Both the position numbers and the translations under genes were made by a program. Positions 1-64,000 of a stretch of DNA of 64,000 nt are shown here, piece by piece (within the stretch, counting starts at the first letter, position 1; the number at the start of each line of letters is the position of its first letter). The DNA is from Octopus vulgaris (taxonomy: Eukaryota): positions 128,650,001-128,714,000 of the forward strand of contig OX597814.1 of NCBI GenBank assembly GCA_951406725.2, written 5' to 3'. The notes under the pieces are model-generated. The model was not told the origin of the DNA. It was given only the letters and a program-made list of their open reading frames with translations, and searched no databases.

Positions 1-506
1 TACTCTCTCTCTCTCTTCACTTCTTTCTAATTTTGTATACCTCCCACCGTCCACGCCGTGTAGCCTATTACTCACTCTCTTTCCACTCCTACATCTTTTC
101 TCTCTCTTTCGCTCTCCTACTCTATCTCTCCGTTTAATCTTTCCCTCTTTTTCTCTCTCACACCAGTCTTATAACTTTCTCTACCTCACTCTACTTCTCA
201 CACACTTTCGTAACTCACCCATTCTTTCTGCTTCACACTAACTCCCTCCCCTCCCATTTTCTGTCTTCTCCCTGTAACCTCATACACATACTCTCTCTTT
301 CTCTTTATTACGTCTTACCCATTCTCACCTTTCCTCTCTTCCTCTCTCTCTCTCTTATCAGATGTAAGTTTATTGCTGTCTTTATTAACGGTGACGAAAC
401 TTTAAAAACTTTCGCTTTCTTTTTGGTTTCCAATTAATTATGTTTTCGGTTTTCTGGCCGTCTTTTATTCATTCTGTTATGTTCCTTCTCTTTTCCTTTC
501 ATGTAC

Positions 507-550
<44 letters not shown>

Positions 551-1705
551 CTTACGTACCTACATGCCTACCTACCCATCACCCACACACCCACCCACCT
601 ACCTACCTACCTACCTACATATCTAACCATTCTCATTTCTGCATTCATTAAAAAAAATCACTGAGGGAGTGAAAGATTTCAAACATTTTTTTACATCATG
701 TGTATTTTTTCCTCTATCTTTATAATTGTTAAGATTTTATATATTAGAATATATAAATAAACATCATGACACCAACGGCATATGCCTCTACGTGGTTGCT
801 CGACTTGCTAGAAATAGCAGCTATATCTTCCAATCATCCGCTATCATATCAAATAAAGAAAGAACATTCACTATAATAAAAAAAAAAAGCTGTCAATTAG
901 TTGAATTTGCATTACTTTTTCAAAAAGAAAGAAATTATTAAAGTCGAGAATGTCTGGTAAATTCTTATAAATTCCAATTTTGATAATTTTTTTTTATCAA
1001 GATGCGAATTTCAAATTTTTTTATTATGAAGAATCAAGTACTCGCTTCATTCACAAAATAGTTTTTATTCACTGCAACATACCCCCTCTCTCTCCCTTTC
1101 TCTCTTTGTCGCTTGTATTAACTAACATAGTTCTAATTACTTATCTCTAAAATAACAGGATGATCACATTTGGAATAGATTTAATAGCTCAACTTTTTCA
1201 GGATTGATCTGAGGCTTAGAACAAATTTTGTTATTTTCCTACATGCATGCCATGTCAGGGAGATGGAGAAAACATTTAGGGAAGAGATGAGATATATAGG
1301 AAATACTTGAATACTGAAGAAAGAGGAATCATTGAAGTATAAAAGTATTTAAGAGGAATCATTAAAGTATAAAGCCTTATTTTGACTGAGCCAAAGAGGT
1401 AAGCTACTATAAATTGGCATGAACTTTCCGGACAACCCAATACAAGTCCACTTATGGTCTTCAGTCACATAGATACATACCATGGGATAGTGTGGTCTGT
1501 AGCAGCTCATCTTACTGTTAATTGTTGATTGTTCCAAAAGATTTGCTGAGAGGTGTAGGAGTGGCCATGTGATAAGCAGCTTACTTCCCAACCATATGGT
1601 TCTGGGTTCAGTCTCACTGTGTGGAACCTTGGGCAAGTGTCTTCTACTGTAGCCAAAACCTTGTGAGTGGATTTAGTAAATGGAAACTGAGAGAAGCCCA
1701 TCGTA

Positions 1706-2300
1706 TATAATACAGACAATGGGCTATATACCTATTGTAATTTAGTCATCTATAGTCTGATATGATATTTCAGCATAATATTCCTTCTTTGGATATTCTT
1801 AAATCGAGTCGCTGCTATAATCGGTTTTCCAACAGCTTTTCTTTTTTCTTTTTTTTCTTTTGGAAGTGTCTCAGCAGTGGTCTCATGATGCTCCTTCCGG
1901 AATTCCTCATGAGAAGTGCGTGAAGTTGGCCATGTCTCAATCTTGTCTGTGCTGGTACATCCATAGCACTGATTGAGACATGGCTGACCTCACATACTTC
2001 TCATGAGGAATTCCAAAAGGAGCATCATGAGACCACTGCTGAACCGCTTCAAAAAATTCAAAAAAAAAAAAGAAAAAAGAAAAGCCGGTGAAAAACCGAT
2101 TTTAGCAGTGACTCCATCTAAGAATATCTGAAGAAGGCATATTATTCCGAAATATCATATCAACTAAGGATGACTAAATTACAACAGGTATATAGCCCAT
2201 TGTCTGTATTATAGTGCATTGTTGTACCACTCAAAACTTTTTATTCTTTACAAACAATACACAATGCTTCAAGCGAACTACAATACTCTCCTATATAAAT
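1706..2300. mobile_element. Foldback element (arms 1706-1942 / 1971-2213) with hammerhead-like motif; probable non-autonomous Penelope-like element
   Basis: ~240-bp imperfect inverted arms read directly; inserted at the TA tract of a SINE; CTGAAGA...GAAA core in the right arm. Confidence 0.65.
2124..2160 (+). ncRNA. Minimal hammerhead ribozyme-like motif (weak stems)
   Basis: atat-CTGAAGA-a-ggcat(att)attcc-GAAA-ta-TC-atat; the opposite arm has ggaat/atgct, so the consensus stem II is ggaat/attcc. Confidence 0.5.
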
Positions 2301-2912
2301 ATAAAAATATCTATGTGTATGTGTGTCTTTGTGTTTGTGTTTCTCCCCCCACCATCTCACCCCTTGACAACCAGTGTTGGTATGTTTACGTCCCTATAAC
2401 TTAGCAGTCCAGCAAAGAGATTGATAGAATAAGTACCAGGCTTCTAAAATAAAAGTACTGGGGTTGATCCATTCAGTTAAATATTCTTCAAGGTGGTGCC
2501 CCAGCATGGCCGCAGTCTAATGACTGAAACAGGTGAAAGATAATAGATAAAAGATACAAGACAACCAAGTCAGCACTAATTATTAAAGAAGACACAGCCT
2601 GGGTCTGAAGTGGGTTTTAGAGACATGCTTTAACAAAAGCTAAGGGATACCTCACTCCCTGTGGTCTTCCAGCATACTGGATGCCAACCGAGAATTTCTG
2701 AGAGCCCTTGCTTTTGCCAGATAGTCGTTAAACCTCACCTAGGTTCATCTGTCTTTTTAAAAGGTCTTGTTTTTAGTCCTGCTGGGTTTCTAGCAACCCT
2801 TTATTGGATGGTCATTGACTTTCCAAATTCATCTGCTTTTTGACAAGACGTGTTCTTCACCCTACAGGGTATCCAAACTCACTTCACCAAAGAAGCTTCA
2901 TGTTGTTTCCAG

Positions 2913-3367
2913 TTTCTTATTTGGTTACTGGCCACAGGGGGCTACACACAGAGGGGACAAACAAGGACAGACAAACGGATTAAATTGATTATATCAACCC
3001 CAGTGCATAAGTGGTACTTATTTAATCGACCCCAGTGTATAACTGGTACTTATTTAATCGACCCTGAAAGGATGAAAGGCAAAGTTGACCTCGGCGGAAT
3101 TTGAACTTAGAATGTAGAGGCAGACGAAATACCTATTTCTTTATTACCCACAAGGGGCTAAACACAGAGAGGACAAACAAGGACAGACAAATGGATTAAG
3201 TGGATTATATCAACCCCAGTGCGTAACTGGTACTTATTTAATCGACTCCGAAAGGATGAAAGGCAAAGTCGACCTCGGTGGAATTTGAACTCGGAACGTA
3301 GCAGCAGACGAAATACTGCTAAGCATTTCGCCCGGCGTGCTAACGTTTCTGCCAGCTCACTGCCTTA
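2913..3367 (-). mobile_element. SINE family B (Nin/Deu-domain-like), head-to-tail dimer
   Basis: Minus-strand GAGTTCAAATTCC B box and GCCTTTCATCCTTTCGG(G)GTCGAT...AAGTACCAG domain; flanked by the direct repeat TGTTGTTTCCA. Confidence 0.85.
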
Positions 3368-3691
3368 CTTGTTGTTTCCATTTTAGCCATCACTGACCCT
3401 ACCATGCAATGGTAATCTGGCACTTCAACACAGCAGAAATGGATGTAAGAAGGGATAGAAGGCAACTCTAAGTCAAGTAAAAAAAAATAGCAATAAAAGT
3501 CAAAAGTCAATACACTGTACACAGAATAAACACACACACATGAAAAGTTGGAGCAATGTTCACTGGTACTTTATTTTATTAACACTGGAAGGGTGAAAGT
3601 TAAAGCTGCCCTCAGTGGCACTTGAACCCAAAATATAAAGGGCTCTAACTATTTTGTCTCATCTTCAAACAATTTTACCAATCCAATTTCT

Positions 3692-4070
3692 AGTGGCTGT
3701 GTGGTAAAGAGTTTGCTTCCCAAACACATTGTTCCAGGTTCAATCCCACTGCATGGCACCTTGGGCAAGTGTCCTCTACTATAGCTTGGGCTGACCAAAT
3801 CCACTCACATGTGTGTGTGTGTGTGTGTGTACCTGTGTGTGTATCTTTGAGTCTGTGTTTGCTGCCACCACTACTTCACAACCAATCTTGGTTTGTTTAC
3901 ATCCCTGTAACTTAATGGTTCAACAAAAGAGACTGATAGAATAAGTATCAGGCTTTAAAAAGAAAAAGTGCCAGGGTTGATTCATTCATCTAAAAATTCT
4001 TTAAGGGGATGCTCCAGCATGGCTGCAGTCTAGTGTTTGAAACAAATAAAAGATTAAAAATAAAAGATAT
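3692..4070 (+). mobile_element. SINE family A (older variant)
   Basis: Same head, core, (TG)n centre and GAAACAAATAAAAGA tail as other family A copies. Confidence 0.8.
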
Positions 4071-4347
4071 GCACAGGACCAGAAATTTGAGGGGAAATAG
4101 TTTATTGGTCATTTATTTTATTGAATAGAACAAGATTAATATGAAATCAGCTTCTGGCTAACTTTGGGAACAATATGAAATCTATTGATTTCAATTTACC
4201 TGCAGTTAACTTGTGATGTAGGTAGCTCGTAGACTTTGTATTGGATCTGTCTTTTGCAATAAAAAAAAGTTACAACCAAAGCAGAGCTGTGTTGGCTAAA
4301 ACAAACTACAAATACCCATGGATAAATGAATTAATAAATAAATATTC

Positions 4348-4782
4348 ATAGGTGCAGGAGTGGCTGTGTGGTAAGTAGCTTGCTTACCAACCACATGGTC
4401 TTGGGTTCAGTCCCACTGCATGGCACCCTGGGCAAATGTCTTCTACTATAGCCTTGGATCGACCAAAGTGAGTGGATTTGGTAGACGGAAACTGAAAGAA
4501 GCCTGTCATGTATATATATATATATATATGTATACATATGTATATGTTTGTGTGTCTGTATTTGTCTCCCATCACCATCACTTGACAACTGATGTTGGTG
4601 TGTTTACATCCCCGTAACTTAGCAGTTCGGCAAAAGAGACTGATAGAATAAATACTAGGCTTACAAAGAATAAGTTGATATGTTCAACTAAAGGTTCAAC
4701 TGAGGTTGACATGTTCAACTAAAGGTGGTGCTCCAGCATGGCCACAGTCAAATGACTTAAACAAATAAAAGAATAAAAGAAT
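4348..4782 (+). mobile_element. SINE family A, full length
   Basis: TAGGTGCAGGAGTGGCTGTGTGGTAAG head through to a (TAAAAGAA)n tail. Confidence 0.9.
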
Positions 4783-4869
4783 ATACATGTTCTGTATGCA
4801 TGCATGTGTCTATGTGTGTGTATGTATACATATGAGGAATTATGATAAATACAAGTTTATATCATTTGT

Positions 4870-5778
4870 GTGCATTGTCACATAAAAGCTCCCAACACTC
4901 TCTCTAAAGTGGTTGGCATTAAGAAGAGCTTCCATAGAAATCAACCTTTGAAGACTGGGCCTGCTGGAGACAAAGTGGCCGAGTTCCTTTTGAGCACTGG
5001 GCCTCATGGAGGCAAAGTGACTGAGTTCCTTTTGTGTGTTGGGCCTAACGGACGTAATGATGGAAACTTGAGAAGAAGACCCATCAAGTTGAGCAAAATC
5101 ACAGTTGTTGCAGATACCAGTGTCATGCAAATGACACCCATGCTGGTGGTACATAAAAGCAACCATATACTCTTGGAGTGGTTGGTATTAGGAAGGGCAT
5201 CCAGCTGTAGAAAACCATGACAAAACAGCCTGGAGTCTGGTGCAGTCTTCCAGCATGCCAGCCCTATCACACTGTGCAACTCATGCCAGCATGGACAATG
5301 GACATTAAATACCAAATCAGACTGAGTTTTGTTGCAGCTCCCCAGATTGCCAACTCTGGTCAAACTGTTCCACCCATGCTAGCATGGACAATGGATGTTA
5401 AATGATATATATATATATATAAAATCAAAGGATAGAATCATTAAAATTAATGAATTTTATCAGTGGCCAGCATATAAAAATAATTTTACCTAAAAAGTTA
5501 TATATCTATATATATATATATATGGCCTTCGTGCCGGTGGCACGTAAAAAGCATCAACTGATCGTGGACATTGCCAGCCTCACCTGGTACCATGCCGGTG
5601 GCATGTAAAGAGTACCCACTACACTCACGGAGTGGTTGGCGTTAGGAAGAACATCCAGCTGTAGAAACACTGCCAGATCAGACTGGGCCTGGTGCAATCT
5701 CCTGGCTTCCCAGACCCCAGTCGAACTGTCCAACCCATGCTAGCATGGAAAGCGGACGTTAAACGATGATGATGATGA

Positions 5779-5781
<3 letters not shown>
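4870..5781 (+). mobile_element. Cluster of RTE LINE 3'UTR remnants (family C)
   Basis: GGCGTTAGGAAGGGCATCCAGCTGTAGAA-type domain, CCCATGCTAGCATGGAAAGCGGACGTTAAACG end and (ATG)n tails. Confidence 0.8.
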
Positions 5782-5829
<48 letters not shown>

Positions 5830-5830
<1 letters not shown>

Positions 5831-6566
5831 GTAAATATAAGAGAGTAACCACTATGTGGTCGACTCTAGCACTAGAAATAGATCCGCTAGGTTTCAGCCA
5901 CGAAGAATTGTTTCCAATGAAAGTTAGCACGACTACTAGCGTAAACGCCAAGTCGACTACATAGTGGTTACTCTCTTATATTTGCGTATAGAATTTATTG
6001 TATTCCTGGTTTTTATGCACTAAGCCACTTGGTGTTAAATGGATGTACTATTAAATTAGTATCCAATTTTCTCACCCTTATTAGTTGATTGTAATTATAC
6101 TACATTTAATTTTTGATGTTGTATCTGTTTCCGTGAATTTTGGCGGGCTGTGGCGGGGGCACTTGAATTATAACAGCGAATGCAATCGACTGAACCGCAC
6201 GTGTGTTTATCGTTATGGTAAAATCTGGCGTGCGGTTGAGTAAATTGTGTTCTGGACGGGTTCGGCTGAGGAGCTACAGATATGTTATTAATAGCGAAAC
6301 AATTGTCCTGAACTAATCTGCATTTTTATTATTTTTATTTGCCCTGTTCGTTTACGCTAGTAGTCGTGCTAACTTTCATCGGAAACAATTCTTCGTGGCT
6401 GAAACCTAGCGGATCTATTTTTAGTGCTAGAGTCGACTACATAGTGGTTACTCTCTTATATTTACGTATAAAATTTATTGAATTCCTGGTTTTTATGCAC
6501 TAAGCCATGTGTTAAATGGATGTACTATTAAATTAGTATCCAATTTTCTCACCCTTATTAGTTGAT
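5830..6566 (+). mobile_element. Non-autonomous Penelope-like/retrozyme-like element: inverted 5' segment plus 480-bp unit with ~135-bp terminal direct repeat, inside (TA)n
   Basis: 5830-5947 is the reverse complement of 6349-6466; 5951-6089 repeats at 6431-6566; (TA)n on both flanks; contains a hammerhead. Confidence 0.8.
6260..6313 (+). ncRNA. Type I minimal hammerhead ribozyme
   Basis: Stem I gttcgg/ctgaac, core CTGAGGA, stem II gcta/tagc, GAAA, palindromic stem III acaattgt, GUC triplet (cleavage predicted after 6307). Confidence 0.85.
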
Positions 6567-6581
6567 ATATATATATATATC

Positions 6582-6880
6582 ATCATCATCATCATCATCA
6601 TCGTTTAACGTCCGTTTTCCGTGCTAGCATGGGTGGACGGTTCGACCGGGGTCTGGGAAGCCAGGAGGCTGCACTAGGCTCCAGTCTGATCTGGCAATGT
6701 TTCTACAGCTGGATGCCTTTCCTAACGCCAACCACTCCGTGAGTGTAGCGGGTGCTTTTTATGTGCCACCGGCACAGGTGCCAGGGGAGACTGGCAGCGG
6801 CCACGATCGGATGGTGCTTTTTACGTGCCACTGGCACAGAAGCCTCTCAAGGCGGCACTGGCATCAGCCACATTCGGATG
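6582..6880 (-). mobile_element. RTE 3'UTR remnant (family C)
   Basis: (CAT)n tail followed by the reverse complement of the family C terminal domain and tandem units. Confidence 0.85.
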
Positions 6881-6921
6881 ATAAGTGTATATATATATTT
6901 GTGTGTGTGTGTGTATAATTG

Positions 6922-6953
<32 letters not shown>

Positions 6954-6990
6954 TATATATATATGTAAGTATATATATATAAACGTATAT

Positions 6991-7027
<37 letters not shown>

Positions 7028-7293
7028 AGTGTGATGCCCACTAAATGGGCATACATTATGCTTTTAGTAGTCCCCTATGGTCTTACCACTAAGAAAAGAT
7101 TGTTCTCAAGAGAATTCAGCAAATGCCAGAATTTTTCACCCTTATTATTTTTAATTTAAATTTATATATATATACATATATATATGTAGATAGATAGAGA
7201 GATAGATATAAATTTCAAGCTGTATAACGACTTTGTTTAAACTTGTCCCTCACACCTTATCTTTTTCTTGTTGTTGCTCATTGCATCATGCAC

Positions 7294-7325
<32 letters not shown>

Positions 7326-7638
7326 ATATATATGCTTTACCCTTTATATATATTATATAAATGTGTGTGTGTGTGTGTGTGTGCGTAAGATGTCATACTG
7401 AATACAGCTCTTCAAATTAAATGGTTTTATTAATATTGTATTTCACTTCAGTTTGAAACCAGTTAGTTAGACAGTTTTTAATTAATAAATTAATAGATAA
7501 ATAAATTAATTGCCTTGTTTCAGTTGATTTTTGCAGCCTCTATCTTCCTAAGGAGCATTATTGTTTCATGCATACAAATACATAAATGTCTGTGCATAAG
7601 TTTGTGTATGTGATTGTGCATGTGTGTATATGCGTGTG

Positions 7639-7674
<36 letters not shown>

Positions 7675-7914
7675 CATGTGTGTATGTGTGTGTGTGTTTG
7701 TGTGTGTGTGTGCGTGCGTGCATGTGTTTTTGTGTGTGTGTGCATCTACCACCTGGTCATTTCAGCCCACATGGTTCTGCTAAGTGTCCGTGTTGGCTGG
7801 TATGTTCACTGTAACACACACACACATATACATATGCACATGCACACACATGCACATACACACGCACACATGCATACCATCATCATCATCTTCATCATCA
7901 CAACAGCAGCATTG

Positions 7915-8135
7915 TTGTTTTAAAGCACACTTTTCCATGCTCACATGAGCCAAACAGAATTTGTTGAGGAAAATTTTCTCTGAATGAGTGCTCTTCCTGT
8001 TGCTAACCCTCACCTGTTTCCAAGTAAAGTAATGTTTTTCAGTGGTAGCTTTGTTTTCACAGAAGATTGAAAATGAATAACACTGCCTATATAACAGTGA
8101 CTCTCATTTACAACTATCATGTGGTGTCAATACAG
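7915..8135 (-). mobile_element. Meta-domain-like SINE fragment (family D); second copy at 56330-56555 (+)
   Basis: Shared TTGGAAACAGGTGAGGGTT..ACAGGAAG(G/A)G motif and CATGGAAAA..TG tail. Confidence 0.6.
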
Positions 8136-8254
8136 AAGAGACAAACACATACAAATATACATTTGTACATACACATTGACACACATATGAAAACTTCCGC
8201 ACACACGCACTCACACACACACACTCACACACAAACACACACACACACACACAC

Positions 8255-8427
8255 AGTGTGGCTGTGGGGTAAAGCATTTGCTTCCCAACCACATGGTTCT
8301 GGGTTCAGTCCCACAATGTCGCATCTTGGGCAAATGTTTTCTACTGTATCCCCTAGCCAACCAAAGCCTTGTGAGTAGAATTGGATGGTGGAAACTGAGA
8401 GAAGCCCATCTATATATATATACAAAA

Positions 8428-8486
<59 letters not shown>

Positions 8487-8522
8487 CATACACATACATA
8501 TCAATCTATCTATCTATCTATA

Positions 8523-8569
<47 letters not shown>

Positions 8570-10696
8570 TCATCTACCTATCTACTGAAATAGAATAGAG
8601 GGAGACCTAGTTAAGAAATTAGAGGTTGGCACTTGTCATTGAGAAACTGGTCGACAAGGTGCAAACATGTGTCGTGCCAGGCAATAGTATCCATGACAAC
8701 ATTCATCTAATGCACTACATCATAGGGTAGTTAAGGAACCTGGCACAGGTGGAGCGCCGATCAATTTGGATCAATCAAAAGCTTTCGATAGGGTTGACTA
8801 TTTCTACTTGGAGGCTATCCTTAGAGCGACTGGTTTTGGTCCCATCTTCCAGAGTTGGATTGCTGCCTTATACAGCGGCATCCATTTGGAAGTTCGTGTA
8901 AATCGTCATATGTCAAGACCATTTAACATCATGCATTCAGTCTGTCAAGGGGTATTGCGTGAGAACTGGGATGCAGGAGGAGTATGTCTGCATACATAGA
9001 CGATGTCACCATGATAGTGTTGAGCCACTGGCATATCAATATCAACCTGGTCAGTGGGACACTAAAAGAATACAAAGTGGTAACGGGAGTAAAAATTAAA
9101 CGGGAAAAGTCAGTGGGCTTGCGACTTGGCACCTGGAGAAGCAAACCCATGCTGTCCAGCAGCATCTCCATTGTGAGATGCTAGACAGACCGACCGGCTA
9201 AATTGCTCAGGGTCTGGTTTGGTCTGGACCTCCAAACGGAGAAGAACTGGGATGAGATAACAAATAGGGTGACCATTCTCACCCAGCAATGAGGCGAGAG
9301 GAAGCTATCCCTAAAACATCAGGCGGAGCTGGCGAATGCGTGCATTGCATCCATAATCGATTACTGTCTGACTGTTGTGCCTTGTTCCGATCCTACCATC
9401 ACCAAACTGGAACGCATACTCTTCTGCTTTTTGTGGAAGGGAAGAGTCAGGCAATCCATTTGCTGTCAACACCCACTAAATGGAGGGCTGGGCATGCGCA
9501 GACATGCGCAGAGACTGTGACATCTCCAGTGATTCATAGATGACGGTGAACCGGTGTGGTTGCTCTTTGTGAGGCGTTCTTTCCCACAGCTTATCTCTTT
9601 GGGCGAACTGCAGTCATGAATCAAACAGAGACAAAGGCTAGGCGAATGGCACTGCGAGTGCCGCCTTGCTCTCAAGCAACTCTGCCATCCGGGACCAAAC
9701 TTGTGCGACTTCAATCCCACAAAGGCCTTCTATAGAGGATTAGTGGAGGAGAGGTGCGATGAAGTCCTCGGGGAGAATCTGGGCATCAACGAGAAACACC
9801 TGACTTGCCTGTTCAGGACAGCTTTCAAGCCAGGACCTATGAACAGTCATCAGAGATCACTGGCCTGGCAGTGCTGTTGGAAAACATTGCCAGTTCGGGA
9901 TAAGCTCTGCAGGCATTGTTCGAGATAAACCAGACCAACTTGCTTGAGATGTGGTCAGAACAACGAAACCATTCTGCACGCACTCGTGCAGTGTCCAACC
10001 ATTTTCGACTTGTGCGCTTATGCCAAATGGCTGCTGTCATGTGTGGGACGAATTTGGTTGTCAGCCAAGTCTATCATGAAAATTGCCCCACCGCCTTCAC
10101 TTAACTGGGAAGGCAAGGCAGTTTTCATCATACTGCTGACCATTAGGAAAGAATATGTGTGGACTCGAGTGAAAGGTTTAGAGACAAACACTTTCCTCTC
10201 TGGCCAATCATTCATCAACTTTTTCAAGTACCACTTGAAAAGGAAGGTGATAATAGAGAGGCAAGTTTTGTCTCATTAAAGATTCAATAAAAGGTGGGTG
10301 AACGTAGCAAAGATGTTTTGCATGAATGATGAAACCACTTTGAGCATTATCCTGTAAATCCAAAAGAGAGAGAGAGAGAGCACTTTGCTCTCATGTGTTT
10401 TTTCCTTCCCTGCCTGAGGTTACCGTTGTCATTTTCATAGGCTTTTCTTTCTACGGATAAACCTAATCTGTTTTTTTACATTTTTACTCTGTTCTGTGAT
10501 ACATGATTCCTTTGATCAGAATTTTTTTTGGTAAATGATCCCTTTTGATCAGAATTTTTTCCTCCTTTTTTTTCTTTCTTCCTCTTTTTTCTTCCTTTGA
10601 AAAGAAAAGCTCTACATTGTATTTTGTCCCCTCTACTTGAGGCCCTGTGTGGCTAATAAAGAAAGATATCTATCTATCTATCTACCTTTCTATTTA

Positions 10697-10749
<53 letters not shown>

Positions 10750-10955
10750 ATCTATCTATCTACCTTTCTATCTATATGTGTGTGTATATGTTTGTCTCCC
10801 ACTACTGCTTGACAACTGGTATCGGTTTGGGTAAATCCCCATAACTTAGAAGTTTGGCAAAAGAGACTGATAGAATAAGTACTAAGCTTAAATAAAAAAA
10901 AAAAGTATTGGGGTCGATTCGTTCAATTAAAAACCTTTCAAGAGGGTGCCCCAGC
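8255..10955 (+). mobile_element. SINE family A split by a Tx1 LINE (5' half 8255-8410, 3' half 10775-10955)
   Basis: Both halves match family A and flank the LINE and the (TCTA)n tracts. Confidence 0.75.
8620..10666 (+). pseudogene. 5'-truncated, frameshifted Tx1/L1-clade LINE (RT and C-terminal CCHC)
   Basis: Translated fragments PGNSIHDNIHL, LDQSKAFDRVD...GFG...WI..LYS, SAYIDD and CLRCGQNNETILHALVQCP; T-rich 3'UTR ending AATAAAGAAA. Confidence 0.85.
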
Positions 10956-11712
10956 CTGGGCTGGCAAGCCAGAAGACTGTACAAAGTTCCACTGCTTTGG
11001 CATGGGTTTTACAACTGGATGGCAACCATTTTACAGAGAGGACTGGGAGCTTTTTATGTAGCACCAGCAACAGTAATATGGATGTATACATGCATAGAAG
11101 CAATGCTTTTTATCAAAACTTTTGACTCAATTCAGATAAAACCACTCCAGATATTTGTTAGCGTATCCATGTAAATGGAGCTGGGACAGGCTAGTTTGTT
11201 GTGGCACTGAGTTGTATAGATTATAATGAACTACATATTATTGGTTTGACTTCATTATTATACTGTGTGTGTGTGTGTGTGCATGTATGTATGTATGTAT
11301 GTATGTATGTATGTACGCATTTATGTATGTATGTATGCATGTATGTATACACTCACACATACATAGCTGTAGATTTAATGTTGTTTGTGAAATTTTCAGA
11401 AGTAAAAGTGAAGTTGTAAACATCACATACCCAGGGTAGAGCAATCATAGACTAATCAAATCCATAGCAGATATTTCAAAGCTAGGTAGTTGATCTAAAT
11501 AGGCATTATGACAACCATACCAAAATTAAAGATGAGGATATAAAAACATCAAAAGTTACGTGAAAGCAAGACACATAAAAAATCTTGTTAGTTAGATAAC
11601 CATGTGCACAAGCATAGCTGTGTGGGTGAGATGTTTACTTACCAACCATGAGAACTTGAGTTCAGTCCCTGGGTGGCTTTGCTTTGAGTTGATTGTTGAG
11701 TTGTGAGTGAAA

Positions 11713-12520
11713 TGCGCAGGAGTGGCTGTGTGGTAAGTAGCTTGCTTACCAACCACATGATTCCAGGTTCATTCCCACTGTGTGGCACCTAGGGCAAGTG
11801 TCTTCTACTATAGCTTCAGGCTGACCAAAGCCTTGTGAGGGGATTTGGTAGACGGAAACTGAAAGAAGCCTGTCGTATATCTCTCTCTATATAAACGGCA
11901 GTTTGTCTGTGCGTTTTCTGTGTGTCTGTTTTCTCGTACCCTCACTCTGACCACGGCTTTCAACCGATTCTGATGAAACTTGACACACACATAGCCCAAT
12001 GTCATAATTCAAAACTAACGCAGCGAAAATTTTGAAAAGTTCCCCCAGTTCTGAAAAAAATCGATAAATTCGACATGGGGTCGAGAATCAGAAACCCAAA
12101 CCACAGACCGTCTAGGGGACGCAACTCCACCTTTTTTAACTCTCAAAAAAATTTACCATCATTTTTTTTCCATTTTTTTGCTATTTTTTGGCTATAACTC
12201 TCTAAAAATGCTTTATAGTTATTTCCCTTACAAACCTGAGCAACGCCGGGCGATACTGCTAGTATGCTTATATATATATATGTATGTGTGTGTATATATG
12301 TTTGTGTCTGTGTTTGTCCCCCCAACATCGCTTGACAACCTATACTGGTGTGTTTACGTCCCCATAACTTAGCAGTTCGGTAAAAGAGACCGATAGAATA
12401 AGTACTAGGCTTACAAAGAATAAGTCCTGAGGTTGATTTGTTCTACTAAAGGTGGTGCTCCAGCATGGCCACAGACAAATGATTGAAACAAGTAAAAGAG
12501 AGAAAGAGAGTAAAGAGATG
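11713..12520 (+). mobile_element. SINE family A split by a Helitron
   Basis: 5' half to 11879; 3' half from 12263. Confidence 0.85.
11880..12262 (+). mobile_element. Non-autonomous Helitron
   Basis: 5' TC after A, 3' hairpin CCTGAGCAACGCCGGG then CTAG followed by T; no TSD. Confidence 0.8.
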
Positions 12521-13408
12521 GAAACTGTGCAGAAGCTTATTTAATGTGTGTGTGTGTGTATGTGTGTGTATGAGAAGCATGGTGACAGTGACTTTGAAGT
12601 TTCAGCCTACTAGCCCACTTTGCTTTTCATCATTGTATGGTTTATGAAGCAAAATACCATTTGAGCACCAAGGCTGCTAGTCTCAACTAACCCTAACCTT
12701 CTCTTCAACACTGCTTGCCTCATGCATAAATTAGAAACAATTATTTAAGTCATTAATTTTTGAATGTATTTGTTCCAGTTCTTTATTTTCAAAGACGAGA
12801 TGATAACAGAGATATTATGTTTCCCTGATGAGATCTAATATATACAGAAACATGCCTGAAATTATTACTATCCATTGCATTTTTTTATAAAAAATCAAAA
12901 TTAAATTAAATTAAATTAAACTTTGGAGTTGCCTCCTCTTCCTTTCTTGATTAAAATCTCTCATTAAGAAAATGATTTCTTTCTCTTTTCTAAGGCTGAA
13001 ATTTTAATTAATCAAAATTTCTTCGCTCAGCACATACACATTGTATTTTAGCTCCCATTTCTTTTATTTGTTTGCCATGCAGTAGGCACCCTTATATATT
13101 TTCCACCCCTGGCCATCACTCACTACTAGCTAGTATCCTGCCAAGATGGAGATTTATCTCTTGTTCACTAAGTGCAACACACTTAAGATAAACATCAATT
13201 TTATGAGCATCTTACTATACTTATAGAGATATATAATTCATACATACTCAAGCCACTACAGTTTATGAAAATACACTTAAAGAGATTATACTTGAACAAA
13301 ACACAATCTCAGGGCAGTGTACACTGAAGATAACATCATATCTCATTTGAAACACTAAATCTGCAAGAGAAATGAATCTTCTTGAATTATATTTCAAAAT
13401 AACACCCA

Positions 13409-13748
13409 TCTAACACCCGTGGACATGTTTACAAAGTCAGAAAACAGCACAGCTCCCATGACTTTTGGAAACATTTTTTCATGCTAAGAGTTGCTGAAGT
13501 ATGGAACAAACTGCTGGCATCAGCTGTTAGTTGTCGGAGCACTGAATCTTTTAAAACTTCCATGCTTCCTGAGATTCGCCAACACTACACCTGAATTTCT
13601 CTACTCCATACACACGCAAGCATCTATCTGACTCATACACTGTTCACTTCCCAGACATTTGTACATTACTGCATATGCTTTATACGCACTTTTGACAAGT
13701 TGTGGTGCACCTGAGCACTGTATACAATAATTTCATTATTATTATTAT
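13409..13748 (+). mobile_element. CR1-clade LINE 3' end
   Basis: Closely matches 43625-43960 (TRGH..K...HDFWKHFF.LRV..VWNKL) and ends in (ATT)n. Confidence 0.8.
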
Positions 13749-14274
13749 TTTATTTAGAAAGTTGGAAAAGTATAGTCATGTTTTGATATACTTTTTATTA
13801 CACTATGACTCAAAAAGAAGCTGTTGCTCATCTATATATTCATTATACATGTACATACTTAGACACATGCTTCACAAATACAAACAATATGAAGATAAAG
13901 CTTTTAGTGGAATTCTTATGACTAGTGCATTAAAAATTTTCAAATTAATTTGTCTTTTTCTGTTTGCATAAGACGCACTCATACACATATACCTATAGGT
14001 ATGTATGTATGTATGTATGTATGTATGTATGTATGTATGTATGTATATGCACACACACATACACATATATATATATGTATAAATACATATATATACATAT
14101 ATGTATTTATACACACACACACACACACACACATACATACATACACAATGCACACACATATGCACAATTAGTGACTTGAATACTGAGAATAGAGTCGAAT
14201 TTATTGTGAAGTTTGAATGACTAGGACTTAATATATATACACGTGTGAGTATGTATGTATAAATATATGCATGT

Positions 14275-14322
<48 letters not shown>

Positions 14323-14591
14323 TGCTTGTTGTCTACACCACCTGTCTTTGTCTTTTGTTTTTTTTTTTGTGAATTCTGCAACAGATATATATATATATAT
14401 ATATATGTATATAAATTTATATAAATAAGGATAAGATCATTATTTAAATATTGAACTTATCAAGTGGCCAGCATAGGAATAAAAACCTTCAACGGTAATA
14501 ATTATTATTAAAGTTATAATTTAGGGTTTCTAAATTATAAATTGAAATAGCAGCCAAAACTTGACTCTAAAACCACATTAAAATTTTATAT

Positions 14592-14684
<93 letters not shown>

Positions 14685-14685
14685 T

Positions 14686-15185
14686 ATCATTATCAGTTAA
14701 TATCCACTCTCCATGCTGGCATGGCTTGGCCAGTTTGACTGGAGCTGATAAGCCAGAGAGCAGCACCAGTCTGATTTGGCATGGTTTCTATGGTCGGATG
14801 CCCTTCCTAATGCCAACCCCAAAAGGAGTGTAATGGATACTTTTACATGCCACTGGCATGGGCGCTATTTAAATGATACCAGCATGGCCTCTACTATGAT
14901 TTCATTTGGCCTGATGAGTCTTCTCACACACAGCATATCGCCAGAGGTCTGTTTCTAGTCATTGCCTCTGTGAAGTCCAATATTTGAAGATCATGCTTCA
15001 CCACATCGTCCATGTCTTTCTGCGTCTATCTCTTTCACTGGTCCCAGCTACAGTTAGAGATTGGCACTCCTTTACAAAGCTGTCCTTGTCCATATGCATC
15101 ACATGACCATACTAGCATAGTTTCTCTCTCTTGCACACCATATCTGATGTTTCTTCTGCCCAACTTTTCTCTCAAGATGCTATCT
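14686..15185 (-). mobile_element. RTE LINE 3' fragment (ORF end plus 3'UTR)
   Basis: Minus strand shows QERKLC*YGHV...RKTWT.W-like remnants followed by the family C terminal domain. Confidence 0.7.
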
Positions 15186-15459
15186 TGTAGACCAGGATAT
15201 TTCATGCTTACAGCACAAACAGTAGGTTTGGAAAACTAACTAATAGAAAGGAATTAGTTTTCGAGTTTACTCCCTCTCTCTCTCTCTCGGAGAGGCACAA
15301 GCATCCACACACACATATTCACACACGGCAGTAACTTACGCCTACCAAATTCAATCACAAAGCTTCAGTCGGCTCAGGGCTATAGTAGAAGACACCTGCC
15401 GAAAGTGCCACATGGTGGGACTGAACCCGAAACCATGTAGCTAGGAAGCAAGCTCCCTA

Positions 15460-15720
15460 GACTGACTCCTGTGCAGGTGGCACGTAAAAAACATCATTTC
15501 GAGCGTGGCCGTTGCCAGTACTGCCAGACTGGCCCTCATGCAGGTGGCATGTAAAAGCACCCACTACACTCTCAGAGGAGTTGGCGTTAGGAAGGGCATC
15601 CAGTTGTAGAAACTCTGCCAGATCAGATTGGAGCCTGGCACAGCCATCTGGTCCACCAGTCCTCAGTCAAATCGTCTCACATGGAAAGCAGACGTTAAAG
15701 GATGATGATGATGATGAAGA
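15460..15720 (+). mobile_element. RTE 3'UTR remnant (family C)
   Basis: Tandem unit, terminal domain and (GAT)n tail. Confidence 0.8.
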
Positions 15721-15745
15721 CTGCTAAAACAATTAAAATATTCTT

Positions 15746-16145
15746 ATAGGTACAGGAGTGGCTGTGTGGTAAGTAGCTTGCTTACTAACCACATGGTTCC
15801 GGGTTCAGTCCCACTGCATGGCACCTTGGGCAAGTGTCTTCTACTAAAGCCTTGAGCCGAGCAAAACCTTGTGAGTGGATTTGGTAGACGGAAATTGAAA
15901 GAAGCCCGTCGTATATATGTATATGTATATATGTGTGTGTGTTTCTGTTTGTCCCCCCCAACATCGCATGACAACCGATGCTGGTGTGTTTGCATCCCTG
16001 TAACTTAGCGGTTCGGCAAATGAGACCAATAGAATAAGTACTAGGCTTACAAAGAATAAGTCTTGGGGTCGATTTGCTCGACTAAAAGCGGTGCTCCAGC
16101 ATGGCCACAGTCAAATGACTGAAACAAGTAAAAGAGTAAAGAGTA
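15746..16145 (+). mobile_element. SINE family A, full length
   Basis: Complete head, core, microsatellite and (TAAAAGAG)n tail. Confidence 0.9.
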
Positions 16146-18363
16146 TAAGTTGTCTCCTGTGATCTGTATACTTGTTTATTTTGAAATCCCATTTAGTCTC
16201 GTGTAACTTCGTGTATTTTCATCCAAAATTGAGATGAATACCAACATTTCCATATGGTACACTTGAACAATTGCAAAGATCTTTCTTTACATGAGAATGT
16301 TGGTAAACTTAATCCACAAAGAAAATATATGTATAGTCTGATGCAGATTTCCAGCTTGTCAACCCTGGTTAAACCATTCAACCCATGCCAGCATGGGTTA
16401 GATTATCATTATTTAACAGATGTTAAATGATGATGATGATAATGACGATGAGATATGTGTGTGTTTGTGTTTAATACCACCACTATTTGACTAGTGTTAG
16501 TTTCTTTATGTCCTTGTAAAGTGGTGGCTCAGAGACTCAAGACTCATAAAATATGAACCAGATTGGGAATGATTTATTTGGCTAAATTCTTCAAGACAGT
16601 GCCTTAACATGGCTGCAGTTCAATGAGTGAAACAAATAAAAGAGAAAAGATTATTTAATTATTATCAATTGTTATGTTTACATATAAATTTTAATTTTTA
16701 TCATACAGGTTTTTAAGTACAATTTGTAAGTTGATCATACTTCTGTTTCTTGTGTCTTGTTCAGTAGTGTAAAGCAGCTTTATATCAAATTATGATTATT
16801 TGTATGTGTTAATTGTGCTATGTTCATGATATGTATACCATGTACTAACAATCGGTTTGTATATTTCCCAAAAGTATATAATTTTTCACTAAAGCTCTTT
16901 CATACCATCAGAAGTAGTGATCCCACTTTGGGTGTCAAAACCACAATGATTTCTGTTTGGTAGCTAATGAAGAATACTCTCCATTTGAGTTGACTTGAAT
17001 TTTTTCTGAAATTATGTCTTCGCTTGCTGTTAATACCTGGTGGTTTGTTTGATTTTTTGTTTCAGTGTGTTTTATAGGGATTATATAAGTTCTTAGATCA
17101 TTTCTGATCCTGATCCTTGGTTGAGTTAAATTTAGGGTTACTCTTTTACTTGTTTCAGTCATGTGACTGTGATCATGCTGGAGCACCACCTTAAAAACAT
17201 AAAGGCAAACGAAATACAGTTAAGCATTTCACCCAGCGCATTAACATTTCTGCCATCTCGCCACCTTAGATAAAATTTTGTTCATGCAGTCTGTAAATAA
17301 TTATTGTTTAGCATGGTCAAATTGCCATTATAAGGGGAACATGAAGTATGTGTGTGTATGTATGTATGTATGTATGTATGTATGTATGTATGTGTGTATG
17401 GATGTATGTAGGTAGGTAGATATGTATATGTATAAATCCAAAAAACAGAATAAGAACGTAATGGATGACAATAAAAACATATGGACAGAGAGACAATACA
17501 AAGACGGATAGAAAGAACCAGGACAGAACATTTGTGGCTTTCTTTCATCAGTCAAGCTTCCAATCATCATTACAGTTTCGTCCTGTTACACTTGAGACTG
17601 TTCAAAATTGGTAGGCCCCAAAAATCTAAGCTAAGGGCATTAAATTTTTGGAAGAAAGCAAGCTAATATGTGTGACAACACAGACAAAAAAAAAAAAAAA
17701 AGAAAATGGAGAAAATATTACATGATTACAAATACAAACAACAAAAACAACAGGTGTCTTTCGACTAATAAGGACAAGTTAAATTGAGCTGGCATGTTAA
17801 GTGGAAGCCTTAGGGCACGAGGATAGATGAAAGTCAGGACACAAGAAAATAAGGTGTTGTGTGGGTGGTGGTCACACCAAGAAAGAAAGATTGGGCTTGG
17901 CCGTATGCATGTATGTGTATGTGGATGGATGGATGGATAGATGGATAGATGCATGTATGGTATGTTTATTTGAATGTACATATGTATGCAGGTACACATG
18001 AATGTATGTAGGTGTGCATGTATCCATGTATGAATGTAACTGGTTCAAAGGATCATTGTTAGGCCAATGAGAATAAAGAACTCAAACGTGAGAAATTTGA
18101 GAGTCAAGATATTTAAGCCATAACTGTGAGTCTAACAAAATATATTTTGTTGGACTCACAGTTACAGATTAAATACATGAGCGCACACACACACACACAC
18201 ATGTATTTATTTATGTTCTATGTTTGAATTGCTTAAATGCATGTATGTGTGACAGAGAATATGGTGTGATGAAGATATCAGTGTGTTTATATATATATTT
18301 TTTGGGGGTGTCTTTTTTCTTTTCACACACACACACACATACACTCACATACACACATACACT

Positions 18364-18430
<67 letters not shown>

Positions 18431-19084
18431 TTCCTTTTCACTACTTGGACTTCAAAAGTGTATGTATGTATGTATGTATGTATGTATGTATGTGCGTATG
18501 TGTGTGTGTGTGTGTACCCTTTCATTTGACTGCTTAGACTTCAAAGGTCAATTGTATAGTCTCTGACCATCATCTGAACAGACTAGTTGACATAATGTCA
18601 CTTGATGAACCAATTCAGCAGTATAAGAATTATTTTATTAATCTGCCATTAGTATTGTCCGTAGGTCACTTCTGTTGACCTTTGTTGAAAGAAATACAAA
18701 AGTTCTGGCTTTATAATTTTTTAACTAAACATTTTATTCATTTTACTTTATTACCTTTTTTTTTTGCACTTCTTCTGATCTTATATCGTTTGCTTTCAGC
18801 ACGAAATATATTTGATTCAGTTAACTGAATCATAGTATGACATCATCGTCTTCATTTGAAATCTGTCTTCCATACTGGCAAAGGTTAAATGGTTTGACCA
18901 TAGTTGGTAAGTCAGAGAGCTGCACCAGACACTAGTCATCTGTTCTGGCTTGGTTTCTACGGCTGGATGCCCTTCCTAATGCTAACCAGTTTACAGAGTA
19001 TACTGGGGTGGAGGCACATGGCCTAGTGGTTTCTATGGCTGGATGCCCTACCTAATGCCAACCAGTTTACAGAGTATACTGGGG

Positions 19085-19375
19085 TGGAGGCACATGGCCT
19101 AGTGGTCGAGGGATCGCGAGTTCGAATCTCAGACTGGGTGATGTGTGTGTTTATGAACGAAGCACCTAAGCTCCACATGGCTCTGGTAGAAGGTAATGGT
19201 AAGCCTCTGCTGACTCTTTTGCCACAACTTTCTCTCACTCTTTCCTCCTGCATCTTGCAGCTCACCTGCGACGGACCGGCATCCCATCCAGGTGGGGAAC
19301 CTATACACCAAGGAAACCGGGAAACCGCCCTATGCTCCACAAGGGGCAAAAAGGATTAAGAAGAAGAGAAGAGTA
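19085..19375 (+). mobile_element. tRNA-headed SINE family E; second copy at 22948-23175
   Basis: GGAGGCACATGGCCTAGTGG A box, GTTCGAATCTC B box, AGAAGGTAATGG(C/T)AA motif and GAAACCGGGAAACCG tail. Confidence 0.8.
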
Positions 19376-19559
19376 TACTGGTGCTTTTTACATGTTACTT
19401 GCATGGGTACTTTTTATGTGTCCCTGGCACAGGAGCCTTTTACTTGTCATCAACACAGGTTCTCTTTACATGGCACCAGCAACTTAGCTATATGGACAGC
19501 TTGCAATACATTTCTCATCTCTTTAAAGAAAAACTCCTATCCATAAACATTAGAATTTA

Positions 19560-19733
19560 CCGTATTTGATGGCATAAAAGACACAGGGGTGTATTAAACA
19601 TACCTCAATTTCAGTAGCACATGAGAGAAAATGTTTTTAGTGCATTAAAGCTTATTGGAGGCCCAACTTCTTATATAGGGTCTGGGATGACCTTTTGGTA
19701 GAAGCAAAGCATATTATATGCCATCAAATCTGG
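19560..19733. mobile_element. pogo/Tigger-type MITE
   Basis: TIRs CCGTATTTGATGGCATA / TATGCCATCAAATCTGG, preceded by TA. Confidence 0.6.
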
Positions 19734-20479
19734 GACATCTCATAGGACACAAATTCTGGCTTGGCTTGGATTGCCTGTATTCTGTCCACTGCAGGATGAA
19801 GACCTCAGCATGTTCTTTTCATTAATCACAGTCTGATGTGGAGGCTATAAATTTGAGCTTGAGACCATAGTAGTTAGATGATCCTACTCTGCTTCAATGG
19901 CCCACTATGGCTTGGCAGAGGGTGCAGTTTTTATACTCATACCCAAGAGTAGTAAAGTCAATTACATTGGCCCCTGTGCCCAACTACTACTTATTTGATC
20001 AACCCTGAATGGTTGAAAGGCGAAGTTGACTTTGGCGGAATCTGAACTCAGAACATAAGGACAGATGAAATACTATGAAATATTGCTAAGCATTTCACCC
20101 AGGTTGCTAACAATTCTGCCAGCTTACTGACACAAACTTATTAAATGAAATTAAAATGTATTGTTGTTGTTTGGTCTTCATTAAGATGTCATCTGCTCAA
20201 AAGCCTTCTAACTGTGAGCATTATAAGGCAGCGAGCTGGTAGAAATGTTTGCACTCTGGGCGAAATGCTTAGCATAGAACTGATTTACCTTGTGCTCCTG
20301 TTTATTATTATTTTTGTTGTTATTGTTTTGTTTTGTTGTTTACTACAATTTTTTTCTTACTCCATATTTAATTTGTGATTATATTTCTAATACTCCATGA
20401 CATGAATATGTAAACACTAACTTAATTATTGTTGTTATGTAACATATATGTTCAGAAGCATTCCAGCCTCCAAGGATGA

Positions 20480-20970
20480 TGCCAGAGCCGCCTGACTGGC
20501 TCCCATGCTGGTGGCATGCAATAAACACCATTCATGCATGGGTCATTGCCAGTGCTGCCTGACTAGCTCCCTGTACCGGTGGAATATAAAAAGCACCATC
20601 TGAACATGGTCGATGCCAGCCCCCTTGCTCTGACTGGCTCCTGTGCTGGTGGCACATAAAAAGCACAATCCGAATATGGCCGATGCCAGTGCCACCTGAC
20701 TGGCTCCCATGCTGGTGGCACATAAAAAGCACCATCTGAACATGGTTGATGCCAGCCCCGTCATCCCGAGTGGCTCCTGTGCTGGTGGCACAAAAAAAGC
20801 ACCCACCACACTCTTGGAATGGTTGGCATTAGGAAGGACATCCAGCTGTAGAAACATTACCAGTTCAGATTGGAGTCTGGTGTGACCTCCTGGCTTGCCA
20901 GACCCCAATCAAACTGTCCAACCCATGCCAGCATGGAAAATGGACGTTAAACGATGATGATGAGGAGGAG
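20480..20970 (+). mobile_element. RTE 3'UTR remnant with five 66-70 bp tandem units
   Basis: GGTGG(C)A at 20510, 20578, 20648, 20714 and 20784, then the terminal domain and (GAT)n. Confidence 0.85.
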
Positions 20971-21108
20971 GATTATCTAATGTGTCCTTTCATTATTTAA
21001 GTGTAATATGAGGAAAATTTGTTCATTTTTTTCTAGTTAGTCAAGCAACCTTTGTAGTTTCTTGATTGTCTACAGTTTTTCCTGCAGATGGCATACCCTG
21101 GCATTTAA

Positions 21109-21301
21109 CCCTTTAGCATTCAGATTACTCCATCAAATATAGTACTTATTCACATTGTTTTCAATAGATCATGTCTTATCTTGTAGCTTCAATATGTGAT
21201 AGCTTATTTTCAGAATGACATTGTAATGTAGGTGAGAAAGACCAGATCTAGTCCATATGAACATAAAGCAGGGCCTGATATGGCCATTTTAAGCTAAAGG
21301 G
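21109..21301. mobile_element. piggyBac-type MITE
   Basis: TTAA|CCCTTTAGC ... GCTAAAGGG|TTAA. Confidence 0.8.
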
Positions 21302-22022
21302 TTAAACAAAATTCTGTTCCTGCACCACTCAATGTACAATATTGTGCATTTACTTAGGGCTTTTTTATTACCATTTCAGTGAACACGATGAAACTTGTGC
21401 TTCCTTGATGAGGTCAGAATAAGGCATTAGAAATATTATATCATCATCATCATCACCTCCTGAACATTACTGCCTCAAATTCTAAGATTTAATGAGCCAG
21501 TTATCTGGTTTCCATTGCACAACATTCCTCTTCAATGAGACATCAGTCTGTCAGAGAGTTATTCATTTACAGTTGAGTGGGGCTCGAGCATGGATGTCCT
21601 TCCTAACACCAACCACTCAGCAGAGTGGACTTAGTACTTTTTACGTGGTAAAAGCATAGGCGAGGTCATTTGTGGTAAAGTTTTTATAGCTGGATGCCCT
21701 TCCAAACACCAGCCACTCTACAGTGTGGACTAGGTACTTTTAAGTGGCACCTGCACTGACAGGGCCACCAAGTACTTGCAAAACAAAAAGGAAAAAAAAT
21801 TATCACTTCACATGGATTATTACTTGGTAAATAAGCAAGATATAGTTTATTTTTTGAAAGAGTTGTTTTTACAACTAAGTGCAGGCATGGCTGTGTGGTT
21901 AAGAATTTCTCTTCCCAGCTGTGTGGTTTGGGGTTCAGTCTTGGTGCCAGTCAAAGCATTGAGGGTAGAGTCAGTTGACAGAAAATGAAAAGCCTATCAT
22001 CATCAACAATATCTGTTGTTAA

Positions 22023-22335
22023 CCTCCTCCTCCCCACCCTCCTCATCTTCCTCCTCCTCCACCCATCATCTTCCTCTTCCTCCTCCTCCCCCTCCTCCTC
22101 TTCTTCTTTTTCTTCCTCCTCCTCCTCCCCTTCACCCTCCCCCTCATCTTCATCTTCCTCCTCCTCCCCATCTGCTTTCTCCTCCCCCTCTTCCTCCCCC
22201 TCTTCCTCCTCCTCCCCATCTGCTTCCTCTTCCTCCTCCTCCCCATTCGCTTCCTCCTCCTCCTCCTCCTCCTCCTCCTCCCCATCCTCTTTCTCCTCCG
22301 CCTTCCTTCCCCCTTCTCCCCCCACCCCTCCTCCT
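22023..22335. repeat. Degenerate (CCT/TCT)n polypyrimidine tract
   Basis: Read directly; it generates the poly-E/S/P ORFs. Confidence 0.9.
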
Positions 22336-25169
22336 TATTTAATGTTGATGTTCCATGTGGGCACGGGTTGGATGGTTTGACTGGATTTGATGAGTCCAAG
22401 GACTGCATTGTAATCTATTGTCTGCTGCTTTGGCATGGATACCCTTCCTAAAACCAACTAAACAGCATGTACTGGTGAGGTAGGTTGTTACACTACATGT
22501 AGGGTGAGGTGGCTTTATGGAAGAAGATGAAGGATTAAAATATGAATGAATGGGGAAGGATGGAACATGTTTCTTGTTTTAGAGATGTGACATGACTACT
22601 CCATTTTAGAAGAGAGGGTGAGAATGATCAGAAGGGGCTGCAGAGAAATAAATGGGAGTGACAAAGTGTCCAGGTAACCATACTGATATTTTGCATCAAC
22701 CACACCTTCACACTTGTTCATCGCTCACTGCATTCACTTTTACTCACGTCTATAACTATCTGTTACTCTCCTATCACACTCTTATGAAATTATTTACCTT
22801 CTTCTTCCACTGTCCATATTCTCTCTAAAGATCACCTTCTTGTACCTTGAGAGTTTGCTCTGACATCTCGCCACCAGCATCTTTATCTTCTTTCCAGCTG
22901 CTCCTACCTACTCTTATATAATGTTGGCTTGCCACATATCTCCTATGTGGAGGCACATGGCCTACTGGTTAGAGCAGCGGACTCGCGGTCAAGGGATCGC
23001 GGGTTCGAATCTCAGACCGGGCGATGTGTGTGTTTATGAGCGAAAGCACCTTAGCTCCATGTGGCTCCGGCAGAAGGTAATGGCAAATAGGTGGGGCACC
23101 TATACGCCAAGAAACCAGGAAACCGGCCCTTATGAGCCAGGCATGGCTCGAGAAGGAACAAACCAAACAAACAACAAAAGTGCCTATGCTGGTGCCATAT
23201 AAAAGCACCCAGTACACTCTGTAAAGTGGTTGACATTAAGAAGGGCATCCAGCAGTAGAAACCATGCCAAAACAGACAAATGGAGCTCTTCCAGCTGACC
23301 AGCTCCTGTCAAACCATCCAACCCATGCCAGCATGGAAAATGGACATTAAACGATGCTAGTGATCGTCATCATATAACAGGCTACTATAATACAGAATGC
23401 TGTTACTACATGACATATTGTTACAAGAAATGTGCCACATGATAACATTTATCATTCGTATCACAGGATAATTTAAATGTTTCTCTCAAGTCAGATTGTA
23501 AAGTTAGTTGGTTTTCAGCTTAGAAAATGTTGCTGCAACACTTAATGCAATCAGAAGCATTCTGACCTTTAAGTTTTGCAGTATTTTGCTATCCTGCATT
23601 CAAATACTGATGAGTGAAGTCGTTTCTAACAGCTAAGCCACCTGCCATTCCACATTAAAAAAAACAACAACATTATTTCATCAAATGTCTAAATGTCTGG
23701 GATGAATTGTTGTTAGACAATTATTTTTTCTGGAGATTTTTAATTGAATTAACTACAATTTAAGAGAAGATAAAGGCTCTGACTTTAAATCCTGTTAGGT
23801 ACAAGATAGGTGCATGGCCTTATACTGATTTCTTTACTACCCACAAGGGGCTAAACACAGAGAGGACAAACAAGGACAGACAAACGGATTAAGTCAATTA
23901 TATCGATATAAGATATCTCTCAGACAGCCATACTCCCAACTCATGCAGGTAGAGAAATAATAATGAATCCACCCGGCTTTGATCAACTATATATGCGTTT
24001 CTGGTTTAAAGAAATGTAAAATTTTATTTTTACTCACTTATTTCTGTCTTCAGTATAGTATTTCAATTATAAATTTGAGGGTACTAATAATCAAAATATG
24101 TATTTGACCAAGCGCCATCGAATAGCTTATGTCCAAAAACCAGTACTTCTGAATCTATACAGATGAGTGACAACATGCATTCTTCCCCAATGATCCACAT
24201 GTGCTATGAGTAATCCCCCAGAAACTGCAGTTTATTATCAGGGAGCGAATTATATTATCAATAATTATTATTATTACTGATATATATATATATGTGTGTG
24301 TTTGTCTTTATTATTATTATTATTATCATCATTGATATATATATATGTTTGTCTTCTGTCTCTTCCCACCTTTGTCTCACTTGTTTTTTCCCTAACCCCC
24401 TTTGTGTCTGTCTCATGTATTTTCTCTAGAGAGAAAAAGAGGTAGAAGTAGTGAGAGAGATGCATATACAACTAGAGAGATAGAGAATGGGAGATTGTGA
24501 GGGAAATAGAGACATAGAGAGGGACATATAGACAGAGAGAAGGCAGAGGACTGACATCTCACACGTTTTTTTCTCAAGAGAGAAAAAGAAGTAGAGGTGG
24601 TGAGAGAGAAAGACATACACATATACAACCAAAGAGAGAGAGAGAGAGAGAGAGAGATAGTGAGGAAGATAGTGATATAGAGAGGGATATATAAACAGAG
24701 AGAAAGCAGAAGTTCAGTGGTGACTTCAAAGAAATAAATGTAATGTATAAACTTAGAGAAAGTTGGAGATGGACTGAGTGATAGGTGGAGTATTTTTTCA
24801 CTCTGTAAAAAGCATTACAGTGAAATAGACAGTACGTGGATTGCTAGGAATAGGAGCCAATACACCACCAACTCGCCCCCTCTCCCTTCCATTTTCAGAA
24901 AATAAGTGCACAGTTATCTGCAGAATGGTCAAATTAATTCAAATGACATGAAAAACGGATATATTATTAATTTTATTTAGTGTTTTCAGCAGTCAATGTA
25001 CAAACAAACTTTGCTTTTTATAAGTATAAGGATAAGGTTACATACTAGTTTATATTATAGTTCCTACACATGCTTCACCATTATGGTTGTTTGAAGCTAA
25101 GCCATAGGTGTTTCAAGATGCTCAGTCACAATGGATCATAAGGGAAGTTTATTACATTAAGTTACAGTT

Positions 25170-25412
25170 ATCATCATCATCATCATCGTTTAACGTCCAT
25201 TTTCCATGCTAGCATAGGTTGGACGGTTCGACCGGGGGTCTGGGAAGCCAGGAAGCTGCACCAGGCTCCAGTCTGATCTGGCAGTGTTTCTACAGCTGGA
25301 TGCCCTTCTTAATGCCAACTACTCCGTGAGTGTAGTGGGTGCTTTTTATGTGCCACCAGCACAGGGACCAGAGGAGGCTGGCAACAGCCATGATTGGTAG
25401 GTGCTTTTTATG
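25170..25412 (-). mobile_element. RTE 3'UTR remnant (family C)
   Basis: Near-identical to 6582-6820. Confidence 0.85.
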
Positions 25413-25572
25413 TTTCCTGCATTTACTATGTAGCTCATGACTAGTTATACTACTCAGTATGGAAGTTACTTACTGACAATACAGGAAGCAGACTGGATTA
25501 TGATAACCTACATGAAACTCAAACATAACAGTAGCTGTCGTACATCTAATTGTATGCAAAATTTCTGCTACA

Positions 25573-25893
25573 CAGTGGAGCCTCGGCTTGTAAATTTAAT
25601 TCATTCCTGAAGGCTGTTCATCACCTGAAGTATTCATAAACCGAAACTGTTTTCCCCATAGGAAATTCAAGAATTGGAACAGCAAATTTGAGCAGGAATG
25701 TGCAGTGAGCAAAAGCTAGGCATTAACTGATGGTCTCTTACTGATATTCCCAGCTCGTCACCAACCATTGCTGCCAGGTTATGTGTTTGTTACTTGAGAC
25801 ATTGTTCATCACCTGAAATATTTTATGTTAAAAAAATTGTTTGCCAGCTTATTTCTTCATAATGAGAAGTGATCATAAACTGAGGTTCCACTG
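25573..25893. mobile_element. pogo/Tigger-type MITE
   Basis: TIRs CAGTGGAGCCTCGG / CTGAGGTTCCACTG. Confidence 0.65.
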
Positions 25894-26664
25894 GATATGG
25901 AGCTAGAGTACAAGACGCTTTCACAAGGTATTGCATAGCCTGACTGAACCTAAGACCATGTGGGCATAAAGCACACCTGATTATACAGAAATTCCTACAC
26001 TGTATTATGGTATTTAATTACTTATAATAATTTTTGTTATTTTTCATTTTGGGGCTATAAGGTGTAAATGAGGGCAATTTGATTGCTATTTCTAGCGTGT
26101 TGAGACTGTTATTTATAAATTAAGTCCCCGGCTTTAAGGGTACTGCAAAAAGGCCTGGTTGGATGCCCAAACTCCTGAGTTCTTTTACAGGGCTTAAAAA
26201 AAAACTGAAGGATCATTGCAATGAGTGTGTGAAACAGAGGGAAATATGTTGAATAAAATTATAAACTGATCCTCCAGTATTTTCCTTTATCCAACACCAG
26301 GACCTTTTAAGCATGCCCTCATAATCTGTTGCAGAGGAAAATGCAAAAACTAGGCTAGCAGAAAACACCAAAAAATATTGGGATTGAAATTTTCAACCTA
26401 ATCTTGATATAGGACATATTGTATTTCATGCATTGATTAACAAACTTGTTGAACAAGTATCAAGTCATCTGTATTCTTTGTACAAACAATGTTTATCTCA
26501 GAGACTAACACACTACATCTTACTATGGTCACTTGATTGACCCTTTTACATGATGATAATGATACCACCAGCATGGCTGTTGCTACTGGTGATGATGCTG
26601 AAGATGCTGACAACAAAGTTGGTGCCAACAAAGTCAATTACAAGGACAATTGGGACTGTGAAGA

Positions 26665-26895
26665 TGATGATGACAATAGTGTTGGCGATGGTGATGATGA
26701 TGAAGAAGAAGATGATGATGATATGGTGGTGGTGGTGATGATGATGAGGACGACGAAGATGATGATGATGTGGTGGTGATGGTGATGATGACGAGGACGA
26801 CGAAGATGATGATGATATGGTGGTGGTGGTGGTGATGAGGATGATGATTATGATGATGATGATAAGGAGGCAGAGGGGAGGAGGAAGAGGAAGAG
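26665..26895. repeat. Compound (GAT/GGT/GAC)n trinucleotide repeat
   Basis: Read directly. Confidence 0.9.
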
Positions 26896-27365
26896 CATAG
26901 TCTGCTAAATAATTGCATTATGTCACAATCACACTGGCCTATTAGATGTTGCTTACAATAAAAATAAAAAAAAAAGAGGGAAAACATTTCCATAACAGTC
27001 TCTCTTTACAACTTTGCAACAACGGATCCATAACGTTATATTTCTTGGTGAAAATTCACTTTTCACTATTTCTTGAACAATTTCCTTTGAGAAGAACGAA
27101 CCATATTCTTATAAAAACCCCATGCTCTGATTTTTAATGAAACAATTCTTATACAGAGTACTTGACAGACAATATATGAGGTGTCACTTATTGGAATGTA
27201 CAGGTGGGTTTTATTGAAATCAAATCACTGCTGAGCAGAAGTATCTTTTGAGAAAATCTATTTCTGTTGAACAAATGGCGTTAAAAAAATAACAGAATGA
27301 ATGAAGGAATTAGGAAGTGCAAAACTCTTTAATTAGTTTTATATTTAACATGACATTTTTAGCAT

Positions 27366-27442
<77 letters not shown>

Positions 27443-27444
<2 letters not shown>

Positions 27445-27678
27445 CTATTTATTTATTACCCACAAGGGGTTAAACACAGAGGGGACAAACAAGGACAGAC
27501 ATAGGTATTAAGTCGATTACATCGACCCCAGTGCGTAACTGGTACTTAATTTATCGACCCCGAAAGGATGAAAGGCAAAGTCGACCTCGGCGGAATTTGA
27601 ACTCAGAATGTAGCGGCAGACAAAATACCGCTAAGTATTTTGCCCGGCATGCTAACGTTTCTGCCAGCTCGCCGCCTT
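27443..27678 (-). mobile_element. SINE family B inserted into a (CA)n tract
   Basis: Full-length minus-strand copy with (CA)n on both sides. Confidence 0.9.
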
Positions 27679-28006
27679 ACACACACACACATACACACAC
27701 ATGCATTCATTCAAACGCACAGGAATTGAAATGATTGGGTGTGGCTTTTAGGACACTGTTGATTTGGTATAGCTGGTTGGACACTGCACTTGTTTTGGCA
27801 ACAGTACTTTTTGGCACTGAAATGAAACATACACACACACACACACACACACACATACACACACACTCACATACACATGTATGCACAGAAATAGATAGAG
27901 AGAGAGAGAGAGAATAAGAGAAACAGCATTGAATCAATAACACCAAATAGGTAGGATTAAAATGGCAGCTGTGCCAAAACTTTTCACAGACCCACCTATA
28001 TATATA

Positions 28007-28052
<46 letters not shown>

Positions 28053-28054
<2 letters not shown>

Positions 28055-28403
28055 AAAACTTACTTGGAAAAGGATGCATGGTGTTCGATCATATAATAAT
28101 AAAATAATATATAAATATATGCATATATACATACATATATGTACATACCTACATCTATATGTATATATATACATGCATATATGGGTACAGGACATCAAAA
28201 AAACGTTGAACACAATGAGCAACAAAAACATAAAAACAAAAACATGGAAACAAACTTTTTTCAAACAACGAAAGAACAGTGTACATACAACACAAGGAAT
28301 ATTCCCCTTCTTCAGTTGTCCCTGTTTTGTCTACTCCGCGTTATATACATATAGATGTAGGTATGTACATATATGTATGTATATATGCATATATTTATAT
28401 ATT

Positions 28404-28448
<45 letters not shown>

Positions 28449-29275
28449 TAAACTTACTTGGAAATGGATGTGTGGCATTCAATCATATAATAATATAATA
28501 TATATATATATATATGTATATATGCATATATACATACATATATTTACACATATGCATATATTAGTACAGGGCGTCACAAAATGTAAACAACATGAAATAC
28601 AAAGACAAACTTGGGTATGCAAGCAATGAGAGAAACAAATGGAAAACAAGACAAATAACATAAAGAACGACCCCTCATCAGTTGTTGGCTGTCCAAAGGC
28701 AGTCGCTCCCACAAACCAAAATAAAATTTGGGATTTGTGGAGGGTCAAAGTTGGTAACAAAAACAGGACACTGGAGACCTACAACAAACCAAACAAAAAC
28801 AAACATGGAGGGCCGTTAGGCCAGATGAGGCAAGGTAGCAAACACTGGAGGAATATTGTCTTTGACAAGGGAAAAGTTAGAAGAGGAGACAGATGAGAAT
28901 GTGTCTGGTCTCTGTGACAGACTGAAGGAAAAGAAAGACGATCATGTGAGGAAAAGAAAGATGGATGATGGTCAGATGTGAGCAATGAGAGAAGGTAAAG
29001 GAGAAAGAAGGAGAGAGAGAGAGGGAGAGAGACAGACAATAAAAACAGTGAAGGGATGGGAGCAAGTGCCTTTCGAAGCCTCATATTGTTGTTAATTGCT
29101 TGAAATGAGGAGTAGATGGACAGCCAACGACTGATAAAGGGTCGTTCTTTATATTACTTATCTTGTTTTTGATTATATGCATATATGGGTACAGGACATC
29201 ACAAAATGAAAACAAAGTGAAATATGAAAACAACATGAAATACAAAGACAAACTTAGGTATGTAAGCAATGAGAG
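28053..29275. mobile_element. Composite of Penelope-like terminal-repeat remnants with internal inversions, in (TA)n
   Basis: AAACTTACTTGGAAA start repeated at ~28056 and ~28450; 28093-28170 inverted to 28342-28418; 28645-28695 inverted to 29118-29170; 28550-28632 direct to 29176-29274. Confidence 0.55.
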
Positions 29276-30396
29276 GTGTAGGGAAATAGAGTAGTGTGTG
29301 TATGTGTGTGTGTATATGTGTGTGTTTGTTTATAGGATTTTTTAAAATAAATATTTAACTATACACTTCAGTCTTACTGTATGAAGTAAACAAAGTGATT
29401 TCACCATAGATTTTTGTTTCTTTCTAGACAACAAGAAGATCAATCTGACAAATTTCCTGTCTTAAACCTTCGAAAATGAATGATTACTCAGTTTTTGTCC
29501 TCAGAAAGACATATTACCACACAACTATTTATAGCATAAATAAATACAATTGTCATCTTTGATCATTCCTTATCTCTTGACTTCAAGACTTGTTGCTTCC
29601 AGAGCACTATTAACTGATCCGTATATTTCAGCAAAGGTACAAAATTGACTTCTTAATAGTATTGTTGAAAGAAACTTGCATCACATCTTTTTTTATTGTT
29701 AAGCATTGTCTGTTGGCACCAAAATAGAATTCTAGTTTGAGAAACTGTCCTACTTTTAAATTTGTTGATCATTTAACTGATTTAAACCTGTTTAAAAAAC
29801 AAAAACTAAAAATTATCTTATCTAAGCACAGACCTATTTAACATTGTGTAATGGCAGTTTGAGTTTCCATAGCTGTAGTGACCTTTCATTACCTTATTTC
29901 TTGACCTCCTTCTATTCTTTGCCTCTGGCCAACCACATCCCCTTTTCTGTTAAGAGGAATTCTAATTCTTTCAGGAAGTTGGGTGTGGATTTAATAGAAA
30001 AGACAAGTCTGAACAGGAAAGTACCTTCAGAGAGAACATAGAAATAAGGATTGGCCACTATTTTGATAAAATATACAGTTGACAATTTGTTTGAGAATTA
30101 CAGAGAGTAGACTCATATCCATATACTTCAGTACAGAGCAAGCATTCAGCCGCAGGGGTCAATGTCCTACCAATTGCTAACATTGGAAATTTACTGAGTA
30201 ATGTGAATTACAAACAGCAGTGGCAGTGAGAGTGAATACAAATATTTGTACTTTATGCAAATGTTATTGCAGAATCTCCATAGATTATTTGGGATTACAT
30301 GGAGCTTCTTACCACTTACTATATTTGAGGGCATATAAGATTCACTCGCCCCCCCCCCCCTCCAAAACTCATCCTGGGTTCTATACTCTCTCTCTC

Positions 30397-30604
30397 TTTT
30401 ACTCTTTTACTTGTTTCAGTAATTTGACTGCAGCCATGCTGTAGCACCACCTTTAGTCGAGCAAATCGACCCCGGGACTTATTCTTTGTAAGCCCAGTAC
30501 TTATTCTATCGGTCTCTTTTGCCAAACTGCTAAGTGACGGGGACGTAAACCAGCATCGGTTGTCAAGCAATGCTAGGGGGACAAACACAGACACACAAAC
30601 ACAT

Positions 30605-30637
<33 letters not shown>

Positions 30638-30811
30638 CATATATACGACAGGCTTCTTTCAGCTTCCGTCTACCAAATCCACTCACAAGGCATTGGTCGG
30701 CCCGGGGCTATAGCAGAAGACACTTGCCCAAGATGCCATGCAGTGGGACTGAACCCGGAACCATGTGGTTGGTTAGCAAGCTTCTTACCACAGAGCCACT
30801 CCTGCGCCTAT
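30397..30811 (-). mobile_element. SINE family A, full length
   Basis: Reverse complement of the family A consensus. Confidence 0.9.
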
Positions 30812-30929
30812 ATGTAAACTTGGGCCTAGTTAATGCTCTAAAAACATTTTTTCTGTATAGGCTTTGCTGAAATTGGGATACAACTAATACGCCTGTGTGT
30901 CATTTATGCCATCAAATATGGTAGTACTG

Positions 30930-31163
30930 AAGGCGGCGAGCTGGCAGAAATGTTAACACACCAGGTGAAATACTTAGCGGTATTTCGTCTGCTGTTACGG
31001 TCTGAGTTCAAATTCCGCTGAGGTCGACTTTGCCTTTCATTCTTTCAGGGTTGATGAATTAAGTACCAGTTATGCATTGGGGTCGATATAATCGACTTAA
31101 TCTCTTTGTCTGTCCTTTTTTGTCCCCTCTATGTTTAGCCCCTTGTGGGCAATAAAGAAATAA
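30930..31163 (+). mobile_element. SINE family B with 16-bp TSD
   Basis: AAATATGGT(A/G)GTACTG on both sides. Confidence 0.9.
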
Positions 31164-31729
31164 AATATGGTGGTACTGTCAAGTTTCTAAGATACTTGGG
31201 GATCAACAACATAATGAAATGGGTATATTTGCCTCAATCAATATTCTATATGTTCTAAGGTGGCAGAACAGGAAGAATTGTTAGCTTGCTAGGCAAATGC
31301 TTAGAAGCAGTTTGTCAATCATTACATTTAGAATTCAAATGCCACTGAGGTCAACTTTGCCTTTCATGCTTTCAGGGTCAATAAAGTAAGTGCCTGTTGA
31401 GTACTAGGGTCAATGTAATCGACTTAACCCCTCCCCTGAAATTGCTGGCCTTGTGCCAAAATTTGAAACTAATATTACATTTGTTCTGGACCCAGTCATT
31501 TTGTCTCGTACTGATGTCTTAGACCAGATGATATAATTATATAGCCTTAGAGTGAAGGACACTTTTTACTGTAGGCTACCATTGTTGTGGTGGTGGTAAT
31601 GGATTCTTTTGCTGCAAGTCATGTCTTTAATTGTGTTGTTCTTGCAGGTTCTGCTACTATATCAGTACAACAAATAAAGATTTCCAAATATTCACTGTGA
31701 CACATCAACAATACTTTTAACTAATTACT

Positions 31730-31915
31730 ATAGGCGTAGGAGTGGCTGTGTGGTAAGTAGCTTGCTTACAAACCACATGGTTCCGGGTTCAGTCTCACTG
31801 CATGGCACCTTGGGCAAGTGTCTTCCACTATAGCCTTGGGTCGACCAAAGCCTTGTGAGTGGATTTGGTAGATGGAAACTGAAAGAAGCCCATCGTATAT
31901 ATGTATATATAATTT

Positions 31916-31950
<35 letters not shown>

Positions 31951-32146
31951 ATGTTTGTGTGTCTGTGTTTGTCCCCGCAACATCGCTTGACAACCGATGC
32001 TGGTGTGTTTACATCCCCGTAACTTAGCAGTCCGGCAAAAGAGACCAATAGAATAAGTACTAAGCTTACAAAGATTAAGTCCTTGGGGTCGATTTGCTCG
32101 ACTAAAGACGGTGCTCCATCAACTGACTGAAACAAGTAAAAGAGTA
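31730..32146 (+). mobile_element. SINE family A
   Basis: Matches the family consensus. Confidence 0.9.
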
Positions 32147-32480
32147 ATTACTTTTGAAGCTGTTGGTATTCGAAAACTTTTAACAAAATCGTTTTTGTCT
32201 AACTCCAATTGAAAATTTATTGAAACTAAGAAATGGCAAGCTGGCACATTGCTCTGTGATAGAATATCATTCGTCACTGTACGGGATAATGCTACCAGTG
32301 TCCTCTCTTATCTTTTCTAAACTATTTTAAACGAACTGCTTTTTATTATTACTAGTTACCTACATATATTTTATAAAAATAGTCAATATGTCACAATCAG
32401 CAGGATATGAAATATATATCAGGACACATCACACTTTTAACAAGTAACATCACCACCACTATCACCAGCCACAAAACAAT

Positions 32481-32708
32481 GAGCTGGCAGAAATGCTAGC
32501 ACACCGGGCGAAATGCTTAGTGGTATTCCGTCTGCCGTTACGTTCTGAGTTCAAATTCCGCCGAGATTGACTTTGCTTTTCATCCTTTCAAGGTCAATAA
32601 ATTAAGTACCAGTTACACACTGGGGTTGATGTAATCGACTTAATCCATTTGTCTGTCCTTGTTTCTCCTCTCTGTGTTTAGCCCCTTGTGGGTAGTAAAG
32701 AAATAGAT
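32481..32708 (+). mobile_element. SINE family B
   Basis: Matches the family consensus. Confidence 0.9.
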
Positions 32709-32974
32709 ATAAAAATTATGGAAGTCAAGATCAGTAAACACAACATGGCCTGTAACACAACTTCTGTTACAGTTGTAATTAATGTTGTTACTACTACTAT
32801 TACTACATCAATTACTACCACTGCTACCATTGCCACTGTCATCATTGCTATCGCCATTGCCACAGCAGCTACCACCACTACTATCACCACCACCACCACC
32901 ACCACCACTACTTTCATTGCAGTAACTAGAGTAACTGGATCTGTCACCTCCAAAAGATGCAAAGCAGCATAAAC

Positions 32975-33006
<32 letters not shown>

Positions 33007-33418
33007 CAACAACAACAACAACAATTCTAATAATAATAGATGCAGCTGCAAGAACAAAAGAAGGAGATACTGTAAATAGAAAGGCTGAGATACTTTCAAA
33101 ATATTGTCATAGATACAAATTATTCTAGACAAATTACAAAAACAAAATAGAATCTGAGTGATCTACTTAACATAAACAATAAGATTCTATAGGACACTGA
33201 CTTGTTGCACTGAATCTTACTAGGGATTCTGCTTGTGCTGCAAATATTTCTTCAGCATGGCTGTGTGATAAGAGGTTTGTTTTCCAGCCATATGGTTCTA
33301 GATTCAGTCCCACTCCAAGAAATCTTGGGCAAATGTTTCAAGTATAGCCTCAGGCTGTCTAAAGCCTTGTGAGTGAATTTGGTAGATGGAAACTTAAAGA
33401 AGCCTTAAAGAACTTAAT

Positions 33419-33650
33419 GAAGGTGGCGAGCTGGCAGAAATGTTAGCACGCCGGGTGAAATGCTTAGCGGTATTTCGTCTGCCGCTATGTTCTGAGTTCA
33501 AATTCCACCAAGGTCAACTTTGCCTTTCATCCTTTTGAGGTCGATTAAATAAGTACCAGTTACGCACCGGAGTCGATGTAATCGACTTAATCCCTTTGTC
33601 TGTCTTTGTTTGTCTCTATGTTTAGCCCCTTTGTTGGCAATAAAGAAACA
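33419..33650 (+). mobile_element. SINE family B nested in a split SINE A (33255-34738)
   Basis: GGAAACTTAAAGAAGCCT is duplicated around it. Confidence 0.85.
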
Positions 33651-33680
33651 GGAAACTTAAAGAAGCCTGTTATATAGATG

Positions 33681-33713
<33 letters not shown>

Positions 33714-33714
<1 letters not shown>

Positions 33715-34530
33715 GTAATGTCAGTGTGCACACACGACAGAGTGTAAGTTCTCTGAGAGAAATGCTGGACATAGGAAGCATTGGATGTGGCGTGCAAGAG
33801 AGACGTCTGCGCTGGTATGGTCATGTACTACGGATGGATGAGGAGAGATGTGTGAAGAAGTGCCACTCCCAAACAGTTGAAGGAATCTGGGGTAGAAGTA
33901 GACCCAGGAAGACATGGGATGAGGTGGTCAAGCATGACCTTCGAATGTTGGGCCTCACAGAGGCAATGACGAAAGGCCGAGACCTCTGGAGATATGTTGT
34001 GACTGCGAAAACTCGACAAATAATGAGTTCATGGCTGTTTCTTGCACCAGATTTACATAGAAGCCCCAGCCCATCCAAAGTGCCTTGGATTGCAGGACAG
34101 CCTGCTGTGCTTACCTTGGATCATAGGGTGACCTGCTGTGCTTGAGGAGACCTATTGAGTCAAGTACATCAACATGGAAAAATCAAATGGAAATTGTAGT
34201 TGTGATAACTGTGCCGGTGGCATGTAAAAAGAAGCACCATCAAAACGTGGCCGATGCCAGCACCGTCTTGACTGGCTTCCGTGCCAGTGGCATGTAAAAA
34301 GCACCTATCGATTGTGGCTGTTTCCAGCCACCTCTGGCCCCTGTGCCGGTGGCACATAAAAAGCTTCCACTACACTCACGGAGTGGTTGGCGTTAGGAAG
34401 GCCATCCAGATGTAGAAACACTGCCAGATGAGACTGGAGCCTGGTGCAGCCTCCTGGCTTCCAAGACCCCGGTCAAACTGTCCAACCCATGCTAGCATGG
34501 AAAACGGACGTTAATCGATGATGATGATGA
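33714..34530 (+). mobile_element. 5'-truncated RTE LINE: ORF C-terminus plus tandem-unit 3'UTR
   Basis: QERRLRWYGHVLRMDEERCVKKC...GRSRPRKTWDEVVKHDL...RDLWR runs directly into family C units and the (GAT)n tail. Confidence 0.9.
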
Positions 34531-35699
34531 TATATGTTCATCCTCCACCACCACTTCACAACTGGTATTGATGTGTTTACACCTCTGTAAATTAACAGTT
34601 CAACAAAAGAGACTGATAAGATAAGTAACGGGCTTAAAATAAATAAATAAATAAATAATTACTGGGGTTGATTTGTTCAACTAAAATTCCTCAACATGGC
34701 CACAGTCTGATGACTGAAACAAGTAAATGATAAAAGATTGATAAACCATCTGATGATTGCCTCTCCAGCAAGAAACTTAATGTAATATAGAATAACCAGC
34801 CTTAACAATAATATAATAATAGGCTTTCTATATATATATATATAAAAATATTTAATAGAAATAGGCATGGGTGTGTGGTCAAGAAGTTCGCTTCTCAACT
34901 ATAGAGGTTCAATCCCACTATGTATTACCAGTGTCATCTCTTGTAAAAAAGGGCCCAACAAATGACTTGTGAGTCAGTTTTGTAGACAGAAACTGAATGA
35001 AACCTATCATGTTTATCTACTGCATTTGTGGAAAATTGGTGTGTGTTTATTTGTGGCATTGTTATCTAACTCTTCCTACATCGTTTTATTGATTTTGATG
35101 AAAATTGACACATGAGTAGAACTCATGTCTGGAAACTTCGTGACATGCTTAGATTGTTGAAAAAATTGATAATACGGCCCCTGAAAGGGACTTTTATATC
35201 TGCCTCATGCAACTAATTTTCTTAAACACCCAAGGGAATTAACCCATATCACCTGCACAATATTTTTTTAAACACTCAAAGGAAATAAACCCATTTCATT
35301 GTTTATGTTTGATTACTTTGAATATTGATTTTTTGTGTGCCCAATTTCTAATTTTTGCAGACAATATCACTTTTTTACTTTATTTGACACATGAGTAGAA
35401 CTCATGTCTGCTAAACATTATTATTGCACTTCCTTAATTTGAATCTCTTCATTCATACAATTCTATACATACATACCTTTTTGAATGCCCATCACTCCAA
35501 TAATTCTGCATTTTTACAGTTACACTTTCTCCATGGCAGTAGATGAATTTTTTTTCCACAACATATTTGTAGTGGCTTCTTGCAGACATAGCATGGATTC
35601 AATACTCGATTGTCAAATTTCACTTAACACTTCAACAGCGCTTTTCTCACAATACAACATGCTAGCATGGAAAACGGACATTAAATGATGATGATGATG

Positions 35700-35728
<29 letters not shown>

Positions 35729-35732
<4 letters not shown>

Positions 35733-36150
35733 GCACAGGAGTGGCTGTGTGGTAAGTAGCTTGCTTACCAACGACATAGTTCCAGGTTCAGTCCCACTGC
35801 ATGGCACCTTAAGCAAGTGTCTTATACTATAGCCTCGGGCCGACCGAAGCCTTGTGAGTGGATTTGGTAGATGGATACTGAAAGAAGCTTGTTATATATA
35901 TGTGTGTGTGTGTGTATATATATATATGTATGTATGTGTGTGTATATCTTTGTGTCTGTGTTTGTCCCCCCCAACATCGCTTGAAAACCGATGCTGGTGT
36001 GTTTACATTCCTGTAACTTAGCCGTTCAGCAAAAGAGACCGATAGAATAAGTACTAGGCTTCCAAAGAATAAGTCCTGGGGTCGATTTGCTCGACTAAAG
36101 GCAGTGCTCCAGTATGGCCGCAGTCAAATGACTGAAACAAGTAAAATAGT
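35729..36150 (+). mobile_element. SINE family A, full length
   Basis: Matches the family consensus. Confidence 0.9.
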
Positions 36151-36379
36151 ATATATTAATGTGAGTTTAGAGGGATATGTTATCTGGGTGGATACTGCGG
36201 TAGCTCTCAGTTATGTTCCAGGTTATGGCTAACTACATTGGTTAGTATTTAACATCTATGACTACTAGTTGTAGTCGCTCATGATGTAAATTTCTCTGAT
36301 GAGTAATTCCATGTTTGCTTCACTGGATTATGATATTATCTGGAGTGCATATTTGCAATATTTATAATGATAGACAATA

Positions 36380-37018
36380 TGGAGACGGGTACATCCTCAA
36401 AATTTATTTCCTTTTATTTTATGGCATGTCATACACCATATTTTTATGATTACACATTTTTCTGCTGCCCCCTGAGTATGAGCAGTTGCATATGCGACCA
36501 GGAATAATTTTACAGTATTAGCTGGAAGCCTACAGCTACAGAAATCTCTGAATAACTAAGAATATAACATGGAACTGAACCAACCCTAAAATAAAATACA
36601 TCACAAGAACTATTCTTACAATTAAGTTTCTTAAGAACCCATTAACGACAATATACAAATAAGCTGGCTAATACAGTAAGATAAACTTTAGCCTAATTAG
36701 ATAGAATCACAACTATAGTCAGTAACAGGCGAGAAGCTGAGTTCAACCATTGAATTTTACAACCATATCAGATTTTAGAATCAAACTATTTTCCTCTTGC
36801 TTTCTCCTGAATCCTAATCAATAACTGAATAACTGAATTCAGTTTGCTTTGAGCCAAGCTGGCCCAAATACCCTGAATTAACATTATTTCTGGTCGCATA
36901 TGCAATTGCTCATATTCTGTACAGCAGAAACATCTGTAGGTTATCATAACCATAAAAATATGCTGTATGACATACTGTAAAATAAAAGAAATGAATTTTG
37001 AGGATATACCAGTCTCCA
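36380..37018. mobile_element. MITE with ~130-bp TIRs and TA flanks (Tc1/mariner-like)
   Basis: TA|TGGAGACGGGTACATCCTCAAAATT ... AATTTTGAGGATATACCAGTCTCCA|TA. Confidence 0.7.
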
Positions 37019-37314
37019 TATGTGTGTGTGTGTGTGTGTGTATGTGTTTTATGTGGATGTATATTAGTGCGTGTGTGTGTACATACATGCATGCATATAC
37101 AGACACACACAAATATACACACAGATGCATGAATAAACATTTGTGAATGTTTTTTTGCCAAGAATTTCATTTCATTTCACTGACATAAAACTTGTTAAAT
37201 GTTAATTTTCATTTCACATTCACGCTACTAGAAAAACATTTTAATTATTATTTACCATTTATCATCATCATCATTATTAAAGAATTCATTATTATTATTA
37301 TTGTTGTTATTGCC

Positions 37315-37392
37315 CTTCTTCTTCTTCTTCTTCTTCTTCTTCTTCTTCTTCTTCTTCTTCTTCTTCTTCTTCTTCTTCTTCTTCTTCTTCTT
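37315..37392. repeat. (CTT)n microsatellite
   Basis: Read directly. Confidence 0.95.
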
Positions 37393-38029
37393 CTCCTCCT
37401 TCTTCCTCTACCCCTTCTTCTTACTCTTCTTCTTTACCATTGTTATTTTATTCTTTTTCTGCTCTGGTCTTAGCTTCAATATCGAATTACTCATGCTTAG
37501 AATTCTTTTAAAAAGCTCATGTGAAAACCCATTCTTTACATTTTTATAGTTCTCGCCTTGAATAAAACAAGTTAATTGTGTTTTATTGAAATTTTCTCTT
37601 ATTCTGAAGAAAAAGATTATTCAGTATAATTTTATCGATCCATTATAATGAAATGGAACTCTTTATGTTTTATGAATAAAACTATATTTTCATAGCTTTC
37701 AGTTCTTTTTTTAAATTCGAAATTTTACCCCACTTTTGGGCTTTCGTTGTTTTCTTTCTTTAATCTTTTGGTTAGTTTGCATGTTTTTTTTTCTTTTTAA
37801 ATTTCTTTACTTGTTTCCTTGTTTTTTGCATTTCTTTTCTTCTCTTAATCTTTCTTTCGTTAATCATTATTTTTAAAAATTGTATTTATTTATTGATTTA
37901 TTTATTTTTGTCTGAGTTGAGTTTGCAAATTATACAATTTGCTGTTTTGTTATTTAGTTCCAAAATATATGATAGAAGAAATAAATATTCCAAAATGGAT
38001 ATCATAATTTTTCTTACTATGGCTTTTAT

Positions 38030-38038
38030 TTATATATA

Positions 38039-38074
<36 letters not shown>

Positions 38075-38214
38075 TGTATGTATGTATGTATGTATGTATG
38101 TGTGTGTATGTATGTATGTATATGTGTGTGTGTATGTATGTATGTATGTATGTATGTATGTGTGTGTGTGTGTGTGCATGTATGTGTGTATGTATGACTG
38201 TATGTATGTATGTA

Positions 38215-38245
<31 letters not shown>

Positions 38246-38352
38246 GTGTGTATGCATGTATGTGTGTATGTATGTATGTGTGTGCATGGGAGTGTGTGTG
38301 ACTATGTACGTATGTATGTATGCATGTATGTATGCATGCATGTATGTATGTA
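38030..38352. repeat. Compound (TA)/(TATG)/(TG)n microsatellite
   Basis: Read directly. Confidence 0.95.
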
Positions 38353-38594
38353 TAAAGATCTATCATAAATGCACTTAAGTCAACATTTCTAAAGCTAGCA
38401 TCATTAGTTTCACATTCAGTGTTTTTGAGAGAAAATATAGCTTGTTGTTCATAGAACATCTTTGTACTTCAAGAACAATTTTGCATTTCATGAGCATTTA
38501 AGCTGTTGTGTGGGCATTCATTACAAGTTGTTAAATGAAGCTCACCACCACCACCATCACCACCATCATCATCATCATCATCAGAATCACCATT

Positions 38595-38628
<34 letters not shown>

Positions 38629-38800
38629 CTTAACGTCTGTCTTCCTATGCTTGCATGGGTTGGCTGGTTCAATAGGAGCTGGCAAGTCAGTGGACTGCAC
38701 TGAACTCCAGTGTCTGCATTGGCATGGTTTGTGCAGACAGGTATAATAATTAATGCTTAATATTGCTTTTAGAATACTTATTTTCATTGTAGTATATCTA

Positions 38801-38864
<64 letters not shown>

Positions 38865-38872
38865 TATATATA

Positions 38873-39418
38873 CAGGGTTATTCAAAGAGAATGAACCAAT
38901 TTCATTTCGCAATATTTTAATTGGAAAAAGCAATAGAAAACTCCAGCTAAGTCACAAGTATTTACTCACAATCAACTTTTATTTCCTGTCTTACAAGTGT
39001 TCAATGTGGCCACCACCTGCAGCACGGGCAATATCAATGTGATAAGTGAATTCTTCCCAGATGCGTATCAGCATATCACGATCCACTGAGTACTTCTTTG
39101 ACAGTCTGGTTGAATGCTTTATCAAAGTTTTTCCATTTCCCTTCTATGTCAATATCTTCTGGAATCACCTCAAGCAAAGCAAATTTATTCTTTAGTTACA
39201 TAATGAACTTGCTTTTGATATGCTGATACGTGTCTAGGAGGAATTCTCTTATAGCATTGATGCTGCCCGTGCTACAGGTAGTGGCCACATTGAACACTTA
39301 TAAGAGAGGAAATAAAAGTTGATTGTGAGTAAATACTTGTGACTTAGCTGGAGTTTTCTATTCCTTTTCCTTACTAAAATATTGTGTAATAAAATCAGTT
39401 CATTCTTTTTGAATAACC

Positions 39419-39421
<3 letters not shown>
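38873..39421. mobile_element. Tc1/mariner-derived MITE made of two transposon right ends (~205-bp arms)
   Basis: TA|CAGGGTTATTCAAA ... TTTGAATAACCCTG|TA; both arms encode a transposase C-terminus (DMLIRIWEEFTYHIDIARAAGGGHIEHL*). Confidence 0.85.
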
Positions 39422-39461
<40 letters not shown>

Positions 39462-39464
<3 letters not shown>

Positions 39465-39912
39465 CTGGCATCCGTGCTAGTGGAGCGCTATATGAGTGAG
39501 ATCATGGCCAGAGCAACAAGCTGGCCTCCATGCTGATGGCACGTTAAAAACATCATTCAAGCATGATCGTTACCTTTGTTGCCTTACTAGCACTTGTGCT
39601 GGTGGCACGTGAAAAAACATTCCAGCAAGGTCGTTGTCAGTGCCACTGGACTGGCTCCTGTGCAGGTGGTACATGAAAAGCACCATTTGAGTGTGGCCAT
39701 TGCCAGTACCGCCTGACTGGCCCTTGTACTGGTGGCACATAAAAGCACTCACTACACTCTTGGAGTGGCTGGCGTTAGGAAGGGCATCCAGCTGTAGAAA
39801 CTCTGCCAGATCAGATTGGAGTCTGGTGCAGCCATCTGGTTCACCAGTCCTCAGTCAAATCGTCCAACCCATGCTAGCATAGAAAGCGGACGTTAAACGA
39901 TGATGATGATGA
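39462..39912 (+). mobile_element. RTE 3'UTR remnant with tandem units
   Basis: Family C units and terminal domain. Confidence 0.85.
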
Positions 39913-40095
39913 TATATATATAAACATATATATTTATTTATTGCACTAAACAACATAGACACTTTCTGTCTGACAGCAAACATTCTCTTCATTTCGTTCT
40001 TGATATTTTGGGTTTCTTCATTTCTTCCTTTGCATTATTTCAGTTTTATATATCTACCTTCTAATATAATAATGAGCGTAGTGTTTTTATATATT

Positions 40096-40133
<38 letters not shown>

Positions 40134-40273
40134 CATATATAAGGTGGAGGGGACAGGTGGAGGAGGAGATTAGGCTGGTCAGTTCGAAAAAGGAGGATAC
40201 CCAAAACCAGGCAAGTTGGTGTGAGGGTGGTTGCTATGGTATTGAGGTACATTTAGCCAACCCCATTAACAGA

Positions 40274-40917
40274 GAAATGGGTTCTGTATAAAAATGTCAA
40301 GTGCCAATGTCAAGTGCCAAAGGAGAAACACCAGCACCCCAGGATAAAGAATGCCTTCACCATGTAAGGTGTTGTTATCTGTTTGGTGGGATATGAAAAG
40401 TCTAGTACACTGAACTTTTTAAACCCAAATCAAATGATAACAAAAGAGATCTACTCTGAGCAGCTTGAGTGGCTTAAGTCAGCACTAGAAGGAAAATGAC
40501 CATCTTTGGTTTCAAGATGAAAGGCGTTCTTCCATCATACAGTATGTGCTTGGCCACATACAGTGAGGATGACATTCCAAAGGTTGGAACAGTTTGAATG
40601 GGAAACAATACCCCACTCACCATATTTGCTGGACATTGTCCCATCTGATTATCATTTATTCTGCAGTCTTCAAAATCATTTGGGTGGATAAAATATGAAT
40701 TCTGTGGATGAGGTCAGAACAGTACTGGAGGAGTATTTTTGATCACAGACAAGTGTATTTTGGAAGAGGGGCCTTGCAAGTCTACCAGATAGATGGAAGA
40801 GCATTGTAGAAAATGAAGGAGAGTATATCTTAGATTTAAAAAGAACTTTGTTTATCTTAATTTTGAAAAATAAAAGAAGGATAAAAAATACCCACATTAT
40901 TTATGGGATAACCCAAT
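40274..40917 (+). pseudogene. mariner transposase remnant with right end
   Basis: EKWVLY, LSVWWD, WETIPHSPYLLDIVPSDYHLF.SLQNHL and LPDRW..IVENEGEY; ends TTATTTATGGGATAACCCAAT. Confidence 0.85.
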
Positions 40918-41599
40918 TGAACGAATATTAATGATTAATCAGTGAAAGATTTTCAAATCAATCAGTTGATACATTTTAGATTGTGGACTAAAATGTATCA
41001 GATACCCAAACAGAATTCTACTCAGGAGGTCACTTGTACCTTGTTTAGAGTTAGCAGCTATTCAGAGTTGAAATAGATCCTGGTGTTGAAAATAAGTCTA
41101 GGCCATGTAACATGGATTTGACTATGTTATAGTTGTGTGAGCACATGAAAGGTCATCAGAAATTGCAATGAGGAAGTTTGTGAAAATTTGAATTGTATGT
41201 CATCTATGAGGAAGGTGGGTGTTGTTTTGTAAGTGTGTTTCATATTTGTTGTGGCTGTCTTTTGTTGCTATTGAAAGAGAAAGCGACCAGCTTGTCATGT
41301 CTCCACAGGAGGATGTTATGAAGGTCATTGTTCAGGGAAATAGAATATGTCTGATATGAGTTTATGAAATTACATACTGTGTGTGGAAAAGTTATCAATA
41401 AATGCCTGAAGATGTAACCAATATAGGAATGTGTTTTGCTGGAAATAATAGTGAGTTGGACATTAATGTAGAGAAAGACCTTATGTGTAGGGTACTTTAA
41501 CAAGCCAGAGGACACACCAGAGTTAATAGAAAATGGTTTAGAGAGGTCTCTGTTGATACATTGTAAAACTTAACACTTCCTTCTCCAAGCCTAGATTCT

Positions 41600-41950
41600 C
41601 AGTCGTCCAAACCATGACGATCAACAGGCGCAAAAAAAAGTTTTCTTTGTCCTTTCAAAAATTGATTGATCCTCTCCCTTTGACCTACGACCTCAGCCAT
41701 GTCAGGCGAAGTTCAAATGGACAGGAGCTGACCTATTCAGGTACAAACTCTGCTACAGTATGTCTGTCTTTCTAGCTGCCACAATTCTTATAAATACGCT
41801 TGTCAACAAAGACGAAGGTGAGAGAAAATACTGGCAGACAAACGAGAGAGGTCTACGACATGACAGATAGTTTGGGCAGACCGCAGAGACCGAAAGAAAT
41901 GTTCGAAGTGCCACGATAGACTACTGTCTCAAATGAACTACATGCACACA
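41600..41950 (+). pseudogene. Possible piggyBac transposase C-terminal remnant
   Basis: AGGCGAAGTTCAAATGGACAGGAGCTG reads as RRSxKWYRKL only after indel correction; a KCSKCH Cys motif lies downstream. Confidence 0.4.
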
Positions 41951-43039
41951 CACAAACATATTCATTCCTGATATATGACTTCCACAAATGTACTCTGTTT
42001 ATATTTCTAGCAACTCGTAGCAGTTGTCAACATTTTGTATGTAGTGAAGAATTATGTGTACCCATAACAAATCAAGTCCAGTGAATAAATTATTTTTAAT
42101 TATGGATTGGCTCACGCATTTGTTTACTTTAAAGACATACACATTCTATTTGCATCTGTTTTCCATGATACACACATAACCGCTACAACATGTTGCAATG
42201 TTGCATTCTAACATTCAACATTCTAACATTCAAGAGATTAGAAATGAGTGGAACCCTTGGGTGGGTAGGTTTAGTTGGAAATTTCAACCCAGTAAAATGT
42301 GGACTAAAGCCACCTCTTCCCCCATCAAATACTACCCCTCACTTAGCTGAGGTGGGTTGGGGTGGGCTTTTGACCTTTTTGCTTTGCTATTTCTTATTTT
42401 TTTTCCAGTTGTGCAAGTTATTTGACAATCTCACATGTGCTAGTGGCACACACACACACTAAAAAAAAAAGAAAAGAAAGCCCCTAGTACACACAATAAA
42501 GAAGCTGTCATAAGGTAGGACATTCAGCTTTAGAAATCAAACCAAAACAGAAAATGGAACACAACACAGATCTGTGGCTTTCCACATCCTGTTAAACTGT
42601 TTGACCCATGCTAGCATAGAGTACAGATAACAATGATGATGATGATGATGATGATGATGACAATGATGATGATGATGGTGGTGATGGTGGTGGTGGTGAT
42701 AGTGATGATTTTTATGCTAGTCATGGTTGAATGCATTGTTGATGACAAAAGCAACATCAGTACTATCGTTAAATTCACAAGGGTTAAAAACTATTGATAT
42801 TCAACTTAGGATAGAGACAAAATATTTCCATGGAGACGATTGGGGTATGTCACTGAGGAGAGGCAATGATTTAAGTTTATAAAGAAAGGGATTGTTTATG
42901 ACACATCCCTGCATTTTTGAAATGCTGGGAAAGAAAGAAATTACTTGATATTTGGCAGAGTCAATGTCAACTTGTTCTTTGGAGATTAAGTCATGCTTTT
43001 GAATGTTACCACAGGCTCATACACATAGAGGGAGAAAGG

Positions 43040-43296
43040 TGACCAAATTAGCAATGGTGGTGGATACTCTGAAAGTATTGTTTCTAGAATAAGAATAGGA
43101 TGGAGGAAGTTCAGAGAGCTGCTACCTCTGTTGGCAACAAAAGGACTCTCTCTCAGAGTGAAAGGTAGATTATATGATGCTTGTGTAGGAATGGCTATAC
43201 TCCATTGTCATGAGTCATGGACTCTGAATGCAGAAGACATGTATAGACTAGAAAGGAATGAAGGCAGTATGCTCTGCTGGATGTGCAGCATCAGTG
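43040..43296 (+). pseudogene. RTE LINE RT-thumb fragment
   Basis: RIRIGWRKFRELLPLL...LSLRVKGRLYDACV...ESW...RLERNE.SML.WMC. Confidence 0.8.
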
Positions 43297-43960
43297 TCTT
43301 GGCATCACTTACCAAGTCCTTTGTGAGCCATTCTCTGGCTATCTATCTGAGGCTTTATATAGCTATGGTGTGGCCTCACCTGGAATTTGCATCACTGGTC
43401 TTGAACCCCTATCTTGCCCAGGATATAAATTGTCTGGAAACTGTTCAGCAATGTGCAACCAAGAGAATACCCTCCATCAGGCATCTGCCATATTCTGAAT
43501 GCCTTACTTCCCTGGGCATGGATACATTGAAACACTGATGTCTGGCAACTGACTTGGCAGACACCCATAAAATTATTAACCATTTTACTAATAATAACTC
43601 TGAGCACCTTTTCAAACTCAACCTGTCTAACACCTGTGGACATGCTTACAATATCAGAAAATAGCACAGCTCCCATGACTTTTGGAAACATTTTTTCACA
43701 CTAAGAGTTGCTGAAGTATGGAATAAACTGATGGCATCAGTTGTTAGTTGTCAGAGCACTGCATCCTTCAAAACTTCCATGCTTCCTGAGATTCACCAAC
43801 ACTACACCTGATTTTCTCCCCTCCATACACACGCAAGTATGTAACTGACTCATACACTGTTCACTTCCCAGACATTTGTACATTACTGCATATGCTTTAT
43901 ATGCACTTTTGACAAGTTGCAGCTGTGCACTGTATACAATAATTTCATTATTATTATTAC
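43297..43960 (+). pseudogene. CR1-clade LINE 3' fragment
   Basis: PHLEFAS...NPYL..DI..LE.VQ..ATK.I...L.Y.E.L..L, ending in an (ATT)n tail. Confidence 0.85.
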
Positions 43961-44243
43961 TATCATCATTATCATTATTATTCATAGCTTTATCTACTTT
44001 GAGCTTATCAGTTAAAAACAAATTATTTTCACATCTCTCAAAATTTCTAAATATTTATGATGTAAATTCTTGCATTTCCAGCCACATCTTTATGAAAACA
44101 CTTTGATATCATAAGTTCTGGAGTGTTACATTTTGTGAAAGCCACATCTCCCTTTTTCAACAGGGCAATTAATCTCTACAGTATATTTGCTGTCTAGAAA
44201 CAAGTCTGCAGGGATTTTGATATGTTCACAACCTTAACCCTAA

Positions 44244-45227
44244 CACTTTCGTTACCAAACCGCCCAAAGCCGCCTGAAAAAAATTTTGGTTAATGTGACC
44301 AAACCGCCCAAACCCGCCCGAATTTACCTATTCATATTTAAATGAGAATATCAGAGCAAATCTCTTTAGTACATTCGTGAAAACATGTGATTATACTTTG
44401 TAAACAGTTAATCTACAGTTTTGTACAAAGATCGACGTGTAATTTTAATTCCCTGAATTTTGGGAGATTTTTTTCCACATTTTTTTTGGCATCGATTTTT
44501 CTTCAACTTTGAAAATGGATTGGAGTTTCATGTTATCAAGCATTGATTCCGAATTGGAAAATTTGTGAAGCAAATACTGGGTACTGTTGTGGATTTAGTT
44601 TTTAAACAGGGAAACTAATGTTAGTCAGCATGGCTTAGGGTATGATGTGGTCTGGAAGTTATTCTTTGAAGCGATCAATGCGGAAACAAACTTACGCAAA
44701 ATGTAAACAAACACAAAATGGGGGTTCAAATTTCGGAAAATTTGTGAAGCAAATACTGGGTACTGCGTGGATTTAGTTTTTATACAGGGAAAATAATGTT
44801 AGTCAGCATGGCCTAGGGAACGATGTGGTCTGGAATTTATCACTTCCATACCATAACCAGGGCCGTATATTATTTTTTGACCGATTTCTTTAGTTCGGTC
44901 AAACTTCCGGTGGATTCCAGTATTTCACTTTATTCCACCTTTATGGTACGCCTGTTGTGCATTAAATTCAAGTGATGAATTTAAAATTTTAATATTTTTA
45001 CCTTTTGCTCAATTTACCTGTAATTAAAGTCACTTTAAGACAAAAGTTATGCAATAGAATTGATTAAGAACCCTTTCTTTAATTATGTTCCAAATATCAC
45101 ATTAATATGTTGATAAGTAAAAAAGTTACAGTTATTTAATGAAACAAGCCTAGATTCATGATTATTTTAGAATTTAATTGAAACTAATGAGGGGTGTATT
45201 TTGGTCAGAAATATAGTAACGAAAGGG
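44244..45227. mobile_element. piggyBac-type non-autonomous element with CTAA target duplication and an internal ~110-bp direct repeat
   Basis: CTAA|CACTTTCGTTAC ... GTAACGAAAGGG|CTAA; 44555-44665 repeats at 44734-44840. Confidence 0.75.
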
Positions 45228-45651
45228 CTAAACTTGATTCTGTGACCTACTCTGCTGATGCCAAACAATAGTTCCCTCTCTAAATAATAACAGTCACACT
45301 ACTGCCACCACCACTACTGTTCTCACCATTTCCACTACCACCATCATCACCACCACCATCATCACCATCACCACCACTGTCACCACCATCACTAATACCG
45401 CCACTATCACCAACAATAACAAATGCTGTTTTTCTCTCTGACATACAAGATTTTCAGTTGCCATTCAACAATTCCTGGTCTGCTGTCTTGTGGTGTGCTC
45501 CTGCTGTTACAGCAACAGTACTTGAACATGAATATGTCTCCATTAACCTATAACAAGATGGGTAACATAAAGATATCATGTTGTTGTTATTTAGCCTCAC
45601 ATCAATAATAATCCAGCCAGTCTAATTATGATCAAAGATGTTACAGGTGTA

Positions 45652-45882
45652 TATTTCTTTACTACCCTCAAGGGGCTAAACACAGAGGGGACAAACAAGG
45701 ACAGGCAAACGGATTAAGTCGATTACATCGACCCCAGTGCGAAACTGGTACTTAATTTATCGACCCCAAAAGAATGAAAGGCAAAGTCGACCTCGGCGAA
45801 TTTGAACTCAGAACATAACGACAAACGAAATACCACTAAGCATTTTGCCCGGCACGCTAACGCTTCTGCCAGCTCGCCGCCC
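45652..45882 (-). mobile_element. SINE family B
   Basis: Matches the family consensus. Confidence 0.9.
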
Positions 45883-45987
45883 TGTCCAGGTATTCCAGGT
45901 GTAATCATTTTATGCTTTTTTTGTTTTTGCTTTTTGCAATATGTATCTAGAGCTGCATTATTCAATGCATTATTCATTATTCATTGA

Positions 45988-46602
45988 TAGAGCGGCTAAC
46001 CGGCTTCCATGCCAGTGGCACATAAAAGGCACCATTCAAGCGTGATCGTTACCAGCATCGCATTACTGGTACTCGAGCTCTGTGCTAGTAGGGTATTAAG
46101 AGCACCATCCGAGTATGATCGTTGCCAGAGCGGCTATCTGACCTCCGTGCCGGCAGCTCGTAAAAAACACCATTCGAGCGTGATCGTTACCAGCATCGCA
46201 TTACTGGTACTCGAGCCCCGTGCTAGTAGAGTATTAAGAGCACCATCCAAGTATGATCATTGCCAGAGCGGCTATCTGGCCTCCATGCCGGTGGCATGTA
46301 AAAAACACCATTTGAGCATGATGGTTACCGGCATCGCCTTACTGGCACCCACGCCGGTGGCACGTGTAAAAGATTCGAGCAAGGTTGTTGCCAGTGCTGC
46401 CTGATTGGCCCCGTGCCAGTGGCATGTAAAAGCAGCCACTACACTCTCGGAGTGGTTGGTGTTAGGAAGGGCATCCAGCTGTAGAAACTCTGCAGATCAA
46501 GATTGAAGCCAGGTGCAGCCATCTGGTTCGCCAAACCCTCAGTCATACGTCCGACCCATGCTAGCATAGTAAGCAGACGTTAATCGATGATGATGATGAT
46601 GA
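45988..46602 (+). mobile_element. RTE 3'UTR remnant with 138-bp higher-order repeat
   Basis: AGCGGCTA at 45991, 46129 and 46267. Confidence 0.85.
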
Positions 46603-46916
46603 ACATTGTAATATTTGAAACATCAAGAATTATTAACAGTAGACATCATAGGGTTAACAAATTCCCAACTGCATTTCCATAACCATCTTCCTCGTCATTT
46701 TTGCACCTAACATGGATGGAACTGGTCTACATTGCATATAGCTTCACATTTCAATTCTCCATCATCTTGTCTGCGAGACCCAATACTAGAAAACAAAGTG
46801 GAGGAAATAACTCTAAGTAGCTGTCAGTGACTAGTTAAGTATATATTTATGGCTATGCTATGCAGAGATTTCATTTATTTATTGCTTATTCAAATGACAT
46901 AGTTACTAAAGGCTAA

Positions 46917-47305
46917 TCTTTCTATATATAAAGCTGAAGTTGTCTGTGTATGGCAGGTTTGGTCGCCTTCAACTAACACTATCTCCTCTGAGACCCTGCA
47001 GTGCAAGTTGACCAAAATTGAAAGTATGATAGAAGGCTTGCTCTTCCTTCCGTAGAAGAAAAAATTCAAATCAGACCATGTTAACACCAAAAATTATTTA
47101 CACCAAAAAGGTGCTTTTTTTCTATGAAAATCCCTATTTTTTACGATTTATTGACTGCTGTGTCGCCATTTTTCAGCGTATTTCAACCAGCAAAATGTTC
47201 ACTTAAAGAGAATAACAAGCTCCATAATGCAAAATTTTTACTTTTCAAAAATTCCAATTCTAAAGGGTCGAAACAAATCCGAGCAACGTCGGGTGATACT
47301 GCTAG
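46917..47305 (+). mobile_element. Non-autonomous Helitron
   Basis: A|TCTTTCTATATATAAA start; the CCGAGCAACGTCGGG-TGATACTGCTAG end is shared with 11880-12262. Confidence 0.75.
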
Positions 47306-48130
47306 AATATATAAAAGTAATTTGAACAAACGTTTCTATAGTGCAATCATTTGTCCAAATAGAAAGTCCTTTACCCATAGCACAATCTGCACTTAAGCTT
47401 TAACTTAAAGCGCAATTTATCATTGTGTTATGCGGATTGGTAACAAAGTGAATATTATTTCTACCCATCAGACAAAAGCATGCAATGAATACAGAGATAT
47501 CTTTGTTATATAATAAGGTCAAATCAAATTTTTTATGAAACACATGACATTTGTTTAACACTTTTGATATTAACCTGCCTAAGACTGTCATTGGATCTCT
47601 AACACACACTCTCTATTTCAAAGTAGTCTAATTAAAGCCTATTCTTTGTTATTTTAAGAATTAACTGAAACAGTGGCAGTGTAGTTTAACAGAAATATGG
47701 TAACAAAAGAATGAAAGAATGAACTGGCAGTATACATATAGTAAATTTGTTACGAGCGAAAAACAAGTGAAATAAGCATAATTTGTGTCAAAGGTGAAGC
47801 AAAGATGACTGAGTTAACAGGGTCCCTATCAGACAACTTGTCTGAGTGGCTGACAATTTCTATCTAATTATCAGTGTTGTATCATGTCAGTGACTAAGAT
47901 AATTAGCACCAAATGGGCAAGAACCCAAATTTGGGTGACATAATTTCCCACTATAAATAATATAAATGGTGTAGGTTTGATATGTAGCATGTTAATTTGG
48001 GATATTGAGGTTCATTCAAGCAGCAGAAAATATAATTTGCAATGGAAACAATATCAACTCTATAAGATTTATCTCTCGTTTAAAAATACTCCATCATATA
48101 TCTTTGATCTAAACACTGATTCTTCATTTT

Positions 48131-48583
48131 CTTATTTCATTTTTGCCCACAAGGGGCTAAACATAGAAGGGACAAACAAGGACAGATAAAGGGATTACGT
48201 CAATTACATCGACCCCACTGCGTAACTGGTACTTAGTTTATCGATCCCGAAAGGATGAAACACAAAGTCAACCTTGGCGGAATTTGAACTCAGAGCGTAA
48301 TGGCAGATGAAGTACCGCTAAGCATTTCGCCCAGTGTGCTTACGTTTCTTATTTCTTTATTGCCCGCAAGGGGCTAAACATAGAGGGGACAAACAAGGAC
48401 AGACAAACGGATTAAGTCGATTACATCGACCCCAGTGTGTAACTGGCACTTATTTAATCAACCCCGAAAGGATGAAAGGCAAAGCTGACCTCAGCGGAAT
48501 TTGAACTCAGAACGTAATGGCAGACGAAATACCGCAAAGCATTTCACCTGGTGTGCTAACATTTCTGCTAGCTCACTGCCTTA
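48131..48583 (-). mobile_element. SINE family B head-to-tail dimer
   Basis: Two copies bracketed by the direct repeat CTGATTCTTCATTT. Confidence 0.85.
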
Positions 48584-48676
48584 ATTTTTCGCCTGATTCT
48601 TCATTTCTCTACATCTCTACAGTAGGCTAAAATATAAAAAGACTTTTACTTTTCCTTATGTGCATATACAAATATA

Positions 48677-49102
48677 TCATCATCATCATTTAACATCTGC
48701 CTTCCATGCTAGCATGGGTGGGACAGTTTCACAAGAGCTGGCCAGGCAGAAGCCTACACCAGACTTCTGTGACTGTTTTGGCAGGATTTTTATGGCTGGA
48801 TGCCTTTCCTAACACCGACCACTCAGCAGAGTGGACTTAGTGCATTTTACATGGCACAAACACAGGTGAGGTCAGTTTTGGCAAGGTTTTTACAGCTGGA
48901 TGCCCTTCTAAACACTAATCACTTTACAGTGTGGACTGGGTGCTTTAATGTAACAGGATCATCAAATACTTGCACGACCAAAAAGAAAAAAAAAATTCAG
49001 GAGAGGAGTGGGCATTGGAGACATCTTGTGTCAGATGGTGAAAGGTTATAGTGAGACAGAAACAGGTGTCTTGCTGTAAAGGAAGTACAAGGTTACCTAG
49101 CC

Positions 49103-49167
<65 letters not shown>

Positions 49168-51078
49168 TCAGGAATGAAGATAGAAACAGTTGTACTATGG
49201 CAAAGGAAATACATGGTTATCTAACCTGAGGGAAGTGCAGGAGAAGGAGCAAGATAATGGGAGACAGCAGGATAGAAATGGTGGCAAAATGCCAAGCATA
49301 GTCACAAGGGAAAGGGATCAGAATATAAATGGGATGATTGAGTAAAGGCAGAGAGAGATATAGATGGTGGCAAGTGCTAGGACATACCCTTGAGATTTGA
49401 ACAGCATAATATAAGTGGCACGATATTGCAAAGGAAGTGTGATTAAAGAGTCGGAAGGGATGAGGAGTGAGTGGCGAAAACTTGGGTATATATAGAGTTG
49501 GAGGTGGGGGTGGGTGCTATACAGAGGAACAGGGCTGTGAGGACAGGATTGGGAAGTGAGAATTAGGCATAGTGTACAAAGGAGGAAATGTGAGGAAGCA
49601 AAGAGATGTGGAAATGTAGATTGGTTTTTTGGGGTAGGGTGTGTGAAAAGTTTTCTTGCTATGTGTGAGTGGAACACACAGGTTGGGGGCTAGCAGATAG
49701 CAATAATACAATGAGACAGGGCATGTGGGTGGAACACACAGGTCGGGGGGGCTAGCAGAGAGCAATGACGCAGTGGCACAGGGCCAAGAGAACAGGAATG
49801 GAAAGTGGGAGATAAGCATAGTGCATGAAACGGAAATGTGAGGAAGAGAAGAGATATAGAGATGTAGTTTGGTTTGTTGTAGCAGGAGAGAAGTTTTCTT
49901 GTTAAGTGTGGGTGGAACACACAGTGCTTCTAGAACACAATTTCACTGACATGGGTGGGTCTTCTCTAGAACTTCATATCACCAGACATCTTGGTCCATT
50001 GTTATTTTCTCCATGAAACCAACATCTTAAAATTGGTCCTTACCTATTTCTTTACTACCCACAAGGGGCTACACAGAGAGGGGACAAACAAGGACAGATA
50101 AACGGATTAAGTCGATTATATCGACCCCAGTATGTAACTAGTACTTATTGACCCCGAAAGGATGAAAGGCAAAGTCGACCTTGGCGGAATTTGAACTCAG
50201 AATGTAGTGGCAGACGAAATACTGCTAAGCATTTCGCCCAGCGTGCTAACATTTCTGCCAGCTCGCCACCTTATTGGTCCTTACCACTTCATCCCACATC
50301 TTCCTGGGTCTCCCTCTTCCATGGGTACCATCCACTTTCAGTGATTGGCATGGCTTTATGTAGTTGTCCTCATTCATATGCATCACATGTCCAAACCAAC
50401 ATAGTCTTCTCTCTTGCATGCTACATTTGATTTCTCTTATGCCCAACTTTTCTCTCAATACATTTGCACTTTGCCATACATGTACACTGATGTTTCACAT
50501 CCAATGGAGCATACTATCATAATTTCTCCACAGTCTACACGTCTTCTGCATTCAGAACCCATGTCTCACTATCATGGAACAGCCTACCTTTCACTCCGAA
50601 AGAGGGTCCCATTGTTGCTAACAAAGATGATAGCTCTCTGAACTTCCTCCACCTAATTCTTACTATACCTTCAGAGCATCCTCCACCATTGTTAATTTGA
50701 CCACCTAGGTAACAGAAACTATCTACAACCTCAAGAGAGTCTCCTGAGCATTTGAGAGAATCTAAGTCTTGTGTGCTCTTAGTGCTTACTGTTCTTGCAC
50801 ATCTGCGACATACAAAGACAACATTATCTGTTAATCTACTTGTAATTCCACTCCATCTCTTATGTGTCCATAGCTTTTACTGGGTGCTGCAAATGGACTT
50901 TCTTCCAACTTCTTTCCTACATATTGAGCAGAGCCATTTACCTCACAGAAAGAGAGTTTTATCTTCTTTCTTACTAGCAACAACTTTGATCTTAGCTAGG
51001 TTAACTTTAAAGCCCTTTGATTCCAGATTTTGTTTCCATACCTGGAATTTCTTCTCCAATTCTGCTAAAGATTCTGCA
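48677..51078 (-). mobile_element. 5'-truncated RTE LINE with Cys/His insert and long 3'UTR
   Basis: AESLAELEKKFQVWKQNLESKGFKVNLAK, QERRLCWFGHV and GRGRPRKMWDEVV; the 3'UTR ends in the family C-type terminus and (ATG)n. Confidence 0.75.
50045..50272 (-). mobile_element. SINE family B inserted in the RTE, 13-bp TSD
   Basis: ATTGGTCCTTACC at 50032-50044 and 50273-50285. Confidence 0.9.
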
Positions 51079-51112
51079 CTATATATATATATATATATAA
51101 GAGTGTATATGC

Positions 51113-51147
<35 letters not shown>

Positions 51148-51214
51148 AGTGTATATGCAGTTATATATATATATATATATATATATATAACTTCCTCACA
51201 CACATATGTAAAGC

Positions 51215-51383
51215 TGGTGACATGCCATGCTTGAGGGGACCTATTGAGTCAAGTACATCATCTACATCAAAATCAGATCAAATCACAATCAAAGGGAAAT
51301 TGTAGTTGTGGCTGATGCCAGCACCGCTTGTCTGGCTCCTCGTGCCAGTGGCACATAAAAAGCACCATCCAAAGGTATATATA

Positions 51384-51422
<39 letters not shown>

Positions 51423-51755
51423 TCATCATCATCGTTTAACGTCCGCTTTCCATGCTGGCATGGGTTGGATGGTTTGACTGAAGGCTGGCAATCCAGAAGG
51501 CTGGCAATCCAGAAGGCTGCACCAGTCTCCAATTTGATCTGGCAGAGTTTCTACAGCTGGATGCCCTTCCTAGCGCCAACCACTCTGAGAGTGTAGTTGG
51601 TGCTTTTACATGCCACCAGCACAAGGGCCAGTCCAGCGGCACTGGCAATGACCATGCTCGAATGGTGCTTTTTACGCATGCCACCTGCACAGGAGCCAGT
51701 CAGCAGCCCTGGTAACGATCACACTGAAATGGTGCTTTTTGCTCAAATGGTGCTT
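51215..51755. mobile_element. Two opposed RTE 3'UTR remnants (51215-51372 +, 51420-51755 -) around (TA)n
   Basis: Family C sequence in both orientations. Confidence 0.75.
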
Positions 51756-52462
51756 AGGTTTCTTTCAGTCTCTACCGACCAAATTCATTCGCTAGGCTTT
51801 AGTCATCCCATGGCTATAGTAGTAGACACTTGTCCCAGTGAGAAAGAATTGAAACCATGTGGCTTTGAAGCAAACTTCTTAACTACACAACTATGTCTGC
51901 ACCTATTCTTATATAGAAATGATTTGTACTTGTTTTGCAATTTACATAATTTGAGAATCATGTGTTGAAGCAATGGCAGAATCACATTAACTATTTAAAA
52001 CCCATTTATGTCTACTATATTCACATTTGTGATAATATCATATATAATATCATAATATCATACAAAGTGTTGATAATTATCACACACCTATGACCTGGTC
52101 ATTGATATAATTTCACCACACCACAATTGTTACATTAGGGAGAACTGTTCTCACAATACAAGACCATAAATGTCTCACAATAATATAACAATGAGTTACA
52201 TATGTTTTAAATGGCTATCATGAGTTTCTGTAACATATACCACATATATTGGTTTCAAATTTTGGCACATGGTCAACAGTTTCAGAGAAGGGAGTAAGCT
52301 GATTACATCAATCCCCATTGTTCAACTGGTGCTTATTTTATCAACCCCGAAAGGATAAAAGACATAGGTGACCCCAGCAGAATTTGAACTCACAATGGAT
52401 GAAATACTGCTAAGTATTTTGCCCGGCGTGCTAATGATTCTGCCAGCTTTGTCATGTACCAC

Positions 52463-55294
52463 TTATTATTATTATTATTATTACTTTTAGTTTCTTCTTT
52501 CAAATTTGCTTCCATTTCTTGCCGAGTGTCTTCCCGACTCCTAGGGCAAAGAAACTCATAGTATACATTGGTAGGCCATTAAACCAAACTCAATAGTTCG
52601 TTCATTTTTTTTTTTTAAGTTAAATTAAAATACATGAGCAGCAACAGTTCTCACATCGACAATGCTCTTCTCAATACGTGTGATGTACCAGTTAAGACAA
52701 TCTTTTGCACTTCTTGCAGGGATGGTAAGCCAGGGATCATTCTCATATAATTTTTGGTTCCCTTCTTGATCATTCCTAGTGCTCCTACGATCACTGGTAT
52801 TGTGACCGCCTTGAGATGCCACATTTTCTCAATTTCAATGAGTAGGTCTTTATATTTTCTGAGCTTGTCAAACTCTTTTGCTGAGATATTATGATCACAG
52901 GGGATGCTCATGTCGATCAATAAGCAAACTTTATTGTTTTGGTCTTTCACAACAATATCTGGTTTATTGGCCTTGATGGTTCGGTCTGTATGTACTGGAA
53001 AGTCCCACAGAATGGTTACATTTTCTCCTTCAGTTACAGCCTCAGGGTGGTGATTATACCACTTGTCGGCAGTTTTGATATTGTAATGCCGACTTATTAG
53101 CCAGTGTAGATATTGGCCAACTCTGTCATGTCTTAATTTATACTCCACTGGTGCTAAGACTTTACATCCAGAGATTAGGTGGTCCACTGTTTCAATCATG
53201 TCGTTGCAGAATCGGCATTTTGGGTCTGCTCCATTTTTCATCACATTGGCCTGGTAGTTCCGGGTTAATAGGCTTTGATCTTGAGCAGCCAGGATGAAAC
53301 CTTTGCTCTCTGCTTTTAGCCCTGAGCTCCGTAGCCACTGATGGGTTTGCTTCTGGTCAACATCAGCTTGTTTGCTGCGGGTCACATATTTGCCGTGCAG
53401 AGGTTTCTCCTCCCACCTATCAGCCAATTGCTCGTGCGCTTTTTTCGTTGCCATCATTTTCACCTTCTTTGCAACAATAGTTGCCGTACTTCCCTCGGGT
53501 TGTTCAGTTTGGGTATCCTGCACGAGATCAATAGCAAATTTTTTGCTTTCCTTTATGATAAAATGAAGCTTCTTTCATCTCTCATGATTTTCCACGAGCT
53601 TTAGCATCCATTCATTCGATATTTCGAGATATTTGGCCAGTCCAATTGTGGTTGTTTTGTAAGCTAGTTCAAATTGGATCAGGCCTCGACCTCCTTGGGC
53701 TCTGGGAAGGTAAAGGCGATCTACGTCTGCCTTTGGGTGGTGCATCCTATTACAACTCAGCAGCTTGCGTATTTTCCTATCTATATTCTTTACTTCACTC
53801 ATATTCCAGTTCAACACATTGTAGCTATAAGTAACAACTGGAACTGCTAAGGAATTTATAGCTAACACCTTGTTACGTGCATTTAGTTCAGATTTCAGGA
53901 CTGCACGAACTCTCCTATAACATTCCTTCCTGATCTTCTCTTTCATGCTTGCATGCTGAATACCAGAGCCTTCATTTATCCCTAAATATTTGTATGTTTG
54001 TTCTTGCTCAAGCTCTCTTATGACTGTGTCAACATCTAACACGACTGAATTTGTGGTCTTCACATTCCCTTTCTGGAAAGTGGCCTTGGCACACTTCTCA
54101 AGTCCAAACTCCATCCCGATGTCATCGCTGAATGCTTTCACGGTGCGCAATAGGCCTTCAAGTTCATTATTGTCTTTACCATAAAGTTTTAAGTCATCCA
54201 TATAAAATAGATGGCTTATTTTTTTATTGGCAATTTTATACCCATACCCTGTTCTGTTTAATTCACTTGTAAGGGGTATTAGGGCTATGCAGAATATTAA
54301 AGGTGAAAGTGAGTCACCTTGAAAAATTCCACAGTTGATGTTTATATTTTCTGAGGCAAGTACTCCATTAGAGTGGTATAATTGGAGATTCGTATTCCAC
54401 AACGACATATTGTGCTTCAGGAAGTTTGAAATCACAGGGGAAATTTTGAAGATGTCCAGCGATCTCAAGATCCATGGATGCGGTATACTGTCGAAGGCCT
54501 TTTTATAGTCAATCCATGCGGTGCTGAGATTTCTGCACTTGTTGTGACAGTTCTCAAGGATCATATGATTGATTAGCAGTTGATCTTTGCATCCGTAAGA
54601 GCCTCGGCGGCACCCTTTTTGTTCAATGGGGAAAATATCGTTCTTCTCCATGAATGCATATGTTTTCTCCGCCAGGATAGATGTTAGGATTTTATACGTG
54701 GTGGATAGACAGGTTATAGGCCGATAGTTTTTTGGAAGGTTGGTTTCGTTATTCTTTGGGAGTAGGTAAGTAATGCTACTTGCTAACCATTCAGGTGTTT
54801 TCTTTGGGTCTCTCATAATTCCATTGAGCAGCTGAACTAGCTTACCATGTGCGCATGGGAGCGATGCGAGCCAGAAATTCGGCACCCTATCTTTACCGGG
54901 GGATTTCCAATTATGGGCCTTCATGAGTGCCTTTCTTAGGTCTGCTATTGTGATGTCTTCCCATGCTTGTTGTTGTAAATTTTGGTAGGATCCTTCAGTT
55001 TGTATAATCCAGTCTGCATTTATGTTGTACGTCTTCTTGTCACTCCAAATCCTTTTCCAAAAGTTTTGAACTTCTTCCATGGGAGGGGGGTCTTTAATGG
55101 TTACTTTCTCCTTCCCTATTTCTCTGTAGAATTTTTTGGCATTGGATGTGAACAGCTTATTTTGCTTGTAAAACTTGTTTCTCTTCTCAAATCTTCGTAT
55201 TCTTTGGGCTTTTGCTTGGACTTTTTGTTTCAGCGTTTCTTTTATTGATATCAGTTCTTCTCTTGGTGAGGATCCAAATTTTCTCTTCATCTTT
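52463..55294 (-). mobile_element. R4/Dong-clade non-LTR retrotransposon (RT + CCHC + RLE); 5' end lost in the assembly gap
   Basis: Long ORF, ~170-bp 3'UTR and (TAA)7 at the 3' junction. Confidence 0.9.
52651..55294 (-). pseudogene. RT/RLE-endonuclease polyprotein, ~880 codons with a single in-frame TGA at 53575-53577
   Basis: NYRPITCL, DYKKAFDS, GIFQGDSLSPL, YMDDL, YKYLG, RLYLPRAQGGRGL; CRFC-X8-H-X4-C; RHD; KPDIVV...LIDMSIP...KY. The two listed ORFs are in the same frame (offset 924). Confidence 0.9.
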
Positions 55295-55394
55295 NNNNNN
55301 NNNNNNNNNNNNNNNNNNNNNNNNNNNNNNNNNNNNNNNNNNNNNNNNNNNNNNNNNNNNNNNNNNNNNNNNNNNNNNNNNNNNNNNNNNNNNN
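55295..55394. other. Assembly gap (100 N placeholder)
   Basis: Run of N. Confidence 1.
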
Positions 55395-55657
55395 GAGTAG
55401 GGTCATATGCTAAGAATTGGTCATCATTTTCAACAGTATGGGGCAAAATCTTATCAGGGCTTTATAAGCTTTTACAACAGAAGTTAATATAATTCTTGAA
55501 AGGATGCAGACAAATTACTAATAAGTTTAAGAAGTTATATCAAATATATATATTGATAGAAATGGTAAGACAACAAAAGAATGAAAGAGACCTTGATATT
55601 ATGTAAATAGAGGAATTTATCTGTAAATGTTATTTGTGACAGTTATTCGATAGCCAT

Positions 55658-55720
55658 GATACAACTCCGAGTTTCGGATGCCGGGGTGGAAACCTGCACC
55701 AGCATCTCTTCAGTTATTGG
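55658..55720 (-). ncRNA. Degenerate hammerhead ribozyme motif in a TA-flanked insert (55552-55772)
   Basis: Minus strand: CTGAAGA-gatgctgg...ccggcatc-c-GAAA-ctcggag-TT; 8-bp stem II, stem III actc/gagt, weak stem I. Confidence 0.55.
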
Positions 55721-55770
55721 GCCATCAAAAAATGCTATGATTTTTCATAATTGTCACATATTACATTTAC

Positions 55771-55816
<46 letters not shown>

Positions 55817-55819
<3 letters not shown>

Positions 55820-56279
55820 TTCAAATGAATATGGTACTTAAGTTGAGGCACCAGAATTTACTACAATATTATCCATGCAATTTCAAAGTAAGGTGATTAA
55901 AATTATAATAAACAACAAGGATATCCAGAGGTAATGTAGTACGATCGTTTCATGCAACTCCATTTAATTGAACATTACAATCATTACATCAATTTAAAAT
56001 GTAGAGCAATCTTTAGCTCACAAAGCCATAGACTTTAATTAAATTAGAACAGATGGACACATTAGTATAATTATACCTTAACTTCTTGGAAATTTTAGGT
56101 ATAATTATACTAATGTGTCCATCTGTTCAAATTTAATTAAGTTTTATGTTTTTGTGCAGCTGAAGAGTGCTCTACATTTTAAATTGATGTAATGATTGCA
56201 TTGTTCAATTAAATGGAGCTGCATGAAACGATTGTACTGCATTACCTCAGGATATCCTTGTTGCTTATTTTGATTTTAT
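55817..56279. mobile_element. Foldback element (arms ~55898-56080 / 56095-56279) in (TA)n, with a hammerhead motif in each arm
   Basis: ~180-bp inverted arms read directly; (TA)n on both sides. Confidence 0.7.
56154..56242 (+). ncRNA. Type I hammerhead ribozyme with long stem II loop
   Basis: Stem I gtgcag/ctgcat, CTGAAGA, stem II gtgc/gcat, GAAA, stem III acgattgt (perfect palindrome acgatcgt in the other arm), GUA triplet. Confidence 0.7.
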
Positions 56280-56626
56280 ATATATATATAAGTAAATGCA
56301 TATGTGAGTGTGTATATCGTTGTGTCTTTGACTTTTGACCTAACATGATAGCTGTAAATGAGTGTCCCTGTCATATAAGCAGAGTCATTCATTTCCAATT
56401 TTCTGTGAGAACATGTCTGATTTTGGGGAAATATTATCTTGTTTGGAAACAGGTGAGGGTTGCTGACAGGAAGGGTATCTGGCTGTAGAATATCTGCCTC
56501 TGATAAACTCTGTCTGATCCATGGAGCATGGAAAAATGGGTGCTAAATGATGAGGATGTATCTTCATCTATGTCTATAGCTAACTGTAGAAGCATGTTTA
56601 TGTACATACATACATACATGCATACA

Positions 56627-57182
56627 TGATGGCCGCCCCCTCGTTATTGAGTATGGCCATTGCACAAGGCTTAACTGTTATCAGTGCTGTGATTGAATGT
56701 GACTTTTTAGCCCAGCTAAAGATCTACAATGTCTTGTACAGAATTGGCAGCTAAAACCTTTACCGGTAATAGCCTGCTGTAGTTGTAACTGGGCTTCATG
56801 TACCTTTACATGCTGAATTACACTCCCTTCAACAGATATGATTAGTATGGTGTGTAACACCACCACCGGTGGCCTGCTTGTCAATCATCTGTCTCGCTTT
56901 ATGACTACGAAGATGACTCTCAAGGCAGGGTCCTGCACAGGCACTGCATATCAGCGTCATAGGAAGACTCTTACCATCTGGAAGTGCAACAGCGATGCCT
57001 TTCCTGATATCCCTCTTTTCTTTCTCATGCACAACTCGAGATTTCTCAAAAGTAGCTGTCCCCTTCTCTGCACAATCCTTCTCCACCTGCTACGGTCAAT
57101 AGCTATGCCCTCCCATATGTCAGGTGAGATGCAAGCATCTCTTAAGGAGGCCTTCAGCAAGTCCTTATACCTCTTTTTTGGT
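56627..57182 (-). pseudogene. RTE-clade LINE C-terminus with C2H2-type fingers
   Basis: LKASL..ACI.PD.WE.IA.DRSRWR, ICSAC...SHLRSH and FSCQFCTRHCRSLAGLKSHIQSQH. Confidence 0.75.
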
Positions 57183-58092
57183 TACATACATACATATAAT
57201 TTTCTTGATTTTGTTTCTTTTCTCTCTTTCCAGCTTTTGTACTAACCTTCTTCACATTTTTTCCCTGTTTCTTTTTCGTTTTTCTTACTATCCAGTGTCC
57301 TTATCTTTAAAATATATATAATGCATAAAAGAGCCTGATGTCTGTTTTAACATACATGGCATATGCCTATTCAAGTATCATAATGGCATGAAACTATTAG
57401 TACCTTTTTTGGTTGTGTATTTGAATTGATATATATATATATATATATAGAAGAAGCTATCCTATTTTATCCCTTCACACCATTTTATTAATTGTCCAAC
57501 GGTGATTCTAATTAACTAAAATAAATGAAGTTGGGTTTGAATTTTGCATTTCTTTTTTTGGCATGTATTGAAGATCAAAACCAAGTTCAGATAAATTTTG
57601 GACCAAATAAATTAATAAATAAGATTATTAAAAATTAAATAAAAATAAAATTTCTTTCTAATTTTATCCCAATTTTTTTTCTTATTTCATGTAATTGAAT
57701 ATGAAACATTAGCTTCACACCCCACAAAAAAAAATCCTTATTTGCTAATAATCTTACGATGTATGAGTTAATAGAAATAAATGAAGAAATAAACCAATTT
57801 CAAAGACAAAGGACGTAAAGAAGAACCAAGAAAAATTAATAAATAAAAATTTTTTTAAAAATGAATAATTGACCAAATTCTATTTTTTTTCATTTAATTA
57901 ATTATTCCCTTTGAATCTCTGGTTTTTACATTTTCTCCCAAAATTTCAAAGGGTGGCAATTAAAAATACAGCCATTATAAATTCTTAGTAAGATTACGTG
58001 CAAGATGGAGTGCAGAGTAAAAACAGAGAGCTGAGTTCACAAGCTGATGTTCATTCTCAGTTTTTCTATCACTTATACTCCTAATATTCTTA

Positions 58093-58478
58093 CTCTTTAC
58101 TCTTTTACTGGTTTCAGTCATTTGACTGTGGCCATGCTGGAGCATGGTTCCAGGTTCAGTCCCACTGCATGGCACCTTGGGCAGTTGTCTTCTGCTGTAG
58201 CCTTGGGCCAACCAAAGACTTGTGAGTGGATTTGTAAGAAGCCTGTCACATATATATGTGTGTGTGTGTGTGTTTACATGTTTGTGTTTGTTCCCCTACC
58301 ATCGCTTGACAACTGATGTTGGTGTGTTTACATACCCGTAACTTAGCAGTTCAGCAAAAGAGACCGATAAAATAAGTTCTAGGCTTACAAAGAATAAGTC
58401 CTAGGGCTGATTTGTTCAACTAAAGGCAGTGCTCCAGCATGGACACAGGTAAATGACTGAAACAAGTAAAAGAATAAA
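58093..58478 (+). mobile_element. SINE family A whose head is replaced by an inverted 3' tail
   Basis: 58093-58143 is the reverse complement of the family A tail. Confidence 0.75.
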
Positions 58479-58611
58479 TGAATAGCAAGTTTGAAGCCAA
58501 TATGACTAATCACAAACAAAGGAAGAGGCACTGTAGGGTATCTTCTTTGATATTTTACTTGATTCAGCCATTGGGCTGTGGCCATGCTGGGGCACTGTCT
58601 AGAAGGGTATA

Positions 58612-59112
58612 AATAAATGCACCCTTTTAAAGCTTAGCCAGGATCATGGGCCCGGTTTCCTGGTTTCAATGGCGCATGTGTTCCCCAGCTGGACAGGACG
58701 CCAGTCCATTGCAGCGTTTCTCATTTTTGCCAGCTGAGTGGACTGAAACAAAGTGAAATGAAGTGTTTTGCTCAAGAACACAACGTGTTGCCCGGTCCAG
58801 GATTTGAAACCACAATCTTACGATTATGATGCTGACACCCCAACCACTAAGCCATGCGCCTCCACAAAATAAATGCGCTCTTTTAATGCCTAGCCAGGCT
58901 CATGGGCCCAGTTTCCCGGTTTCTATGGCGTATGTGTTCCTCAGCTGGATGGGATGCCAGTCCATCGCAGCACCACTCACTTTTGCCAGCTGAGTGGATT
59001 GGAGCAACGTGAAATGAAGTGTTTTGCTCAAGAATACAACACTTTGCCTGGTCCAGGAATCAATCTTATGATCATGATGCTGACACCCTAACCACTAAGC
59101 CATGCGCCTCCA
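58612..59112 (-). mobile_element. tRNA-headed SINE family F (V-domain-like), tandem dimer inside a minus-strand SINE A (58550-59457)
   Basis: GGAGGCGCATGGCTTAGTGG head and CTGCGATGGACTGGC.TCCC.TCCAG domain; CTAGAAGGGT is duplicated at 58599 and 59116. Confidence 0.8.
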
Positions 59113-59252
59113 CCCTAGAAGGGTGTATTTGAACAAATTGATCCCAGTACTTGTGTTTAAGTCTGGTTCTTATTCTATTGGCCTCTGCTAAGTTATGGAA
59201 ATGTAAACAAACCAACGCTTGTTTCAAGTGGAGGAGGAGGACAAATGGAAAG

Positions 59253-59288
<36 letters not shown>

Positions 59289-59775
59289 CAGATGACAGGC
59301 TCCCACATAATTTCTGTCTTTCAAATGCTCACAAGGCACTGGTCGGCTCAGGACTATAGTTAAAGACTCTTCTCCAAGGTACTGCGTAATGAGATTGAAC
59401 CTGAAGCCATGTGGTTGCAAAACAAGCTTCTTAATCATATGACCATACCTGCACCTATCGAAATTTCTTTTTTTAGAAATCTGTGCATTTATTTATAAAA
59501 TGGAATCAACCATTCCACAGTGAAGTGGAACCTGCTGTCATCTAAGCAGACTAAGACAGTTGTATATCTTACTAAAGAATATATGCAATATATACAATTG
59601 CTTTAGTAAGCAATAAAGTTTGAGCTCACCAGGTGATCAAGAGCTTAATATCAAAACACTATAAATTCATACAGTGTAGGCTTTGCTAAAAATATGTTGG
59701 TGTGAATAGTAAGCAAGGATTCATTCCGTCAGTGATAATTCACAACCTTTGGCCTATTGGGATCCTGCCTCTGAT

Positions 59776-59856
59776 TCTACTACTACTACTACTACTACTA
59801 CTACAACCACCACCACCACCATCACCACCACCACCACCACCACCACCACCACCACC

Positions 59857-59915
<59 letters not shown>

Positions 59916-60032
59916 CATTACTATTACTACTATCACTACCAACACCACCACCACCACCGCTGCTGCTGTTGCTGCTGCCACCACCACCACCATCACTACT
60001 ACTACTATTACTACTACTGCTTCTGCTGCTGC
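59776..60032. repeat. Compound (ACT)/(ACC)/(GCT)n repeat
   Basis: Read directly. Confidence 0.95.
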
Positions 60033-60273
60033 TGAGGTGTTTTCTCTTTTGAATTCTACTGATGTGGCAATTTCCCTTATCTCTCATTCATACAGGTTTC
60101 CACCCAATGAACTATTAAATTAAAACAATGCATCTTTTTCTTCCCATTTAAAACAATGTCCCACAAGAACACTTCAACCTTTGCTTTTTAAACCATTGTT
60201 TAAATGAGAGACTATCTATGAGGGTACATTAACCCCAACCAAGGGTCATTTTGCTTCTGTATGACCAATACCA

Positions 60274-60446
60274 CACTAGGGTAGCTAGAGTGTGTGTTGC
60301 GTGGGGCAGCTCTTCCGTTTGCTGCCCCCTGGACCCCACAAAGCCATATTACCTATAGCAAGATCTAAAAGTGCCACCTCTTTAAAAGGTCCGCATGGGG
60401 CAGACCACCCCTACACCCCCAAACCCACCCACCAGCTATGCTAGTG
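60274..60446. mobile_element. Small MITE-like element
   Basis: Imperfect TIRs CACTAGGGTAGCT / AGCTATGCTAGTG; no clear TSD. Confidence 0.45.
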
Positions 60447-60456
60447 ACTCTACTCT

Positions 60457-60684
60457 TATTTCGCTATTGCCCACAAGGGGCTAAACATAGAGGGGACAAA
60501 CAAGGACAGACAAAGGGATTAAGTCGATTACATTGACCCCAGTACTTGATTGGTACTTTATTATTGACCCTGAAAGGGTGAAAGACAAAGTTGACCTTGG
60601 CGGAATTTGAACTCAGAATGTAATGGCAGACAAAATACCGCTAAGCATTTAGCCCAGTGTGCTAATGTTTCTGCCAGCTCGCCA
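60457..60684 (-). mobile_element. SINE family B with 10-bp TSD
   Basis: ACTCTACTCT on both sides. Confidence 0.9.
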
Positions 60685-61219
60685 ACTCTACTCTATCATA
60701 TGAAATCTCTCACTTTTACCAAAATAACCTTCAATCGTGGCTGAGAAATGAACTTATTCAAAATAGAATGGTTTCAAATTTTGGCACAATGACAGTTATT
60801 TTGAGGGGTGGGGCTTAGTTGGTCAAGTCAGCTCCAGAGCTCAATACATACTTATTTTATTGTCCATGGAGGGATGGAAAGCAAAAGTTGAGCTCAGCAG
60901 ACCTTGAAGTCAGAATATAAAGAACTGAAAGAAATGCTACTAAAAATATTGCCTGGTGCTCTACCAGTTCATTACCTTCTTAAAGAAAGTAACAATTCTT
61001 TCTAATTTTTTATTCAGGTTCAGTAATATTGAGGGAGCGTGGCAAGTCGATTACATTGACCCCAGTACTTGATTGGTACTTTATTCATTGACCCAGAAAG
61101 GATGAAAGGCAAAGTTGATCTCAGTGGAATTTGAACTCAAAATGTAGAGAGTCAGAAGAAATGCCAATAAAGTATTTTTACCAACACTCTAATGAGTCTG
61201 CCAGGTCATTGCTTCCTTA

Positions 61220-61620
61220 ATCATCATTTAACGTCTGCTTTCCATGCTAGCATGGGTTGGACAGTTTGACTGAGGGCTGGCGAACCAGATGGCTGCACCA
61301 GGCTCCAATCTTGATCTGGCAGAGTTTCTACAGCTGGATGCCCTTCCTAACACCAACCACTCCAAGAATGTAGTGGGTGCTTTTATGTGCCACCGACATG
61401 GGGGCTAGTCAGGTGGTACTGGCAACTATCTCACTCGAATCTTTTTACACATGTCACCGGCACAGGTGCCAGTAAGGTGATGCTGGTAACGATCACACTC
61501 GAATGGTGCCTTTTACATGCCACCGGCACAGAAACCAGTTAGCCGCTCTGGCAACAATCACGCTCGGACAGTGTTCTTAGCACCCTACTAGCACGGGGCA
61601 CAAGTGCTAGTAAGGCGAAT
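61220..61620 (-). mobile_element. RTE 3'UTR remnant with tandem units
   Basis: Reverse complement of family C. Confidence 0.85.
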
Positions 61621-62371
61621 AATCCTTTCTACTATAGGTACAAGGCCCAGAATTTTGGGGGAGAGGGCTAGATGATTACATTGACCTCAGTGCTTGACTG
61701 GTGCTTAATTTAATGATCCAGAAAGGATGAAGGGCAAAGTCAACCTCGGAGGAACATGAAGTCAGAATGTAAAACTGGATGAGATGCTGCTGAGCACTTA
61801 TGGTCTGATTCTCTAACGCAGTGGTTCTTGAACTCGAGGAGCTCAGATGTCTTTAACGGTTTTGACTCCAGGTTCATGCTCTTGTTTACCTTGATAATCA
61901 TGCTAGCTATATGACACATAGATCCCATCCTTTTATTGAGACATGCAAAGGTCATGAAGGCTGCACCTCTTCTGACTAAATTATTTATAAAATGCTTGTC
62001 AAACAACTTCAAAACTAAGAACTGAATAATATTATGACATATTGATATTAAAATCTGCAGTTTGTCTGCATTTATATTTACTTTGTGACTGGAAATTGCT
62101 TGATTTGATGTATAAATAAATCTTGTAATTTTCATGTTTTTATTTGGATTAAATTGCATAGATCTGTCTTTTATTTAGCCATGTTTTTAGGGAACATGCT
62201 TGCAAAAATATATATATATATATATATATACATACCCCACACGTATACATACACACACATGCATGCATGTATGTACATATGTTCGCATGTGCGTATGTAT
62301 GTATGTATGTATGTATGTATGTATGTATGTATGTATGTATGTATGTATGTGTGTGTGTCTGTATGGTAAGT

Positions 62372-62549
62372 GGGTGTAGGAGTGGCTGTGTGGTAAGTAG
62401 CTTGCTTACCAACCACATGGTTCCAGGTTCAGTCCCACTGCATGGCACCTTGGGCAAATGTCTTCTACTATAATCTCGGGCCGACCAAAGCCTTGTGAGT
62501 GGATTTGGTAGACAGAAACTGAAAGAAGCCCGTTGTATATATGCATATA

Positions 62550-62608
<59 letters not shown>

Positions 62609-62832
62609 ATATATTTGTGTGTCTGTGTTTGTCCCTCCACCATCGCTTGACAACCAATGCTGGTGTGTTTACATCCCCGTAACTTAGTGGTTTGGCAAAG
62701 GAAACCAATAGAATAAGTACTAGGCTTTCAAAGAATAAGTCCTGGGGTCGATTTACTCGACTAAAGGCGGTGCTCCAGCATGGCTGCAGTCAAATGACTG
62801 AAACAAGTAAAAGAGTAAAAAAGAGTAAAGAG
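62372..62832 (+). mobile_element. SINE family A, full length
   Basis: Matches the family consensus. Confidence 0.9.
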
Positions 62833-63249
62833 TATATTTTATCATTTCATGTGCATGCACACACACACACATATGAACACACACACACACACACACACGC
62901 AAGTGCATATACATGCACACACTTTGGTGTAATATTTATCAGAGTTGAAATGTATTCAACATACCTGTGTTTCAATTCCTATAGACAAGTCTGTCCACTT
63001 TTCTCCATTTTATGATATATTTGTGAATGTGTGACCAGTTTATTTCAGTTTCTGTCAACCAAATCCACTCACAAGGCTTTTGTCAACTGAAGGCTGTAGT
63101 AGAAGACACTTGCCCAAGGTACCACACAGCAGTTCTGACCCCAGAACCATATGGTTGGGAAGCAAATTTCTTCCACAAAGCCATGCGAGTGAATGTTCTT
63201 AAACCTCAACCACCTATATTACATCAAAGCACACAGACATGGTGATCTG

Positions 63250-63410
63250 GAGTGGCTGTGTGGTAAGTAGCTTGCTTACGAACCACATGGTTCTAGGTTC
63301 AGTCCCACTGCGTGACACCTTGGGCAAGTGTTTCTACTTTAGTTTCGGGTTGACCAAAGCCTTGTGAGTGGATTTGGTAGCCGGAAACTGAAAGAGGCCC
63401 GTTGTAAATA

Positions 63411-63455
<45 letters not shown>

Positions 63456-63812
63456 ACATGTTTGTGTCTATGTTTGTGTTTGTCCCCCCAACATCACTTG
63501 ACAACTGATGCTGGTGTGTTTACGTCCCCGTAACTTAGTGGTGCCTAAATAAAGATGCCAGTGCTGCCTTGACTGGTTCCCGTGCTGGTGTCACATAAAA
63601 AATACCATCCAAACGTGGATGATGCCAGCCCCCTAGGCCCCTGTGCTCGTGGCACTTAAAAAGCACCCACTACACTCTTGGAGTGGTATGTGTTAGGAAG
63701 GGCATCCAGCTGTAGAAACACTTCCAGATCAGATTGGAGCCTCGTGCAGCCTCCTGTCAAACCATCCAGCCCATGCCAGTATGAAAAACGGACATTAAAT
63801 GATGATGATGAT
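63250..63812 (+). mobile_element. 3'-truncated SINE A (63250-63542) abutting an RTE 3'UTR remnant (63550-63812)
   Basis: Matches both family consensuses. Confidence 0.8.
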
Positions 63813-64000
63813 ATATCAGTTGTATAAAGTGGTATTGGGTGCTCGAAGTGAATGGAACCCATTTTCTTTGCTCTACACATCACTTGTAGATGTCAAATCC
63901 AACTTGAGAGCACAATATGTCTTTTGTTGGGTTTCCATGGCTACAGTCTTGGACAGGCTGCATGGTTTGCCAGCCCCACCAAACAGGATGTTTTTACGAG

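What the first reader, a model, noticed from the sequence alone, without database searches (positions are those of the whole stretch)
1706..56279. A recurrent class: unrelated TA-targeted foldback elements that each carry a hammerhead
Seen: four sequence-unrelated inserts within 64 kb (1706-2300, 5830-6566, 55552-55772, 55817-56279). All lie in TA tracts, have no ORF, and contain CTGA(A/G)GA-stem-GAAA-palindrome-UH. Three are partly or wholly inverted duplications. Short TA-flanked relics share end motifs: AATTTT(C)TCACCCTTATTA at 6065, 6542 and 7130; related ends at 5420-5500 and 14415-14585. Inference: a diverse, high-copy population of ribozyme-bearing non-autonomous Penelope-like elements. 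Foldback copies would bury the ribozyme in long dsRNA on read-through, silencing cleavage and creating substrates for ADAR editing, which is extensive in coleoids. Hammerheads in PLEs are known. This density and foldback architecture here may be undescribed, but I cannot check the literature.
Basis: partly seen in the sequence, partly recalled or inferred. Interest (0 to 1): 0.72.

Follow-up and report, generated by a model that had tools for sequence, protein, structure and literature searches.

The report
Folded-back Penelope retrotransposon ends with hammerheads
The four inserts are the cut-short, partly mirror-duplicated tail ends of four abundant Penelope-type jumping-gene families sitting in TA repeats, each with a hammerhead motif predicted to cut its own RNA; this layout is already described, and the hairpins are likely insertion scars, some of which may be edited by ADAR when transcribed.

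Summary
All four inserts are 3' ends of repeat families (about 1,400-2,500 search candidates each) with a type-I minimal hammerhead and a palindromic stem III. The motif beats shuffles, and its stems covary between families B and B2. A is the end of a coding RT + GIY-YIG Penelope-like element (PLE); C and D end Hydra-clade PLEs; only B is a closed, ORF-less ~500-nt unit. The foldback is the known inverted 5'-truncated PLE copy; 37 of 43 outward-facing pairs carry the 'tail' on one arm only. Folding buries the ribozyme in A and D, not in B or C, and the arms decay independently. Hammerhead density here is ordinary for this genome. An octopus Hydra element with a hammerhead and a (TA)n target is already published, and this scan noted the same thing on other DNA at least seven times. 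Open leads: a young, intact sister family of C carries a U4C core, and contigs from one of five probable-RNA studies show an A>G/T>C excess on it (no matched DNA).

The parts
1706..2291 (.). Insert A: head-to-head 3' ends of a coding RT + GIY-YIG PLE (long arm 1971-2291 +, short inverted arm 1945-1706 -), splitting a SINE at its TA tract
2124..2160 (+). Minimal type-I hammerhead of A: CUGAAGA core at 2128, extra A before stem II, 4-nt palindrome, predicted cut after 2156; the copy on the other arm has a broken core
5826..6566 (.). Insert B: non-autonomous ~500-nt closed unit (6070-6566 +) preceded by a partial tandem 3' end (5951-6089 +) and a short inverted arm (5947-5826 -) that does not cover the hammerhead
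6259..6314 (+). Hammerhead of B: CUGAGGA core at 6266, 7-bp stem I, 8-nt palindrome, predicted cut after 6307; internal deletion in the stem II hairpin relative to the family
55553..55772 (-). Insert C: 5'-truncated pLTR of a Hydra-clade PLE, with a 26-28-nt inverted short arm at 55747-55772
55658..55718 (-). Hammerhead of C: core 55713-55707; the stem I pair beside the cut site is broken in this copy
55817..56279 (.). Insert D: head-to-head 3' ends of a Hydra-type PLE with a ~2.7-kb AT-rich 3' UTR (long arm on -, short arm 56076-56278 +)
56154..56242 (+). Hammerhead of D: CUGAAGA core at 56160, ~58-nt stem II region, 8-nt palindrome, predicted cut after 56236; the other arm has a broken core
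7031..7160 (.). Relic of family F (B-like end motif): inverted short arm joined to the last ~30 nt of the long arm; no hammerhead here, but present upstream in 4 of 25 loci
14412..14590 (-). Relic of family E (B-like end): 3' end without its hammerhead; the scan hit within 700 nt upstream in 7 of 25 loci
5417..5500 (-). Relic of family G, end similar to E; no hammerhead at a consistent place upstream in 20 loci

Best explanation
The four inserts are 5'-truncated copies of the hammerhead-bearing 3' ends (pseudo-LTRs) of four Penelope-like retrotransposon families, and their hairpins likely arose once, at insertion, when the element's enzyme copied its RNA onto both strands of a cut TA repeat. 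Shown here: family membership, coding parents for A, C and D, a closed ORF-less unit for B, TA-terminated 3' ends, and two fixed 3' end points per family with one on each arm. Inferred from in vitro work on a lizard PLE (PMC11167929): the GIY-YIG domain cuts both strands of AT-rich DNA and the RT starts at two internal sites, giving a long (tailed) and a short cDNA that stop early and join head to head. B would borrow these enzymes from an unidentified partner. The hammerhead is inherited cargo of the pLTR. It is predicted to cut only as a dimer through its palindromic stem III or with protein help, so single decayed copies such as these are probably inactive. Read-through of A or D would fold into ~200-240-bp dsRNA that ADAR could edit as a by-product.
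For: Upstream of the A end lies an RT + GIY-YIG ORF (Pfam RVT_1 E 5.5e-13, GIY-YIG E 0.0084 below cut-off); 26 of 30 endonuclease loci carry the A pLTR. C ends follow Hydra-type RT/EN pieces, and a sister family with an 80.5% identical pLTR has intact 717-aa ORFs in tandem and head-to-head arrays. The D 3' UTR directly follows a Hydra-type EN C-terminus in L190 and is matched in 11 of 30 EN loci, about 7 of them starting at the stop codon. 5' extensions form a truncation ladder. An upstream inverted arm is seen in A 10, B 21, C 19 (up to 4 may be an internal repeat), D 9 and B2 17 of 30 copies. One long plus one short end occurs in 37 of 43 outward-facing pairs (my count, family C left out); tails are A ~43, B 99, B2 97, C and young Hydra 62, D 85 nt. 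Arms are no more alike to each other than to the family majority (D 89.7% vs 94.1/95.6%; A 85.7% vs 90.8/87.7%). Hammerhead pairs hold in 96.9% of cells, with two-sided changes at 7 of 22 pairs across B and B2. In 600 kb of evenly spaced genome samples: 11 canonical hits at 9 insertions, against 0-1 in each of 10 shuffles.
Against: No parent was found for B, B2, E, F or G. No RT was examined for D, only its EN end. No tree was built, so clades rest on motifs. The covariation comes from two related families, so it records few independent events; 159 of 500 shuffles reach the same number of changed pairs. Family samples are the 30 best-scoring of 1,400-2,500 candidates and favour long copies. 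Only 9 of 30 A copies have (TA)4 within 40 nt of the end. Tails here (43-99 nt) are longer than the 30-40 bp published. No cleavage or insertion assay was possible.
Confidence: 0.9

Rival explanations
1. The foldbacks are a functional class of their own, kept because dsRNA silences the ribozyme on read-through and supplies ADAR or small-RNA substrates.
For: Foldbacks are common (4 of 9 canonical insertions in the sample have an inverted copy over the hammerhead). Folding buries the core in A and D (mean pairing outside the motif 1.0 and 0.96). Contigs of study P3 on the young sister family show A>G+T>C against G>A+C>T places of 117:23 and 142:29, versus 50:33 in a probable DNA run (Fisher p about 2e-4).
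Against: B and C are not buried (0.17 and 0.0). The arms decay independently. Arm lengths vary from copy to copy. Lone minimal hammerheads did not cleave in PMC4209133. The excess is absent or not significant in four other studies (X1 5:3, X5 10:12, X13 8:6, X14 128:65, p 0.34). No exon was found in the window, and editing would be a by-product rather than proof of function.
Confidence: 0.06
2. The inserts are self-propagating non-autonomous hairpin elements (MITE-like or retrozyme-like) that move as whole units.
For: B and B2 are closed ~500-nt units in partial tandem without an ORF (12 and 17 of 30 loci), much like non-LTR retrozymes (PMC7229834; bioRxiv 10.64898/2026.07.22.740005).
Against: A, C and D run into coding sequence in longer copies. 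Inversion points vary and the two ends are unequal. A true TIR element in the window (38833-39461) has symmetric ends and no hammerhead. This fits the unit of B only, not the hairpins.
Confidence: 0.03
3. The hammerhead motifs are chance matches in AT-rich palindromic DNA.
For: Rfam gives no hammerhead match. A has only a 4-bp stem I and a 4-nt palindrome, and the relaxed scan also returns one unrelated site.
Against: Shuffle controls; intact motif at a fixed place in 15-20 of 30 copies of five families; compensatory changes; a published octopus Hydra hammerhead begins with the same core and first stem II letters as family C.
Confidence: 0.01

Closest known systems
Hydra clade of C-terminal EN+ Penelope-like elements, including Hydra-1_Obim (Craig et al. 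2021, PMC8557442)
   Same: RWK, DKT, CxC-x5-C linker, CxxC and CxH around the EN end, no CCHH, hammerhead in the 3' end, (TA)n target. File S2 lists an octopus Hydra hammerhead whose core and first stem II letters match family C.
   Different: C and D are other families. D has a ~2.7-kb 3' UTR and a ~58-nt stem II region; tails are 62-85 nt; the young sister family of C has a U4C core.
[quoted passage not shown]
   Same: Type I, palindromic positions 15.2-16.2, extra nucleotide before stem II (A), mostly single truncated copies, pairs 100-700 bp apart on opposite strands; the U3-A8 core variant is also seen in the genome sample.
   Different: B, C and D have 8-9-nt palindromes and long stems II; C has its extra nucleotide on the 3' side of stem II.
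PAc, Poseidon PLE of the green anole (Frangieh et al. 2024, PMC11167929)
   Same: Cuts and extends both strands of AT-rich DNA; two RT start sites define the tail; its hammerhead needs protein and is dispensable in vitro.
   Different: Different clade. The paper does not describe one-long-one-short foldbacks; the link to the arms here is my inference.
Non-LTR retrozymes (PMC7229834; bioRxiv 10.64898/2026.07.22.740005)
   Same: Short ORF-less hammerhead units in tandem, related to PLE pLTRs; fits B, B2 and F.
   Different: B is ~500 nt (about 300 nt typical), mostly 1-2 units with PLE-type inversion and tail; circular RNA not tested.
Hyper-edited repeats: lizard Penelope and palindromic frog Harbinger (Porath et al. 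2017, PMC5625713)
   Same: Penelope and self-folding repeats are known ADAR substrates; octopus has a very high dsRNA potential and hyper-editing rate.
   Different: Octopus was left out of the repeat-level analysis in that paper; no family is named there.

Membership tests
Penelope-like elements (EN+) | One ORF with RT and C-terminal GIY-YIG endonuclease | tested here: met
   A. C: pieces and the intact 717-aa sister ORF (no Pfam hit; recognised by motifs and by eye against PMC8557442).
Penelope-like elements (EN+) | Same ORF test for family D | tested here: inconclusive
   EN C-terminus linked to the D UTR; RT not examined.
Penelope-like elements (EN+) | Same ORF test for family B | tested here: not met
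   Closed ~500-nt unit with no ORF in 30 + 30 loci; filed as a non-autonomous derivative.
Penelope-like elements (EN+) | 5' truncation, partial tandems (pLTR) and an inverted 5'-truncated copy | tested here: met
Penelope-like elements (EN+) | Tail present at one end only | tested here: met
   37 of 43 pairs; tail 43-99 nt against 30-40 bp published
Penelope-like elements (EN+) | Hammerhead within the pLTR | tested here: met
Hydra clade | RWK and DKT motifs, CxC-x5-C linker, no CCHH, CxxC and CxH near the EN end | tested here: met
   All present in the 717-aa ORF of L228; CxxC and CxH in C and D; features from section 11 of PMC8557442
Hydra clade | Insertion into (TA)n | tested here: met
   C 28 of 30, D 21 of 30
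Hydra clade | Generally under 3 kb | tested here: inconclusive
   Young family 2.59 kb; D has ~2.7 kb of 3' UTR alone
Hydra clade | Placement in the RT phylogeny | not tested
Nematis/Neptune clades (family A) | CX2-5CxxC linker upstream of GIY-YIG | tested here: not met
   A has C-x4-C-x7-C, one cysteine short; its short linker resembles the Nematis and PNL2_SM rows by eye. Clade left open.
Canonical EN+ PLE (family A) | CCHH motif in the endonuclease | tested here: met
   CxxC before YVG and two downstream histidines
Type I minimal hammerhead | CUGANGA...GAAA...UH core with stems I and II | tested here: met
   Intact in A 16, B 20, B2 15, C 18, D 19 of 30 copies
Type I minimal hammerhead | Palindromic stem III and compensatory changes | tested here: met
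   (two related families only)
Type I minimal hammerhead | Self-cleavage at the UH site | not testable with these tools
   Only contigs were served; they cannot show RNA ends
Non-LTR retrozymes (family B) | Short ORF-less hammerhead unit in head-to-tail repeats | tested here: inconclusive
   Partial tandems in 12 and 17 of 30 loci, unit ~500 nt, no long arrays seen
Non-LTR retrozymes (family B) | Abundant unit-length circular RNA | not testable with these tools
   no raw RNA reads available
MITE / DNA transposon | Symmetric terminal inverted repeats and fixed internal structure | tested here: not met
   Ends unequal and inversion points variable

The most novel reading that the evidence does not exclude
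A still-active Hydra-clade PLE in this genome inserts as head-to-head arrays, spreads with a crippled U4C hammerhead, and is A-to-I edited on both strands. Two-strand priming by PLEs would then be a major, constantly renewed source of the long dsRNA behind octopus hyper-editing, on the order of 10^4 hairpins, with a separate group of ~500-nt ORF-less passengers riding on an unknown partner.
Probability: 0.25. Interest if true: 0.6.

Novelty: new member of a known kind. Interest (0 to 1): 0.28.

Why it matters
As a class this is ordinary: PLE 3' ends with hammerheads, inverted copies and TA targets are published, including for an octopus. What remains useful is a test system. The intact, nearly clonal 717-aa Hydra family has two mapped end points 62 nt apart and a natural U4C core. 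It could show whether both arms of an inversion are primed from two RNA sites and whether ribozyme cleavage matters for spread, both open questions in PMC8557442 and PMC11167929. If the A>G/T>C excess holds with matched DNA, it would name a repeat source for octopus hyper-editing, which PMC5625713 left unassigned.

Tried and rejected
Rfam scan: no hammerhead family among the rows shown. Search for a coding parent of B: none in 30 B loci, 30 B2 loci or 70 relic loci; the Hydra EN upstream in L348 belongs to another insertion, with an R4-like fragment between. Reverse-strand ORF for D: none. Host exons: 93 of 97 non-repeat frames scanned (4 inside the R4-like element dropped), one weak hit below cut-off, so intronic status is unknown. 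Sequencing runs: no RNA holder listed; 14 holders were only guessed to be RNA and all were contigs, so cleavage ends, strand and expression level could not be read. Both read-laying runs went to the young sister family, none to the window's copies. One stretch (L123) was fetched on the wrong side and not used. The 2017 paper on dimeric PLE hammerhead variants is not held; I know it from recall only and rest nothing on it. MITE and chance readings were rejected (see rivals). Seven paper searches found no paper on editing of hammerhead-bearing PLE foldbacks in octopus; subscription papers and preprint supplements were not visible.
Full report
Setting. The window lies at G000:C1:128650001-128714000 in a 2.8-Gb genome. 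It is likely an octopus: a named protein hit to family A is from Octopus bimaculoides at 78% identity over 27% of the query. About 60% of the window matches repeats in the other loci held. No host exon was found in 93 frames scanned.

The observation. A strict type-I hammerhead scan finds B (6266 +) and D (56160 +) against 0.01 sites per shuffle in 100 shuffles; a relaxed, unshuffled setting adds A (2128 +) and one unrelated site. C (core 55713-55707, minus strand) fails because one stem I pair is broken in this copy. Rfam shows no hammerhead among 150 of 175 rows. The four families share no nucleotide similarity. A, B and D have long inverted arms, and C a 26-28-nt one.

Families. DNA searches gave 1,805 (A), 1,394 (B), 2,251 (C) and 2,528 (D) candidates; 40 were scored and 30 loci kept for each. 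These samples favour long, close copies. All four majority lines have a CUGAAGA core, a palindromic stem III and a 3' end in TA. The motif is intact in A 16, B 20, C 18 and D 19 of 30 copies. B has a ~70% identical sibling, B2 (1,556 candidates). Across 42 B and B2 copies (31 distinct; 45 had the full motif and 3 were left out of the alignment), 96.9% of cells pair against 28-43% for slid partners, and 7 of 22 pairs change on both sides. Because only two related families are compared, this records few independent events.

Parents. Shared sequence upstream forms a truncation ladder. A runs into an RT with a GIY-YIG domain, and 26 of 30 endonuclease loci carry the A end. Its linker is C-x4-C-x7-C, Nematis-like by eye but one cysteine short of the defining motif, so the clade is open. 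C follows a GT-rich UTR and Hydra-type RT and EN pieces. A search with one piece gave 8,736 candidates, many with long open frames. These belong to a young family with a 717-aa ORF bearing RWK, DKT, CxC-x5-C, CxxC and CxH, a pLTR 80.5% identical to C, and copies 99.7-99.9% alike in tandem and head-to-head arrays. D ends a ~2.7-kb AT-rich UTR that follows a Hydra-type EN C-terminus; 11 of 30 EN loci match that UTR. B and B2 are closed ~500-nt units whose 3' end joins their own start; no ORF was found.

Relics. The pieces at 14412-14590, 7031-7160 and 5417-5500 are ends of families E, F and G, which share a terminal motif with B. The scan hit upstream in 7 of 25 E loci and 4 of 25 F loci; G showed no consistent hit in 20 loci.

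Foldbacks. An upstream inverted arm occurs in A 10, B 21, C 19, D 9 and B2 17 of 30 copies, and it spans the hammerhead in 7, 7, 15, 7 and 7. Each family has two fixed 3' end points. In 37 of 43 outward-facing, TA-terminated pairs one arm is long and the other short (my count; overlapping loci merged within a family; C left out because an internal repeat blurs its ends). Folding buries the core in A and D but not in B or C. The arms of A and D are no closer to each other than to the family majority, which argues against upkeep of the hairpin. A symmetric TIR element at 38833-39461 has no hammerhead.

Density. Sixty evenly spaced 10-kb stretches gave 11 canonical hits at 9 insertions (0-1 in each of 10 shuffles), 3 U4C hits (0 in shuffles) and 11 hits to the U3 pattern (0-2 in shuffles). 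The same scan gives 2 hits in the window, which is ordinary. Scaled up this is roughly 4 x 10^4 insertions, with wide error. (TA)5 lay within 450 nt downstream of 6 of 11 canonical hits against 25% of random places; 4 of the 9 insertions had an inverted copy over the motif.

Mechanism. PMC11167929 (abstract and main text read) shows a lizard PLE cutting and extending both strands of AT-rich DNA from two internal RNA sites, which define the tail; its hammerhead needed protein and was dispensable in vitro. I infer that each foldback is two such cDNAs, one from each site, cut short and joined head to head. PMC4209133 (parts 1-2 of 4 read) found no cleavage by a single minimal hammerhead and low cleavage by dimers, so these lone, decayed copies are probably inactive whether folded or not.

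Editing lead. No run on record as RNA holds the young family; only contigs were served. Seven runs were laid on it. Places with A>G or T>C against G>A or C>T, at 4% share: X9 117:23, X10 142:29 (same study), X14 128:65, and X20 50:33 (probably DNA, judged by its size). At 10% share: X9 47:8, X5 10:12, X13 8:6, X1 5:3. Against X20, p is about 2e-4 for X9 and X10 and 0.34 for X14. Base composition alone would give about 1.8:1. Assembly copies are balanced by substitution count (85:88 and 376:468). Of 22 places checked, 8 show a letter absent from 47-57 assembly copies, 4 a rare one and 10 a common variant. So one of five studies hints at editing on both strands, without matched DNA, and not on the window's own copies.

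U4C. The young family reads CCGAAGA in 22 of 23 pLTR hits, from about nine partly overlapping places; 8 of 30 B2 copies also carry U4C. PMC3088659 (passages) notes that U4C considerably lowers activity in vitro yet is tolerated in a viroid.

What is known. PMC8557442 (passages, section 11 and supplement hits) describes the inverted 5'-truncated copy, the one-sided tail and the (TA)n bias, and lists Hydra-1_Obim with its hammerhead. PMC4209133 reports paired hammerheads on opposite strands. PMC7229834 (passages) and bioRxiv 10.64898/2026.07.22.740005 (abstract and section 14; supplements not seen) cover ORF-less hammerhead units related to pLTRs. PMC5625713 (passages) names a lizard Penelope as heavily edited and leaves octopus repeats unassigned. 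PMC13282606 (passages) lists recently active Penelope-like families in an octopus without mentioning hammerheads. Seven earlier notes of this scan reached the same reading on other DNA; a second look-up on editing returned none.

Verdict. Real, and new members of a known kind. 'Non-autonomous' holds for B only, the architecture is published, and the dsRNA is best read as a by-product of insertion. Interest 0.28, for the active U4C family, the fixed tail asymmetry and the unconfirmed editing signal.

Noticed in passing
window 52651-55461 (-): 5'-truncated non-LTR retrotransposon with RT (Pfam RVT_1 E 5.7e-30) and a zinc-knuckle/REL-type end, R4/Dong-like by recalled motifs, with one stop and an assembly gap; it lies next to C and D in the same TA-rich cluster.
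   Followed up: partly
window 38833-39461: Symmetric ~245-bp TIR foldback in a TA tract, Tc1/mariner-MITE-like by recalled end motif, with no hammerhead; served as a negative control.
   Followed up: partly
window 5527-5800 and 6565-6842: Two inverted copies of a SINE-like repeat (88% alike) flank insert B through their TA tracts, making a larger potential hairpin around it.
   Followed up: no
L228:1420-4000 (G000:C17:75340500-75346500), L226, L227, L230, L231: Young Hydra-clade PLE with an intact 717-aa ORF, copies 99.7-99.9% identical, in multi-kb head-to-head arrays, with a U4C hammerhead core; runs labelled as three other organisms hold about 85% of its words.
   Followed up: partly
random sample L284, L289, L291, L298, L310: Hammerhead families with the U3-A8 core, several as opposite-strand pairs.
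   Followed up: no
family D loci L189-L195: The ~2.7-kb AT-rich 3' UTR contains ~70% identical internal duplications with a period near 850 bp.
   Followed up: no
window 63043-63393: Another degenerate foldback (72% over ~350 nt), not examined.
   Followed up: no
L004:985-1942: A head-to-head pair made of two different families (B and B2), which suggests a template switch or a nested insertion.
   Followed up: partly
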